Below, piece after piece: positions 1 through 64,000 of a stretch of DNA of 64,000 nt. Source of the DNA: Eledone cirrhosa (taxonomy: Eukaryota). Below the pieces are notes generated by a model. It searched no databases. It was not told the DNA's origin and saw only the letters and a list, made by a program, of their open reading frames with translations. The stretch covers positions 13,826,001 to 13,890,000 of the forward strand of contig OZ024742.1 in the NCBI GenBank assembly GCA_964016885.1, read 5' to 3'. The position numbers and the translations under genes are program-made. How positions within the stretch are numbered: position 1 is the stretch's first letter; the number at the start of each line of letters is the position of its first letter.

Positions 1-245
1 CACAATCATTAGGTCCCAGGTTCGATACTGTTGTGAGAAATATTGGGCAAGTATAATTTACCATAGCCTCGGGTATACCCATGTCTTGTGAGCGAAACTG
101 GGGTAGATGGAAACCCGTTGGAAGCCCGTCGGATGGAATGTACCAGTAATTCCATGGGCCAGTCTTCTCATACTTTGTTACGCTGACTCTCCCTGAGAAT
201 TTTGCTTAGAGTAGAGATGTCTGTGGAATACTCAACCAATTTAAG
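1..245 (+). mobile_element. Degenerate tRNA-derived SINE (5' truncated by the window)
   Basis: B-box-like GGTTCGATAC, followed by TTGGGCAAGT...CCATAGCCTCGGG...CTTGTGAG...GGTAGATGGAAA...GAAGCCCGTC. A colinear diverged copy follows at ~262-600. Confidence 0.6.
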
Positions 246-261
246 ATGAACGCAGCATTGT

Positions 262-600
262 CAAACGGTTAAGAGGTTCGTTTCGCAATAATTAAGTCCC
301 AGGATCAATCCCACAACGTGGCTTCTTGGTCAAATGTCATTTACCATGACCACGGGTCAACCTATGCCTTGTGGGTGAAACTTGGCAGACAGAGACCATT
401 TAAAAGCCTATCAGGAGGATTGTATCTATAAGACAAAGGACCAGATGTGTCATACACTCTATCACGCTGAATTGTGATGAGAATTACTTTAAGGCTACAC
501 GTGTGAGTGAAATATTCAATCACTTAGACGTTAATTTCATGAACAAGCTGTTCCGTTAGTCAAACAACTGGAACACTCATCGTAGAAACTGGTGGAGGAA
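262..600 (+). mobile_element. Degenerate tRNA-derived SINE, second copy of the family at 1-245
   Basis: Shares blocks in order with 1-245 (gtcccagg, tttaccat, cttgtg, acgctga, gagaatt). Confidence 0.55.
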
Positions 601-808
601 CATTCTTTCTTTGCTGATTCTACAAATAAATTCTATCAGAACCACAAGAACGTCTTGGCGAGAATGGATGTCGATTAATTGATTCCTCTACTGGAATGGT
701 ATTTAGTTTATCAACTCTGAAGGATAAAATATTAACTCAACATCAGCGGCATTTGAACTGAGAACGTAAACTGCCACCAAACATTTGAGCTGTGTTTTGA
801 CCTTCATA

Positions 809-1003
809 TGGCTTAGTGGTTAGTGTGTTGAGCTGACAGTCATGAGGTTGTGAGTTTGATTCCCGGAGCGAGCGATGTGTTGTGCCCTGGAGCAAGACAC
901 TTTATTTCACGTTGCTCTACCAGTTTACTCAGCTGTAGAAATGAGTTGCGACGTCACTGGTGCCAAAATGTGTCGGCCTTTGTCTTTCCCTTGAACAACA
1001 TCA
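809..1003 (+). mobile_element. tRNA-derived SINE with a CORE-like central block
   Basis: A-box TGGCTTAGTGG, B-box-like GTTTGATTCC and central TGTGCCCTGGAGCAAGACACTTTATTTC. Related copies lie at 2601-2720 (+), 10480-10745 (-) and 10812-10925 (-). Confidence 0.75.
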
Positions 1004-1080
1004 CATATGGTGTGTATGTGTGTGTGTATATATATATATATAATACAATACCTAGTGTATATATAGTGTATTTATATATA

Positions 1081-1205
1081 TTACAAATGTTTCTCCGGCG
1101 AACAGCTAAGGAACTTGCGAATCGAGAGGAACTTGCGAATCCAGAGTCAGGTTCGATCCACAAACAGATCGTACCTCGAGCTGTTCGCCGGAGAAACATT
1201 TGTAA
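1081..1205. mobile_element. Small MITE-like element with perfect 27-bp TIRs, flanked by TA
   Basis: TTACAAATGTTTCTCCGGCGAACAGCT (1081-1107) is the exact reverse complement of 1179-1205. TA on both sides; internal direct repeat AGGAACTTGCGAATC x2. Confidence 0.7.
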
Positions 1206-1336
1206 TACGTAATAAATTTGTGTTCCGATGCATCACTGATTCTTCGTTTTCCATATTATCATACTCTGCTCCGAAGGAGCATAGAGTGCTCAACCGGCAT
1301 ACCGCCTATGGACGCATCCAAGCAACCTTACCACAA

Positions 1337-1341
<5 letters not shown>

Positions 1342-1397
<56 letters not shown>
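1342..1397. repeat. (TA)n microsatellite
   Basis: Direct inspection. Confidence 0.95.
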
Positions 1398-1399
<2 letters not shown>

Positions 1400-1602
1400 T
1401 TCTGTTGCTTCACCATTTTGTTTGTTTACCCTCGCGTCCCCTTTATTTACGTGTCCCAACGACTTTTTTTAGCCGTTGCTCGCACCAACCGGAGGTATAT
1501 GGTCTTTAAAGCGATGAAATGCTTATGATGGTTGGAAGACCACTGATGAAGGACACACTTTTTTCATATGTAACCCATTTGCAACTCCGCAGCGTCCTTA
1601 TT

Positions 1603-1605
<3 letters not shown>

Positions 1606-1685
<80 letters not shown>

Positions 1686-1695
1686 TATATATATA
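1606..1695. repeat. (TA)n microsatellite
   Basis: Direct inspection. Shorter (TA)n tracts are also at ~1028, 6454, 8536 and 8705. Confidence 0.95.
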
Positions 1696-1885
1696 ATTGT
1701 TTCTATTTTAGGCACAAGGCCAGAAATTACCCAGTCCATTACTGGTACTTTATTTTATCGACCCCGTAAGGATGAAAGGCAAAGTTAACTTCGGCGGGAT
1801 TTGAACTCAGATCATAAAGGGACGTAACGCTATGCTTCAAAGCATGGTACCCGACTCTCTACCGATACTGCCAATCCACCGCCCT
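1696..1885 (-). mobile_element. tRNA-derived SINE, third family
   Basis: Block ACTGGTACTTTATTTTATCGACCCC..GGATGAAAGGCAAAGT..CGGCGGGATTTGAACTC (the reverse strand gives the B-box GAGTTCAAATCC). It recurs at ~690-770, 2900-2965, 3040-3205 and 5215-5370 (-), and at ~3360-3410 and 7365-7430 (+). Confidence 0.75.
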
Positions 1886-2046
1886 TATATATATATAATA
1901 AGAAGTTGACGGACCCAGCATAGGTATCACTGCTAGGACCGGTTACATCTCAGCCTACTCAATAGGCAATGTAAAATACACTCCCAGAGTATACACATAG
2001 TTATTCGCTTCAATACAACACACGTAAACGGGTACCTATAGTAGTT

Positions 2047-2157
2047 CCCGAACTCGAGTTTCGGCCACACTTAATGCAGCAGTAGGGTACACTGCACCAT
2101 ATGTCTGCATATATTATGCAACAATGCATAATCGGCGCATGTAGCTTCCTCAGCGGG
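2047..2157 (-). ncRNA. Candidate type-I hammerhead ribozyme (Penelope/retrozyme-like)
   Basis: Minus strand reads CCCG-CUGAGGA-A-GCUACA...UGUGGC-C-GAAAC-UCGA-GUU-CGGG. It has the conserved CUGANGA and GAAA core, stem I CCCG/CGGG, stem II GCUACA/UGUGGC and a minimal stem III with a palindromic UCGA loop. Confidence 0.6.
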
Positions 2158-2844
2158 TTTCGCCTAATCAATAACCAATCGATCGACAGAATTCGACTCC
2201 AGTCCATGCCGGCTATGACTGCTTGTGACGGCCGAAACAGTAACGGGATTAGCAACTGGGATCTGATATAATGCTGTCCCCCGACCGGCCACCGATTTGT
2301 TAATTTACGTGATGGCAGGAGATTAAAAATCAAATAGTTCTGCTCTCGTCATAAGCTCTCAGCCAACGTGTCTCAAACACAAATTAATAAGTTAGTGAAA
2401 ATTTGTTATTAGAAAAGCAGTCTCACATCGCTGAATGGTAGCATTCGGCTCTAGTCTCCAACTCCCATGGCGAGAAAATCGCGATAGTAACACTGGTAGT
2501 GCCTACAACCTTTCTGGACAGTAAATGTCAACAGCTATTACACAGCGATATAGAGTAGCGTGTGTGTGTGTGTAAATATAATGTATATAATGTGTATATA
2601 TGAGTTGTCACGTCACTGGTGCCAAGCTGTATCAGCCTTTGCTTTTCCCTTGAACAACATCGGTGGCGTGGAGAGGAGAGACTGGTATATATGGGAGACT
2701 ACTGGTCTTCCACAAACAACTTTGCTAGGACTTGTGCCTCGGAGGGGGTTCCAAGTCCATGGTCATTTGTGGCCGAAGATGATGCCGAAAAGACTTGGAA
2801 ATATAAAAATGAGAAAAGTTACAAAAGTTTTTAATATAAACACA

Positions 2845-3208
2845 AGGTTAGAAATATTTAAAGGGAAGGGAGAGTTGGTTAAATCAACCTCAGTGCATTA
2901 CTGGTACTTTATTTTATCGACCTGGAAAAGATGAAAGGCAATGGCGGGATTTGAACTCAGAACATAAAGAACCGTAAGTAAATGCTGCAATCCTTTTGGT
3001 CCAACTATTTTGCCAATACATCATTTTCCGTTAACTAAATAATGGTTTCTAATTTAGGCACAAGGCCAGCAATTTGTGGGAAGGAGAAAGTCAATTATAT
3101 CGGCCTCTGTACTTTACTAATATATGAAAAGTAAAGTTGCCCTAGGCGGAGTTTTCAACTCGGAATATTTTGTCCGGTGCTCTACTTATTCTGCCAATCC
3201 ACTGCTCT
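2845..3208 (-). mobile_element. Two adjacent degenerate copies of the 1696-1885 SINE family
   Basis: ctggtacttttattttatcgacc..gatgaaaggca..ggcgggatttgaactcag, followed by ggtttctaatttaggcacaaggccag..gaaaagtaaagttg..ctgccaatcc. Confidence 0.65.
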
Positions 3209-4179
3209 ATGAGGAAACGTAATAAAACTCTAAGAAATCTAATTTAATTTGCAAATTTTAAATCCCCAAATGAAGGATATGAGGAGATAGTGACAAAAAC
3301 GGTAGAGACCTTGATAAAACAACTTGCTGTATTTCGTTACACCATTTCACTTTTTAACTTAACTGGAGTTAACTTTGCTTTTATACTTCACGGGTCTATA
3401 ATATAGATACTATTGAACTGTGGAAATCGATGTAATTGATTGTTTAACCTCCTTAAATGTGTTCATTTTAATCCACAAAACCATAGAAAATATAGCAAAA
3501 CTTAAAGGTTATCTCCCTTTGGTAAAGAAAAATAAATCTTGTAAATATCAAATTGAGTAACTTCCCTTGAATATAAATTTATAAATATATTGCTTAAAAG
3601 TAGTCGGAATAATTTCACTAAAAATTTAAATCAAAATTTCAGAAAGAGTAGACCAAAACGAAAATGTTGTTAGTAAATTACATATATATAAATATATACA
3701 CACATAAATATATATAATTGTGCAACATTAAAGGAATATTGAAATCCGGGCTTCTATGTTCATTGATTTTATTTTAAACGCAAAATAATTGATATAAGTT
3801 TAACAATTAAATAAATAAAGAATGTAAATAATGAAATAATAATTTTATTAGCAATTCAGTACAAGCTAATAGTAATTGATAATATAAGTACGAGCGTATT
3901 TGGTACCGATACATAGAAATATATTCTTATGTTTGCTGTGTGTGACGTTGCAGGCCAAGTTAATGGATATTAAGGAGAAATAGCAGCAGTAAAGATTCAA
4001 CCGATTGTTAAAAATATTACTTATTCTCCGACTTTGCTTTTTCCTAAATCGTGTGGCTTTTGAATATTTCGTTTCGGTGTATCGAACATTTTATATTAAC
4101 TTTTGGTTGGTTGATATAAAAATATTCTAAACGAAACAACAGAGACCGTGCATTTGCTTCCAGGGACTAAAACAATATT

Positions 4180-5055
4180 CGGCACTACAACGCTATTAGC
4201 TGTCAGTCGAAAGCAGCCGATGAAAGCAAAACATCGTTTATTTCCGTATTACTACCACGCGTAAGTGGAGTTACTTAAATGAAATTTTTTTTTTCACGCG
4301 TTTTTTTAATTTTTTTTTAATTTTTTATTAAAGCATATAGATGTAAGTGGAGTTACTTAAATGAAAATATCACGCGTTTTTTTTTAATTTTTTTTTTATT
4401 AAAGCATATCGATGTAAGTGGAGTTACTTAAACATAGGTGGCCCTTAAAAGGGCCAAATTAGAAAACAAATTTTTTTCACCAACCCTTTATGAAGAAATG
4501 TTTAGAAAACAAATTTTTTTCACCAACCTTATTCAAAAGCATGGATACAGTCCACATGGAGACAAGAGACAGTCCCCATGGAGATTGATGGTATCTGCTG
4601 TAGTAGCGGTAGCGATGGAAAGATCGCGATGGTTAATTCCATTAACAATTTGGCCCTTTTGCCCTTTTAAGGGCCACCTATATTTTCATTTAAGTTAACT
4701 CCACTGTTGGTGAAAATGACTTGTTTTCTACATTGATAACCATGACTATGAAAATATAGTTCATGGTATTAGCTGTCAGAAGTAATTCTACTGTTGGTGA
4801 AAATGACTTGTTTTCTACATTGATAACCATGACTCTGAAAATATAAATGATTAAATCCAATTTATTTGATAACCATGACTTGTTTTCTAATTAACTTAAA
4901 TTTGTTTTTTAATTTGGCCCTTTTAAGGGCCAGCTATGTGAAAACTCCACTTACGCGTGGTAGTAATACGGAAATAAACGATGACGAATGACGTCACCTT
5001 CGCCTGCTTTCATCGGCTGCTTTCACGACTGACAGCTAATAGCGTTGTAGTGCCC
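4180..5055. mobile_element. Foldback-type non-autonomous element with long modular TIRs
   Basis: GGCACTACAACGCTATTAGCTGTCAGTCG...CATCGTTTATTTCCGTATTACTACCACGCGTAAGTGGAGTT (4181-4272) is mirrored at 4943-5054. The block GGCCCTTAAAAGGGCCAAATT is also mirrored, and AATATT flanks both ends. Confidence 0.75.
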
Positions 5056-5212
5056 AATATTCATACATTGTGCAAGCTGCTACAACAAATATATTTATAT
5101 GTACTTAATTAAAATAAAATAAAAAGAATCTATAAACTTTGATCTTCTAAACACCATATTTATTTATCTGATACATAAATACATTTTACTGTATCTTTCG
5201 TACATTATCAGA

Positions 5213-5370
5213 ATAATAGTTTCTAATTTAGCAACATGTGAGAATACCGACCTCACAACTTTATTTTATCGATCCTAGAACGATGAAAGGTAAAGTTAAT
5301 CTCGGGGAGAATTGAACTCAGAATTGAAAGGGGCGTAACTCTATCAGACGCTTTAACTATCTGCCAACCC
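5213..5370 (-). mobile_element. SINE copy immediately upstream of UCHL5
   Basis: actttattttatcgatcc..gatgaaaggtaaagttaatctcgg..ttgaactcag..ctgccaa matches the 1696-1885 family. Confidence 0.65.
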
Positions 5371-5371
5371 A

Positions 5372-5394
5372 ACTTCCGGTTATTGTTACTTCCG
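5372..5394 (+). promoter_or_regulatory. Tandem ETS/GABP-type motifs in the probable UCHL5 promoter or 5'UTR
   Basis: ACTTCCGG at 5372-5379 and ACTTCCG at 5388-5394, 30-50 nt upstream of the ATG. This is typical of TATA-less housekeeping promoters. Confidence 0.5.
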
Positions 5395-5422
5395 TTAAAA
5401 TTTAAACCCCGAATTTGTGATA

Positions 5423-5498
5423 ATGTCGGGTACAGCCGGAGATTGGTGTTTAATAGAAAGTGATCCGGGTGTATTTACTGAACTGATTAGAGGTTTCG
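5423..5498 (+). CDS. UCHL5: Ubiquitin C-terminal hydrolase L5 (UCH37), coding exon 1
   Basis: ATG at 5423 translates MSGTAGDWCLIESDPGVFTELIRGF(G), matching the UCHL5 N-terminal motif W(C)LxESDPGVFTELI. Ends at the donor G|GTAAGT; 76 nt, phase 1. Confidence 0.95.
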
Positions 5499-5609
5499 GT
5501 AAGTGCTGCTTTAGAGAATTACTCTGTCTCATGGAAAACCCGACAAAGTTTCAATATCTTTCTTGAAAGTCTTTTTAAATGATTTATGCTGATACATGTG
5601 TCGTGAATG

Positions 5610-5900
5610 CCGTGTAAATAGTACACCTCTCTCCCTTTATATTCTTTGATGAATTTTCTACTTTAACAATCTGTCGTTTTAATAGTACATTATTTTGGCG
5701 TGTAAATAGTACACCCCCTCTTCGTTTATATTTATTATTCATTTATTTCTACAATTTAACAATCTGCCGTCTTTACACATCGTTTACCGTGTAAATAGTA
5801 CATCTCCCTTCCTTCGTGTATATTCCTTGTTGAATTTTCTACACTTTAACATCTGCCGTCTTCATAGTACATCATAATACCGTGGAAATAGTACATATTT
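5610..5900. repeat. ~90-bp degenerate tandem repeat (about 3.3 copies) in intron 1
   Basis: CGTGTAAATAGTACA...TTTAACA(A)TCTG(C/T)CGT recurs near 5610, 5698, 5787 and 5880. Confidence 0.8.
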
Positions 5901-6452
5901 CGCTTCATCATGTTGTACTCAATATTATTTCTCCATAATACACAACTTGATATATTTTTATAACCCAATATTTCTTAATATTGTGTTAATCGTGGTCTTT
6001 CTCTCTTTGTCAATAATAAATATATCAAAGCTGTTATCGAGAATAGTTTATATCTCAACTCTTTATTTACCGTTAATATTTCTCTCGATTGTTTTTTTAT
6101 GTATAATCTACTGTTTGTATTTCTTCTCTCTCTCTCTCTCTATATATATATATTGTTTATGTTCATACATAGAACATATGTGTGTGGTAAATATGTTATG
6201 TTGTTTAATAGATTCTGAAGAAATCCATTCAGTAGAAATGTATTTTTCTTACTGTATTGATTGAAACGTTCTTAAATCGATTAAATAATTTAGTCCTGAT
6301 TATTTTTATTCATTATATATATGTATATATATTGGTGAGAAGCAGGCGAAACTCCAGAGTAACAAGACTCACTATTTAGCCTTGATAAAAATAAATATTT
6401 AAACTCTACTTCAATATTGAGTACTCTTTCCTCTTGGCAGTCAACAACATAC

Positions 6453-6484
<32 letters not shown>

Positions 6485-7020
6485 TTAGTGTAACCAACTA
6501 GTATTACAATTTATTCAGTTGTATAAATATTACAAATTGTTCACAATTCTTTCAGAAATAAAATATAAACATATATAATAAATACAATTAACTATTGTTA
6601 GGAACCTCACAAATATAACACCACCAGGTATCAAAGCTATTCTATCAATAATGTATAGCTTTTTGTTTTTCTCTTCTTTTCTTCATTCATTCATTTTCTT
6701 TTTTTTTCTTTCAATTTTCTCCATATGTCATTATTCACCACATGATGGAATTCAAGAGTCGACTGTCTAGAAATAGCAGCCAAATCGGCTTTATTCACAG
6801 TTGTAAAAATTATATTACAAACTGTTCACAATTTTTTCATCATCATCATCATCATCGATTAACGTCCATCTTCCACGCTAGCATGGGTTAGACGGGGGGT
6901 CCTATTTATAGGCAAGATGGGTCGGGTGACCGTATCTCGCTCATATAGGGGTGTTTCTGGCTGGATGCCCTTCCTAACGCCAACCACATTGACTGTGTGC
7001 TAGGTGCTTTTCCACATGGT

Positions 7021-7198
7021 AGAAATAGCTGCTAAATCCTCATCAAACCACATTGCCCCTTACTGTTTTTAAAAAAAGGACACATTGGATAGTGTGACAC
7101 TTGGTTCTGAACACATATTGAATAGACAAGATGGTCATGATTGGAACACCTTTGATCATACGTCTACTTGGTCAGAAGTGACTGGAGCTAAACAAAGA
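7021..7198 (+). repeat. Dispersed repeat of unknown class
   Basis: agaaatagctgctaaatc...gatggtcatgattggaacacctttgatcatacgtctac. A related 5' piece is at 6769-6786 and an inverted diverged copy at ~13090-13191. Confidence 0.5.
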
Positions 7199-7636
7199 AG
7201 CCTCTACTTGGATGTTTGACATATTAGAAATAGCAACCTAATCTCCCTCAACAGCCTACTGTTTGAGAAAAAAGAATATTGATTAATGTAATCCCACAGA
7301 AAGTGGCAAATTGGTAAAGTTAGAACCCGGGATAGAATATTTGCAGTATTCCGGCTGTCTGTACAAATCCTGCTGAGATCAACTTTGCCTTTCATCCTTT
7401 CAAGGTCTATAAAAAGTACCAGTCTAGTACTGAGGCAGATTCTTCCTCTCTTTCTCACTTTGTATCCTTCCCTTGAAGAAATTGCTGTATTCAGACCTGA
7501 AGAGGAAATAGGAGGCTCCACCAGGTTTTTAAATGCCTTAGAAATGTGATATGTCAATAGGGTGTCCCTATAACACCATCAGGAGTTACAGGTCCATACA
7601 TGCATGTATGTAATCCCACAGATCCATAAAAACGGA

Positions 7637-7865
7637 GTGGTCACATCTGTGAGTGTAATGGCTGATTTGAGGCCAAACTATAACCACAGTGGTCACATCT
7701 GTGAGTGTAGTGTAATGGCTGATCTGAAGCCAAACTATAACCAGTGGTCACATCTGTCTAGTGTAGTATAATGGCTGATCTGAGGCCAAACTATAACCAG
7801 TGGTCACATCTGTTTAGTGTAATGGCTGATCTGAAGTTCAACTGGAACCAAAGTGGTCACATCTG
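7637..7865. repeat. 52-56 bp minisatellite (about 4.3 copies)
   Basis: GTGGTCACATCTG..GTGTAATGGCTGAT(C/T)TGAGGCCAAACTATAACCA starts at 7637, 7689, 7744, 7800 and 7853. Confidence 0.9.
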
Positions 7866-7904
7866 ATGTTGTCATGGTGTTGATCAAATATATCTTGTAA
7901 TGCA

Positions 7905-8213
7905 GTTTCATGTGGTACAGCATGTTAAGATTTAAACACACACACAGTTAGTTTCATGTGGTACAGTATGTTAAGATTTAAACACACACACACACACACA
8001 CACACACAAGTAGTTTCATGAGGTACAGCATGTTAAGATTTAAACACACACACACAGGCAGTTTCATGTGGTACAGGATGTTAAGATTTAAACACACACA
8101 CACAGGTAGTTTCATGTGGTACAGGATGTTAAGATTTAGACACACACACACACAGAGGCAGTTTCATGTGGTACAGGATGTTAAAATTTAAACACATACA
8201 CACACAGGTAGTT
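7905..8213. repeat. Minisatellite with an embedded variable (CA)n tract (6 copies)
   Basis: GTTTCATGTGGTACAG(C/G/T)ATGTTAAGATTTAAA(CA)n repeated. Confidence 0.9.
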
Positions 8214-8323
8214 TTTCTCTGTCTTCTGTTCCTCTAACTGTATTGTTTAAGAAATTATATCAATTTTTTTTAAAGCCCTTAAATTGATGACCCATCTTAT
8301 TAATTCTATTTTCTCTAACATAG

Positions 8324-8387
8324 GTGTAAAAGGAATTCAAGTAGAAGAAATATGGAGTTTAGATTCTGACAGCTTTAAAAATTTAAA
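8324..8387 (+). CDS. UCHL5: UCHL5 coding exon 2
   Basis: Acceptor ttttctctaacatag|GT and donor AA|gtaagt. 64 nt, in frame with exon 1, translating (G)VKGIQVEEIWSLDSDSFKNL(K); QVEEIWSL is the UCHL5 motif. Confidence 0.95.
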
Positions 8388-8554
8388 GTAAGTTATTTTT
8401 ATTGTTTTTAAATATACTATTTAACTCATTCAATGCAAACCACTGCTTCTATGATACAAAACTTCTTATGTTAAAGTGTTCAAATTAAAACTGTTTATCA
8501 TAATGTTTTAGTCATTTTGCAAAGATCAACTTCCCATATATATATATATATATA

Positions 8555-8640
8555 TAGAAGTGGTTACACAACAGTGAGTTCACCATACCGAGAACAATTG
8601 TTCTCGGTATGGTGAACTAACTGTTGTGTAACCACTTCTA
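8555..8640. repeat. 86-bp spacerless palindrome
   Basis: TAGAAGTGGTTACACAACAGTGAGTTCACCATACCGAGAACAA|TTGTTCTCGGTATGGTGAACTAACTGTTGTGTAACCACTTCTA, with one mismatch (8576/8619). Confidence 0.95.
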
Positions 8641-8704
8641 CCTAACTCATCCCATGGACTGAGTGCTATACCACTACGGATATTGCCTTCCAGTGTTCCA
8701 CCAC

Positions 8705-8735
<31 letters not shown>

Positions 8736-9037
8736 GAATATAAACCACCCCAACCCTATTTTATATCTGAGAAATGGGCAAAATATTCAAACCCCGTTTA
8801 TAAGCTGGGGCAGCTAATCAACACATTATTTAGATGGTGTATATAAGCCAACTCAAGCGGACGTAAAATGATGATGATGATGATGATGATTCCTCGGCTT
8901 ATATTCAAGTGTATACAGTAGTAATGAGAAAGTTTGTTAAATGACTAAATCCCTCCAAAATGTTAATTAGTTTCAAAATTAATCAGACACATAGTGTATA
9001 TCAAGGGAAAATGTCAACACAATGGGAATTCTACTTA

Positions 9038-9200
9038 CCGTATATACTTGGATAGAAGCTGAGGAATATGTGACCTAAAGATCAATGGTAGAAGTTGGGG
9101 GTCAGCTTATATTTGGGGTCAATATTTTGATAGTTTTCACCAACTTCAAATTCTACATAAGTAACATTTGCATTTTTGCTCATTTCTCAGACATAAAATC
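9038..9200 (+). mobile_element. Tc1/mariner-superfamily (Tc2/pogo-like) MITE, 3' truncated
   Basis: Begins ta|CCGTATATACTTGGATAGAAGCTGAGG and is colinear with 12754-12905. An inverted copy is at ~8737-8920, ending CCTCGGCTTATATTCAAGTGTATACAG|ta. Confidence 0.7.
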
Positions 9201-9304
9201 GTGTGATTCACTTAGCCTTGATGGTGATATATCTGTATATCAGTTCTGATTTTGTAGTGTGTAACTCTTTATTCCTCCATAATTAACTGTTCTGTCTGTT
9301 GTAG

Positions 9305-9410
9305 ACCTGTCCATGGACTTATTTTCCTTTTTAAATGGGTGCCGGAGACAGAACCAGATGGATCAATTGTACGAGACAATCGGCTGAACCAAATATTCTT
9401 TGCTAAACAG
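9305..9410 (+). CDS. UCHL5: UCHL5 coding exon 3
   Basis: Acceptor tctgtctgttgtag|A and donor CAG|gtaaga. 106 nt translating (K)PVHGLIFLFKWVPETEPDGSIVRDNRLNQIFFAKQ; includes GLIFLFKW and the oxyanion-hole Gln of FAKQ. Confidence 0.96.
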
Positions 9411-9510
9411 GTAAGATTGATTATAAAACCCTTGCTAAACACGTAAGATTAATTATACAAGCCTTGTTAAACAGGTAAGATTAATTATACAACCCTTACT
9501 AAACAGATAT
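9399..9510 (+). repeat. 32-bp tandem repeat spanning the exon 3 donor
   Basis: TTGCTAAACAG|GTAAGATT(G/A)ATTATA(A/C)AA(C/G)C, with donor-equivalent positions at 9411, 9443, 9475 and 9507 (the last mutated to AT). Confidence 0.9.
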
Positions 9511-9565
9511 GGGAGAAAAATTCTAAAAAGCAAAACTTGTAACATACATACCAATTTCCAACCTA

Positions 9566-9901
9566 TGTAAGCATGGAGAATTGGATGTGCAATGTCAATG
9601 TGTGTGAATGACCAAGCATAGATGAGTTGAGAGAGAAACTGTGTATAAGAGGGATAAGTTGTAGTGTGCGGGAGAGAAGACTGATGGTATGGAGGATGAC
9701 CGATGGGTGAAGAAGTGCCAGGAAATCCTGGTGGAAGGAAGACAACGATAAAGATGGGCAGAGGTGGTGAGAGCAGACCTCAGATTACTGAAGCCAACAG
9801 AGGAGATGACAAAAGACCATGACCAGTGGAGAGATGCTGTGCTGAATAGGACCCGTCTCACCCTTGCAAGCAGGGAAAAGCGGGCGTAAAATGATGATGA
9901 T
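9566..9901 (+). mobile_element. RTE-clade LINE 3' fragment
   Basis: Degenerate translation WMCNV..ELREKLCIRGI..VRERRL..WVKKC..VEG..WAEVVRADL..TKDHDQWRDAV is typical of RTE ORF C-termini. It ends in a (GAT)n tail. Related tails occur at 8858-8890 (+), 6838-6895 (-) and 10100-10157 (-). Confidence 0.75.
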
Positions 9902-10479
9902 ATATATACAATCTGAAAATTTCATAGGCTGACTATGAAGGAGTGGTAATGCTAATGCTGTTAAATCTTGCATGCATTAAATTCAACTCTTCTTATTAAT
10001 AACTGCATTGTTTCTCTCCAGAGACTATGTAGAAAAATAAACCTCATTTGGTCATTCCATGAGAGTATCATGGTCAGCCTATGAACTTTTTTGTCATCAC
10101 TCATCATCTTCATTGGCGTTTTAACGTCCACTCTCCTTGCTAGCAAGAGTTGGACAATACTACATAGACTAAGTCAGTACTGCAGCAAAGTTACTGTTCT
10201 CTCAGGCCAGGGATTTTTGTCTCTATTATGAATGGCCAATGTTCCACCAAGCGTACAGGAGAGGTATTCATGTCTTTTACACAACTGAGGGTCCTCCCAA
10301 CCCTTGGTATATATAATTACATAGGAGCATCTTATTGTGTAATGTTACTCCAGAGACCTTTTGGAGAAACCCCATTTATTTGGCCACTTGTATTAGGGAT
10401 CATATTCTTTCAGTCATTACCCAAGATTCATGACCATAGGTAAAAAAAAAAGTAAACTCCCCACTTCTATCACAAATGA

Positions 10480-10745
10480 CCATGGGATTTGTACTTAGAA
10501 AGTTTCCCTTTCAAAGCACAAGCCTGGGCAAGGTTTGTTTGTGGAAGACTGGCAGTCGCCCATGCATACTAGTCTCCCCCTCTTCACACCACCAATGTTG
10601 TCCAAGGGAAAGGCAATGCAACTCATTTTTACAGCTGAGTAAACTGGAGTAAAGGGTCTTGCTCAAGAGCATGACACACCACCTGATTCAGGAATCGAAC
10701 TCACAACCTCACGATTGTGAATCCAATGCCCTAACCACAAGCCTT
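10480..10745 (-). mobile_element. tRNA-derived SINE (same family as 809-1003)
   Basis: Reverse complement of the family: ttgtccaagggaaag, cagctgagtaaactgg, tcttgctcaag, ggaatcgaactc (B-box) and ctaaccac (A-box region). Confidence 0.75.
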
Positions 10746-10811
10746 CATTTATTTATGTATGTAAACATATCTTATTTAAACATTTCTCTGTAAATCAAAA
10801 AAAGGTGAACG

Positions 10812-10925
10812 GCATGAAATAAAGTGTCTTACTCAAGAACACAACACATTGCCCAGTCTGGAAATCAAACTTACGACCTCACGATTATGAATCCGATGCT
10901 CTAACCACTAAACCACACGCCTTCA
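10812..10925 (-). mobile_element. SINE head fragment (same family as 809-1003)
   Basis: tgaaataaagtgtcttactcaagaacacaacac...aatcaaactt...ctaaccactaaacca is the reverse complement of the head at 809-910. Confidence 0.7.
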
Positions 10926-11003
10926 CTGACCATAGGTAAGAGTTGGCATTAAACAACGAATGGAAGATATTATTTGATTTATTTATTATTGTTTTACTGT
11001 TGT

Positions 11004-11155
11004 CTTCTGTAGGTAATTAATAATGCTGGTGTTTTCTTCTGTAGGTAATTAATAATGTTGGTGTTTTCTTCTGTAGATAATTAATAATGTTGGTGTTTTC
11101 TTCTGTAGGTAATTAATAATGCTGCTGTTTTCTTCTGTAGGTAATTAATAATGCT
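11004..11155 (+). repeat. 32-bp tandem repeat spanning the exon 4 acceptor
   Basis: TCTTCTGTAG|GTAATTAATAATG(C/T)TGGTGTTT, with AG ending at 11012, 11044, 11076, 11108 and 11140. Confidence 0.92.
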
Positions 11156-11266
11156 TGTGCAACACAGGCCATTCTCAGTATTTTACTCAACTGCAAACAT
11201 GAAGATTTAGAATTGGGAGAAACTCTGACATCTTTCAAAGAGTTTGTTCAAAACTTTGATCCAGCT
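11141..11266 (+). CDS. UCHL5: UCHL5 coding exon 4 (contains the catalytic Cys); gene incomplete in this window
   Basis: Acceptor ttttcttctgtag|GTA and donor GCT|gtaagt. 126 nt translating [42 protein letters not shown]; NACATQA is the UCH catalytic Cys motif. I found no downstream exon (expected MKGLAL...-like) in the window. Confidence 0.95.
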
Positions 11267-11462
11267 GTAAGTAGTTGTTTTTCTCTTGTTTCTAGTTGTT
11301 GTTAATGTTTAACATCCTGTACTACATGAAACTACATTAGCAAGGCATACTTAAAAAGTACAAAACAGCACTATGACAGCATCATGTTTAAAATTAAGGT
11401 ATTTAGTTTACTGTAAATTTTCACAGCTATCTGTCTACTAATAAAGATAGTTACCATATATA

Positions 11463-12751
11463 CGAGGGGGGATCAAAAAGTTTGCGGAATTTTATCGTAG
11501 CAAGAAAAAAATCAGGTTAAAACAATATTAAACATGTCAGAACATTGTCACTGGGTGTTTACCTTGCTATTAGTCACTTGCAGTCAGTCATGCGCGGACT
11601 ATTGTACAGTACTGACACTCTTTAAACCTCTTTTTGGAACAATGGAAAATAGTTATTCTGAGATAAGATCGAATATCAAGTCTCTGGTGAAACTCAAATG
11701 GAAAGGGACACAGATTATGGAGGCTTTAGTTAAAGTTTACGGTACTACTGCTCCAAAGAAAACTTCTGTCTACAAGTGGATTCAGCGATTCAAACAAGGG
11801 AAAGACGACCATCGCAGTGGAAGACCAGGAACATCAAAAAATGACCAAAACGTTGAGGCTGTTCAGACTTTAATTGAAGAAGATCGAAGAATAATCAGTT
11901 AGCTAAGTCCCCAGACATTTCATATGGTTCGGCAAATTCAATTCTGCACGATAATTTGGGACAAAGCAAGCTTTCAGTGTGATGGGTCCCAAAAGCGTTG
12001 CGCCCTGATCGGCTGATTCTTCGAAGTGATCTATCTTTGGCGATATTAAACAAAATTGAAGTTGATGAAGAGCATATCCTGACCAGAATCATCACCGGAG
12101 ATAAAACCTGGATCTACCAGTATGATCCTGAATCCAAACAGCAGTCAAAACAGTGGCTTCCATGTGGATCATCGGGACCAATCAAGTTCAAATCTCAAAA
12201 GTCAGATCAAAAGGTGATGGCCACCATTTTCTGGGATTCAGATGGGGTGATACTAATAGATTATCTTGAAGGTCAAAGAACTGTGACAGCAGCTTACTAT
12301 GCAAATGTTTTAAGGAAGCTGAAAGAGGCATTAGTCAAGAAACGAAAAGGGAAACTTCATGGTGGGATCTTGTTTGACCATGACAAGGCACCAGCGCATT
12401 CTGCGCGGGTTGCAAAAGAAGTTCTTCAAGAATTTCGATGGGAAGTGCTTCCTCACCCGCCTTATAGTCCAGATTTAGCCCCATCAGACTTTCCTCTTTC
12501 CAAAACTCAAAGAAATGCTAAAAGGAACCCGTTTTAGTGGTGTTGAAGAAGCTAAAAACACTGCCAACACATGGCTTCGAACAAAGCCTTCAACTTTCTT
12601 TAGAGACGGCTTACGAAGCTGGAAGCATCGCCTTGTGAAGTGTATTGACCTGGATGGCAACTATGTAGAAAAATAAATTGAAGGTATATCATATTTTTTG
12701 AAAAATAGATTATTTTCTTAAAAATTCCGCGAACTTTTTGATCCCCCCTCG
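11463..12751 (+). mobile_element. Full-length mariner (DD34D) transposon, irritans/Hsmar2-like
   Basis: 31-bp TIRs CGAGGGGGGATCAAAAAGTTTGCGGAATTTT (11463-11493) and 12721-12751 with 1 mismatch. TA duplication at 11461-62 and 12752-53. 1289 bp long with an internal transposase. Confidence 0.95.
11642..12676 (+). pseudogene. Disrupted mariner transposase
   Basis: Starts MENSYSEIRSNIK and has an HTH region (VYKWIQRF..RSGRP), WVPKAL, TGDKTWIY, HDKAPAH, HPPYSPDLAPSDF and C-terminal KCIDLDGNYVEK*. Disrupted by a frameshift near 11900, an in-frame TGA just before WVP, and a frameshift near 12490. Confidence 0.93.
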
Positions 12752-12753
12752 TA

Positions 12754-12950
12754 ATTGAATATAAGCTGAGGAATATGTGACCAAAAAATCGATGGTAATA
12801 TGGAGGTTCAGCTTATATTCAGGATTAATATTTTGATGTTTTCACCAATTTTAAATTCTATGTAAATAAGGTTTCGATTGTTGCCCATTTCTCAGACATA
12901 AAATAGTGGGGTCAGCTTATGTTTGTATCAGTTTACATTCGAGTATAATA
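12754..12950 (+). mobile_element. MITE remainder (same family as 9038-9200), split by the mariner
   Basis: aagctgaggaatatgtgacc..gatggta..tcagcttatatt..aatattttgat..ttttcaccaa..catttctcagacataaaat matches 9056-9199. Its first bases (CCATATA) are at 11454-11460, on the other side of the mariner. Confidence 0.75.
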
Positions 12951-13187
12951 CAAAGTAATGTTACGAATACTGTCTCCTTAATGAAGTTGATGATGATTTT
13001 AGTAAATTCCTCCAAATTCTTCATTAATTCATTAAAAAAATAATGTATCTTATTAAAAATCTGGTAATGAGTGGATTAATACTACATCTGCAATCTAGCA
13101 GACCCATGATTAAACGCATTCCAGATATGACCATCCCATCATTCAGTCTATCTACCACTATTTTAAACAATATGCTATGATGAGATT

Positions 13188-16100
13188 TAGCCTCAATGTG
13201 AGACCTAACCCTAGAAGTGACCACCTGACCTAGTCTAGCCTCAATGTGAGACCTAACCCTGGTAGTGACCACCTGACCTAGTGTAAACTCAATGTGAGAC
13301 CTAACCTAAGAAGTGACCACCTGACCTAGTGTAAACTCAATGTGAGACCTCACCAAAGAAGTGACCACCTGACCTAGTCTAGCCTCAATGTGAGACCATC
13401 TAACCCAAGAAGTGACCACCTGACCTAGTGTAACCTCAATGTGAGACCTAACCCTAGAAGTGACCACCTGGCCTAGTGTAACCTCAATGTGAGACCTAAC
13501 CCTAGAAGTGACCACCTGACCTAGTCTAACCTCAATGTGAGACCTAACCCTAGAAGTGACCACCTGACCTAGTCTAGAGTCAATGTGAGACCATCTAACC
13601 CTAGAAGTGACCACCTGACCTAGTCTAGCCTCAATGTGAGACCTTCTAACCCTAGAAGTGGCCACCTGACCTAGTGTAACCTCAATGTGAGACCTAACCC
13701 TAGAAGTGACCACCTGACCTAGTCTAACCTCAATGTGAGACCTAACCCTAGAAGTGATCACCTGACCTAATCTAGCCTCAATGTGAGACTTTCTAACCCT
13801 AGAAGTGACCACCTGACCTAGTCTAGCCTCAATGTGAGCCCGTCTAACCCTAGAAGTGACCGCCTGACCAAGTCTAACCTCAATGTGAGACCTAACCTTA
13901 GAAGTGACCACCTGACCTAGTGTAACCACAATGTGAGACCTAACCCTAGAAGTGACCACCTGACCTAGTCTAACCTCAATGTGAGACCTAACCCTAGAAG
14001 TGACCACCTGACCTAGTCTAACCTCAATGTGAGACCTAACCCTATAAGTGACCACCTGACCTAATCTAGCCTCAATGTGAGACCTAACCCTAGAAGTGAC
14101 CACCTGACCTAGTGTAACCTCAATGTGAGACCTTCTAACCCTAGAAGTGACCACCTAACCTACTCTAGCCTCAATGTGAGACCTAACCCTAGAAGTGACC
14201 ACCTGACCTAGTCTAGCCTCAATGTGAGACCTAACCCTAGAAGTGACCACCTGACCTACTCTAGCCTCAATGTGAGACCTAACCCTAGAAGTGACCACCT
14301 GACCTAGTCTAGCCTCAATGTGAGACCTAACCATAGAAGTGACCACCTGACCTAGTCTAGCCTCAATGTGAGACCTAAGCCTAGAAGTGACCACCTGACC
14401 TAGTCTAGCCTCAATGTGAGACCTTCTAGCCCTGGAAGTGACCACCTGACCTAGTCTAGCCTCAATGTTAGACTATCTAACCCTAGAAGTGACCACCTGA
14501 CGTAGTATAGCCTCAATGTGAGACTTCTAACCCTAGAAGTGACCACCTGACCTAGTCTAGCCTCAATGTGAGACCTAAACCTAGAAATGACCACCTGACG
14601 TAGTGTAACCTCAATGTGAGACCTTCTAACCCAAGAAGTGACCACCTGACCTAGTCTAACCTCAATGTGAGACTTCTAACCATAGAAGTGACCACCTGAC
14701 CTTGTCTAGCCTCAATGTGAGATGATCTAACCCAAGAAGTGACCACCTGACCTAGTGTAACTTCAATGAGACCTAACCCTAGAAGTGACCACCTGACCTA
14801 GTCTGGCCTCAATGTGAGACCTAACCTTAGAAGTGACCACCTGACCTAATCTAGTCCCAATGTGAGACTATCTAACCCAAGAAGTGACCAGGTGACCTAG
14901 TCTAGCCTCAATGTGAGACTTCGAACCCTAGAAGTGACAACCTGACCTAGTGTAAACTGAATGTGAGACCTAACCCAAGAAGTGACCACCTGACCTAGTC
15001 TAGCCTCAATGTGAGACGATCTAACCCTAGAAGTGACCACCTGACCTAGTCTAGCCTCAATGTGAGATCTTCTAACCCTTGAAGTGACCACCTGACCTAG
15101 TCTAGCCTCATTGTGAGACCTAATCCAAGAAGTGACCACCTGACCTAGTCTAACCTCAATGTGAGACCTAACCTTAGCAGTGACCACCTGACCTAGTCTA
15201 GCCTCAATGTGAGACCTAACCCTAGAAGTGACCACCTGACCTAGTCTAGCTTCAATGTGAGACCTAACCCTAGAAGTGACCACCTGACTTAGTCTAGCCT
15301 CAATGTGAGACCTAACCCTAGAACTGACCACCTGAACTAGTCTAGCCTCAATGTGAGACAATCTAACCCTAGAAGTGACCACCTTACCTAGTCTAGTCTC
15401 AATGTGAGACCTAACCCTAGAAGTGACCACCTGACCTAGTCTAGCCTCAATGTGAGACTTCTAACCCTAGAAGTGACAACCTGACCTAGTATAAACTCAA
15501 TGTGAAACCTAACCCAAGAAGTGACCACCTGACCTAGTCTGGCCTCAATGTGAGACGATCTAACCCAAGAAGTGACCACCTGACCTAGTGTAACCTCAAT
15601 GAGACCTTCTAACCCTAGAAGTGACCATCTGACCTAGTCTAGCCTCAATGTGAGACCTAACCCTAGAAGTGACCACCTGACCTCGTCTATCCATAATGTG
15701 AGACTATCTAACCCAAGAAGTGACCACCTGACCTAGTCTAGCCTCAATGTGAGACTTCTAACCCAAGAAGTGACCACATGACCTAGTGTAACCTCAATGT
15801 GAGACCCTCTAACCCTAGAAGTGACCACCTGACCTAGTCTAGCCTCAATCTGAGACCTAACCCTAGAAGTGACCACCTGACCTAGTCTAGCCTCAATGTG
15901 AGACCTAACCCTAGAAGTGACCACCTGACCTAGTCTAGCCTCAATGTGAGACCTAACCCTAAAAGTGACCACCTGACCTACTGTAAACTCAATGTGAGAC
16001 CTTCTAACCTTAGAAGTGACCACCTGACCTAGTCTAGCCTCAATGTGAGACCATCTAACCCAAGAAGTAACCACCTGACCTAGTGTAACCTCAATGTGAG

Positions 16101-19100
16101 ACCTAACACTAGCAGTGACCACCTGACCTAGTCTAGCCTCCAATGTGGGACCTTCTAACCCTAGAAGTGACCACCTGACCCAGTCTAGCCTCAATGTGAG
16201 ACCTAATCCTAGAAGTGACCACCTGACCTAGTCTAGCCTCAATGTGAGACCTAACCATAGAAGTGACCACCTGACCTAGTCTAGCCTCAATGTGAGACTA
16301 TCTAACCCTAGAAGTGACCAGCTGACCTAGTCTAGCCTCAATGTGAGACCTTCTAAACCTAGAAGTGACCACTTGACATAGTGTAACCTCAATGTGAGAC
16401 CTAACCCAAGAAGTGACCACCTGACCTAGTCTAACCTCAATGTGAGACTTCTAACCATAGAAGTGACCACCTGACTTAGTCTAGCCTCAATGTGAGACCT
16501 AACCTTAGAAGTGACCACCTGACCTAGTCTAGCCTCAATGTGAGATGATCTAACCCAAGAAGTGACCACCTGACCTAGTGTAACCTCAATGAGACCTAAC
16601 CCTAGAAGTGACCACCTGACCTAGTCTAGCCTCAATGTGAGACCTAACCTTAGAAGTGACCACCTGACCTAATCTAGTCTCAATGTGAGACTATCTAACC
16701 CAAGAAGTGACCAGGTGACCTAGTCTAGCCTCAATGTGAGACTTCGAACCCTAGAAGTGACAACCTGACCTAGTGTAAACTGAATGTGAGACCTAACCCA
16801 AAAAGTGACCACCTGACCTAGTCTAGCCTCAATGTGAGACGATCTAACCCAAGAAGTGACCACCTGACCTAGTGTAACCTCAATGAGACCTAACCCTAGA
16901 AGTGACCACCTGACCTAGTCTAGCCTCAATGTGAGATCTTCTAACCCTTGAAGTGACCACCTGACCTAGTCTAGCCTCATTGTGAGACCTAATCCAAGAA
17001 GTGACCACCTGACCTAGTCTAGTCTCAATGTGAGACCTAACCCTAGAAGTGACCACCTGACCTACTCTAGCCTCAATCTGAGACCTAACCCAAGAAGTGA
17101 CCACCTGACCTAGTGTAACCTCAATCTGAGACCTAACCCTAGAAGTGACCACCTGACCTAGTTTAGCCTCAATGTGACACCTTCAAACCCTAGAAGTGAC
17201 CACCTGACCTAGTCTAGCCTCCAATGTGCGACCTTCTAACCGTAGAAGTGACCACCTGACCTAGTCTAGCATCAATGTGAGACCTAACCCTAGAAGTGAC
17301 CACCTGACCTAGTCTAGCCTCAATGTGAGATCTTCTAACCCTTGAAGTGACCACCTGACCTAGTCTAGCCTCATTGTGAGACCTAATCCAAGAAGTGACC
17401 ACCTGACCTAGTCTAGTCTCAATGTGAGACCTAACCCTAGAAGTGACCACCTGACCTACTCTAGCCTCAATCTGAGACCTAACCCAAGAAGTGACCACCT
17501 GACCTAGTGTAACCTCAATCTGAGACCTAACCCTAGAAGTGACCACCTGACCTAGTTTAGCCTCAATGTGACACCTTCAAACCCTAGAAGTGACCACCTG
17601 ACCTAGTCTAGCCTCCAATGTGCGACCTTCTAACCCTAGAAGTGACCACCTGACCTAGTCTAGCATCAATGTGAGACCTAACCCTAGAAGTGACCACCTG
17701 ACCTAGTCTAGCCTCAATGTTAGCCCTAACCCTAGAAGTGACCACCTGACCTAGTCTAGTTTCAATGTGAGACCTAACCCTAAAAGTGACCACCTGACCT
17801 AGTCTAGCCTCAATGTGAGATCTTCTAACCCTTGGAGTGACCACCTGACCTAGTCTAGCCTCATTGTGAGACCTAATCCAAGAAGTGACCACCTGACCTA
17901 GTCTAGTCTCAATGTGAGACCTAACCCTAGAAGTGACCACCTGACCTAGTCTAGCCTCAATGTGAGACTTCTAACCCTAGAAGTGACAACCTGACCTAGT
18001 GTAAACTCAATGTGAAACCTAACCCAAGAAGTGACCACCTGACCTACTTTAGCCTCAATGTGAGACCATCTATCCCTAGAAGTGACCACCTGACCTAGTC
18101 TAGGTTCGATGTGAGACCTAACCCTAGAAGTGAACACCTGACCTAGTCTAGCCTCCAATGTGAGACCTTCTAACCCTAGAAGTGACCACCTGACCTAGTC
18201 TAGCCTCAATGTTAGACCTAACCCTAGAAGTGACCACCTGACCTAGTCTAGTTTCAATGTGAGACCTAACCCTAAAAGTGACCACCTGACCTAGTCTAGC
18301 CTCAATGTGAGACCATCTAACCCTAGAAGTGACCACCTTACCTAGTCTAGTCTCAATGTGAGACCTAACCCTAGAAGTGACCACCTGACCTAGTCTAGCC
18401 TGAATGTGAGTCGATCTAACCCAAGAAGTCACCACCTGACCTAGTGTAACCTCAATGAGACCTTCTAACCCTAGAAGTGACCATCTGACCTAGTCTAGCC
18501 TCAATGTGAGACCTAACCCTAGAAGTGACCACCTGACCTCGTCTATCCATAATGTGAGACTATCTAACCCAAGAAGTGACCACCTGACCTAGTCTAGCCT
18601 CAATGTGAGACTTCTAACCCAAGAAGTGACCACCTGACCTAGTGTAACCTCAATGTGAGACCCTCTAACCCTAGAAGTGACCACCTGACCTAGTCTAGCC
18701 TCAATGTGAGACCTAATCCTAGAAGTGACCACCTGACCTACTTTAGCCTCAATGTGAGACCTAACCCTAGAAGTGACCACCTGACCTAGTCTAGCCTCAA
18801 TGTGAGATCTTCTAACCCTTGAAGTGACCACCTGACCTAGTCTAGCCTCATTGTGAGACCTAACCCAAGAAGTGACCACCTGACCTAATCTAACCTCAAT
18901 GTGAGACCTTCTAACCTTAGCAGTGACCACCTGACTTAGTCTAGCCTCAATGTGAGACCTAACCCTAGAAGTGACCACCTGACCTAGTCTAGCCTCAATG
19001 TGAGACTAACCCTAGAAGTGACCACCTGACCTAGTCTAGCCTCAATGTGAGACCATCTAACCCTAGAAGTGACCACCTGACCTAGTCTAGGTTCGATGTG

Positions 19101-22100
19101 AGACCTAACCCTAGAAGTGACCACCTGACCTTGTCTAGCCTCCAATGTGAGACCTAACCCTAGAAGTGACCACCTGACCTAGTCTTGCCTCAATGTGAGA
19201 CCAAACCCTAGAAGTGACCACCTGACCTAGTCTAGCCTCAATGTGAGACCTAACCCTAGAAGTGACCACCTAACCTAGTCTAGTTTCAATGTGAAACCTG
19301 ACCCTAAAAGTGACCACCTGACCTAGTCTAGCCTCAATGTGAGACCATCTAACCCTAGAAGTGACCACCTTACCTAGTCTAGTCTCAATTTGAGACCTAA
19401 CCCTAGAAGTGACCACCTGACCTAGTCTAGCCTCAATGTGAGACTTCTAACCCTAGAAGTGACAACCTGACCTAGTGTAAACTCAATGTGAAACCTAACC
19501 CAAGAAGTGACCACCTGACCTAGTCTAGCCTCAATGTGAGACGATCTAACCCAAGAAGTGACCACCTGACCTAGTGTAACCTCAATGAGACCTTCTAACC
19601 CTAGAAGTGACCATCTGACCTAGTCTAGCCTCAATGTGAGACCTAACCCTAGAAGTGACCACCTGACCTCGTCTATCCATAATGTGAGACTATCTAACCC
19701 AAAAAGTGACCACCTGACCTAGTCTAGCCTCAATGTGAGACTTCTAACCCAAGAAGTGACCTAGTGTAACCTCAATGTGTGACCCTCTAACCCTAGAAGT
19801 GACCACCTGACCTAGTCTAGCCTCAATCTGAGAACTAACCCTAGAAGTGACCACCTGACCTAGTCTAGCCTCAATGTGAGACCTAACCCTAGAAGTGACC
19901 ACCTGACCTAGTCTAGCCTCAATGTGAGACCTAACCCTAGAAGTGACCACCTGACCTACTGTAAACTCAATGTGAGACCTATCCTAAGAAGTGACCACCT
20001 GACCTAGTCTAGCCTCAATGTGAGACCATCTAACCCAAGAAGTGACCACCTGACCTAGTGTAACCTCAATGTGAGACCTAACCCTAGAAGTGACCACCTG
20101 ACCTAGTCTAGCCTCAATGTGAGACTAACCCAAGAAGTGACAACCTGACCTAGTCTAGCCTCAATGTGAGACTAGCTAACCCAAGAAGTAACCACCTGAT
20201 GTTGTGTAACCTCAATGTGAGACCTAATCCTAGAAGTGACCACCTGACCTAGTCTAGCCTCAAATGAGACCTAACCCAAGAAGTGACCACCTGACCTAGT
20301 GTAACCTCAATCTGAGACCTAACCCTAGAAGTGACCACCTGACCTAGTTTAGCCTCAATGTGACACCTTCAAACCCTAGAAGTGACCACCTGACCTACTT
20401 TAGCCTCAATGTGAGACCATCTAACCCTAGAAGTGACCACCTGACCTAGTCTAGGTTCGATGTGAGACCTAACCCTAGAAGTGACCACCTGACCTTGTCT
20501 AGCCTCCAATGTGAGACCTAACCCTAGAAGTGACCACCTGACCTAGTCTTGCCTCAATGTGAGACCTAACCCTAGAAGTGACCACCTGACCTAGTCTAGC
20601 CTCAATGTGAGACCTAACCCTAGAAGTGACCACCTAACCTAGTCTAGTTTCAATGTGAAACCTGACCCTAAAAGTGACCACCTGACCTAGTCTAGCCTCA
20701 ATGTGAGACCATCTAACCCTAGAAGTGACCACCTTACCTAGTCTAGTCTCAATTTGAGACCTAACCCTAGAAGTGACCACCTGACCTAGTCTAGCCTCAA
20801 TGTGAGACTTCTAACCCTAGAAGTGACAACCTGACCTAGTGTAAACTCAATGTGAAACCTAACCCAAGAAGTGACCACCTGACCTAGCGTAACCTCAATG
20901 AGACCTTCTAACCCTAGAAGTGACCATCTGACCTAGTCTAGCCTCAATGTGAGACCTAACCCTAGAAGTGACCACCTGACCTCGTCTATCCATAATGTGA
21001 GACTATCTAACCCAAAAAGTGACCACCTGACCTAGTCTAGCCTCAATGTGAGACTTCTAACCCAAGAAGTGACCTAGTGTAACCTCAATGTGTGACCCTC
21101 TAACCCTAGAAGTGACCACCTGACCTAGTCTAGCCTCAATCTGAGACCTAACCCTAGAAGTGACCACCTGACCTAGTCTAGCCTCAATGTGAGACCTAAC
21201 CCTAGAAGTGACCACCTGACCTAGTCTAGCCTCAATGTGAGACCTAACCCTAGAAGTGACCACCTGACCTACTGTAAACTCAATGTGAGACCTATCCTAA
21301 GAAGTGACCACCTGACCTAGTCTAGCCTCAATGTGAGACCATCTAACCCAAGAAGTGACCACCTGACCTAGTGTAACCTCAATGTGAGACCTAACACTAG
21401 CAGTGACCACCTGACCTAGTCTAGCCTCCAATGTGAGACCTTCTAACCCTAGAAGTGACCACCTGACCTAGTCTAGCCTCAATGTAGACCTAACCCTAGA
21501 AGTGACCACCTGACCTAGTCTAGCCTCAATGTGAGACCTAACCATAGAAGTGACCACCTGACCTAGTCTAGCCTCAATGTGAGACCTAAGCCTAGAACTG
21601 ACCACTTGACCTAGTCTAGCCTCAATGTGAGACCTAGCCCTGGAAGTGACCACCTGACCTAGTCTAGCCTCAATGTTAGACTATCTAACCCTAGAAGTGA
21701 CCAGCTGACCTAGTCTAGCCTCAATGTGAGACTTCTAACCCTAGAAGTGACCACCTGACCTAGTCTAGCCTCAATGTGAGACTAACCCAAGAAGTGACAA
21801 CCTGACCTAGTCTAGCCTCAATGTGAGACTAGCTAACCCAAGAAGTAACCACCTGATGTAGTGTAACCTCAATGTGAGACCTAACCCTAGAAGTGACCAC
21901 CTGACCTAGTCTAGCCTCAATCTGAGACCTAACCCTAGAAGTGACCACCTGACCTAGTCTAGCCTCAATGTGAGACCTAACCCTAGAAGTGACCACCTGA
22001 CCTAGTCTAGCCTCAATGTGAGACCTAACCCTAGAAGTGACCACCTGACCTACTGTAAACTCAATGTGAGACCTATCCTAAGAAGTGACCACCTGACCTA

Positions 22101-25100
22101 GTCTAGCCTCAATGTGAGACCATCTAACCCAAGAAGTGACCACCTGACCTAGTGTAACCTCAATGTGAGACCTAACACTAGCAGTGACCACCTGACCTAG
22201 TCTAGCCTCCAATGTGAGACCTTCTAACCCTAGAAGTGACCACCTGACCTAGTCTAGCCTCAATGTAGACCTAACCCTAGAAGTGACCACCTGACCTAGT
22301 CTAGCCTCAATGTGAGACCTAACCATAGAAGTGACCACCTGACCTAGTCTAGCCTCAATGTGAGACCTAAGCCTAGAACTGACCACTTGACCTAGTCTAG
22401 CCTCAATGTGAGACCTAGCCCTGGAAGTGACCACCTGACCTAGTCTAGCCTCAATGTGAGACTAGCTAACCCAAGAAGTAACCACCTGATGTAGTGTAAC
22501 CTCAATGTGAGACCTATCCCTAGAAGTGACCACCTGACCTAGTCTAGCCTCAATCTGAGACCTAACCCATGAAGTGACCACCTGACCTAGTGTAACCTCA
22601 ATCTGAGACCTAACCCTAGTAGTGACCACCTGACCTAGTTTAGCCTCAATGTGACACCTTCAAACCCTAGAAGTGACCACCTGACCTACTTTAGCCTCAA
22701 TGTGAGACCGTCTAACCCTAGAAGTGACCACCTGACCTTGTCTAGCCTCCAATGTGAGACCTAACCATAGAAGTGACCACCTGACCTAGTCTAGCCTCCA
22801 ATGTGAGACCTTCTAACCCTAGAAGTGACCACCTGACCTAGTCTAGCATCAATGTGAGACCTAACCCTAGAAGTGACCACCTGACCTAGTCTAGCCTCAA
22901 TGTTAGCCCTAACCCTAGAAGTGACCACCTGACCTAGTCTAGTTTCAATGTGAGACCTAACCCTAAAAGTGACCACCTGACCTAGTCTAGCCTCAATGTG
23001 AGATCTTCTAACCCTTGAAGTGACCACCTGACCTAGTCTAGCCTCATTGTGAGACCTAATCCAAGAAGTGACCACCTGACCTAGTCTAGTCTCAATGTGA
23101 GACCTAACCCTAGAACTGACCACCTGACCTAGTCTAGCCTCAATGTGAGACTTCTAACCCTAGAAGTGACAACCTGACCTAGTGTAAACTCAATGTGAAA
23201 CCTAACCCAAGAAGTGACCACCTGACCTACTTTAGCCTCAATGTGAGACCATCTATCCCTAGAAGTGACCACCTGACCTAGTCTAGGTTCGATGTGAGAC
23301 CTAACCCTAGAAGTGACCACCTGACCTAGTCTAGCCTCCAATGTGAGACCTTCTAACCCTAGAAGTGACCACCTGACCTAGTCTAGCCTCAATGTTAGAC
23401 CTAACCCTAGAAGTGACCACCTGACCTAGTCTAGCCTCAATGTGAGACCATCTAACCCTAGAAGTGACCACCTTACCTAGTCTAGCCTCAATGTGAGACC
23501 ATCTAACCCTAGAAGTGACCACCTTACCTAGTCTAGTCTCAATGTGAGACCTAACCCTAGAAGTGACCACCTGACCTAGTCTAGCCTGAATGTGAGTCGA
23601 TCTAACCCAAGAAGTCACCACCTGACCTAGTGTAACCTCAATGAGACCTTCTAACCCTAGAAGTGACCATCTGACCTAGTCTAGCCTCAATGTGAGACCT
23701 AACCCTAGAAGTGACCACCTGACCTCGTCTATCCATAATGTGAGACTATCTAACCCAAGAAGTGACCACCTGACCTAGTCTAGCCTCAATGTGAGACTTC
23801 TAACCCAAGAAGTGACCACCTGACCTAGTGTAACCTCAATGTGAGACCCTCTAACCCTAGAAGTGACCACCTGACCTAGTCTAGCCTCAATGTGAGACCT
23901 AAACCTAGAAGTGACCACCTGACATAATCTAGCCTCAATGTGAGACCTAACCCTAGAAGTGACCACCTGACCTAGTCTAGCCTCAATGTGAGATCTTCTA
24001 ACCCTTGAAGTGACCACCTGACCTAGTCTAGCCTCATTGTGAGACCTAACCCAAGAAGTGACCACCTGACCTAATCTAACCTCAATGTGAGACCTTCTAA
24101 CCTTAGCAGTGACCACCTGACTTAGTCTAGCCTCAATGTGAGACCTAACCCTAGAAGTGACCACCTGACCTAGTCTAGCCTCAATGTGAGACTAACCCAA
24201 GAAGTGACAACCTGACCTAGTCTAGCCTCAATGTGAGACTAGCTAAGCCAAGAAGTAACCACCTGATGTAGTGTAACCTCAATGTGAGACCTAACCCTAG
24301 AAGTGACCACCTGATCTAGTCTAGCCTCAATCTGAGACCTAACCCTAGAAGTGACCACCTGACCTAGTTTAGCCTCAATGTGACACCTTCAAACCCTAGA
24401 TGTGACCATCTGACCTACTTTAGCCTCAATGTGAGACCATCTAACCCTAGAAGTGACCACCTGACCTAGTCTAGGTTCGATGTGAGACCTAACCCTAGAA
24501 GTGACCACCTGACCTTGTCTAGCCTCCAATGTGAGACCTAACCCTAGAAGTGACCATCTGACCTCGTCTATCCATAATGTGAGACTCTAACCCAAGAAGT
24601 GACCACCTGACCTAGTCTAGCCTCAATGTGAGACCCTCTAACCCTAGAAGTGACCACCTGACCTAGTCTAGCCTCAATGTGAGACCTAACCCTAGAAGTG
24701 ACCACCTGACCTAATCTAGCCTCAATGTGAGACCTAACCCTAGAAGTGACCACCTGACCTAGTCTAGCCTCAATGTGAGACTAACCCAAGAAGTGACAAC
24801 CTGACCTAGTCTAGCCTCAATGTGAGACTAGCTAACCCAAGAAGTAACCACCTGATGTAGTGTAACCTCAATGTGAGACCTAACCCTAGAAGTGACCACC
24901 TGACCTAGTCTAGCCTCAAATGAGACCTAACCCAAGAAGTGACCACCTGACCTAGTGTAACCTCAATCTGAGACCTAACCCTAGAAGTGACCACCTGACC
25001 TAGTTTAGCCTCAATGTGACACCTTCAAACCCTAGAAGTGACCACCTGACCTACTTTAGCCTCAATGTGAGACCATCTAACCCTAGAAGTGACCACCTGA

Positions 25101-28100
25101 CCTAGTCTAGGTTCGATGTGAGACCTAACCCTAGAAGTGACCACCTGACCTTGTCTAGCCTCCAATGTGAGACCTAACCCTAGAAGTGACCACCTGACCT
25201 AGTCTTGCCTCAATGTGAGACCATCTAACCCTAGAAGTGACCACCTGACCTAGTCTAGCCTCAATGTGAGACCATCTAACCCTAGAAGTGACCACCTTAA
25301 CTAATCTAGTCTCAATGTGAGACCTAACCCTAGAAGTGACCACCTGACCTAGTCTAGCCTCAATGTGAGACTTCTAACCCTAGAAGTGACAACCTGACCT
25401 AGTGTAAACTCAATGTGAAACCTAACCCAAGAAGTGACCACCTGACCTAGTCTAGCCTCAATGTGAGACGATCTAACCCAAGAAGTGACCACCTGACCTA
25501 GTGTAACCTCAATGAGACCTTCTAACCCTAGAAGTGACCATCTGACCTAGTCTAGCCTCAATGTGAGACCTAACCCTAGAAGTGACCACCTGACCTCGTC
25601 TATCCATAATGTGAGACTATCTAACCCAAAAAGTGACCACCTGACCTAGTCTAGCCTCAATGTGAGACTTCTAACACAAGAAGTGACCACGTGACCTAGT
25701 GTAACCTCAATGTGTGACTCTCTAACCCTAGAAGTGACCACCTGACCTAGTCTAGCCTCAATCTGAGACCTAACCCTAGAAGTGACCACCTGACCTAGTC
25801 TAGCCTCAATGTGAGACCTAACCCTAGAAGTGACCACCTGACCTAGTCTAGCCTCAATGTGAGACCTAACCCTAGAAATGACCACCTGACCTACTGTAAA
25901 CTCAATGTGAGACCTATCCTAAGAAGTGACCACCTGACCTAGTCTAGCCTCAATGTGAGACCATCTAACCCAAGAAGTGACCACCTGACCTAGTGTAACC
26001 TCAATGTGAGACCTAACACTAGCAGTGACCACCTGACCTAGTCTAGCCTCCAATGTGAGACCTAACCCTAGAAGTGACCACCTGACCTAGTCTAGCCTCA
26101 ATGTGAGACCTAATCCTAGAAGTGACCACCTGACCTAGTCTAGCCTCAATGTAGACCTAACCCTAGAAGTGACCACCTGACCTAGTCTAGCCTCAATGTA
26201 AGACCTAACCATAGATGTGACCACCTGACCTAGTCTAGCCTCAATGTTAGACTATCTAACCCTAGAAGTGACCAGCTGACCTAGTCTAGCCTCAATGTGA
26301 GACTTCTAACCCTAGAAGTGACCACCTGACCTAGTCTAGCCTCAATGTGAGACTAACCCAAGAAGTGACAACCTGACCTAGTCTAGCCTCAATGTGAGAC
26401 TAGCTAACCCAAGAAGTAACCACCTGATGTAGTGTAACCTCAATGTGAGACCTAACCCTAGAAGTGACCACCTGACCTAGTCTAGCCTCAATCTGAGACC
26501 TAACCCAAGAAGTGACCACCTGACCTAGTGTAACCTCAATCTGAGACCTAACCCTAGAAGTGACCACCTAACCTAGTTTAGCCTCAATGTGACACCTTCA
26601 AACCCTAGAAGTGACCACCTGACCTACTTTAGCCTCAATGTGAGACCGTCTAACCCTAGAAGTGACCACCTGACCTAGTCTAGGTTCGATGTGAGACCTA
26701 ACCCTAGAAGTGACCACCTGACCTTGTCTAGCCTCCAATGTGAGACCTAACCCTAGAAGTGACCACCTGACCTAGTCTAGCCTCCAATGTGAGACCTAAC
26801 CCTAGAAGTGACCACCTGACCTAGTCTAGCATCAATGTGAGACCTAACCCTAGAAGTGACCACCTGACCTAGTCTAGCCTCAATGTTAGCCCTAACCCTA
26901 GAAGTGACCACCTGACCTAGTCTAGTTTCAATGTGAGACCTAACCCTAAAAGTGACCACCTGACCTAGTCTAGCCTCAATGTGAGATCTTCTAACCCTTG
27001 AAGTGACCACCTGACCTAGTCTAGCCTCATTGTGAGACCTAATCCAAGAAGTGACCACCTGACCTAGTCTAGTCTCAATGTGAGACCTAACCCTAGAAGT
27101 GACCACCTGACCTAGTCTAGCCTCAATGTGAGACTTCTAACCCTAGAAGTGACAACCTGACCTAGTGTAAACTCAATGTGAAACCTAACCCAAGGAGTGA
27201 CCACCTGACCTACTTTAGCCTCAATGTGAGACCATCTATCCCTAGAAGTGACCACCTGACCTAGTCTAGGTTCGATGTGAGACCTAACCCTAGAAGTGAC
27301 CACCTGACCTAGTCTAGCCTCCAATGTGAGACCTTCTAACCCTAGAAGTGACCACCTGACCTAGTCTAGCCTCAATGTTAGACCTGACCCTAAAAGTGAC
27401 CACCTGACCTAGTCTAGCCTCAATGTGAGACCATCTAACCCTAGAAGTGACCACCTTACCTAGTCTAGCCTCAATGTGAGACCATCTAACCCTAGAAGTG
27501 ACCACCTGACCTAGTCTAGGTTCGATGTGAGACCTAACCCTAGAAGTGACCACCTGACCTAGTCTAGCCTCCAATGTGAGACCTTCTAACCCTAGAAGTG
27601 ACCACCTGACCTAGTCTAGCCTCAATGTTAGACCTAACCCTAGAAGTGACCACCTGACCTAGTCTAGCCTCAATGTGAGACCATCTAACCCTAGAAGTGA
27701 CCACCTTACCTAGTCTAGCCTCAATGTGAGACCATCTAACCCTAGAAGTGACCACCTTACCTAGTCTAGTCTCAATGTGAGACCTAACCCTAGAAGTGAC
27801 CACCTGACCTAGTCTAGCCTGAATGTGAGTCGATCTAACCCAAGAAGTCACCACCTGACCTAGTGTAACCTCAATGAGACCTTCTAACCCTAGATGTGAC
27901 CATCTGACCTAGTCTAGCCTCAATGTGAGACCTAACCCTAGAAGTGACCACCTGACCTCGTCTATCCATAATGTGAGACTATCTAACCCAAGAAGTGACC
28001 ACCTGACCTAGTCTAGCCTCAATGTGAGACTTCTAACCCAAGAAGTGACCACCTGACCTAGTGTAACCTCAATGTGAGACCCTCTAACCCTAGAAGTGAC

Positions 28101-31100
28101 CACCTGACCTAGTCTAGCCTCAATGTGAGACCTAAACCTAGAAGTGACCACCTGACCTAATCTAGCCTCAATGTGAGACCTAACCCTAGAAGTAACCACC
28201 TGACCTAGTCTAGCCTCAATGTGAGATCTTCTAACCCTTGAAGTGACCACCTGACCTAGTCTAGCCTCATTGTGAGACCTAACCCAAGAAGTGACCACCT
28301 GACCTAATCTAACCTCAATGTGAGACCTTCTAACCTTAGCAGTGACCACCTGACTTAGTCTAGCCTCAATGTGAGACCTAACCCTAGAAGTGACCACCTG
28401 ACCTAGTCTAGCCTCAATGTGAGACTAACCCAAGAAGTGACAACCTGACCTAGTCTAGCCTCAATGTGAGACTAGCTAAGCCAAGAAGTAACCACCTGAT
28501 GTAGTGTAACCTCAATGTGAGACCTAACCCTAGAAGTGACCACCTGATCTAGTCTAGCCTCAATCTGAGACCTAACCCTAGAAGTGACCACCTGACCTAG
28601 TTTAGCCTCAATGTGACACCTTCAAACCCTAGATGTGACCATCTGACCTACTTTAGCCTCAATGTGAGACCATCTAACCCTAGAAGTGACCACCTGACCT
28701 AGTCTAGGTTCGATGTGAGACCTAACCCTAGAAGTGACCACCTGACCTTGTCTAGCCTCCAATGTGAGACCTAACCCTAGAAGTGACCACCTGACCTCGT
28801 CTATCCATAATGTGAGACTCTAACCCAAGAAGTGACCACCTGACCTAGTCTAGCCTCAATGTGAGACTTCTAACCCAAGAAGTGACCAGCTGACCTAGTC
28901 TAGCCTCAATGTGAGACTTCTAACCCTAGAAGTGACCACCTGACCTAGTCTAGCCTCAATGTGAGACTAACCCAAGAAGTGACAACCTGACCTAGTCTAG
29001 CCTCAATGTGAGACTAGCTAACCCAAGAAGTAACCACCTGATGTAGTGTAACCTCAATGTGAGACCTAACCCTAGAAGTGACCACCTGACCTAGTCTAGC
29101 CTCAATCTGAGACCTAACCCTAGAAGTGACCACCTGACCTAGTCTAGCCTCAATGTGAGACCTAACCCTAGAAGTGACCACCTGACCTAGTCTAGCCTCA
29201 ATGTGAGACCTAACCCTAGAAGTGACCACCTGACCTACTGTAAACTCAATGTGAGACCTATCCTAAGAAGTGACCACCTGACCTAGTCTAGCCTCAATGT
29301 GAGACCATCTAACCCAAGAAGTGACCACCTGACCTAGTGTAACCTCAATGTGAGACCTAACACTAGCAGTGACCACCTGACCTAGTCTAGCCTCCAATGT
29401 GAGACCTTCTAACCCTAGAAGTGACCACCTGACCTAGTCTAGCCTCAATGTAGACCTAACCCTAGAAGTGACCACCTGACCTAGTCTAGCCTCAATGTGA
29501 GACCTAACCATAGAAGTGACCACCTGACCTAGTCTAGCCTCAATGTGAGACCTAAGCCTAGAACTGACCACTTGACCTAGTCTAGCCTCAATGTGAGACC
29601 TAGCCCTGGAAGTGACCACCTGACCTAGTCTAGCCTCAATGTTAGACTATCTAACCCTAGAAGTGACCAGCTGACCTAGTCTAGCCTCAATGTGAGACTT
29701 CTAACCCTAGAAGTGACCACCTGACCTAGTCTAGCCTCAATGTGAGACTAACCCAAGAAGTGACAACCTGACCTAGTCTAGCCTCAATGTGAGACTAGCT
29801 AACCCAAGAAGTAACCACCTGATGTAGTGTAACCTCAATGTGAGACCTATCCCTAGAAGTGACCACCTGACCTAGTCTAGCCTCAATCTGAGACCTAACC
29901 CATGAAGTGACCACCTGACCTAGTGTAACCTCAATCTGAGACCTAACCCTAGTAGTGACCACCTGACCTAGTTTAGCCTCAATGTGACACCTTCAAACCC
30001 TAGAAGTGACCACCTGACCTACTTTAGCCTCAATGTGAGACCGTCTAACCCTAGAAGTGACCACCTGACCTTGTCTAGCCTCCAATGTGAGACCTAACCA
30101 TAGAAGTGACCACCTGACCTAGTCTAGCCTCCAATGTGAGACCTTCTAACCCTAGAAGTGACCACCTGACCTAGTCTAGCATCAATGTGAGACCTAACCC
30201 TAGAAGTGACCACCTGACCTAGTCTAGCCTCAATGTTAGCCCTAACCCTAGAAGTGACCACCTGACCTAGTCTAGTTTCAATGTGAGACCTAACCCTAAA
30301 AGTGACCACCTGACCTAGTCTAGCCTCAATGTGAGATCTTCTAACCCTTGAAGTGACCACCTGACCTAGTCTAGCCTCATTGTGAGACCTAATCCAAGAA
30401 GTGACCACCTGACCTAGTCTAGTCTCAATGTGAGACCTAACCCTAGAACTGACCACCTGACCTAGTCTAGCCTCAATGTGAGACTTCTAACCCTAGAAGT
30501 GACAACCTGACCTAGTGTAAACTCAATGTGAAACCTAACCCAAGAAGTGACCACCTGACCTACTTTAGCCTCAATGTGAGACCATCTATCCCTAGAAGTG
30601 ACCACCTGACCTAGTCTAGGTTCGATGTGAGACCTAACCCTAGAAGTGACCACCTGACCTAGTCTAGCCTCCAATGTGAGACCTTCTAACCCTAGAAGTG
30701 ACCACCTGACCTAGTCTAGCCTCAATGTTAGACCTAACCCTAGAAGTGACCACCTGACCTAGTCTAGCCTCAATGTGAGACCATCTAACCCTAGAAGTGA
30801 CCACCTTACCTAGTCTAGCCTCAATGTGAGACCATCTAACCCTAGAAGTGACCACCTTACCTAGTCTAGTCTCAATGTGAGACCTAACCCTAGAAGTGAC
30901 CACCTGACCTAGTCTAGCCTGAATGTGAGTCGATCTAACCCAAGAAGTCACCACCTGACCTAGTGTAACCTCAATGAGACCTTCTAACCCTAGAAGTGAC
31001 CATCTGACCTAGTCTAGCCTCAATGTGAGACCTAACCCTAGAAGTGACCACCTGACCTCGTCTATCCATAATGTGAGACTATCTAACCCAAGAAGTGACC

Positions 31101-34100
31101 ACCTGACCTAGTCTAGCCTCAATGTGAGACCTAAACCTAGAAGTGACCACCTGACATAATCTAGCCTCAATGTGAGACCTAACCCTAGAAGTGACCACCT
31201 GACCTAGTCTAGCCTCAATGTGAGATCTTCTAACCCTTGAAGTGACCACCTGACCTAGTCTAGCCTCATTGTGAGACCTAACCCAAGAAGTGACCACCTG
31301 ACCTAATCTAACCTCAATGTGAGACCTTCTAACCTTAGCAGTGACCACCTGACTTAGTCTAGCCTCAATGTGAGACCTAACCCTAGAAGTGACCACCTGA
31401 CCTAGTCTAGCCTCAATGTGAGACTAACCCAAGAAGTGACAACCTGACCTAGTCTAGCCTCAATGTGAGACTAGCTAAGCCAAGAAGTAACCACCTGATG
31501 TAGTGTAACCTCAATGTGAGACCTAACCCTAGAAGTGACCACCTGATCTAGTCTAGCCTCAATCTGAGACCTAACCCTAGAAGTGACCACCTAACCTAGT
31601 TTAGCCTCAATGTGACACCTTCAAACCCTAGATGTGACCATCTGACCTACTTTAGCCTCAATGTGAGACCATCTAACCCTAGAAGTGACCACCTGACCTA
31701 GTCTAGGTTCGATGTGAGACCTAACCCTAGAAGTGACCACCTGACCTTGTCTAGCCTCCAATGTGAGACCTAACCCTAGAAGTGACCATCTGACCTCGTC
31801 TATCCATAATGTGAGACTCTAACCCAAGAAGTGACCACCTGACCTAGTCTAGCCTCAATGTGAGACTTCTAACCCAAGAAGTGACCACCTGACCTAGTGT
31901 AACCTCAATGTGAGACCCTCTAACCCTAGAAGTGACCACCTGACCTAGTCTAGCCTCAATGTGAGACTAACCCAAGAAGTGACAACCTGATCTAGTCTAG
32001 CCTCAATGTGAGACTAGCTAACCCAAGAAGTAACCACCTGATGTAGTGTAACCTCAATGTGAGACCTAACCCTAGAAGTGACCACCTGACCTAGTCTAGC
32101 CTCAAATGAGACCTAACCCAAGAAGTGACCACCTGACCTAGTGTAACCTCAATCTGAGACCTAACCCTAGAAGTGACCACCTGACCTAGTTTAGCCTCAA
32201 TGTGACACCTTCAAACCCTAGAAGTGACCACCTGACCTACTTTAGCCTCAATGTGAGACCATCTAACCCTAGACGTGACCACCTGACCTAGTCTAGGTTC
32301 GATGTGAGACCTAACCCTAGAAGTGACCACCTGACCTTGTCTAGCCTCCAATGTGAGACCTAACCCTAGAAGTGACCACCTGACCTAGTCTTGCCTCAAT
32401 GTGAGACCATCTAACCCTAGAAGTGACCACCTGACCTAGTCTAGCCTCAATGTGAGACCATCTAACCCTAGAAGTGACCACCTTAACTAATCTAGTCTCA
32501 ATGTGAGACCTAACCCTAGAAGTGACCACCTGACCTAGTCTAGCCTCAATGTGAGACTTCTAACCCTAGAAGTGACAACCTGACCTAGTGTAAACTCAAT
32601 GTGAAACCTAACCCAAGAAGTGACCACCTGACCTAGTCTAGCCTCAATGTGAGACGATCTAACCCAAGAAGTGACCACCTGACCTAGTGTAACCTCAATG
32701 AGACCTTCTAACCCTAGAAGTGACCATCTGACCTAGTCTAGCCTCAATGTGAGACCTAACCCTAGAAGTGACCACCTGACCTCGTCTATCCATAATGTGA
32801 GACTATCTAACCCAAAAAGTGACCACCTGACCTAGTCTAGCCTCAATGTGAGACTTCTAACACAAGAAGTGACCACGTGACCTAGTGTAACCTCAATGTG
32901 TGACCCTCTAACCCTAGAAGTGACCACCTGACCTAGTCTAGCCTCAATCTGAGACCTAACCCTAGAAGTGACCACCTGACCTAGTCTAGCCTCAATGTGA
33001 GACCTAACCCTAGAAGTGACCACCTGACCTAGTCTAGCCTCAATGTGAGACCTAACCCTAGAAATGACCACCTGACCTACTGTAAACTCAATGTGAGACC
33101 TATCCTAAGAAGTGACCACCTGACCTAGTCTAGCCTCAATGTGAGACCATCTAACCCAAGAAGTGACCACCTGACCTAGTGTAACCTCAATGTGAGACCT
33201 AACACTAGCAGTGACCACCTGACCTAGTCTAGCCTCCAATGTGAGACCTTCTAACCCTAGAAGTGACCACCTGACCTAGTCTAGCCTCAATGTGAGACCT
33301 AATCCTAGAAGTGACCACCTGACCTAGTCTAGCCTCAATGTAGACCTAACCCTAGAAGTGACCACCTGACCTAGTCTAGCCTCAATGTGAGACCTAACCA
33401 TAGAAGTGACCACCTGACCTAGTCTAGCCTCAATGTTAGACTATCTAACCCTAGAAGTGACCAGCTGACCTAGTCTAGCCTCAATGTGAGACTTCTAACC
33501 CTAGAAGTGACCACCTGACCTAGTCTAGCCTCAATGTGAGACTAACCCAAGAAGTGACAACCTGACCTAGTCTAGCCTCAATGTGAGACTAGCTAACCCA
33601 AGAAGTAACCACTTGATGTAGTGTAACCTCAATGTGAGACCTAACCCTAGAAGTGACCACCTGACCTAGTCTAGCCTCAATCTGAGACCTAACCCAAGAA
33701 GTGACCACCTGACCTAGTGTAACCTCAATCTGAGACCTAACCCTAGAAGTGACCACCTGACCTAGTTTAGCCTCAATGTGACACCTTCAAACCCTAGAAG
33801 TGACCACCTGACCTACTTTAGCCTCAATGTGAGACCGTCTAACCCTAGAAGTGACCACCTGACCTAGTCTAGGTTCGATGTGAGACCTAACCCTAGAAGT
33901 GACCACCTGACCTTGTCTAGCCTCCAATGTGAGACCTAACCCTAGAAGTGACCACCTGACCTAGTCTAGCCTCCAATGTGAGACCTTCTAACCCTAGAAG
34001 TGACCACCTGACCTAGTCTAGCATCAATGTGAGACCTAACCCTAGAAGTGACCACCTGACCTAGTCTAGCCTCAATGTTAGCCCTAACCCTAGAAGTGAC

Positions 34101-37100
34101 CACCTGACCTAGTCTAGTTTCAATGTGAGACCTAACCCTAAAAGTGACCACCTGACCTAGTCTAGCCTCAATGTGAGATCTTCTAACCCTTGAAGTGACC
34201 ACCTGACCTAGTCTAGCCTCATTGTGAGACCTAATCCAAGAAGTGACCACCTGACCTAGTCTAGTCTCAATGTGAGACCTAACCCTAGAAGTGACCACCT
34301 GACCTAGTCTAGCCTCAATGTGAGACTTCTAACCCTAGAAGTGACAACCTGACCTAGTGTAAACTCAATGTGAAACCTAACCCAAGAAGTGACCACCTGA
34401 CCTACTTTAGCCTCAATGTGAGACCATCTATCCCTAGAAGTGACCACCTGACCTAGTCTAGGTTCGATGTGAGACCTAACCCTAGAAGTGACCACCTGAC
34501 CTAGTCTAGCCTCCAATGTGAGACCTTCTAACCCTAGAAGTGACCACCTGACCTAGTCTAGCCTCAATGTTAGACCTGACCCTAAAAGTGACCACCTGAC
34601 CTAGTCTAGCCTCAATGTGAGACCATCTAACCCTAGAAGTGACCACCTTACCTAGTCTAGCCTCAATGTGAGACCATCTAACCCTAGAAGTGACCACCTG
34701 ACCTAGTCTAGGTTCGATGTGAGACCTAACCCTAGAAGTGACCACCTGACCTAGTCTAGCCTCCAATGTGAGACCTTCTAACCCTAGAAGTGACCACCTG
34801 ACCTAGTCTAGCCTCAATGTTAGACCTAACCCTAGAAGTGACCACCTGACCTAGTCTAGCCTCAATGTGAGACCATCTAACCCTAGAAGTGACCACCTTA
34901 CCTAGTCTAGCCTCAATGTGAGACCATCTAACCCTAGAAGTGACCACCTTACCTAGTCTAGTCTCAATGTGAGACCTAACCCTAGAAGTGACCACCTGAC
35001 CTAGTCTAGCCTGAATGTGAGTCGATCTAACCCAAGAAGTCACCACCTGACCTAGTGTAACCTCAATGAGACCTTCTAACCCTAGAAGTGACCATCTGAC
35101 CTAGTCTAGCCTCAATGTGAGACCTAACCCTAGAAGTGACCACCTGACCTCGTCTATCCATAATGTGAGACTATCTAACCCAAGAAGTGACCACCTGACC
35201 TAGTCTAGCCTCAATGTGAGACTTCTAACCCAAGAAGTGACCACCTGACCTAGTGTAACCTCAATGTGAGACCCTCTAACCCTAGAAGTGACCACCTGAC
35301 CTAGTCTAGCCTCAATGTGAGACCTAAACCTAGAAGTGACCACCTGACCTAATCTAGCCTCAATGTGAGACCTAACCCTAGAAGTGACCACCTGACCTAG
35401 TCTAGCCTCAATGTGAGATCTTCTAACCCTTGAAGTGACCACCTGACCTAGTCTAGCCTCATTGTGAGACCTAACCCAAGAAGTGACCACCTGACCTAAT
35501 CTAACCTCAATGTGAGACCTTCTAACCTTAGCAGTGACCACCTGACTTAGTCTAACCTCAATGTGAGACCTAACCCTAGAAGTGACCACCTGACCTAGTC
35601 TAGCCTCAATGTGAGACTAACCCAAGAAGTGACAACCTGACCAGTCTAGCCTCAATGTGAGACTAGCTAAGCCAAGAAGTAACCACCTGATGTAGTGTAA
35701 CCTCAATGTGAGACCTAACCCTAGAAGTGACCACCTGATCTAGTCTAGCCTCAATCTGAGACCTAACCCTAGAAGTGACCACCTGACCTAGTTTAGCCTC
35801 AATGTGACACCTTCAAACCCTAGATGTGACCATCTGACCTACTTTAGCCTCAATGTGAGACCATCTAACCCTAGAAGTGACCACCTGACCTAGTCTAGGT
35901 TCGATGAGAGACCTAACCCTAGAAGTGACCACCTGACCTTGTCTAGCCTCCAATGTGAGACCTAACCCTAGAAGTGACCACCTGACCTCGTCTATCCATA
36001 ATGTGAGACTCTAACCCAAGAAGTGACCACCTGACCTAGTCTAGCCTCAATGTGAGACTTCTAACCCAAGAAGTGACCACCTGACCTAGTGTAACCTCAA
36101 TGTGAGACCCTCTAACCCTAGAAGTGACCACCTGACCTAGTCTAGCCTCAATGTGAGACCTAACCCTAGAAGTGACCACCTGACCTAATCTAGCCTCAAT
36201 GTGAGACCTAACCCTAGAAGTGACCACCTGACCTAGTCTAGCCTCAATGTGAGACTAACCCAAGAAGTGACAACCTGACCTAGTCTAGCCTCAATGTGAG
36301 ACTAGCTAACCCAAGAAGTAACCACCTGATGTAGTGTAACCTCAATGTGAGACCTAACCCTAGAAGTGACCACCTGACCTAGTCTAGCCTCAAATGAGAC
36401 CTAACCCAAGAAGTGACCACCTGACCTAGTGTAACCTCAATCTGAGACCTAACCCTAGAAGTGACCACCTGACCTAGTTTAGCCTCAATGTGACACCTTC
36501 AAACCCTAGAAGTGACCACCTGACCTACTTTAGCCTCAATGTGAGACCATCTAACCCTAGAAGTGACCACCTGACCTAGTCTAGGTTCGATGTGAGACCT
36601 AACCCTAGAAGTGACCACCTGACCTTGTCTAGCCTCCAATGTGAGACCTAACCCTAGAAGTGACCACCTGACCTAGTCTTGCCTCAATGTGAGACCATCT
36701 AACCCTAGAAGTGACCACCTGACCTAGTCTAGCCTCAATGTGAGACCATCTAACCCTAGAAGTGACCACCTTACCTAATCTAGTCTCAATGTGAGACCTA
36801 ACCCTAGAAGTGACCACCTGACCTAGTCTAGCCTCAATGTGAGACTTCTAACCCTAGAAGTGACAACCTGACCTAGTGTAAACTCAATGTGAAACCTAAC
36901 CCAAGAAGTGACCACCTGACCTAGTCTAGCCTCAATGTGAGACGATCTAACCCAAGAAGTGACCACCTGACCTAGTGTAACCTCAATGAGACCTTCTAAC
37001 CCTAGAAGTGACCATCTGACCTAGTCTAGCCTCAATGTGAGACCTAACCCTAGAAGTGACCACCTGACCTCGTCTATCCATAATGTGAGACTATCTAACC

Positions 37101-40100
37101 CAAAAAGTGACCACCTGACCTAGTCTAGCCTCAATGTGAGACTTCTAACACAAGAAGTGACCACGTGACCTAGTGTAACCTCAATGTGTGACCCTCTAAC
37201 CCTAGAAGTGACCACCTGACCTAGTCTAGCCTCAATCTGAGACCTAACCCTAGAAGTGACCACCTGACCTAGTCTAGCCTCAATGTGAGACCTAACCCTA
37301 GAAGTGACCACCTGACCTAGTCTAGCCTCAATGTGAGACCTAACCCTAGAAGTGACCACCTGACCTACTGTAAACTCAATGTGAGACCTATCCTAAGAAG
37401 TGACCACCTGACCTAGTCTAGCCTCAATGTGAGACCATCTAACCCAAGAAGTGACCACCTGACCTAGTGTAACCTCAATGAGAGACCTAACACTAGCAGT
37501 GACCACCTGACCTAGTCTAGCCTCCAATGTGAGACCTTCTAACCCTAGAAGTGACCACCTGACCTAGTCTAGCCTCAATGTGAGACCTAACCATAGAAGT
37601 GACCACCTGACCTAGTCTAGCCTCAATGTGAGACCTAAGCCTAGAACTGACCACTTGACCTAGTCTAGCCTCAATGTGAGACCTAGCCCTGGAAGTGACC
37701 ACCTGACCTAGTCTAGCCTCAATGTTAGACTATCTAACCCTAGAAGTGACCAGCTGACCTAGTCTAGCCTCAATGCGAGACTTCTAACCCTAGAAGTGAC
37801 CACCTGACCTAGTCTAGCCTCAATGTGAGACTAACCCAAGAAGTGACAACCTGACCTAGTCTAGCCTCAATGTGAGACTAGCTAACCCAAGAAGTAACCA
37901 CCTGATGTAGTGTAACCTCAATGTGAGACCTAACCCTAGAAGTGACCACCTGACCTAGTCTAGCCTCAATCTGAGACCTAACCCAAGAAGTGACCACCTG
38001 ACCTAGTGTAACCTCAATCTGAGACCTAACCCTAGAAGTGACCACCTGACCTAGTTTAGCCTCAATGTGACACCTTCAAACCCTAGAAGTGACCACCTGA
38101 CCTACTTTAGCCTCAATGTGAGACCGTCTAACCCTAGAAGTGACCACCTGACCTAGTCTATGTTCGATGTGAGACCTAACCCTAGAAGTGACCACCTGAC
38201 CTTGTCTAGCCTCCAATGTGAGACCTAACCCTAGAAGTGACCACCTGACCTAGTCTAGCCTCCAATGTGAGACCTTCTAACCCTAGAAGTGACCACCTGA
38301 CCTAGTCTAGCATCAATGTGAGACCTAACCCTAGAAGTGACCACCTGACCTAGTCTAGCCTCAATGTTAGCCCTAACCCTAGAAGTGACCACCTGACCTA
38401 GTCTAGTTTCAATGTGAGACCTAACCCTAAAAGTGACCACCTGACCTAGTCTAGCCTCAATGTGAGATCTTCTAATCCTTGAAGTGACCACCTGACCTAG
38501 TCTAGCCTCATTGTGAGACCTAATCCAAGAAGTGACCACCTGACCTAGTCTAGTCTCAATGTGAGACCTAACCCTAGAAGTGACCACCTGACCTAGTCTA
38601 GCCTCAATGTGAGACTTCTAACCCTAGAAGTGACAACCTGACCTAGTGTAAACTCAATGTGAAACCTAACCCAAGAAGTGACCACCTGACCTACTTTAGC
38701 CTCAATGTGAGACCATCTATCCCTAGAAGTGACCACCTGACCTAGTCTAGGTTCGATGTGAGACCTAACCCTAGAAGTGACCACCTGACCTAGTCTAGCC
38801 TCCAATGTGAGACCTTCTAACCCTAGAAGTGACCACCTGACCTAGTCTAGCCTCAATGTTAGACCTAACCCTAAAAGTGACCACCTGACCTAGTCTAGCC
38901 TCAATGTGACACCATCTAACCCTAGAAGTGACCACCTTACCTAGTCTAGTCTCAATGTGAGACCTAACCCTAGAAGTGACCACCTGACCTAGTCTAGCCT
39001 GAATGTGAGTCGATCTAACCCAAGAAGTCACCACCTGACCTAGTGTAACCTCAATGAGACCTTCTAACCCTAGAAGTGGCCATCTGACCTAGTCTAGCCT
39101 CAATGTGAGACCTAACCCTAGAAGTGACCACCTGACCTCGTCTATCCATAATGTGAGACTATCTAACCCAAGAAGTGACCACCTGACCTAGTCTAGCCTC
39201 AATGTGAGACTTCTAACCCAAGAAGTGACCACCTGACCTAGTGTAACCTCAATGTGAGACCCTCTAACCCTAGAAGTGACCACCTGGCCTAGTCTAGCCT
39301 CAATGTGAGACCTAACCCTAGAAGTGACCACCTGACCTAATCTAGCCTCAATGTGAGACCTATCCTAAGAAGTGACCACCTGACCTAGTCTAGCCTCAAT
39401 GTGAGACCATCTAACCCAAGAAGTGACCACCTGACCTAGTGTAACCTCAATGTGAGACCTAACACTAGCAGTGACCACCTGACCTAGTCTAGCCTCCAAT
39501 GTGAGACCTTCTAACCCTAGAAGTGACCACCTGACCTAGTCTAGCCTCAATGTGAGACCTAATCCTAGAAGTGACCACCTGACCTAGTCTAGCCTCAATG
39601 TAGACCTAACCCTAGAAGTGACCACCTGACCTAGTCTAGCCTCAATGTGAGACCTAACCATAGAAGTGACCACCTGACCTAGTCTAGCCTCAATGTGAGA
39701 CCTAAGCCTAGAACTGACCACTTGACCTAGTCTAGCCTCAATGTGAGACCTAGCCCTGGAAGTGACCACCTGACCTAGTCTAGCCTCAATGTTAGACTAT
39801 CTAACCCTAGAAGTGACCAGCTGACCTAGTCTAGCCTCAATGTGAGACTTCTAACCCTAGAAGTGACCACCTGACCTAGTCTAGCCTCAATGTGAGACTA
39901 ACCCAGGAAGTGACAACCTGACCTAGTCTAGCCTCAATGTGAGACTAACTAACCCAAGAAGTAACCACCTGATGTAGTGTAACCTCAATGTGAGACCTAA
40001 CCCTAGAAGTGACCACCTGACCTAGTCTAGCCTCAATCTGAGACCTAACCCAAGAAGTGACCACCTGACCTAGTGTAACCTCAATCTGAGACCTAACCCT

Positions 40101-43100
40101 AGAAGTGACCACCTGACCTAGTTTAGCCTCAATGTGACACCTTCAAACCCTAGAAGTGACCACCTGACCTACTTTAGCCTCAATGTGAGACCGTCTAACC
40201 CTAGAAGTGACCACCTGACCTAGTCTAGGTTCGATGTGAGACCTAACCCTAGAAGTGACCACCTTACCTTGTCTAGCCTCCAATGTGAGACCTAACCCTA
40301 GAAGTGACCACCTGACCTAGTCTAGCCTCCAATGTGAGACCTTCTAACCCTAGAAGTGACCACCTGACCTAGTCTAGCATCAATGTGAGACCTAACCCTA
40401 GAAGTGACCACCTGACCTAGTCTAGCCTCAATGTTAGCCCTAACCCTAGAAGTGACCACCTGACCTAGTCTAGTTTTAATGTGAGACCTAACCCTAAAAG
40501 TGACCACCTGACCTAGTCTAGCCTCAATGTGAGATCTAACCCTTGAAGTGACCACCTGACCTAGTCTAGCCTCATTGTGAGACCTAATCCAAGAAGTGAC
40601 CACCTGACCTAGTCTAGTCTCAATGTGAGACCTAACCCTAGAAGTGACCACCTGACCTAGTCTAGCCTCAATGTGAGACTTCTAACCCTAGAAGTGACAA
40701 CCTGACCTAGTGTAAACTCAATGTGAAACCTAACCCAAGAAGTGACCACCTGACCTACTTTAGCCTCAATGTGAGACCATCTATCCCTAGAAGTGACCAC
40801 CTGACCTAGTCTAGGTTCGATGTGAGACCTAACCCTAGAAGTGACCGCCTGACCTAGTCTAGCCTCCAATGTGAGACCTTCTAACCCTAGAAGTGACCAC
40901 CTGACCTAGTCTAGCCTCAATGTTAGACCTAACCCTAGAAGTGACCACCTGACCTAGTCTAGCCTCAATGTGAGACCATCTAACCCTAGAAGTGACCACC
41001 TTACCTAGTCTAGCCTCAATGTGAGACCATCTAACCCTAGAAGTGACCACCTTACCTAGTCTAGTCTCAATGTGAGACCTAACCCTAGAAGTGACCACCT
41101 GACCTAGTCTAGCCTGAATGTGAGTCGATCTAACCCAAGAAGTCACCACCTGACCTAGTGTAACCTCAATGAGACCTTCTAACCCTAGAAGTGACCATCT
41201 GACCTAGTCTAGCCTCAATGTGAGACCTAACCCTAGAAGTGACCACCTGACCTCGTCTATCCATAATGTGAGACTATCTAACCCAAGAAGTGACCACCTG
41301 ACCTAGTCTAGCCTCAATGTGAGACTTCTAACCCAAGAAGTGACCACCTGACCTAGTGTAACCTCAATGTGAGACCCTCTAACCCTAGAAGTGACCACCT
41401 GACCTAGTCTAGCCTCAATGTGAGACCTAAACCTAGAAGTGACCACCTGACCTAATCTAGCCTCAATGTGAGACCTAACCCTAGAAGTGACCACCTGACC
41501 TAGTCTAGCCTCAATGTGAGATCTTCTAACCCTTGAAGTGACCACCTGACCTAGTCTAGCCTCATTGTGAGACCTAACCCAAGAAGTGACCACCTGACCT
41601 AATCTAACCTCAATGTGAGACCTAACCTTAGCAGTGACCACCTGACTTAGTCTAGCCTCAATGTGAGACCTAACCCTAGAAGTGACCACCTGACCTAGTC
41701 TAGCCTCAATGTGAGACTAACCCAAGAAGTGACAACCTGACCTAGTCTAGCCTCAATGTGAGACTAGCTAAGCCAAGAAGTAACCACCTGATGTAGTGTA
41801 ACCTCAATGTGAGACCTAACCCTAGAAGTGACCACCTGATCTAGTCTAGCCTCAATCTGAGACCTAACCCTAGAAGTGACAACCTGACCTAGTTTAGCCT
41901 CAATGTGACACCTTCAAACCCTAGATGTGACCATCTGACCTACTTTAGCCTCAATGTGAGACCATCTAACCCTAGAAGTGACCACCTGACCTAGTCTAGG
42001 TTCGATGTGAGACCTAACCCTAGAAGTGACCACCTGACCTTGTCTAGCCTCCAATGTGAGACCTAACCCTAGAAGTGACCATCTGACCTCGTCTATCCAT
42101 AATGTGAGACTCTAACTCAAGAAGTGACCACCTGACCTAGTCTAGCCTCAATGTGAGACTTCTAACCCAAGAAGTGACCACCTGACCTAGTGTAACCTCA
42201 ATGTGAGACCCTCTAACCCTAGAAGTGACCACCTGACCTAGTCTAGCCTCAATGTGAGACCTAACCCTAGAAGTGACCACCTGACCTAATCTAGCCTCAA
42301 TGTGAGACCTAACCCTAGAAGTGACCACCTGACCTAGTCTAGCCTCAATGTGAGACTAACCCAAGAAGTGACAACCTGACCTAGTCTAGCCTCAATGTGA
42401 GACTAGCTAACCCAAGAAGTAACCACCTGATGTAGTGTAACCTCAATGTGAGACCTAACCCTAGAAGTGACCACCTGACCTAGTCTAGCCTCAAATGAGA
42501 CCTAACCCAAGAAGTGACCACCTGACCTAGTGTAACCTCAATCTGAGACCTAACCCTAGAAGTGACCACCTGACCTAGTTTAGCCTCAATGTGACACCTT
42601 CAAACCCTAGAAGTGACCACCTGACCTACTTTAGCCTCAATGTGAGACCATCTAACCCTAGAAGTGACCACCTGACCTAGTCTAGGTTCGACGTGAGACC
42701 TAACCCTAGAAGTGACCACCTGACCTTGTCTAGCCTCCAATGTGAGACCTAACCCTAGAAGTGACCACCTGACCTAGTCTTGCCTCAATGTGAGACCATC
42801 TAACCCTAGAAGTGACCACCTGACCTAGTCTAGCCTCAATGTGAGACCATCTAACCCTAGAAGTGACCACCTTAACTAATCTAGTCTCAATGTGAGACCT
42901 AACCCTAGAAGTGACCACCTGACCTAGTCTAGCCTCAATGTGAGACTTCTAACCCTAGAAGTGACAACCTGACCTAGTGTAAACTCAATGTGAAACCTAA
43001 CCCAAGAAGTGACCACCTGACCTAGTCTAGCCTCAATGTGAGACCTAACCCTAGAAGTGACCACCTAACCTAGTCTAGTTTCAATGTGAAACCTGACCCT

Positions 43101-46100
43101 AAAAGTGACCACCTGACCTAGTCTAGCCTCAATGTGAGACCATCTAACCCTAGAAGTGACCACCTTACCTAGTCTAGTCTCAATTTGAGACCTAACCCTA
43201 GAAGTGACCACCTGACCTAGTCTAGCCTCAATGTGAGACTTCTAACCCTAGAAGTGACAACCTGACCCAGTGTAAACTCAATGTGAAACCTAACCCAAGA
43301 AGTGACCACCTGACCTAGTCTAGCCTCAATGTGAGACGATCTAACCCAAGAAGTGACCACCTGACCTAGCGTAACCTCAATGAGACCTAACCCTAGAAGT
43401 GACCATCTGACCTAGTCTAGCCTCAATGTGAGACCTAACCCTAGAAGTGACCACCTGACCTCGTCTATCCATAATGTGAGACTATCTAACCCAAAAAGTG
43501 ACCACCTGACCTAGTCTAGCCTCAATGTGAGACTTCTAACCCAAGAAGTGACCTAGTGTAACCTCAATGTGTGACCCTCTAACCCTAGAAGTGACCACCT
43601 GACCTAGTCTAGCCTCAATCTGAGACCTAACCCTAGAAGTGACCACCTGACCTAGTCTAGCCTCAATGTGAGACCTAACCCTAGAAGTGACCACCTGACC
43701 TAGTCTAGCCTCAATGTGAGACCTAACCCTAGAAGTGACCACCTGACCTACTGTAAACTCAATGTGAGACCTATCCTAAGAAGTGACCACCTGACCTAGT
43801 CTAGCCTCAATGTGAGACCATCTAACCCAAGAAGTGACCACCTGACCTAGTGTAACCTCAATGTGAGACCTAACACTAGCAGTGACCACCTGACCTAGTC
43901 TAGCCTCCAATGTGAGACCTAACCCTAGAAGTGACCACCTGACCTAGTCTAGCCTCAATGTAGACCTAACCCTAGAAGTGACCACCTGACCTAGTCTAGC
44001 CTCAATGTGAGACCTAACCATAGAAGTGACCACCTGACCTAGTCTAGCCTCAATGTGAGACCTAAGCCTAGAACTGACCACTTGACCTAGTCTAGCCTCA
44101 ATGTGAGACCTAGCCCTGGAAGTGACCACCTGACCTAGTCTAGCCTCAATGTTAGACTATCTAACCCTAGAAGTGACCAGCTGACCTAGTCTAGCCTCAA
44201 TGTGAGACTTCTAACCCTAGAAGTGACCAGCTGACCTAGTCTAGCCTCAATGTGAGACTAACCCAAGAAGTGACAACCTGACCTAGTCTAGCCTCAATGT
44301 GAGACTAGCTAACCCAAGAAGTAACCACCTGATGTAGTGTAACCTCAATGTGAGACCTAACCCTAGAAGTGACCACCTGACCTAGTCTAGCCTCAATCTG
44401 AGACCTAACCCTATAAGTGACCACCTGACCTAGTCTAGCCTCAATGTGAGACCTAGCCCTAGAAGTGACCACCTGACCTAGTCTAGCCTCAATGTGAGAC
44501 CTAACCCTAGAAGTGACCACCTGACCTACTGTAAACTCAATGTGAGACCTATCCTAAGAAGTGACCACCTGACCTAGTCTAGCCTCAATGTGAGACCATC
44601 TAACCCAAGAAGTGACCACCTGACCTAGTGTAACCTCAATGTGAGACCTAACACTAGCAGTGACCACCTGACCTAGTCTAGCCTCCAATGTGAGACCTTC
44701 TAACCCTAGAAGTGACCACCTGACCTAGTCTAGCCTCAATGTAGACCTAACCCTAGAAGTGACCACCTGACCTAGTCTAGCCTCAATGTGAGACCTAACC
44801 ATAGAAGTGACCACCTGACCTAGTCTAGCCTCAATGTGAGACCTAAGCCTAGAACTGACCACTTGACCTAGTCTAGCCTCAATGTGAGACCTAGCCCTGG
44901 AAGTGACCACCTGACCTAGTCTAGCCTCAATGTTAGACTATCTAACCCTAGAAGTGACCAGCTGACCTAGTCTAGCCTCAATGTGAGACTTCTAACCCTA
45001 GAAGTGACCACCTGACCTAGTCTAGCCTCAATGTGAGACTAACCCAAGAAGTGACAACCTGACCTAGTCTAGCCTCAATGTGAGACTAGCTAACCCAAGA
45101 AGTAACCACCTGATGTAGTGTAACCTCAATGTGAGACCTAACCCTAGAAGTGACCACCTGACCTAGTCTAGTCTCAATGTGAGACCTGACCTAGTCTAGC
45201 CTCAATGTGAGACTTCTAACCCTAGAAGTGACAACCTGACCTAGTGTAAACCGAATGTGAAACCTAACCCAAGAAGTGACCACCTGACCTAGTCTAGCCT
45301 GAATATGAGACGATCTAACCCAAGTGACCACCTGACCTAGTGTAACCTCAATGAGACCTAACCCTAGAAGTGACCATCTGACCTAGTCTAGCCTCAATGA
45401 AACCTAACCCTAGAAGTGACCACCTGACCTAGTCTAGCCTCAATGTGAGATGATCTAACCTAAGAAGTGACCACCTGACCTAGTGTAACCTCAATGAGAC
45501 CTAACCCTAGAAGTGACCACCTGACCTAGTCTAGCCTCAATGTGAGATCTAACCTTAGCAGTGACCACCTGACCTAGTCTAGCCTCAATGTGAGACCTAA
45601 CCCTAGAAGTGACCACCTGACCTAGTCTAGCTTCAATGTGAGACCTAACCCTAGAAGTGACCACCTGACTTAGTCTAGCCTCAATGTGAGACCTAACCCT
45701 AGAAGTGACCACCTGACCTAGTCTAGCCTCAATGTGAGACTATCTAACCCAAGAAGTGACCACCTGACCTAGTCTAGCCTCAATTTGAGACTAGCTAACC
45801 CAAGAAGTGACCACCTGACGTAGTGTAACCTCAATGTGAGACCTAACCCTAGAAGTGACCACCTGACCTAGTCTAGCCTCAATCTGAGACCTAACCCTAG
45901 AAGTGACTACCTGACCTAGTTTAGCCTCAATGTGACACCTTCAAGCCCTAGAAGTAACCACCTGACCTACTTTAGCCTCAATGTGAGACCATCTAACCCT
46001 AGAAGTGACCACCTGACCTAGTCTAGCATCAATGTGAGACCTAACCCTAGAAGTGACCACCTGACCTAGTCTAGCCTCAATGTTAGCCCTAACCCTAGAA

Positions 46101-49100
46101 GTGACCACCTGACCTAGTCTAGTTTCAATGTGAGAGCTAACCCTAAAAGTGACCACCTGACCTAGTCTAGCCTCAATGTGAGATCTAACCCTTGAAGTGA
46201 CCACCTGACCTAGTCTAGCCTCATTGTGAGACCTAATCCAAGAAGTGACCACCTGACCTAGTCTAGTCTCAATGTGAGACCTAACCCTAGAAGTGACCAC
46301 CTGACCTAGTCTAGCCTCAATGTGAGACTTCTAACCCTAGAAGTGACAACCTGACCTAGTGTAAACTCAATGTGAAACCTAACCCAAGAAGTGACCACCT
46401 GACCTACTTTAGCCTCAATGTGAGACCATCTATCCCTAGAAGTGACCACCTGACCTAGTCTAGGTTCGATGTGAGACCTAACCCTAGAAGTGACCACCTG
46501 ACCTAGTCTAGCCTCCAATGTGAGACCTTCTAACCCTAGAAGTGACCACCTGACCTAGTCTAGCCTCAATGTTAGACCTAACCCTAGAAGTGACCACCTG
46601 ACCTAGTCTAGCCTCAATGTGAGACCATCTAACCCTAGAAGTGACCACCTTACCTAGTCTAGCCTCAATGTGAGACCATCTAACCCTAGAAGTGACCACC
46701 TTACCTAGTCTAGTCTCAATGTGAGACCTAACCCTAGAAGTGACCACCTGACCTATTCTAGCCTGAATGTGAGTCGATCTAACCCAAGAAGTCACCACCT
46801 GACCTAGTGTAACCTCAATGAGACCTTCTAACCCTAGAAGTGACCATCTGACCTAGTCTAGCCTCAATGTGAGACCTAACCCTAGAATTGACCACCTGAC
46901 CTCGTCTATCCATAATGTGAGACTATCTAACCCAAGAAGTGACCACCTGACCTAGTCTAGCCTCAATGTGAGACTTCTAACCCAAGAAGTGACCACCTGA
47001 CCTAGTGTAACCTCAATGTGAGACCCTCTAACCCTAGAAGTGACCACCTGACCTAGTCTAGCCTCAATGTGAGACCTAAACCTAGAAGTGACCACCTGAC
47101 CTAATCTAGCCTCAATGTGAGACCTAACCCTAGAAGTGACCACCTGACCTAGTCTAGCCTCAATGTGAGATCTTCTAACCCTTGAAGTGACCACCTGACC
47201 TAGTCTAGCCTCATTGTGAGACCTAACCCAAGAAGTGACCACCTGACCTAATCTAACCTCAATGTGAGACCTAACCTTAGCAGTGACCACCTGACTTAGT
47301 CTAGCCTCAATGTGAGACCTAACCCTAGAAGTGACCACCTGACCTAGTCTAGCCTCAATGTGAGACTAGCCCAAGAAGTGACAACCTGACCTAGTCTAGC
47401 CTCAATGTGAGACTAGCTAAGCCAAGAAGTAACCACCTGATGTAGTGTAACCTCAATGTGAGACCTAACCCTAGAAGTGACCACCTGATCTAGTCTAGCC
47501 TCAATCTGAGACCTAACCCTAGAAGTGACAACCTGACCTAGTTTAGCCTCAATGTGACACCTTCAAACCCTAGATGTGACCATCTGACCTACTTTAGCCT
47601 CAATGTGAGACCATCTAACCCTAGAAGTGACCACCTGACCTAGTCTAGGTTCGATGTGAGACCTAACCCTAGAAGTGACCACCTGACCTTGTCTAGCCTC
47701 CAATGTGAGACCTAACCCTAGAAGTGACCATCTGACCTCGTCTATCCATAATGTGAGACTCTAACCCAAGAAGTGGCCACCTGACCTAGTCTAGCCTCAA
47801 TGTGAGACTTCTAACCCAAGAAGTGACCACCTGACCTAGTGTAACCTCAATGTGAGACCCTCTAACCCTAGAAGTGACCACCTGACCTAGTCTAGCCTCA
47901 ATGTGAGACCTAACCCTAGAAGTGACCACCTGACCTAATCTAGCCTCAATGTGAGACCTAACCCTAGAAGTGACCACCTGACCTAGTCTAGCCTCAATGT
48001 GAGACTAACCCAAGAAGTAACCACCTGATGTAGTGTAACCTCAATGTGAGACCTAACCCTAGAAGTGACCACCTGACCTAGTCTAGCCTCAAATGAGACC
48101 TAACCCAAGAAGTGACCACCTGACCTAGTGTAACCTCAATCTGAGACCTAACCCTAGAAGTGACCACCTGACCTAGTTTAGCCTCAATGTGACACCTTCA
48201 AACCCTAGAAGTGACCACCTGACCTTGTCTAGCCTCCAATGTGAGACCTAACCCTAGAAGTGACCACCTGACCTAGTCTTGCCTCAATGTGAGACCATCT
48301 AACCCTAGAAGTGACCACCTGACCTAGTCTAGCCTCAATGTGAGACCATCTAACCCTAGAAGTGACCACCTTAACTAATCTAGTCTCAATGTGAGACCTA
48401 ACCCTAGAAGTAACCACCTGACCTAGTCTAGCCTCAATGTGAGACTTCTAACCCTAGAAGTGACAACCTGACCTAGTGTAAACTCAATGTGAAACCTAAC
48501 CCAAGGAGTGACCACCTGACCTAGTCTAGCCTCAATGTGAGACCTAACCCTAGAAGTGACCACCTAACCTAGTCTAGTTTCAATGTGAAACCTGACCCTA
48601 AAAGTGACCACCTGACCTAGTCTAGCCTCAATGTGAGACCATCTAACCCTAGAAGTGACCACCTTACCTAGTCTAGTCTCAATTTGAGACCTAACCCTAG
48701 AAGTGACCACCTGACCTAGTCTAGCCTCAATGTGAGACTTCTAACCCTAGAAGTGACAACCTGACCTAGTGTAAACTCAATGTGAAACCTAACCCAAGAA
48801 GTGACCACCTGACCTAGTCTAGCCTCAATGTGAGACGATCTAACCCAAGAAGTGACCACCTGACCTAGCGTAACCTCAATGAGACCTAACCCTAGAAGTG
48901 ACCATCTGACCTAGTCTAGCCTCAATGTGAGACCTAACCCTAGAAGTGACCACCTGACCTCGTCTATCCATAATGTGAGACTATCTAACCCAAAAAGTGA
49001 CCACCTGACCTAGTCTAGCCTCAATGTGAGACTTCTAACCCAAGAAGTGACCTAGTGTAACCTCAATGTGTGACCCTCTAACCCTAGAAGTGACCACCTG

Positions 49101-52100
49101 ACCTAGTCTAGCCTCAATCTGAGACCTAACCCTAGAAGTGACCACCTGACCTAGTCTAGCCTCAATGTGAGACCTAACCCTAGAAGTGACCACCTGACCT
49201 AGTCTAGCCTCAATGTGAGACCTAACCCTAGAAGTGACCACCTGACCTACTGTAAACTCAATGTGAGACCTATCCTAAGAAGTGACCACCTGACCTAGTC
49301 TAGCCTCAATGTGAGACCATCTAACCCAAGAAGTGACCACCTGACCTAGTGTAACCTCAATGTGAGACCTAACACTAGCAGTGACCACCTGACCTAGTCT
49401 AGCCTCCAATGTGAGACCTAACCCTAGAAGTGACCACCTGACCTAGTCTAGCCTCAATGTAGACCTAACCCTAGAAGTGACCACCTGACCTAGTCTAGCC
49501 TCAATGTGAGACCTAACCATAGAAGTGACCACCTGACCTAGTCTAGCCTCAATGTGAGACCTAAGCCTAGAACTGACCACTTGACCTAGTCTAGCCTCAA
49601 TGTGAGACCTAGCCCTGGAAGTGACCACCTGACCTAGTCTAGCCTCAATGTTAGACTATCTAACCCTAGAAGTGACCAGCTGACCTAGTCTAGCCTCAAT
49701 GTGAGACTTCTAACCCTAGAAGTGACCACCTGACCTAGTCTAGCCTCAATGTGAGACTAACCCAAGAAGTGACAACCTGACCTAGTCTAGCCTCAATGTG
49801 AGACTAGCTAACCCAAGAAGTAACCACCTGATGTAGTGTAACCTCAATGTGAGACCTAACCCTAGAAGTGACCACCTGACCTAGTCTAGCCTCAATCTGA
49901 GACCTAACCCTATAAGTGACCACCTGACCTAGTCTAGCCTCAATGTGAGACCTAGCCCTAGAAGTGACCACCTGACCTAGTCTAGCCTCAATGTGAGACC
50001 TAACCCTAGAAGTGACCACCTGACCTACTGTAAACTCAATGTGAGACCTATCCTAAGAAGTGACCACCTGACCTAGTCTAGCCTCAATGTGAGACCATCT
50101 AACCCAAGAAGTGACCACCTGACCTAGTGTAACCTCAATGTGAGACCTAACACTAGCAGTGACCACCTGACCTAGTCTAGCCTCCAATGTGAGACCTTCT
50201 AACCCTAGAAGTGACCACCTGACCTAGTCTAGCCTCAATGTAGACCTAACCCTAGAAGTGACCACCTGACCTAGTCTAGCCTCAATGTGAGACCTAACCA
50301 TAGAAGTGACCACCTGACCTAGTCTAGCCTCAATGTGAGACCTAAGCCTAGAACTGACCACTTGACCTAGTCTAGCCTCAATGTGAGACCTAGCCCTGGA
50401 AGTGACCACCTGACCTAGTCTAGCCTCAATGTTAGACTATCTAACCCTAGAAGTGACCAGCTGACCTAGTCTAGCCTCAATGTGAGACTTCTAACCCTAG
50501 AAGTGACCACCTGACCTAGTCTAGCCTCAATGTGAGACTAACCCAAGAAGTGACAACCTGACCTAGTCTAGCCTCAATGTGAGACTAGCTAACCCAAGAA
50601 GTAACCACCTGATGTAGTGTAACCTCAATGTGAGACCTAACCCTAGAAGTGACCACCTGACCTAGTCTAGCCTCAATCTGAGACCTAACCCATGAAGTGA
50701 CCACCTGACCTAGTGTAACCTCAATCTGAGACCTAACCCTAGTAGTGACCACCTGACCTAGTTTAGCCTCAATGTGACACCTTCAAACCCTAGAAGTGAC
50801 CACCTGACCTACTTTAGCCTCAATGTGAGACCGTCTAACCCTAGAAGTGACCACCTGACCTAGTCTAGTCTCAATGTGAGACCTGACCTAGTCTAGCCTC
50901 AATGTGAGACTTCTAACCCTAGAAGTGACAACCTGACCTAGTGTAAACCGAATGTGAAACCTAACCCAAGAAGTGACCACCTGACCTAGTCTAGCCTGAA
51001 TATGAGACGATCTAACCCAAGTGACCACCTGACCTAGTGTAACCTCAATGAGACCTAACCCTAGAAGTGACCATCTGACCTAGTCTAGCCTCAATGAAAC
51101 CTAACCCTAGAAGTGACCACCTGACCTCGTCTATCCATAATGTGAGACTATCTAACCCAAGAAGTGACCACCTGACCTAGTCTAGCCTCAATGTGAGATG
51201 ATCTAACCTAAGAAGTGACCACCTGACCTAGTGTAACCTCAATGAGACCTAACCCTAGAATTGACCACCTGACCTAGTCTAGCCTCAATGTGAGATCTAA
51301 CCTTAGCAGTGACCACCTGACCTAGTCTAGCCTCAATGTGAGACCTAACCCTAGAAGTGACCACCTGACCTAGTCTAGCTTCAATGTGAGACCTAACCCT
51401 AGAAGTGACCACCTGACTTAGTCTAGCCTCAATGTGAGACCTAACCCTAGAAGTGACCACCTGACCTAGTCTAGCCTCAATGTGAGACTATCTAACCCAA
51501 GAAGTGACCACCTGACCTAGTCTAGCCTCAATTTGAGACTAGCTAACCCAAGAAGTGACCACCTGACGTAGTGTAACCTCAATGTGAGACCTAACCCTAG
51601 AAGTGACCACCTGACCTAGTCTAGCCTCAATCTGAGACCTAACCCTAGAAGTGACTACCTGACCTAGTTTAGCCTCAATGTGACACCTTCAAGCCCTAGA
51701 AGTAACCACCTGACCTACTTTAGCCTCAATGTGAGACCATCTAACCCTAGAAGTGACCACCTGACCTAGTCTAGGTTCGATGTGAGACCTAACCCTAGAA
51801 GTGACCACCTGACCTAGTCTAGCCTCCAATGTGAGACCTAACCCTAGAAGTGACCACCTGACCTAGTCTAGCCTCAATGTGAGACCTAACCCTAGAAGTG
51901 ACCACCTGACCTAGTCTAGCCTTAATATGAGACCTAACCCTAGAAGTGACCACCTGACCTAGTCTAGTTTCAATGTGAGACCTAACCCTAAAAGTGACCA
52001 CCTGACCTAGTCTAGCCTCAATGTGAGACCATCTAACCCTAGAAGTGACCACCTTACCTAGTCTAGTCTCAATGTGAGACCTAACCCTAGAAGTAACCAC

Positions 52101-55100
52101 CTGACCTACTCTAGCCTCAATGTGAGACTTCTAACCCTAGAAGTGACAACCTGACCTAGTGTAATCTTAATGTGAAACCTAACCCAAGAAGTGACCACCT
52201 TACCTAGTCTAGCCTCAATGTGAGACGATCTAACCCAAGAAGTGACCACCTGACCTAGTGTAACCTCAATGAGACCTTCTAACCCTAGAAGTGACCATCT
52301 GACCTAGTCTAGCCTCAATGTGAGACCTAACCCTAGAAGTGACCACCTGACCTCGTCTATCCATAATGTGAGACTATCTAACCCAAGAAGTGACCACCTG
52401 ACCTAGTCTAGCCTCAAGTGACCACCTGACCTAGTGTCACCTCAATGTGAGACCCTCTAACCCTAGAAGAGACCACCTTACCTAGTCTAGCCTCAATGTG
52501 AGACCTAACCCTAGAAGTGACCACCTGACCTAGTCTAGCCTCAATGTGAGACCTAACCCTAGAAGTGACCACCTGACCTAGTCTAGCCTCAATGTGAGAC
52601 CTAACCATAGAAGTGACCACCTGACCTAGTCTAGCCTCAATGTGAGACGATCTAACCGAAGAAGTGACCACCTGACCTAGTGTAACCTCAATGAGACCTA
52701 ACCCTAGAAGTGACCACCTGACCTAGTCTAGCCTCAATGTGAGATCTAACCCTTGAAGTGACCACCTGACCTAGTCTAGCCTCATTGTGAGACCTAATCC
52801 AAGAACTGACCACCTGACCTAGTCTAACCTCAATGTGAGACCTAACCTTAGCAGTGACCCCCTGACCTAGTCTAGCCTCAATGTGAGATCTAACCTTAGC
52901 AGTGACCACCTGACCTAGTCTAGCCTCAATGTGAGACCTAACCCTAGAAGTGACCACCTGACCTAGTCTAGCTTCAATGTGAGACCTAACCCTAGAAGTG
53001 ACCACCTGACTTAGTCTAGCCTCAATGTGAGACCTAACCCTAGAAGTGACCACCTGACCTAGTCTAGCCTCAATGTGAGACTATCTAACCCAAGAAGTGA
53101 CCACCTGACCTAGTCTAGCCTCAATTTGAGACTAGCTAACCCAAGAAGTGACCACCTGACGTAGTGTAACCTCAATGTGAGACCTAACCCTAGAAGTGAC
53201 CACCTGACCTAGTCTAGCCTCAATCTGAGACCTAACCCTAGAAGTGACTACCTGACCTAGTTTAGCCTCAATGTGACACCTTCAAGCCCTAGAAGTAACC
53301 ACCTGACCTACTTTAGCCTCAATGTGAGACCATCTAACCCTAGAAGTGACCACCTGACCTAGTCTAGCATCAATGTGAGACCTAACCCTAGAAGTGACCA
53401 CCTGACCTAGTCTAGCCTCAATGTTAGCCCTAACCCTAGAAGTGACCACCTGACCTAGTCTAGTTTCAATGTGAGAGCTAACCCTAAAAGTGACCACCTG
53501 ACCTAGTCTAGCCTCAATGTGAGATCTAACCCTTGAAGTGACCACCTGACCTAGTCTAGCCTCATTGTGAGACCTAATCCAAGAAGTGACCACCTGACCT
53601 AGTCTAGTCTCAATGTGAGACCTAACCCTAGAAGTGACCACCTGACCTAGTCTAGCCTCAATGTGAGACTTCTAACCCTAGAAGTGACAACCTGACCTAG
53701 TGTAAACTCAATGTGAAACCTAACCCAAGAAGTGACCACCTGACCTACTTTAGCCTCAATGTGAGACCATCTATCCCTAGAAGTGACCACCTGACCTAGT
53801 CTAGGTTCGATGTGAGACCTAACCCTAGAAGTGACCACCTGACCTAGTCTAGCCTCCAATGTGAGACCTTCTAACCCTAGAAGTGACCACCTGACCTAGT
53901 CTAGCCTCAATGTTAGACCTAACCCTAGAAGTGACCACCTGACCTAGTCTAGCCTCAATGTGAGACCATCTAACCCTAGAAGTGACCACCTTACCTAGTC
54001 TAGCCTCAATGTGAGACCATCTAACCCTAGAAGTGACCACCTTACCTAGTCTAGTCTCAATGTGAGACCTAACCCTAGAAGTGACCACCTGACCTATTCT
54101 AGCCTGAATGTGAGTCGATCTAACCCAAGAAGTCACCACCTGACCTAGTGTAACCTCAATGAGACCTTCTAACCCTAGAAGTGACCATCTGACCTAGTCT
54201 AGCCTCAATGTGAGACCTAACCCTAGAATTGACCACCTGACCTCGTCTATCCATAATGTGAGACTATCTAACCCAAGAAGTGACCACCTGACCTAGTCTA
54301 GCCTCAATGTGAGACTTCTAACCCAAGAAGTGACCACCTGACCTAGTGTAACCTCAATGTGAGACCCTCTAACCCTAGAAGTGACCACCTGACCTAGTCT
54401 AGCCTCAATGTGAGACCTAAACCTAGAAGTGACCACCTGACCTAATCTAGCCTCAATGTGAGACCTAACCCTAGAAGTGACCACCTGACCTAGTCTAGCC
54501 TCAATGTGAGATCTTCTAACCCTTGAAGTGACCACCTGACCTAGTCTAGCCTCATTGTGAGACCTAACCTAATCTAACCTCAATGTGAGACCTAACCTTA
54601 GCAGTGACCACCTGACTTAGTCTAGCCTCAATGTGAGACCTAACCCTAGAAGTGACCACCTGACCTAGTCTAGCCTCAATGTGAGACTAGCCCAAGAAGT
54701 GACAACCTGACCTAGTCTAGCCTCAATGTGAGACTAGCTAAGCCAAGAAGTAACCACCTGATGTAGTGTAACCTCAATGTGAGACCTAACCCTAGAAGTG
54801 ACCACCTGATCTAGTCTAGCCTCAATCTGAGACCTAACCCTAGAAGTGACAACCTGACCTAGTTTAGCCTCAATGTGACACCTTCAAACCCTAGATGTGA
54901 CCATCTGACCTACTTTAGCCTCAATGTGAGACCATCTAACCCTAGAAGTGACCACCTGACCTAGTCTAGGTTCGATGTGAGACCTAACCCTAGAAGTGAC
55001 CACCTGACCTTGTCTAGCCTCCAATGTGAGACCTAACCCTAGAAGTGACCATCTGACCTCGTCTATCCATAATGTGAGACTCTAACCCAAGAAGTGGCCA

Positions 55101-58100
55101 CCTGACCTAGTCTAGCCTCAATGTGAGACTTCTAACCCAAGAAGTGACCACCTGACCTAGTGTAACCTCAATGTGAGACCCTCTAACCCTAGAAGTGACC
55201 ACCTGACCTAGTCTAGCCTCAATGTGAGACCTAACCCTAGAAGTGACCACCTGACCTAATCTAGCCTCAATGTGAGACCTAACCCTAGAAGTGACCACCT
55301 GACCTAGTCTAGCCTCAATGTGAGACTAACCCAAGAAGTAACCACCTGATGTAGTGTAACCTCAATGTGAGACCTAACCCTAGAAGTGACCACCTGACCT
55401 AGTCTAGCCTCAAATGAGACCTAACCCAAGAAGTGACCACCTGACCTAGTGTAACCTCAATCTGAGACCTAACCCTAGAAGTGACCACCTGACCTAGTTT
55501 AGCCTCAATGTGACACCTTCAAACCCTAGAAGTGACCACCTGACCTTGTCTAGCCTCCAATGTGAGACCTAACCCTAGAAGTGACCACCTGACCTAGTCT
55601 TGCCTCAATGTGAGACCATCTAACCCTAGAAGTGACCACCTGACCTAGTCTAGCCTCAATGTGAGACCATCTAACCCTAGAAGTGACCACCTTAACTAAT
55701 CTAGTCTCAATGTGAGACCTAACCCTAGAAGTAACCACCTGACCTAGTCTAGCCTCAATGTGAGACTTCTAACCCTAGAAGTGACAACCTGACCTAGTGT
55801 AAACTCAATGTGAAACCTAACCCAAGGAGTGACCACCTGACCTAGTCTAGCCTCAATGTGAGACCTAACCCTAGAAGTGACCACCTAACCTAGTCTAGTT
55901 TCAATGTGAAACCTGACCCTAAAAGTGACCACCTGACCTAGTCTAGCCTCAATGTGAGACCATCTAACCCTAGAAGTGACCACCTTACCTAGTCTAGTCT
56001 CAATTTGAGACCTAACCCTAGAAGTGACCACCTGACCTAGTCTAGCCTCAATGTGAGACTTCTAACCCTAGAAGTGACAACCTGACCTAGTGTAAACTCA
56101 ATGTGAAACCTAACCCAAGAAGTGACCACCTGACCTAGTCTAGCCTCAATGTGAGACGATCTAACCCAAGAAGTGACCACCTGACCTAGCGTAACCTCAA
56201 TGAGACCTAACCCTAGAAGTGACCATCTGACCTAGTCTAGCCTCAATGTGAGACCTAACCCTAGAAGTGACCACCTGACCTCGTCTATCCATAATGTGAG
56301 ACTATCTAACCCAAAAAGTGACCACCTGACCTAGTCTAGCCTCAATGTGAGACTTCTAACCCAAGAAGTGACCTAGTGTAACCTCAATGTGTGACCCTCT
56401 AACCCTAGAAGTGACCACCTGACCTAGTCTAGCCTCAATCTGAGACCTAACCCTAGAAGTGACCACCTGACCTAGTCTAGCCTCAATGTGAGACCTAACC
56501 CTAGAAGTGACCACCTGACCTAGTCTAGTTTCAATGTGAGAGCTAACCCTAAAAGTGACCACCTGACCTAGTCTAGCCTCAATGTGAGATCTAACCCTTG
56601 AAGTGACCACCTGACCTAGTCTAGCCTCATTGTGAGACCTAATCCAAGAAGTGACCACCTGACCTAGTCTAGTCTCAATGTGAGACCTAACCCTAGAAGT
56701 GACCACCTGACCTAGTCTAGCCTCAATGTGAGACTTCTAACCCTAGAAGTGACAACCTGACCTAGTGTAAACTCAATGTGAAACCTAACCCAAGAAGTGA
56801 CCACCTGACCTACTTTAGCCTCAATGTGAGACCATCTATCCCTAGAAGTGACCACCTGACCTAGTCTAGGTTCGATGTGAGACCTAACCCTAGAAGTGAC
56901 CACCTGACCTAGTCTAGCCTCCAATGTGAGACCTTCTAACCCTAGAAGTGACCACCTGACCTAGTCTAGCCTCAATGTTAGACCTAACCCTAGAAGTGAC
57001 CACCTGACCTAGTCTAGCCTCAATGTGAGACCATCTAACCCTAGAAGTGACCACCTTACCTAGTCTAGCCTCAATGTGAGACCATCTAACCCTAGAAGTG
57101 ACCACCTTACCTAGTCTAGTCTCAATGTGAGACCTAACCCTAGAAGTGACCACCTGACCTATTCTAGCCTGAATGTGAGTCGATCTAACCCAAGAAGTCA
57201 CCACCTGACCTAGTGTAACCTCAATGAGACCTTCTAACCCTAGAAGTGACCATCTGACCTAGTCTAGCCTCAATGTGAGACCTAACCCTAGAATTGACCA
57301 CCTGACCTCGTCTATCCATAATGTGAGACTATCTAACCCAAGAAGTGACCACCTGACCTAGTCTAGCCTCAATGTGAGACTTCTAACCCAAGAAGTGACC
57401 ACCTGACCTAGTGTAACCTCAATGTGAGACCCTCTAACCCTAGAAGTGACCACCTGACCTAGTCTAGCCTCAATGTGAGACCTAAACCTAGAAGTGACCA
57501 CCTGACCTAATCTAGCCTCAATGTGAGACCTAACCCTAGAAGTGACCACCTGACCTAGTCTAGCCTCAATGTGAGATCTTCTAACCCTTGAAGTGACCAC
57601 CTGACCTAGTCTAGCCTCATTGTGAGACCTAACCTAATCTAACCTCAATGTGAGACCTAACCTTAGCAGTGACCACCTGACTTAGTCTAGCCTCAATGTG
57701 AGACCTAACCCTAGAAGTGACCACCTGACCTAGTCTAGCCTCAATGTGAGACTAGCCCAAGAAGTGACAACCTGACCTAGTCTAGCCTCAATGTGAGACT
57801 AGCTAAGCCAAGAAGTAACCACCTGATGTAGTGTAACCTCAATGTGAGACCTAACCCTAGAAGTGACCACCTGATCTAGTCTAGCCTCAATCTGAGACCT
57901 AACCCTAGAAGTGACAACCTGACCTAGTTTAGCCTCAATGTGACACCTTCAAACCCTAGATGTGACCATCTGACCTACTTTAGCCTCAATGTGAGACCAT
58001 CTAACCCTAGAAGTGACCACCTGACCTAGTCTAGGTTCGATGTGAGACCTAACCCTAGAAGTGACCACCTGACCTTGTCTAGCCTCCAATGTGAGACCTA

Positions 58101-61100
58101 ACCCTAGAAGTGACCATCTGACCTCGTCTATCCATAATGTGAGACTCTAACCCAAGAAGTGGCCACCTGACCTAGTCTAGCCTCAATGTGAGACTTCTAA
58201 CCCAAGAAGTGACCACCTGACCTAGTGTAACCTCAATGTGAGACCCTCTAACCCTAGAAGTGACCACCTGACCTAGTCTAGCCTCAATGTGAGACCTAAC
58301 CCTAGAAGTGACCACCTGACCTAATCTAGCCTCAATGTGAGACCTAACCCTAGAAGTGACCACCTGACCTAGTCTAGCCTCAATGTGAGACTAACCCAAG
58401 AAGTAACCACCTGATGTAGTGTAACCTCAATGTGAGACCTAACCCTAGAAGTGACCACCTGACCTAGTCTAGCCTCAAATGAGACCTAACCCAAGAAGTG
58501 ACCACCTGACCTAGTGTAACCTCAATCTGAGACCTAACCCTAGAAGTGACCACCTGACCTAGTTTAGCCTCAATGTGACACCTTCAAACCCTAGAAGTGA
58601 CCACCTGACCTTGTCTAGCCTCCAATGTGAGACCTAACCCTAGAAGTGACCACCTGACCTAGTCTTGCCTCAATGTGAGACCATCTAACCCTAGAAGTGA
58701 CCACCTGACCTAGTCTAGCCTCAATGTGAGACCATCTAACCCTAGAAGTGACCACCTTAACTAATCTAGTCTCAATGTGAGACCTAACCCTAGAAGTAAC
58801 CACCTGACCTAGTCTAGCCTCAATGTGAGACTTCTAACCCTAGAAGTGACAACCTGACCTAGTGTAAACTCAATGTGAAACCTAACCCAAGGAGTGACCA
58901 CCTGACCTAGTCTAGCCTCAATGTGAGACCTAACCCTAGAAGTGACCACCTAACCTAGTCTAGTTTCAATGTGAAACCTGACCCTAAAAGTGACCACCTG
59001 ACCTAGTCTAGCCTCAATGTGAGACCATCTAACCCTAGAAGTGACCACCTTACCTAGTCTAGTCTCAATTTGAGACCTAACCCTAGAAGTGACCACCTGA
59101 CCTAGTCTAGCCTCAATGTGAGACTTCTAACCCTAGAAGTGACAACCTGACCTAGTGTAAACTCAATGTGAAACCTAACCCAAGAAGTGACCACCTGACC
59201 TAGTCTAGCCTCAATGTGAGACGATCTAACCCAAGAAGTGACCACCTGACCTAGCGTAACCTCAATGAGACCTAACCCTAGAAGTGACCATCTGACCTAG
59301 TCTAGCCTCAATGTGAGACCTAACCCTAGAAGTGACCACCTGACCTCGTCTATCCATAATGTGAGACTATCTAACCCAAAAAGTGACCACCTGACCTAGT
59401 CTAGCCTCAATGTGAGACTTCTAACCCAAGAAGTGACCTAGTGTAACCTCAATGTGTGACCCTCTAACCCTAGAAGTGACCACCTGACCTAGTCTAGCCT
59501 CAATCTGAGACCTAACCCTAGAAGTGACCACCTGACCTAGTCTAGCCTCAATGTGAGACCTAACCCTAGAAGTGACCACCTGACCTAGTCTAGCCTCAAT
59601 GTGAGACCTAACCCTAGAAGTGACCACCTGACCTACTGTAAACTCAATGTGAGACCTATCCTAAGAAGTGACCACCTGACCTAGTCTAGCCTCAATGTGA
59701 GACCATCTAACCCAAGAAGTGACCACCTGACCTAGTGTAACCTCAATGTGAGACCTAACACTAGCAGTGACCACCTGACCTAGTCTAGCCTCCAATGTGA
59801 GACCTAACCCTAGAAGTGACCACCTGACCTAGTCTAGCCTCAATGTAGACCTAACCCTAGAAGTGACCACCTGACCTAGTCTAGCCTCAATGTGAGACCT
59901 AACCATAGAAGTGACCACCTGACCTAGTCTAGCCTCAATGTGAGACCTAAGCCTAGAACTGACCACTTGACCTAGTCTAGCCTCAATGTGAGACCTAGCC
60001 CTGGAAGTGACCACCTGACCTAGTCTAGCCTCAATGTTAGACTATCTAACCCTAGAAGTGACCAGCTGACCTAGTCTAGCCTCAATGTGAGACTTCTAAC
60101 CCTAGAAGTGACCACCTGACCTAGTCTAGCCTCAATGTGAGACTAACCCAAGAAGTGACAACCTGACCTAGTCTAGCCTCAATGTGAGACTAGCTAACCC
60201 AAGAAGTAACCACCTGATGTAGTGTAACCTCAATGTGAGACCTAACCCTAGAAGTGACCACCTGACCTAGTCTAGCCTCAATCTGAGACCTAACCCTATA
60301 AGTGACCACCTGACCTAGTCTAGCCTCAATGTGAGACCTAGCCCTAGAAGTGACCACCTGACCTAGTCTAGCCTCAATGTGAGACCTAACCCTAGAAGTG
60401 ACCACCTGACCTACTGTAAACTCAATGTGAGACCTATCCTAAGAAGTGACCACCTGACCTAGTCTAGCCTCAATGTGAGACCATCTAACCCAAGAAGTGA
60501 CCACCTGACCTAGTGTAACCTCAATGTGAGACCTAACACTAGCAGTGACCACCTGACCTAGTCTAGCCTCCAATGTGAGACCTTCTAACCCTAGAAGTGA
60601 CCACCTGACCTAGTCTAGCCTCAATGTAGACCTAACCCTAGAAGTGACCACCTGACCTAGTCTAGCCTCAATGTGAGACCTAACCATAGAAGTGACCACC
60701 TGACCTAGTCTAGCCTCAATGTGAGACCTAAGCCTAGAACTGACCACTTGACCTAGTCTAGCCTCAATGTGAGACCTAGCCCTGGAAGTGACCACCTGAC
60801 CTAGTCTAGCCTCAATGTTAGACTATCTAACCCTAGAAGTGACCAGCTGACCTAGTCTAGCCTCAATGTGAGACTTCTAACCCTAGAAGTGACCACCTGA
60901 CCTAGTCTAGCCTCAATGTGAGACTAACCCAAGAAGTGACAACCTGACCTAGTCTAGCCTCAATGTGAGACTAGCTAACCCAAGAAGTAACCACCTGATG
61001 TAGTGTAACCTCAATGTGAGACCTAACCCTAGAAGTGACCACCTGACCTAGTCTAGCCTCAATCTGAGACCTAACCCATGAAGTGACCACCTGACCTAGT

Positions 61101-64000
61101 GTAACCTCAATCTGAGACCTAACCCTAGTAGTGACCACCTGACCTAGTTTAGCCTCAATGTGACACCTTCAAACCCTAGAAGTGACCACCTGACCTACTT
61201 TAGCCTCAATGTGAGACCGTCTAACCCTAGAAGTGACCACCTGACCTAGTCTAGTCTCAATGTGAGACCTGACCTAGTCTAGCCTCAATGTGAGACTTCT
61301 AACCCTAGAAGTGACAACCTGACCTAGTGTAAACCGAATGTGAAACCTAACCCAAGAAGTGACCACCTGACCTAGTCTAGCCTGAATATGAGACGATCTA
61401 ACCCAAGTGACCACCTGACCTAGTGTAACCTCAATGAGACCTAACCCTAGAAGTGACCATCTGACCTAGTCTAGCCTCAATGAAACCTAACCCTAGAAGT
61501 GACCACCTGACCTCGTCTATCCATAATGTGAGACTATCTAACCCAAGAAGTGACCACCTGACCTAGTCTAGCCTCAATGTGAGATGATCTAACCTAAGAA
61601 GTGACCACCTGACCTAGTGTAACCTCAATGAGACCTAACCCTAGAATTGACCACCTGACCTAGTCTAGCCTCAATGTGAGATCTAACCTTAGCAGTGACC
61701 ACCTGACCTAGTCTAGCCTCAATGTGAGACCTAACCCTAGAAGTGACCACCTGACCTAGTCTAGCTTCAATGTGAGACCTAACCCTAGAAGTGACCACCT
61801 GACTTAGTCTAGCCTCAATGTGAGACCTAACCCTAGAAGTGACCACCTGACCTAGTCTAGCCTCAATGTGAGACTATCTAACCCAAGAAGTGACCACCTG
61901 ACCTAGTCTAGCCTCAATTTGAGACTAGCTAACCCAAGAAGTGACCACCTGACGTAGTGTAACCTCAATGTGAGACCTAACCCTAGAAGTGACCACCTGA
62001 CCTAGTCTAGCCTCAATCTGAGACCTAACCCTAGAAGTGACTACCTGACCTAGTTTAGCCTCAATGTGACACCTTCAAGCCCTAGAAGTAACCACCTGAC
62101 CTACTTTAGCCTCAATGTGAGACCATCTAACCCTAGAAGTGACCACCTGACCTAGTCTAGGTTCGATGTGAGACCTAACCCTAGAAGTGACCACCTGACC
62201 TAGTCTAGCCTCCAATGTGAGACCTAACCCTAGAAGTGACCACCTGACCTAGTCTAGCCTCAATGTGAGACCTAACCCTAGAAGTGACCACCTGACCTAG
62301 TCTAGCCTTAATATGAGACCTAACCCTAGAAGTGACCACCTGACCTAGTCTAGTTTCAATGTGAGACCTAACCCTAAAAGTGACCACCTGACCTAGTCTA
62401 GCCTCAATGTGAGACCATCTAACCCTAGAAGTGACAACCTGACCTAGTGTAATCTTAATGTGAAACCTAACCCAAGAAGTGACCACCTTACCTAGTCTAG
62501 CCTCAATGTGAGACGATCTAACCCAAGAAGTGACCACCTGACCTAGTGTAACCTCAATGAGACCTTCTAACCCTAGAAGTGACCATCTGACCTAGTCTAG
62601 CCTCAATGTGAGACCTAACCCTAGAAGTGACCACCTGACCTCGTCTATCCATAATGTGAGACTATCTAACCCAAGAAGTGACCACCTGACCTAGTCTAGC
62701 CTCAAGTGACCACCTGACCTAGTGTCACCTCAATGTGAGACCCTCTAACCCTAGAAGAGACCACCTTACCTAGTCTAGCCTCAATGTGAGACCTAACCCT
62801 AGAAGTGACCACCTGACCTAGTCTAGCCTCAATGTGAGACCTAACCCTAGAAGTGACCACCTGACCTAGTCTAGCCTCAATGTGAGACCTAACCATAGAA
62901 GTGACCACCTGACCTAGTCTAGCCTCAATGTGAGACGATCTAACCGAAGAAGTGACCACCTGACCTAGTGTAACCTCAATGAGACCTAACCCTAGAAGTG
63001 ACCACCTGACCTAGTCTAGCCTCAATGTGAGATCTAACCCTTGAAGTGACCACCTGACCTAGTCTAGCCTCATTGTGAGACCTAATCCAAGAACTGACCA
63101 CCTGACCTAGTCTAACCTCAATGTGAGACCTAACCTTAGCAGTGACCCCCTGACCTAGTCTAGCCTCAATGTGAGACCTAACCCTAGAAGTGACCACCTG
63201 GCCTAGTCTAGCTTCAATGTGAGACCTAACCCTAGAAGTGACCACTTGACTTAGTCTAGCCTCAATGTGAGACCTAACCCTAGAAGTCACCACCTGACCT
63301 AGTCTAGCCTCAATGTGAGACTATCTAACCCAAGAAGTGACCACCTGACCTAGTCTAGCCTCAATTTGAGACTAGCTAACCCAAGAACTGACCACCTGAC
63401 GTAGTGTAACCTCAATGTGAGACCTAACCCTAGAAGTGACCACCTGACCTAGTCTAGCCTCAATCTGAGACCTAACCCAAGAAGTGAGCACCTGACCTAG
63501 TGTAACCTCAATTTGAGACCTAACCCTAGAAGTGACCACCTGACCTAGTTTAGCCTCAATGTGACACCTTCAAGCCCTAGAAGTGACCACCTGACCTAGT
63601 CTAGCCTCCAATGTGAGACCTTCTAACCCTAGAAGTGACCACCTGACCTAGTCTAGCCTCAATGTGAGACCTAACCCTAGAAGTGACCACCTGACCTAGT
63701 CTAGCCTTAATATGAGACCTAACCCTAGAAGTGACCACCTGACCTAGTCTAGTTTCAATGTGAGACCTAACCCTAAAAGTGACCACCTGACCTAGTCTAG
63801 CCTCAATGTGAGACCATCTAACCCTAGAATTGACCACCTTACCTAGTCTAGTCTCAATGTGAGACCTAACCCTAGAAGTAACCACCTGACCTACTCTAGC
63901 CTCAATGTGAGACTTCTAACCCTAGAAGTGACAACCTGACCTAGTGTAATCTTAATGTGAAACCTAACCCAAGAAGTGACCACCTTACCTAGTCTAGCCT
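13188..64000. repeat. 48-bp tandem satellite array (>50 kb, continues past the window end)
   Basis: Consensus CTAGTCTAGCCTCAATGTGAGACCTAACCCTAGAAGTGACCACCTGAC, head-to-tail in one orientation, with length variants mostly 46-52 bp. I saw no non-satellite interruptions. Confidence 0.99.

What the first reader, a model, noticed from the sequence alone, without database searches (positions are those of the whole stretch)
11004..11155. Five tandem copies of the exon 4 acceptor; only the last is productive, and most are AG|GT ratchet-like sites
Seen: five near-identical polypyrimidine+TAG acceptors lie 32 bp apart. Splicing to any of the first four gives (V/I)INNxxVFFCR* with an immediate stop before the catalytic Cys, so only the most distal AG (11140) yields enzyme. 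Four of the five are followed by GTAATT, so joining to exon 3 (..CAG) recreates a donor CAG|GTAATT. Established: recursive splicing uses AG|GT sites. Inference: mis-splicing at 11012 or 11044 could be rescued by re-splicing the remaining 128 or 96 nt, or the array could act as a copy-number-tunable poison switch.
Basis: partly seen in the sequence, partly recalled or inferred. Interest (0 to 1): 0.7.

Follow-up and report, generated by a model that had tools for sequence, protein, structure and literature searches.

The report
Splice-acceptor minisatellite in octopus UCHL5
A 32-base piece spanning an intron end and the start of exon 4 of an octopus UCHL5 gene is repeated five times, and two other splice sites of the same gene are repeated too; this is likely a tolerated repeat of a kind known from lancelets and humans, with the cell probably using only the copy next to the exon, though no RNA was available to show it.

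Summary
Observation confirmed; interpretation mostly not supported. The gene is a single-locus octopus-type UCHL5 (317 aa). Five TAG acceptors lie 32 bp apart (11012-11140). The four upstream ones give a 93-aa product lacking Cys88; only 11140 keeps the frame. The array is a minisatellite straddling the intron 3/exon 4 boundary, the anatomy of amphioxus 'mirages' and human CBS 844ins68, where splicing is reported to stay normal. AG|GT needs no ratchet explanation: it is the conserved Gln|Val junction copied along, 54 of 223 sampled acceptors here have it, the intron is only 1.73 kb, and one copy has lost the GT. Only two of four decoys could be re-spliced to the right site. No RNA run was listed, so site use is untested. 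The scan noted similar arrays before on other DNA of this genome.

The parts
5423..5498 (+). UCHL5 coding exon 1 (ATG at 5423)
8324..8387 (+). UCHL5 exon 2
9305..9410 (+). UCHL5 exon 3, ends in the Gln82 codon (phase 0 intron)
9400..9506 (+). Donor-straddling 32-bp array, 3.3 copies (11 nt exon + 21 nt intron): true donor 9410, weak CAC|GT copy 9442, intact copy 9474, dead copy 9506; use of either extra donor gives a stop at codon 94
   Evidence: DNA contigs 9135-9609 without difference in 3 of 3 runs
9411..11140 (+). Intron 3, 1,730 nt, with a 32-bp array at each end
10998..11155 (+). Acceptor-straddling 32-bp minisatellite (about 16 nt intron end + 15 nt exon 4 start): AG ends 11012, 11044, 11076, 11108 (poison) and 11140 (productive)
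11113..11117 (+). Branch-point-like TTAAT (A at 11116, -25 from the productive AG), supplied by the exon-derived half of the unit; the same motif lies at -25 of the sites 11044, 11076 and 11108
   Evidence: motif scan; use not shown
11141..11266 (+). UCHL5 exon 4, VINNAC with Cys88
13188..64000 (.). 48-bp satellite filling most of intron 4 (326,399 nt; exon 5 starts at G000:C3:14163666)

Best explanation
The array is a minisatellite that copies the intron 3/exon 4 boundary of UCHL5 five times; it likely arose by local tandem duplication and is likely tolerated because the spliceosome would pick the copy that touches the intact exon and remove the other four with the intron. Shown: the unit is half intron end, half exon start; the copies differ by single stepwise changes; only the last AG keeps the frame. 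Inferred: a slip between the exon start and the pyrimidine tract made the first copy and unequal exchange or slippage added more. Each new unit brings its own branch-like TTAAT at -25 and a 30-nt AG-free zone, so the last unit is a complete acceptor. Choice is likely set by position (definition of exon 4 from its donor and full exon body), not by motif strength. Rare use of an upstream AG would give a stop 122-218 nt before the next junction and would be predicted to be cleared by nonsense-mediated decay. AG|GT is a by-product of the Gln|Val junction.
For: Same anatomy as amphioxus globin BflGb6 mirages (3' end of intron plus 5' part of exon, 3-6 units, many with AG/GT), where RT-PCR suggested regular splicing (PMC3087553 passages; PMC3902484 passage). 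Human CBS 844ins68 uses the distal copy (PMC2630376 passage). F7 intron 7 uses only the exon-adjacent donor (PMC1557585). The productive AG scores 9.0 (25th percentile) and the outermost decoy 10.5 (40th), so strength does not single it out. No structure hides the decoys (z=0.32). Two more straddling arrays in the same gene are donors, with no ratchet logic. The gene's introns are repeat-rich: 125 of 3,200 random intron positions pass the same detector, so 2 more among 19 sites is no excess (P=0.17). The frame is intact, 317 aa, 2 differences from the O. vulgaris/sinensis protein, and it is the only UCHL5-like locus found.
Against: Which AG is used was not observed in this organism. In 448 called splice sites of kinase, myosin, kinesin and chaperonin exons the detector found 0 arrays (1 at a relaxed threshold, 1 more doubtful by TRF) against 115 of 5,940 random intron positions (P=0.0003; 0.005 with one hit). 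That suggests such arrays are usually selected against and so not free of cost. UCHL5 has 2 of 19 further sites against 0-2 of 448 (P=0.002-0.009). Both ends of intron 3 share period 32, which two random arrays share with probability 0.023 (242 arrays). Every decoy has a branch-like motif and a score within the range of real acceptors (8th-40th percentile).
Confidence: 0.8

Rival explanations
1. Leaky poison array: upstream acceptors (and the extra donors) take a sizeable share of splicing, decay removes those transcripts, and copy number tunes UCHL5 dose between alleles or tissues.
For: All four decoys are complete acceptors by motif, with stops 122-218 nt before the next junction. Straddling arrays look depleted genome-wide, which implies a cost. 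Mirage copy number differs between haplotypes in amphioxus.
Against: Studied analogues splice normally. No sign that the signals are better kept than the rest of the unit: three changes separate the four units and one hits the GT. No allele with another copy number was seen in the one sample laid (weak).
Confidence: 0.12
2. Recursive rescue: a first splice to 11012 or 11044 regenerates CAG|GTAATT and a second splice removes the remaining 128 or 96 nt.
For: The regenerated donor scores 9.3 (58th percentile) and GTAATT opens 11 of 231 called introns. Introns of 93 and 95 nt occur among 58 called donor-acceptor pairs, so 96 and 128 nt are splicable lengths. Fortuitous recursive sites in short fly introns exist (PMC8184009).
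Against: GT is explained by the Val codon and is common (54 of 223). Only 2 of 4 decoys are rescuable, and re-splicing could equally land on 11076 or 11108, which are dead ends. The exon junction complex represses regenerated donors in fly and human. The intron is short. In the 326-kb intron 4, where stepwise splicing would help, 90.8 kb examined held no acceptor-like site on the sense strand.
Confidence: 0.05
3. Assembly artefact: the true gene has one acceptor.
For: Tandem repeats are a known source of assembly error (recalled). No listed contig spans the whole array.
Against: Copies differ stepwise. Contigs built independently of the assembly break and loop where the multi-copy array predicts, at about single-copy depth.
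Confidence: 0.03

Closest known systems
Amphioxus 'mirage' minisatellites (globin BflGb6 and BflGb9, Adh3, troponin C, PGBD5); PMC3087553 and PMC3902484, passages read
   Same: Tandem copies of an intron end plus exon start; both 5' and 3' boundaries affected; unit within the 10-72 bp range quoted for Adh3; many units carry AG/GT; end units diverge
   Different: Here in an octopus housekeeping gene; three arrays in one gene with two at the ends of one intron; copy-number variation and normal splicing not shown here
Human CBS 844ins68 (PMC2630376, passages read; the primary paper was not held)
   Same: Duplicated intron/exon junction; the distal copy yields normal mRNA
   Different: One 68-bp duplication, not five 32-bp copies
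Human F7 intron 7 37-bp VNTR (PMC1557585, abstract and Discussion read)
   Same: Matches the two donor arrays: first unit spans the exon end, later identical donors stay silent
   Different: Concerns donors, not acceptors; tested in mammalian cells
Recursive splice sites / RS-exons (PMC8184009 abstract and one section; PMC6224609 abstract)
   Same: AG|GT juxtaposition and a regenerated donor after the first splice
   Different: Short intron, AG|GT explained by coding sequence, no conservation shown, one copy lacks GT, no lariat evidence

Membership tests
UCHL5/UCH37 | Peptidase_C12 domain plus C-terminal extension, close match to UCHL5 | tested here: met
   PF01088 match; 317-aa frame with 2 differences from P0121; P0121 matches human UCHL5 at E=1.7e-145 and BAP1 only at 2.6e-61
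UCHL5/UCH37 | Cys88 in QVINNAC (catalytic role recalled) | tested here: met
   Cys at 88 in the joined frame, aligned to human position 88
Mirage minisatellite | Tandem repeat whose unit spans an exon-intron boundary | tested here: met
   Period 32, 15 nt on the exon side
Mirage minisatellite | Extra units lie in the intron and repeat the splice signal | tested here: met
Mirage minisatellite | Regular splicing is undisturbed | not testable with these tools
   No RNA holder listed
Mirage minisatellite | Copy number varies between alleles | tested here: inconclusive
   One sample, contigs only, no second allele seen
Recursive (ratchet) splice site | Acceptor directly followed by a donor motif | tested here: met
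   3 of 4 decoys and the true site; CAG|GTAATT at the 58th percentile
Recursive (ratchet) splice site | Typically in a very long intron | tested here: not met
   1,730 nt against a fly mean of about 50 kb; short-intron exceptions are known
Recursive (ratchet) splice site | Hybrid motif conserved beyond coding need | tested here: not met
   GT is the Val codon; lost in copy c3; other octopus genomes could not be searched
Recursive (ratchet) splice site | Intermediate junctions and lariats | not testable with these tools
   No RNA holder listed
Regulated poison splicing (AS-NMD) | Alternative site gives a stop well before the last junction (50-55 nt rule recalled) | tested here: met
   122-218 nt before the exon 4/5 junction
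Regulated poison splicing (AS-NMD) | Measurable, regulated and conserved use | not testable with these tools
   No RNA and no second cephalopod genome in the tools

The most novel reading that the evidence does not exclude
UCHL5 is a mirage hot spot whose three splice-site arrays act as heritable dials: the two 32-bp arrays at the ends of intron 3 send a copy-number-dependent share of transcripts to decay, part of it rescued by re-splicing from the regenerated donor, and the 17 in-frame exon 7 donors can add 20-residue hydrophobic repeats to the enzyme. The equal period at both ends of one intron would point to a duplication process tied to splice sites.
Probability: 0.12. Interest if true: 0.62.

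Novelty: new member of a known kind. Interest (0 to 1): 0.22.

Why it matters
As a tolerated mirage it is a small addition: it extends a repeat class described in amphioxus and human to a cephalopod housekeeping gene, and it warns that gene models and short-read junction calls here can pick the wrong AG, since two of the decoys share their first 15 bases with the real exon. Its use is as a natural test bed: five near-identical acceptors with their own branch-like motifs, plus 3 and 17 donors in the same gene, allow a direct test of position-based splice-site choice in a mollusc. If decoy use proved substantial and tied to copy number, it would be a repeat-length dial on a proteasome deubiquitinase.

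Tried and rejected
Sequencing-run search for 8300-11300, kind RNA: no RNA holder listed; no evidence either way. Search for a truncated octopus product: none among 14 of 14 cluster members or 65 short homologues, and no poison-type tail among 195 fetched proteins; uninformative, because such messages may be degraded and the relatives may lack the array. Hairpin masking of decoys: z=0.32. Pairing between donor and acceptor arrays: -63.3 against -60.8 +/- 11.1 kcal/mol for 200 shuffled-unit arrays; rejected. Period 32 as a genome-wide mode: 1 of 242 arrays; rejected, so the shared period stays unexplained. De novo search of 160 kb around the gene for more straddling arrays: 17 splice-like hits, none with a partner site and open frame; neighbouring genes were not identified, so a regional rate was not measured. 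Two earlier detector versions were dropped: the first had no positive control and the second missed the exon 3 donor array; the version used finds all three UCHL5 arrays but misses the degenerate myosin case unless relaxed. Searches translated in a wrong frame and were corrected. 10935-11026 had no contig cover. Romano 2002 and Canestro 2002 were not held and are known here only through citing papers.

Full report
Gene. The window is G000:C3:13826001-13890000 in a 3.0-Gb genome. Exons at 5423-5498, 8324-8387, 9305-9410 and 11141-11266 join into an open frame. Seven more exons lie from C3:14163666 on, giving 317 aa with 2 differences from the Octopus vulgaris/sinensis UCHL5 protein P0121. P0121 matches human UCHL5 structures at E=1.7e-145 with Cys88 in register (the catalytic role of Cys88 is recalled). 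Searches with PF01088 and P0002 found no second UCHL5-like locus; the other matches, on C1 and at C3:32.7 Mb, are weaker or partial.

Observation. Confirmed as written: five TAG acceptors 32 bp apart, four followed by GTAATT, and a 93-aa product without Cys88 from each of the four upstream sites. The stops lie 218, 186, 154 and 122 nt before the exon 4/5 junction. The unit is about 16 nt of intron end, one junction base and 15 nt of exon start. The four full units differ by one base each along c4-c1-c2-c3. Contigs of three DNA runs of one sample break at the repeated 31-mers predicted from the assembly and give a 62-letter loop at about single-copy depth. The array is therefore real with at least four acceptors; the A-starting copy was not seen separately.

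The donor of the same intron is a 32-bp array of 3.3 copies (9400-9506); either extra donor gives a stop at codon 94. The exon 7 donor is a 60-bp array of 16.9 copies at 98% identity (C3:14165815-14166827). All 17 donors score alike (7.1) and the repeat reads in frame as 20-residue units. So 3 of the 20 splice sites of this gene are straddled by arrays, and two of the three are donors, for which a ratchet reading does not apply.

How common is this? I took exon matches of four Pfam families in G000 and three UCH paralogue rows. A weight matrix trained on them called 224 acceptors and 231 donors; some calls are surely wrong. 448 had enough flank. The detector found 0 of 448, against 115 of 5,940 random intron positions (P=0.0003). 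One degenerate myosin donor array (24 bp) appears at a relaxed threshold and one more doubtful case by TRF, so the rate is 0-2 of 448 (upper 95% bound 0.8-1.6%). The intron background includes repeats carried in by transposons, so the depletion is suggestive only. Leaving out the site that prompted the finding, UCHL5 has 2 of 19 (P=0.002-0.009 against the survey), but its own introns give 125 of 3,200 (3.9%), and against that 2 of 19 is ordinary (P=0.17). The neighbourhood is repeat-rich (TRF cover 5-92% per 10 kb in 16 stretches; survey mean 13%). Only 1 of 242 complex arrays had period 32 and two random arrays share a period with probability 0.023, so the equal period at both ends of intron 3 is a mild oddity that I cannot explain.

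Mechanism. Scores of the five acceptors are 10.5, 7.8, 7.0, 8.8 and 9.0 (40th, 14th, 8th, 21st, 25th percentile). The productive one is not the strongest. Each inner unit carries TTAAT with its A at -25 and a 30-nt AG-free zone, so the last unit is self-sufficient. No fold hides the decoys. The inference is that position next to the intact exon decides, as in the analogues below, and that leaks would be removed by nonsense-mediated decay (rule recalled, not tested in octopus).

The ratchet reading. For: CAG|GTAATT is a fair donor (58th percentile; 11 of 231 called donors start so), introns of 93 and 95 nt occur, and fortuitous recursive sites in short introns are known in flies. Against: exon 4 must start with a Val codon (Gln-Val in 130 of 132 homologues), so normal mRNA has the same junction; 54 of 223 acceptors are followed by GT; intron 3 is 1,730 nt; c3 has lost GT and 11108 leaves 32 nt, so two decoys cannot be rescued and are also traps for a second splice; the exon junction complex represses regenerated donors (PMC8184009 abstract and section 10; PMC6224609 abstract). 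In 90.8 kb of the satellite-filled intron 4 there was no acceptor-like site on the sense strand.

Known kinds. Amphioxus mirages are tandem copies of intron/exon boundaries; BflGb6 has this exact layout with 6 and 3 units on two haplotypes, and RT-PCR suggested regular splicing (PMC3087553, passages; PMC3902484, passage). I was led to this paper by the scan's earlier notes. Human CBS 844ins68 uses the distal copy (PMC2630376, passages; it calls the sites donors although the junction is intron 7/exon 8). The F7 intron 7 VNTR uses only the first donor (PMC1557585, abstract and Discussion). The array meets the structural definition of a mirage; undisturbed splicing and length variation could not be tested. 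A search for 'UCHL5' with 'octopus' gave one listing, a cuttlefish transcriptome that I did not read; searches listed no title on mirages in cephalopods. The library lacks most subscription papers, and I opened no supplements. The scan itself noted several such arrays on other DNA of this genome; these notes are unchecked.

Verdict. A real feature, a new member of a known kind. Tolerated mirage 0.80, leaky poison dial 0.12, recursive rescue 0.05, artefact 0.03. Interest 0.22. The open point is RNA: nothing here shows which site is used.

Noticed in passing
G000:C3:14165815-14166827 (L238:3816-4828): Exon 7 donor repeated 17 times in 60-bp units, 98% alike; the repeat is in frame and open, so use of a later donor would add 20-residue hydrophobic units to the enzyme instead of a stop.
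   Followed up: partly
window 13188-64000 and on to about G000:C3:14163590: Intron 4 is 326,399 nt; the window part and 4 of 4 sampled 10-kb stretches are a 48-bp satellite. AGGT occurs 39 times on the sense strand and 4,865 times on the other in 90.8 kb, with no sense acceptor-like site. A giant satellite intron in a housekeeping gene.
   Followed up: partly
window about 11461-12755: By eye, a mariner-like DNA transposon with terminal inverted repeats and a broken transposase frame at the start of intron 4; not tested with a tool.
   Followed up: no
window 7652-7865 and 7904-8214: Two further minisatellites (56 bp x 3.9; 46-48 bp units with an AC tract) in intron 1, ending about 110 nt before exon 2; they do not straddle a splice site.
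   Followed up: no
L104, G000:C3:145259478-145259693: A myosin exon whose donor is straddled by an old, degenerate 24-bp array of about three copies.
   Followed up: partly
L178, G000:C6:99955519-99955749: A 51-bp two-copy repeat that may begin 5 nt inside a myosin exon end; weak donor call, doubtful.
   Followed up: partly
L137, L140, L141: Near-identical kinesin exons on C18 and twice on contig C1636, each with a 120-bp array (2.3 to 4.3 copies) ending about 26 nt before the match; recent duplicates or unplaced haplotypes.
   Followed up: no

What the first reader, a model, noticed from the sequence alone, without database searches (positions are those of the whole stretch)
13188..64000. >50-kb pure satellite apparently inside intron 4 of a housekeeping gene
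Seen: the array starts 1.9 kb after the exon 4 donor, no further UCHL5 exon is found before it, and no TE interrupts it although the flanking 13 kb is TE-dense. Inference: either Pol II transcribes >1000 satellite monomers as a giant intron (reminiscent of satellite-filled introns of Drosophila Y fertility genes), or this gene copy is truncated or mis-joined. The lack of insertions suggests a recent or continually homogenised expansion, as in centromere-like arrays.
Basis: partly seen in the sequence, partly recalled or inferred. Interest (0 to 1): 0.75.

Follow-up and report, generated by a model that had tools for sequence, protein, structure and literature searches.

The report
Retroposon-born satellite fills UCHL5 intron
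The fourth intron of an intact, single-copy protein-recycling gene (UCHL5) is 326,000 bases long and 99% one array of a 48-51-base repeat found as an array nowhere else in the genome; the repeat likely grew in place from the tail of a jumping gene, so cells would likely have to transcribe through about 6,600 copies to make an everyday enzyme.

Summary
Confirmed and larger than seen. The array runs gapless for 324.4 kb (about 6,600 monomers, 99.8% pure) and ends 74 bp before exon 5. The gene is single-copy, has 11 exons and an unbroken 317-codon frame. An RNA-like contig (run X4) joins exon 4 directly to exon 5, so truncation or mis-joining is unlikely. The array is private to this locus (465/465, 2301/2301, 3503/3503 genome-wide pattern matches), has no fixed higher-order unit and was not seen in a related organism's contigs: not centromere-like. 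New here: the monomer matches a ~50-bp piece of a dispersed retroposon tail, and the array's right edge runs on into that tail. The locus lies in a chromosome-end zone where 17 of 29 samples are unrelated arrays (interior 0 of 28). Three splice sites of the same gene are also tandemly copied, as in chicken 'sequence stuttering'. Not shown: that this long allele is the one transcribed; satellite signal in X4 is very low. The scan has noted the same phenomenon at many other genes of this genome (unchecked notes). New variant of known kinds; interest 0.5.

The parts
5423..5498 (+). UCHL5 exon 1 (coding part, ATG at 5423)
   Evidence: gene model with GT donor and open frame
8324..8387 (+). UCHL5 exon 2
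   Evidence: AG/GT boundaries
9305..9410 (+). UCHL5 exon 3
9400..9506 (+). 32-bp x3.3 tandem copy of the exon 3 end and donor (exon stuttering)
10998..11159 (+). 32-bp x5 tandem copy of the exon 4 acceptor and first codons; the last copy is the one used by the X4 contig
11141..11266 (+). UCHL5 exon 4 (single copy in the genome)
   Evidence: PDB best hit UCHL5 E 6e-16; X4 contig 0 differences
11267..64000 (+). Intron 4, first 52.7 kb of 326,399 bp (ends at G000:C3:14,163,665; exon 5 follows; exons 5-11 span about 6 kb)
11463..12755 (+). Broken mariner-type DNA transposon in intron 4 (frameshifts; HTH_48 and Transposase_1 pieces)
13188..64000 (+). Locus-private 48/51-bp satellite, first 50.8 kb of 324.4 kb; monomer homologous to a dispersed retroposon tail; array ends in that tail beyond the window
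6833..6999 (-). Dispersed single copy of the retroposon family related to the monomer (intron 1)
9545..9901 (+). 3' fragment of a LINE whose last 50-60 bp are shared with that retroposon tail

Best explanation
Intron 4 of an intact, single-copy UCHL5 gene is 326 kb long because a ~50-bp piece of an old retroposon tail next to exon 5 was likely amplified in place to about 6,600 copies, and the gene is likely transcribed through the array and spliced in one step. Shown: gene structure, array size and purity, privacy of the array, homology of the monomer to the retroposon tail, an exon 4-5 joined contig. Inferred steps: (1) a 5'-truncated or partly deleted SINE-like copy sat in sense just upstream of exon 5; (2) a 51-bp segment duplicated in tandem, and a 3-bp-shorter 48-bp variant arose later; (3) unequal exchange or replication slippage in a chromosome-end zone copied irregular blocks of 2-10 kb faster than new TEs insert; (4) the array is tolerated because its sense strand offers almost no poly(A) signal, strong donor or pyrimidine-tract acceptor, so exon definition still joins exons 4 and 5; the cost would be about 2-11 h of extra elongation at 3-0.5 kb/min (assumed rates). 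It is most likely tolerated overgrowth, not a device.
For: Intact 11-exon, 317-codon frame, other introns 544-2,825 bp. X4 contig (1,163 nt, depth 81, minus strand in both layings): exon 4 at record 769-896, exon 6 at 578-708, leaving exactly the 62 nt of exon 5, whose bin has the matching depth; no X4 depth on unique intron bins. Genome-wide versus local counts 465/465, 2301/2301, 3503/3503. All 10 non-array hits listed for a monomer 22-mer are single copies inside the retroposon (judged by eye). Monomer versus tail profile 19.7 bits, best of 500 shuffles 3.7; right flank versus tail score 27.1, shuffles 17.0 +/- 1.6, 0 of 1000. The element-like long form rises towards the tail end (35-40% to 48-58%; Spearman 0.75 over 17 non-independent bins). 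C3 ends 17 of 29 samples are arrays, interior 0 of 28. Sense strand: 1 AATAAA, 0 ATTAAA, 0 G|GTRAG, 3 pyrimidine-tract acceptors in 324 kb; antisense 465 G|GTRAG and 17,380 AGGT.
Against: Satellite depth in X4 is only about 1e-4 of that in DNA run X1 (6.7, 3.75, 0 versus 88,272, 10,324, 3,501), while other repeats in the same stretch show ratios of about 0.01-0.2; read-through of this long allele is therefore not shown, and X4 is another sample whose array length is unknown. X4 is not on record as RNA. With a profile built without regard to the monomer, the 51-mer scores only 4.0 bits (shuffle best 2.1) and the 48-mer does not score. The left flank shows no element sequence (348 of 1000 shuffles as good). 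No sign of selection inside the array: the donor-creating change is absent, but T>G changes are rare at most positions. The safe orientation is a single 50:50 event.
Confidence: 0.72

Rival explanations
1. The array is real but the assembled long allele is silent or weak; the mRNA comes from a short-array haplotype or from an individual with a short array.
For: Very low satellite depth in X4; X4 is a different sample; stuttering introns in chicken vary widely and are often heterozygous (PMC12954441 section 8).
Against: X4 does hold satellite contigs. The array has no A run over 5, so a poly(A)-selected library would be expected to capture little of it (inference). The coding frame on this haplotype is intact. 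Many neighbouring arrays imply tolerance.
Confidence: 0.14
2. Assembly artefact: mis-join or strong inflation of a shorter array.
For: Exact internal repeats up to 9.8 kb, one of them a perfect tandem pair; my depth simulation only brackets the size within about 40-fold; X1 may be the source sample.
Against: No N in 364 kb; 896 distinct monomer strings with steady drift along the array; exons in order and frame; an X1 contig runs from the exon 5 flank past the array edge, and satellite depth in X1 is up to 1e4 times single copy. A mis-join is nearly excluded; a length error of tens of percent is not.
Confidence: 0.05
3. A centromere-like or otherwise structural array that happens to lie in a gene.
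For: Long, pure, one orientation, rapidly turned over.
Against: Private to one locus; no fixed higher-order period (best monomer autocorrelation 0.10-0.29 at changing lags); one of many unrelated arrays near both ends of C3; lies in a spliced gene.
Confidence: 0.04
4. Selected intron gigantism: the length acts as an expression timer or needs a Y-loop-type RNA-binding programme.
For: Architecture like kl-3/kl-5, whose satellite introns are transcribed and need Blanks and Heph (PMC6508621 passages).
Against: No satellite depth in related organism B (run X5), so the array looks lineage-specific; position near the chromosome end predicts it; UCHL5 is a general proteasome/INO80 subunit (recalled).
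Confidence: 0.05

Closest known systems
Drosophila Y-loop genes kl-3, kl-5 (PMC6508621, PMC11207136; search listing and passages)
   Same: An intron over 100 kb made almost wholly of satellite DNA in an intact gene.
   Different: There: megabases of simple 5-bp satellites shared with other loci, Y-linked, spermatocytes, shown to be transcribed and to need Blanks/Heph. Here: a 48-51-bp private, retroposon-derived unit in a general-purpose gene; nascent transcription not shown.
'Sequence stuttering' of chicken dot-chromosome introns (PMC12954441; abstract and first parts of sections 7, 8, 9)
   Same: Locally born repeats confined to introns, exons intact, tandem copies of exon edges with their splice sites (three cases in this gene), tied to chromosomal position.
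   Different: Their example intron is 1.6-2.9 kb, on GC-rich microchromosomes lacking interspersed repeats; here 324 kb, AT-rich TE-dense flanks, end of a 379-Mb chromosome, and reported by them only in birds and gerbils.
SINE-derived satellites of squamates (PMC10702118; abstract and passages)
   Same: Monomer is a portion of a SINE-type element; preference for subtelomeric regions, stronger for long loci.
   Different: Up to about 950 units and many loci per family; the word 'intron' does not occur in that paper's main text. Here about 6,600 units at one intronic locus.
RTE-derived bipartite SINEs / Ceph-SINEs (PMC5786205; passages)
   Same: Non-coding element sharing its last 50-60 bp with a LINE 3' end.
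   Different: No sequence comparison with named families was possible; the RTE and SINE labels are from recall and earlier notes.

Membership tests
UCHL5/UCH37 (peptidase C12) | Peptidase_C12 domain plus UCH_C tail, closer to UCHL5 than to BAP1 | tested here: met
   PF01088 on exons 4 and 6, PF18031 on exon 10; exon 4 versus PDB: UCHL5 6e-16, BAP1 3e-6
UCHL5/UCH37 (peptidase C12) | Intact frame, spliced transcript | tested here: met
   317 codons without stop; exon-joined contig in X4
Y-loop-type satellite intron gigantism | Intron over 100 kb, over 99% satellite | tested here: met
   324,404 of 326,399 bp = 99.4%
Y-loop-type satellite intron gigantism | Simple-sequence, megabase satellites | tested here: not met
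   48-51-bp unit, 0.32 Mb
Y-loop-type satellite intron gigantism | Intronic satellite transcribed as nascent RNA | tested here: inconclusive
   Only trace satellite contigs in X4; contigs cannot show level or strand
Y-loop-type satellite intron gigantism | Germline-restricted expression and dedicated RNA-binding proteins | not testable with these tools
   needs tissue RNA and genetics
Sequence stuttering (Hron et al.) | Locally born repeats confined to introns, exons intact | tested here: met
Sequence stuttering (Hron et al.) | Exon-edge copies with splice sites in the adjacent intron | tested here: met
   3 exon 3 donors, 5 exon 4 acceptors, 17 exon 7 donors
Sequence stuttering (Hron et al.) | Length variation between individuals | tested here: inconclusive
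   One RAD run laid on the array start has no satellite reads, but the array lacks SphI, PstI, SbfI and EcoRI sites
Sequence stuttering (Hron et al.) | GC-rich dot chromosome without interspersed repeats | tested here: not met
   flank GC 33-42%, TE-dense, 379-Mb chromosome
SINE-derived satellite | Monomer homologous to part of a dispersed retroposon | tested here: met
SINE-derived satellite | Parent element has a small-RNA-derived head | not tested
   only the shared LINE tail was shown
SINE-derived satellite | Distal (subtelomeric) location | tested here: met
   13.8 Mb from the start of C3, inside the array-rich end zone; no telomere repeat array at the scaffold's ends
Centromeric satellite | Same family on several chromosomes, regular higher-order repeat | tested here: not met
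Centromeric satellite | CENP-A binding | not testable with these tools
   needs ChIP or CUT&RUN

The most novel reading that the evidence does not exclude
At the chromosome ends of this animal a runaway local amplification turns any short sequence, including retroposon tails and splice sites, into private arrays of hundreds of kilobases inside essential genes, and ordinary somatic cells routinely transcribe and splice through them; only arrays whose sense strand lacks poly(A) and splice signals survive. This would be Y-loop-scale intron gigantism as a general, somatic state.
Probability: 0.35. Interest if true: 0.75.

Novelty: new variant of a known kind. Interest (0 to 1): 0.5.

Why it matters
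Satellite-filled giant introns are mainly known from fly Y genes that need a special spermatocyte programme. A general-purpose, single-copy gene with a 326-kb intron of one private repeat gives a clean test of whether Pol II passes long satellite arrays without such help, whether intron gigantism is position-driven drift, and how a satellite is born from a retroposon, since the seed's tail is still attached. A private monomer allows locus-specific DNA and RNA FISH. It is one case of a genome-wide pattern, not a property of UCHL5.

Tried and rejected
No RNA holder listed on record; X4 was judged RNA-like only from how its contigs lie. RAD run X7 gave no satellite reads, X6 was laid only on the exon 5-7 stretch: uninformative. 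Telomere origin: the monomer holds a 10-bp telomere-like run (p about 0.001 by shuffle, post hoc), but the retroposon tail supplies most of it: rejected. A 16-mer with 1 mismatch gave 257 reverse hits versus 13 control; 2 of 3 fetched belong to an unrelated repeat family, so this count was not used. Recursive splicing: 138 AGGT on the sense strand, none followed by a consensus donor: no support. Selection against donor-creating variants: 141 of 144 substitutions seen, test uninformative. Coding role: longest sense-strand open stretch 49 codons. Copy number from contig depth: ratio 1.8-77 depending on assumptions versus about 9 expected: order of magnitude only. The other 19 sampled satellites do not match this tail profile (0 of 19, 200-bp pieces). 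The review on intronic satellite DNA (PMID 35469677) is not held. No notes near this locus.
Full report
Observation. The window is G000:C3:13,826,001-13,890,000. TRF gives a 48-bp array from 13188 to the end. Thirty adjacent 10-kb stretches show that it continues in one orientation, without N, to window-equivalent 337,591, 324,404 bp in all. Monomers are mostly 48 or 51 bp, 896 distinct strings among 6,347 anchored pieces, about 6,600 units by length. 99.8% of bases are satellite; the longest other run is 12 bp.

The gene. Exon 4 has one match in the genome and is closest to UCHL5. Pfam searches placed later exons 327-332 kb downstream on the same strand. The 11 exons give 317 codons and a stop, all introns GT-AG; intron 4 is 326,399 bp and the other nine are 544-2,825 bp; exon 5 starts 74 bp after the array. 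No run is on record as RNA, but X4 has depth over exons and repeats and none over unique intron bins. A contig of 1,163 nt and depth 81 appears in both layings (taken as the same record from equal length, depth and strand). After I predicted exon 4 at record 769-894 (note); one search found 769-896 including two shared bases, with 0 differences. The space between exons 4 and 6 is exactly exon 5. A processed DNA copy is unlikely as exon 4 is single-copy. An X1 contig runs from the exon 5 flank about 30 nt beyond the array edge and X1 satellite depth reaches 88,272 against about 9 for unique sequence; X1 may be the source sample and the tool warns that depth is no copy number.

Privacy and turnover. 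Three patterns give identical genome-wide and local counts: 465, 2,301 and, with 3 mismatches, 3,503, none on the reverse strand. Related organism B (exons about 93-95% alike) has zero depth on the three satellite bins; contigs show presence rather than absence, but a high-copy array should have appeared. Half of all positions lie in exact 1-kb duplicates, the longest exact repeat is 9,774 bp, most pairs 3-30 kb apart, with no fixed higher-order period. Purity may reflect fast turnover and also a lack of insertion targets: the array has no (AT)5, (CA)5 or (TGA)3 (idea from note e1-10325913).

Origin. A weak hit (E 0.22) to a C6 sample led to a dispersed family ending in TGA repeats. All 10 non-array hits listed for a monomer 22-mer sit as single copies in this element; 9 of 10 also show its tail (by eye). 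A profile of 20 copies aligns the 51-bp monomer to positions 85-140: 19.7 bits against at most 3.7 in 500 shuffles; the 48-bp form 11.8 against 0.6. These copies were found through the C6 copy, chosen for its likeness; a profile seeded independently (15 copies kept of 20 hits) gives 4.0 against 2.1 for the 51-mer and nothing for the 48-mer. The 32 bases right of the array match the element's remaining tail (0 of 1,000 shuffles); the left flank does not (348 of 1,000). The element's last 50-60 bp are shared with a LINE: all 20 LINE-end loci match profile positions from about 125 to 175-190 and one carries RVT_1 at E 9e-28. A separate 22-bp tandem run from the same segment lies at C1:5.13 Mb. 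The labels SINE and RTE are recalled and taken from earlier notes; PMC5786205 (passages) describes such RTE-derived SINEs in cephalopods.

Position. Of 5-kb samples on C3, 13 of 23 within the first 18 Mb and 4 of 6 within the last 10 Mb are at least 75% tandem array; 0 of 28 between (Fisher p 5e-7, borders drawn after seeing the data). On other contigs 1 of 20, plus 1 of 3 contig starts. Among 19 array samples only one pair matches each other. Within UCHL5, the exon 3 donor, exon 4 acceptor and exon 7 donor are tandemly copied 3, 5 and 17 times.

How it would work. The sense strand has 1 AATAAA, no ATTAAA, no G|GTRAG and 3 pyrimidine-tract acceptors in 324 kb, against 1.5 AATAAA per kb in the other introns; each monomer carries only a weak donor-like and branch-like motif (motifs recalled). 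One-step splicing by exon definition is the simplest reading; 326 kb would take 1.8-10.9 h at assumed rates of 3-0.5 kb/min. Against it, satellite depth in X4 is about 1e-4 of X1 while other repeats are 0.01-0.2. Poly(A) selection of an array without A runs could explain this, as could a short allele in that sample. This is the main open point.

Comparison and novelty. It works like a Y-loop intron in layout, like chicken stuttering in local origin and exon-edge copies, and like squamate SINE satellites in source and position, but fails a defining feature of the first two (see Membership tests). Eight literature searches (listings only, top 2-20 rows each) showed no report of such arrays in cephalopod introns; a 2026 Octopus vulgaris repeat annotation has no occurrence of 'satellite' or 'intron' in its main text (PMC13282606). 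No supplements were read, and subscription papers are missing, so absence is weak. The 'octopod' label comes from recall and earlier notes, not from a call here. Earlier unchecked notes report the same pattern at VPS15, SRA1, LHPP, unc79, APLF and others in this genome; they are leads, not support. Verdict: real, new variant of known kinds, interest 0.5.

Noticed in passing
G000:C3:~14,165,814-14,166,810 (L050:3814-4810): 60-bp x17 copy of the exon 7 donor; the unit is 20 codons and open in the exon 7 frame, so use of a later donor would add in-frame 20-residue blocks.
   Followed up: partly
window 4174-5061: A 0.9-kb element with long nested inverted repeats (MITE or foldback-like) ending about 360 bp upstream of the UCHL5 start codon.
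   Followed up: no
G000:C1:5,132,715-5,133,630 (L179): Independent 22-bp tandem run from the same retroposon segment, still followed by the element's tail.
   Followed up: partly
G000:C3 first 18 Mb and last 10 Mb: More than half of the samples are long arrays, each with its own unit of 21-75 bp; no telomere hexamer array at either scaffold end.
   Followed up: partly
window 5606-5896, 7652-8214: Further small private tandem repeats (89, 56, 46-48 bp) in intron 1.
   Followed up: no
L183:258-1313: The LINE open frame has a PHD-finger match after the reverse transcriptase domain.
   Followed up: no
G000:C1-C4: Four scaffolds of 379-443 Mb against 135 Mb or less for the others sampled, suggesting chromosome fusions; old internal ends might keep array-rich zones.
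   Followed up: no
window-equivalent 300,528-320,052: A perfect tandem pair of about 9.75 kb inside the array: very recent duplication or a local assembly error.
   Followed up: no
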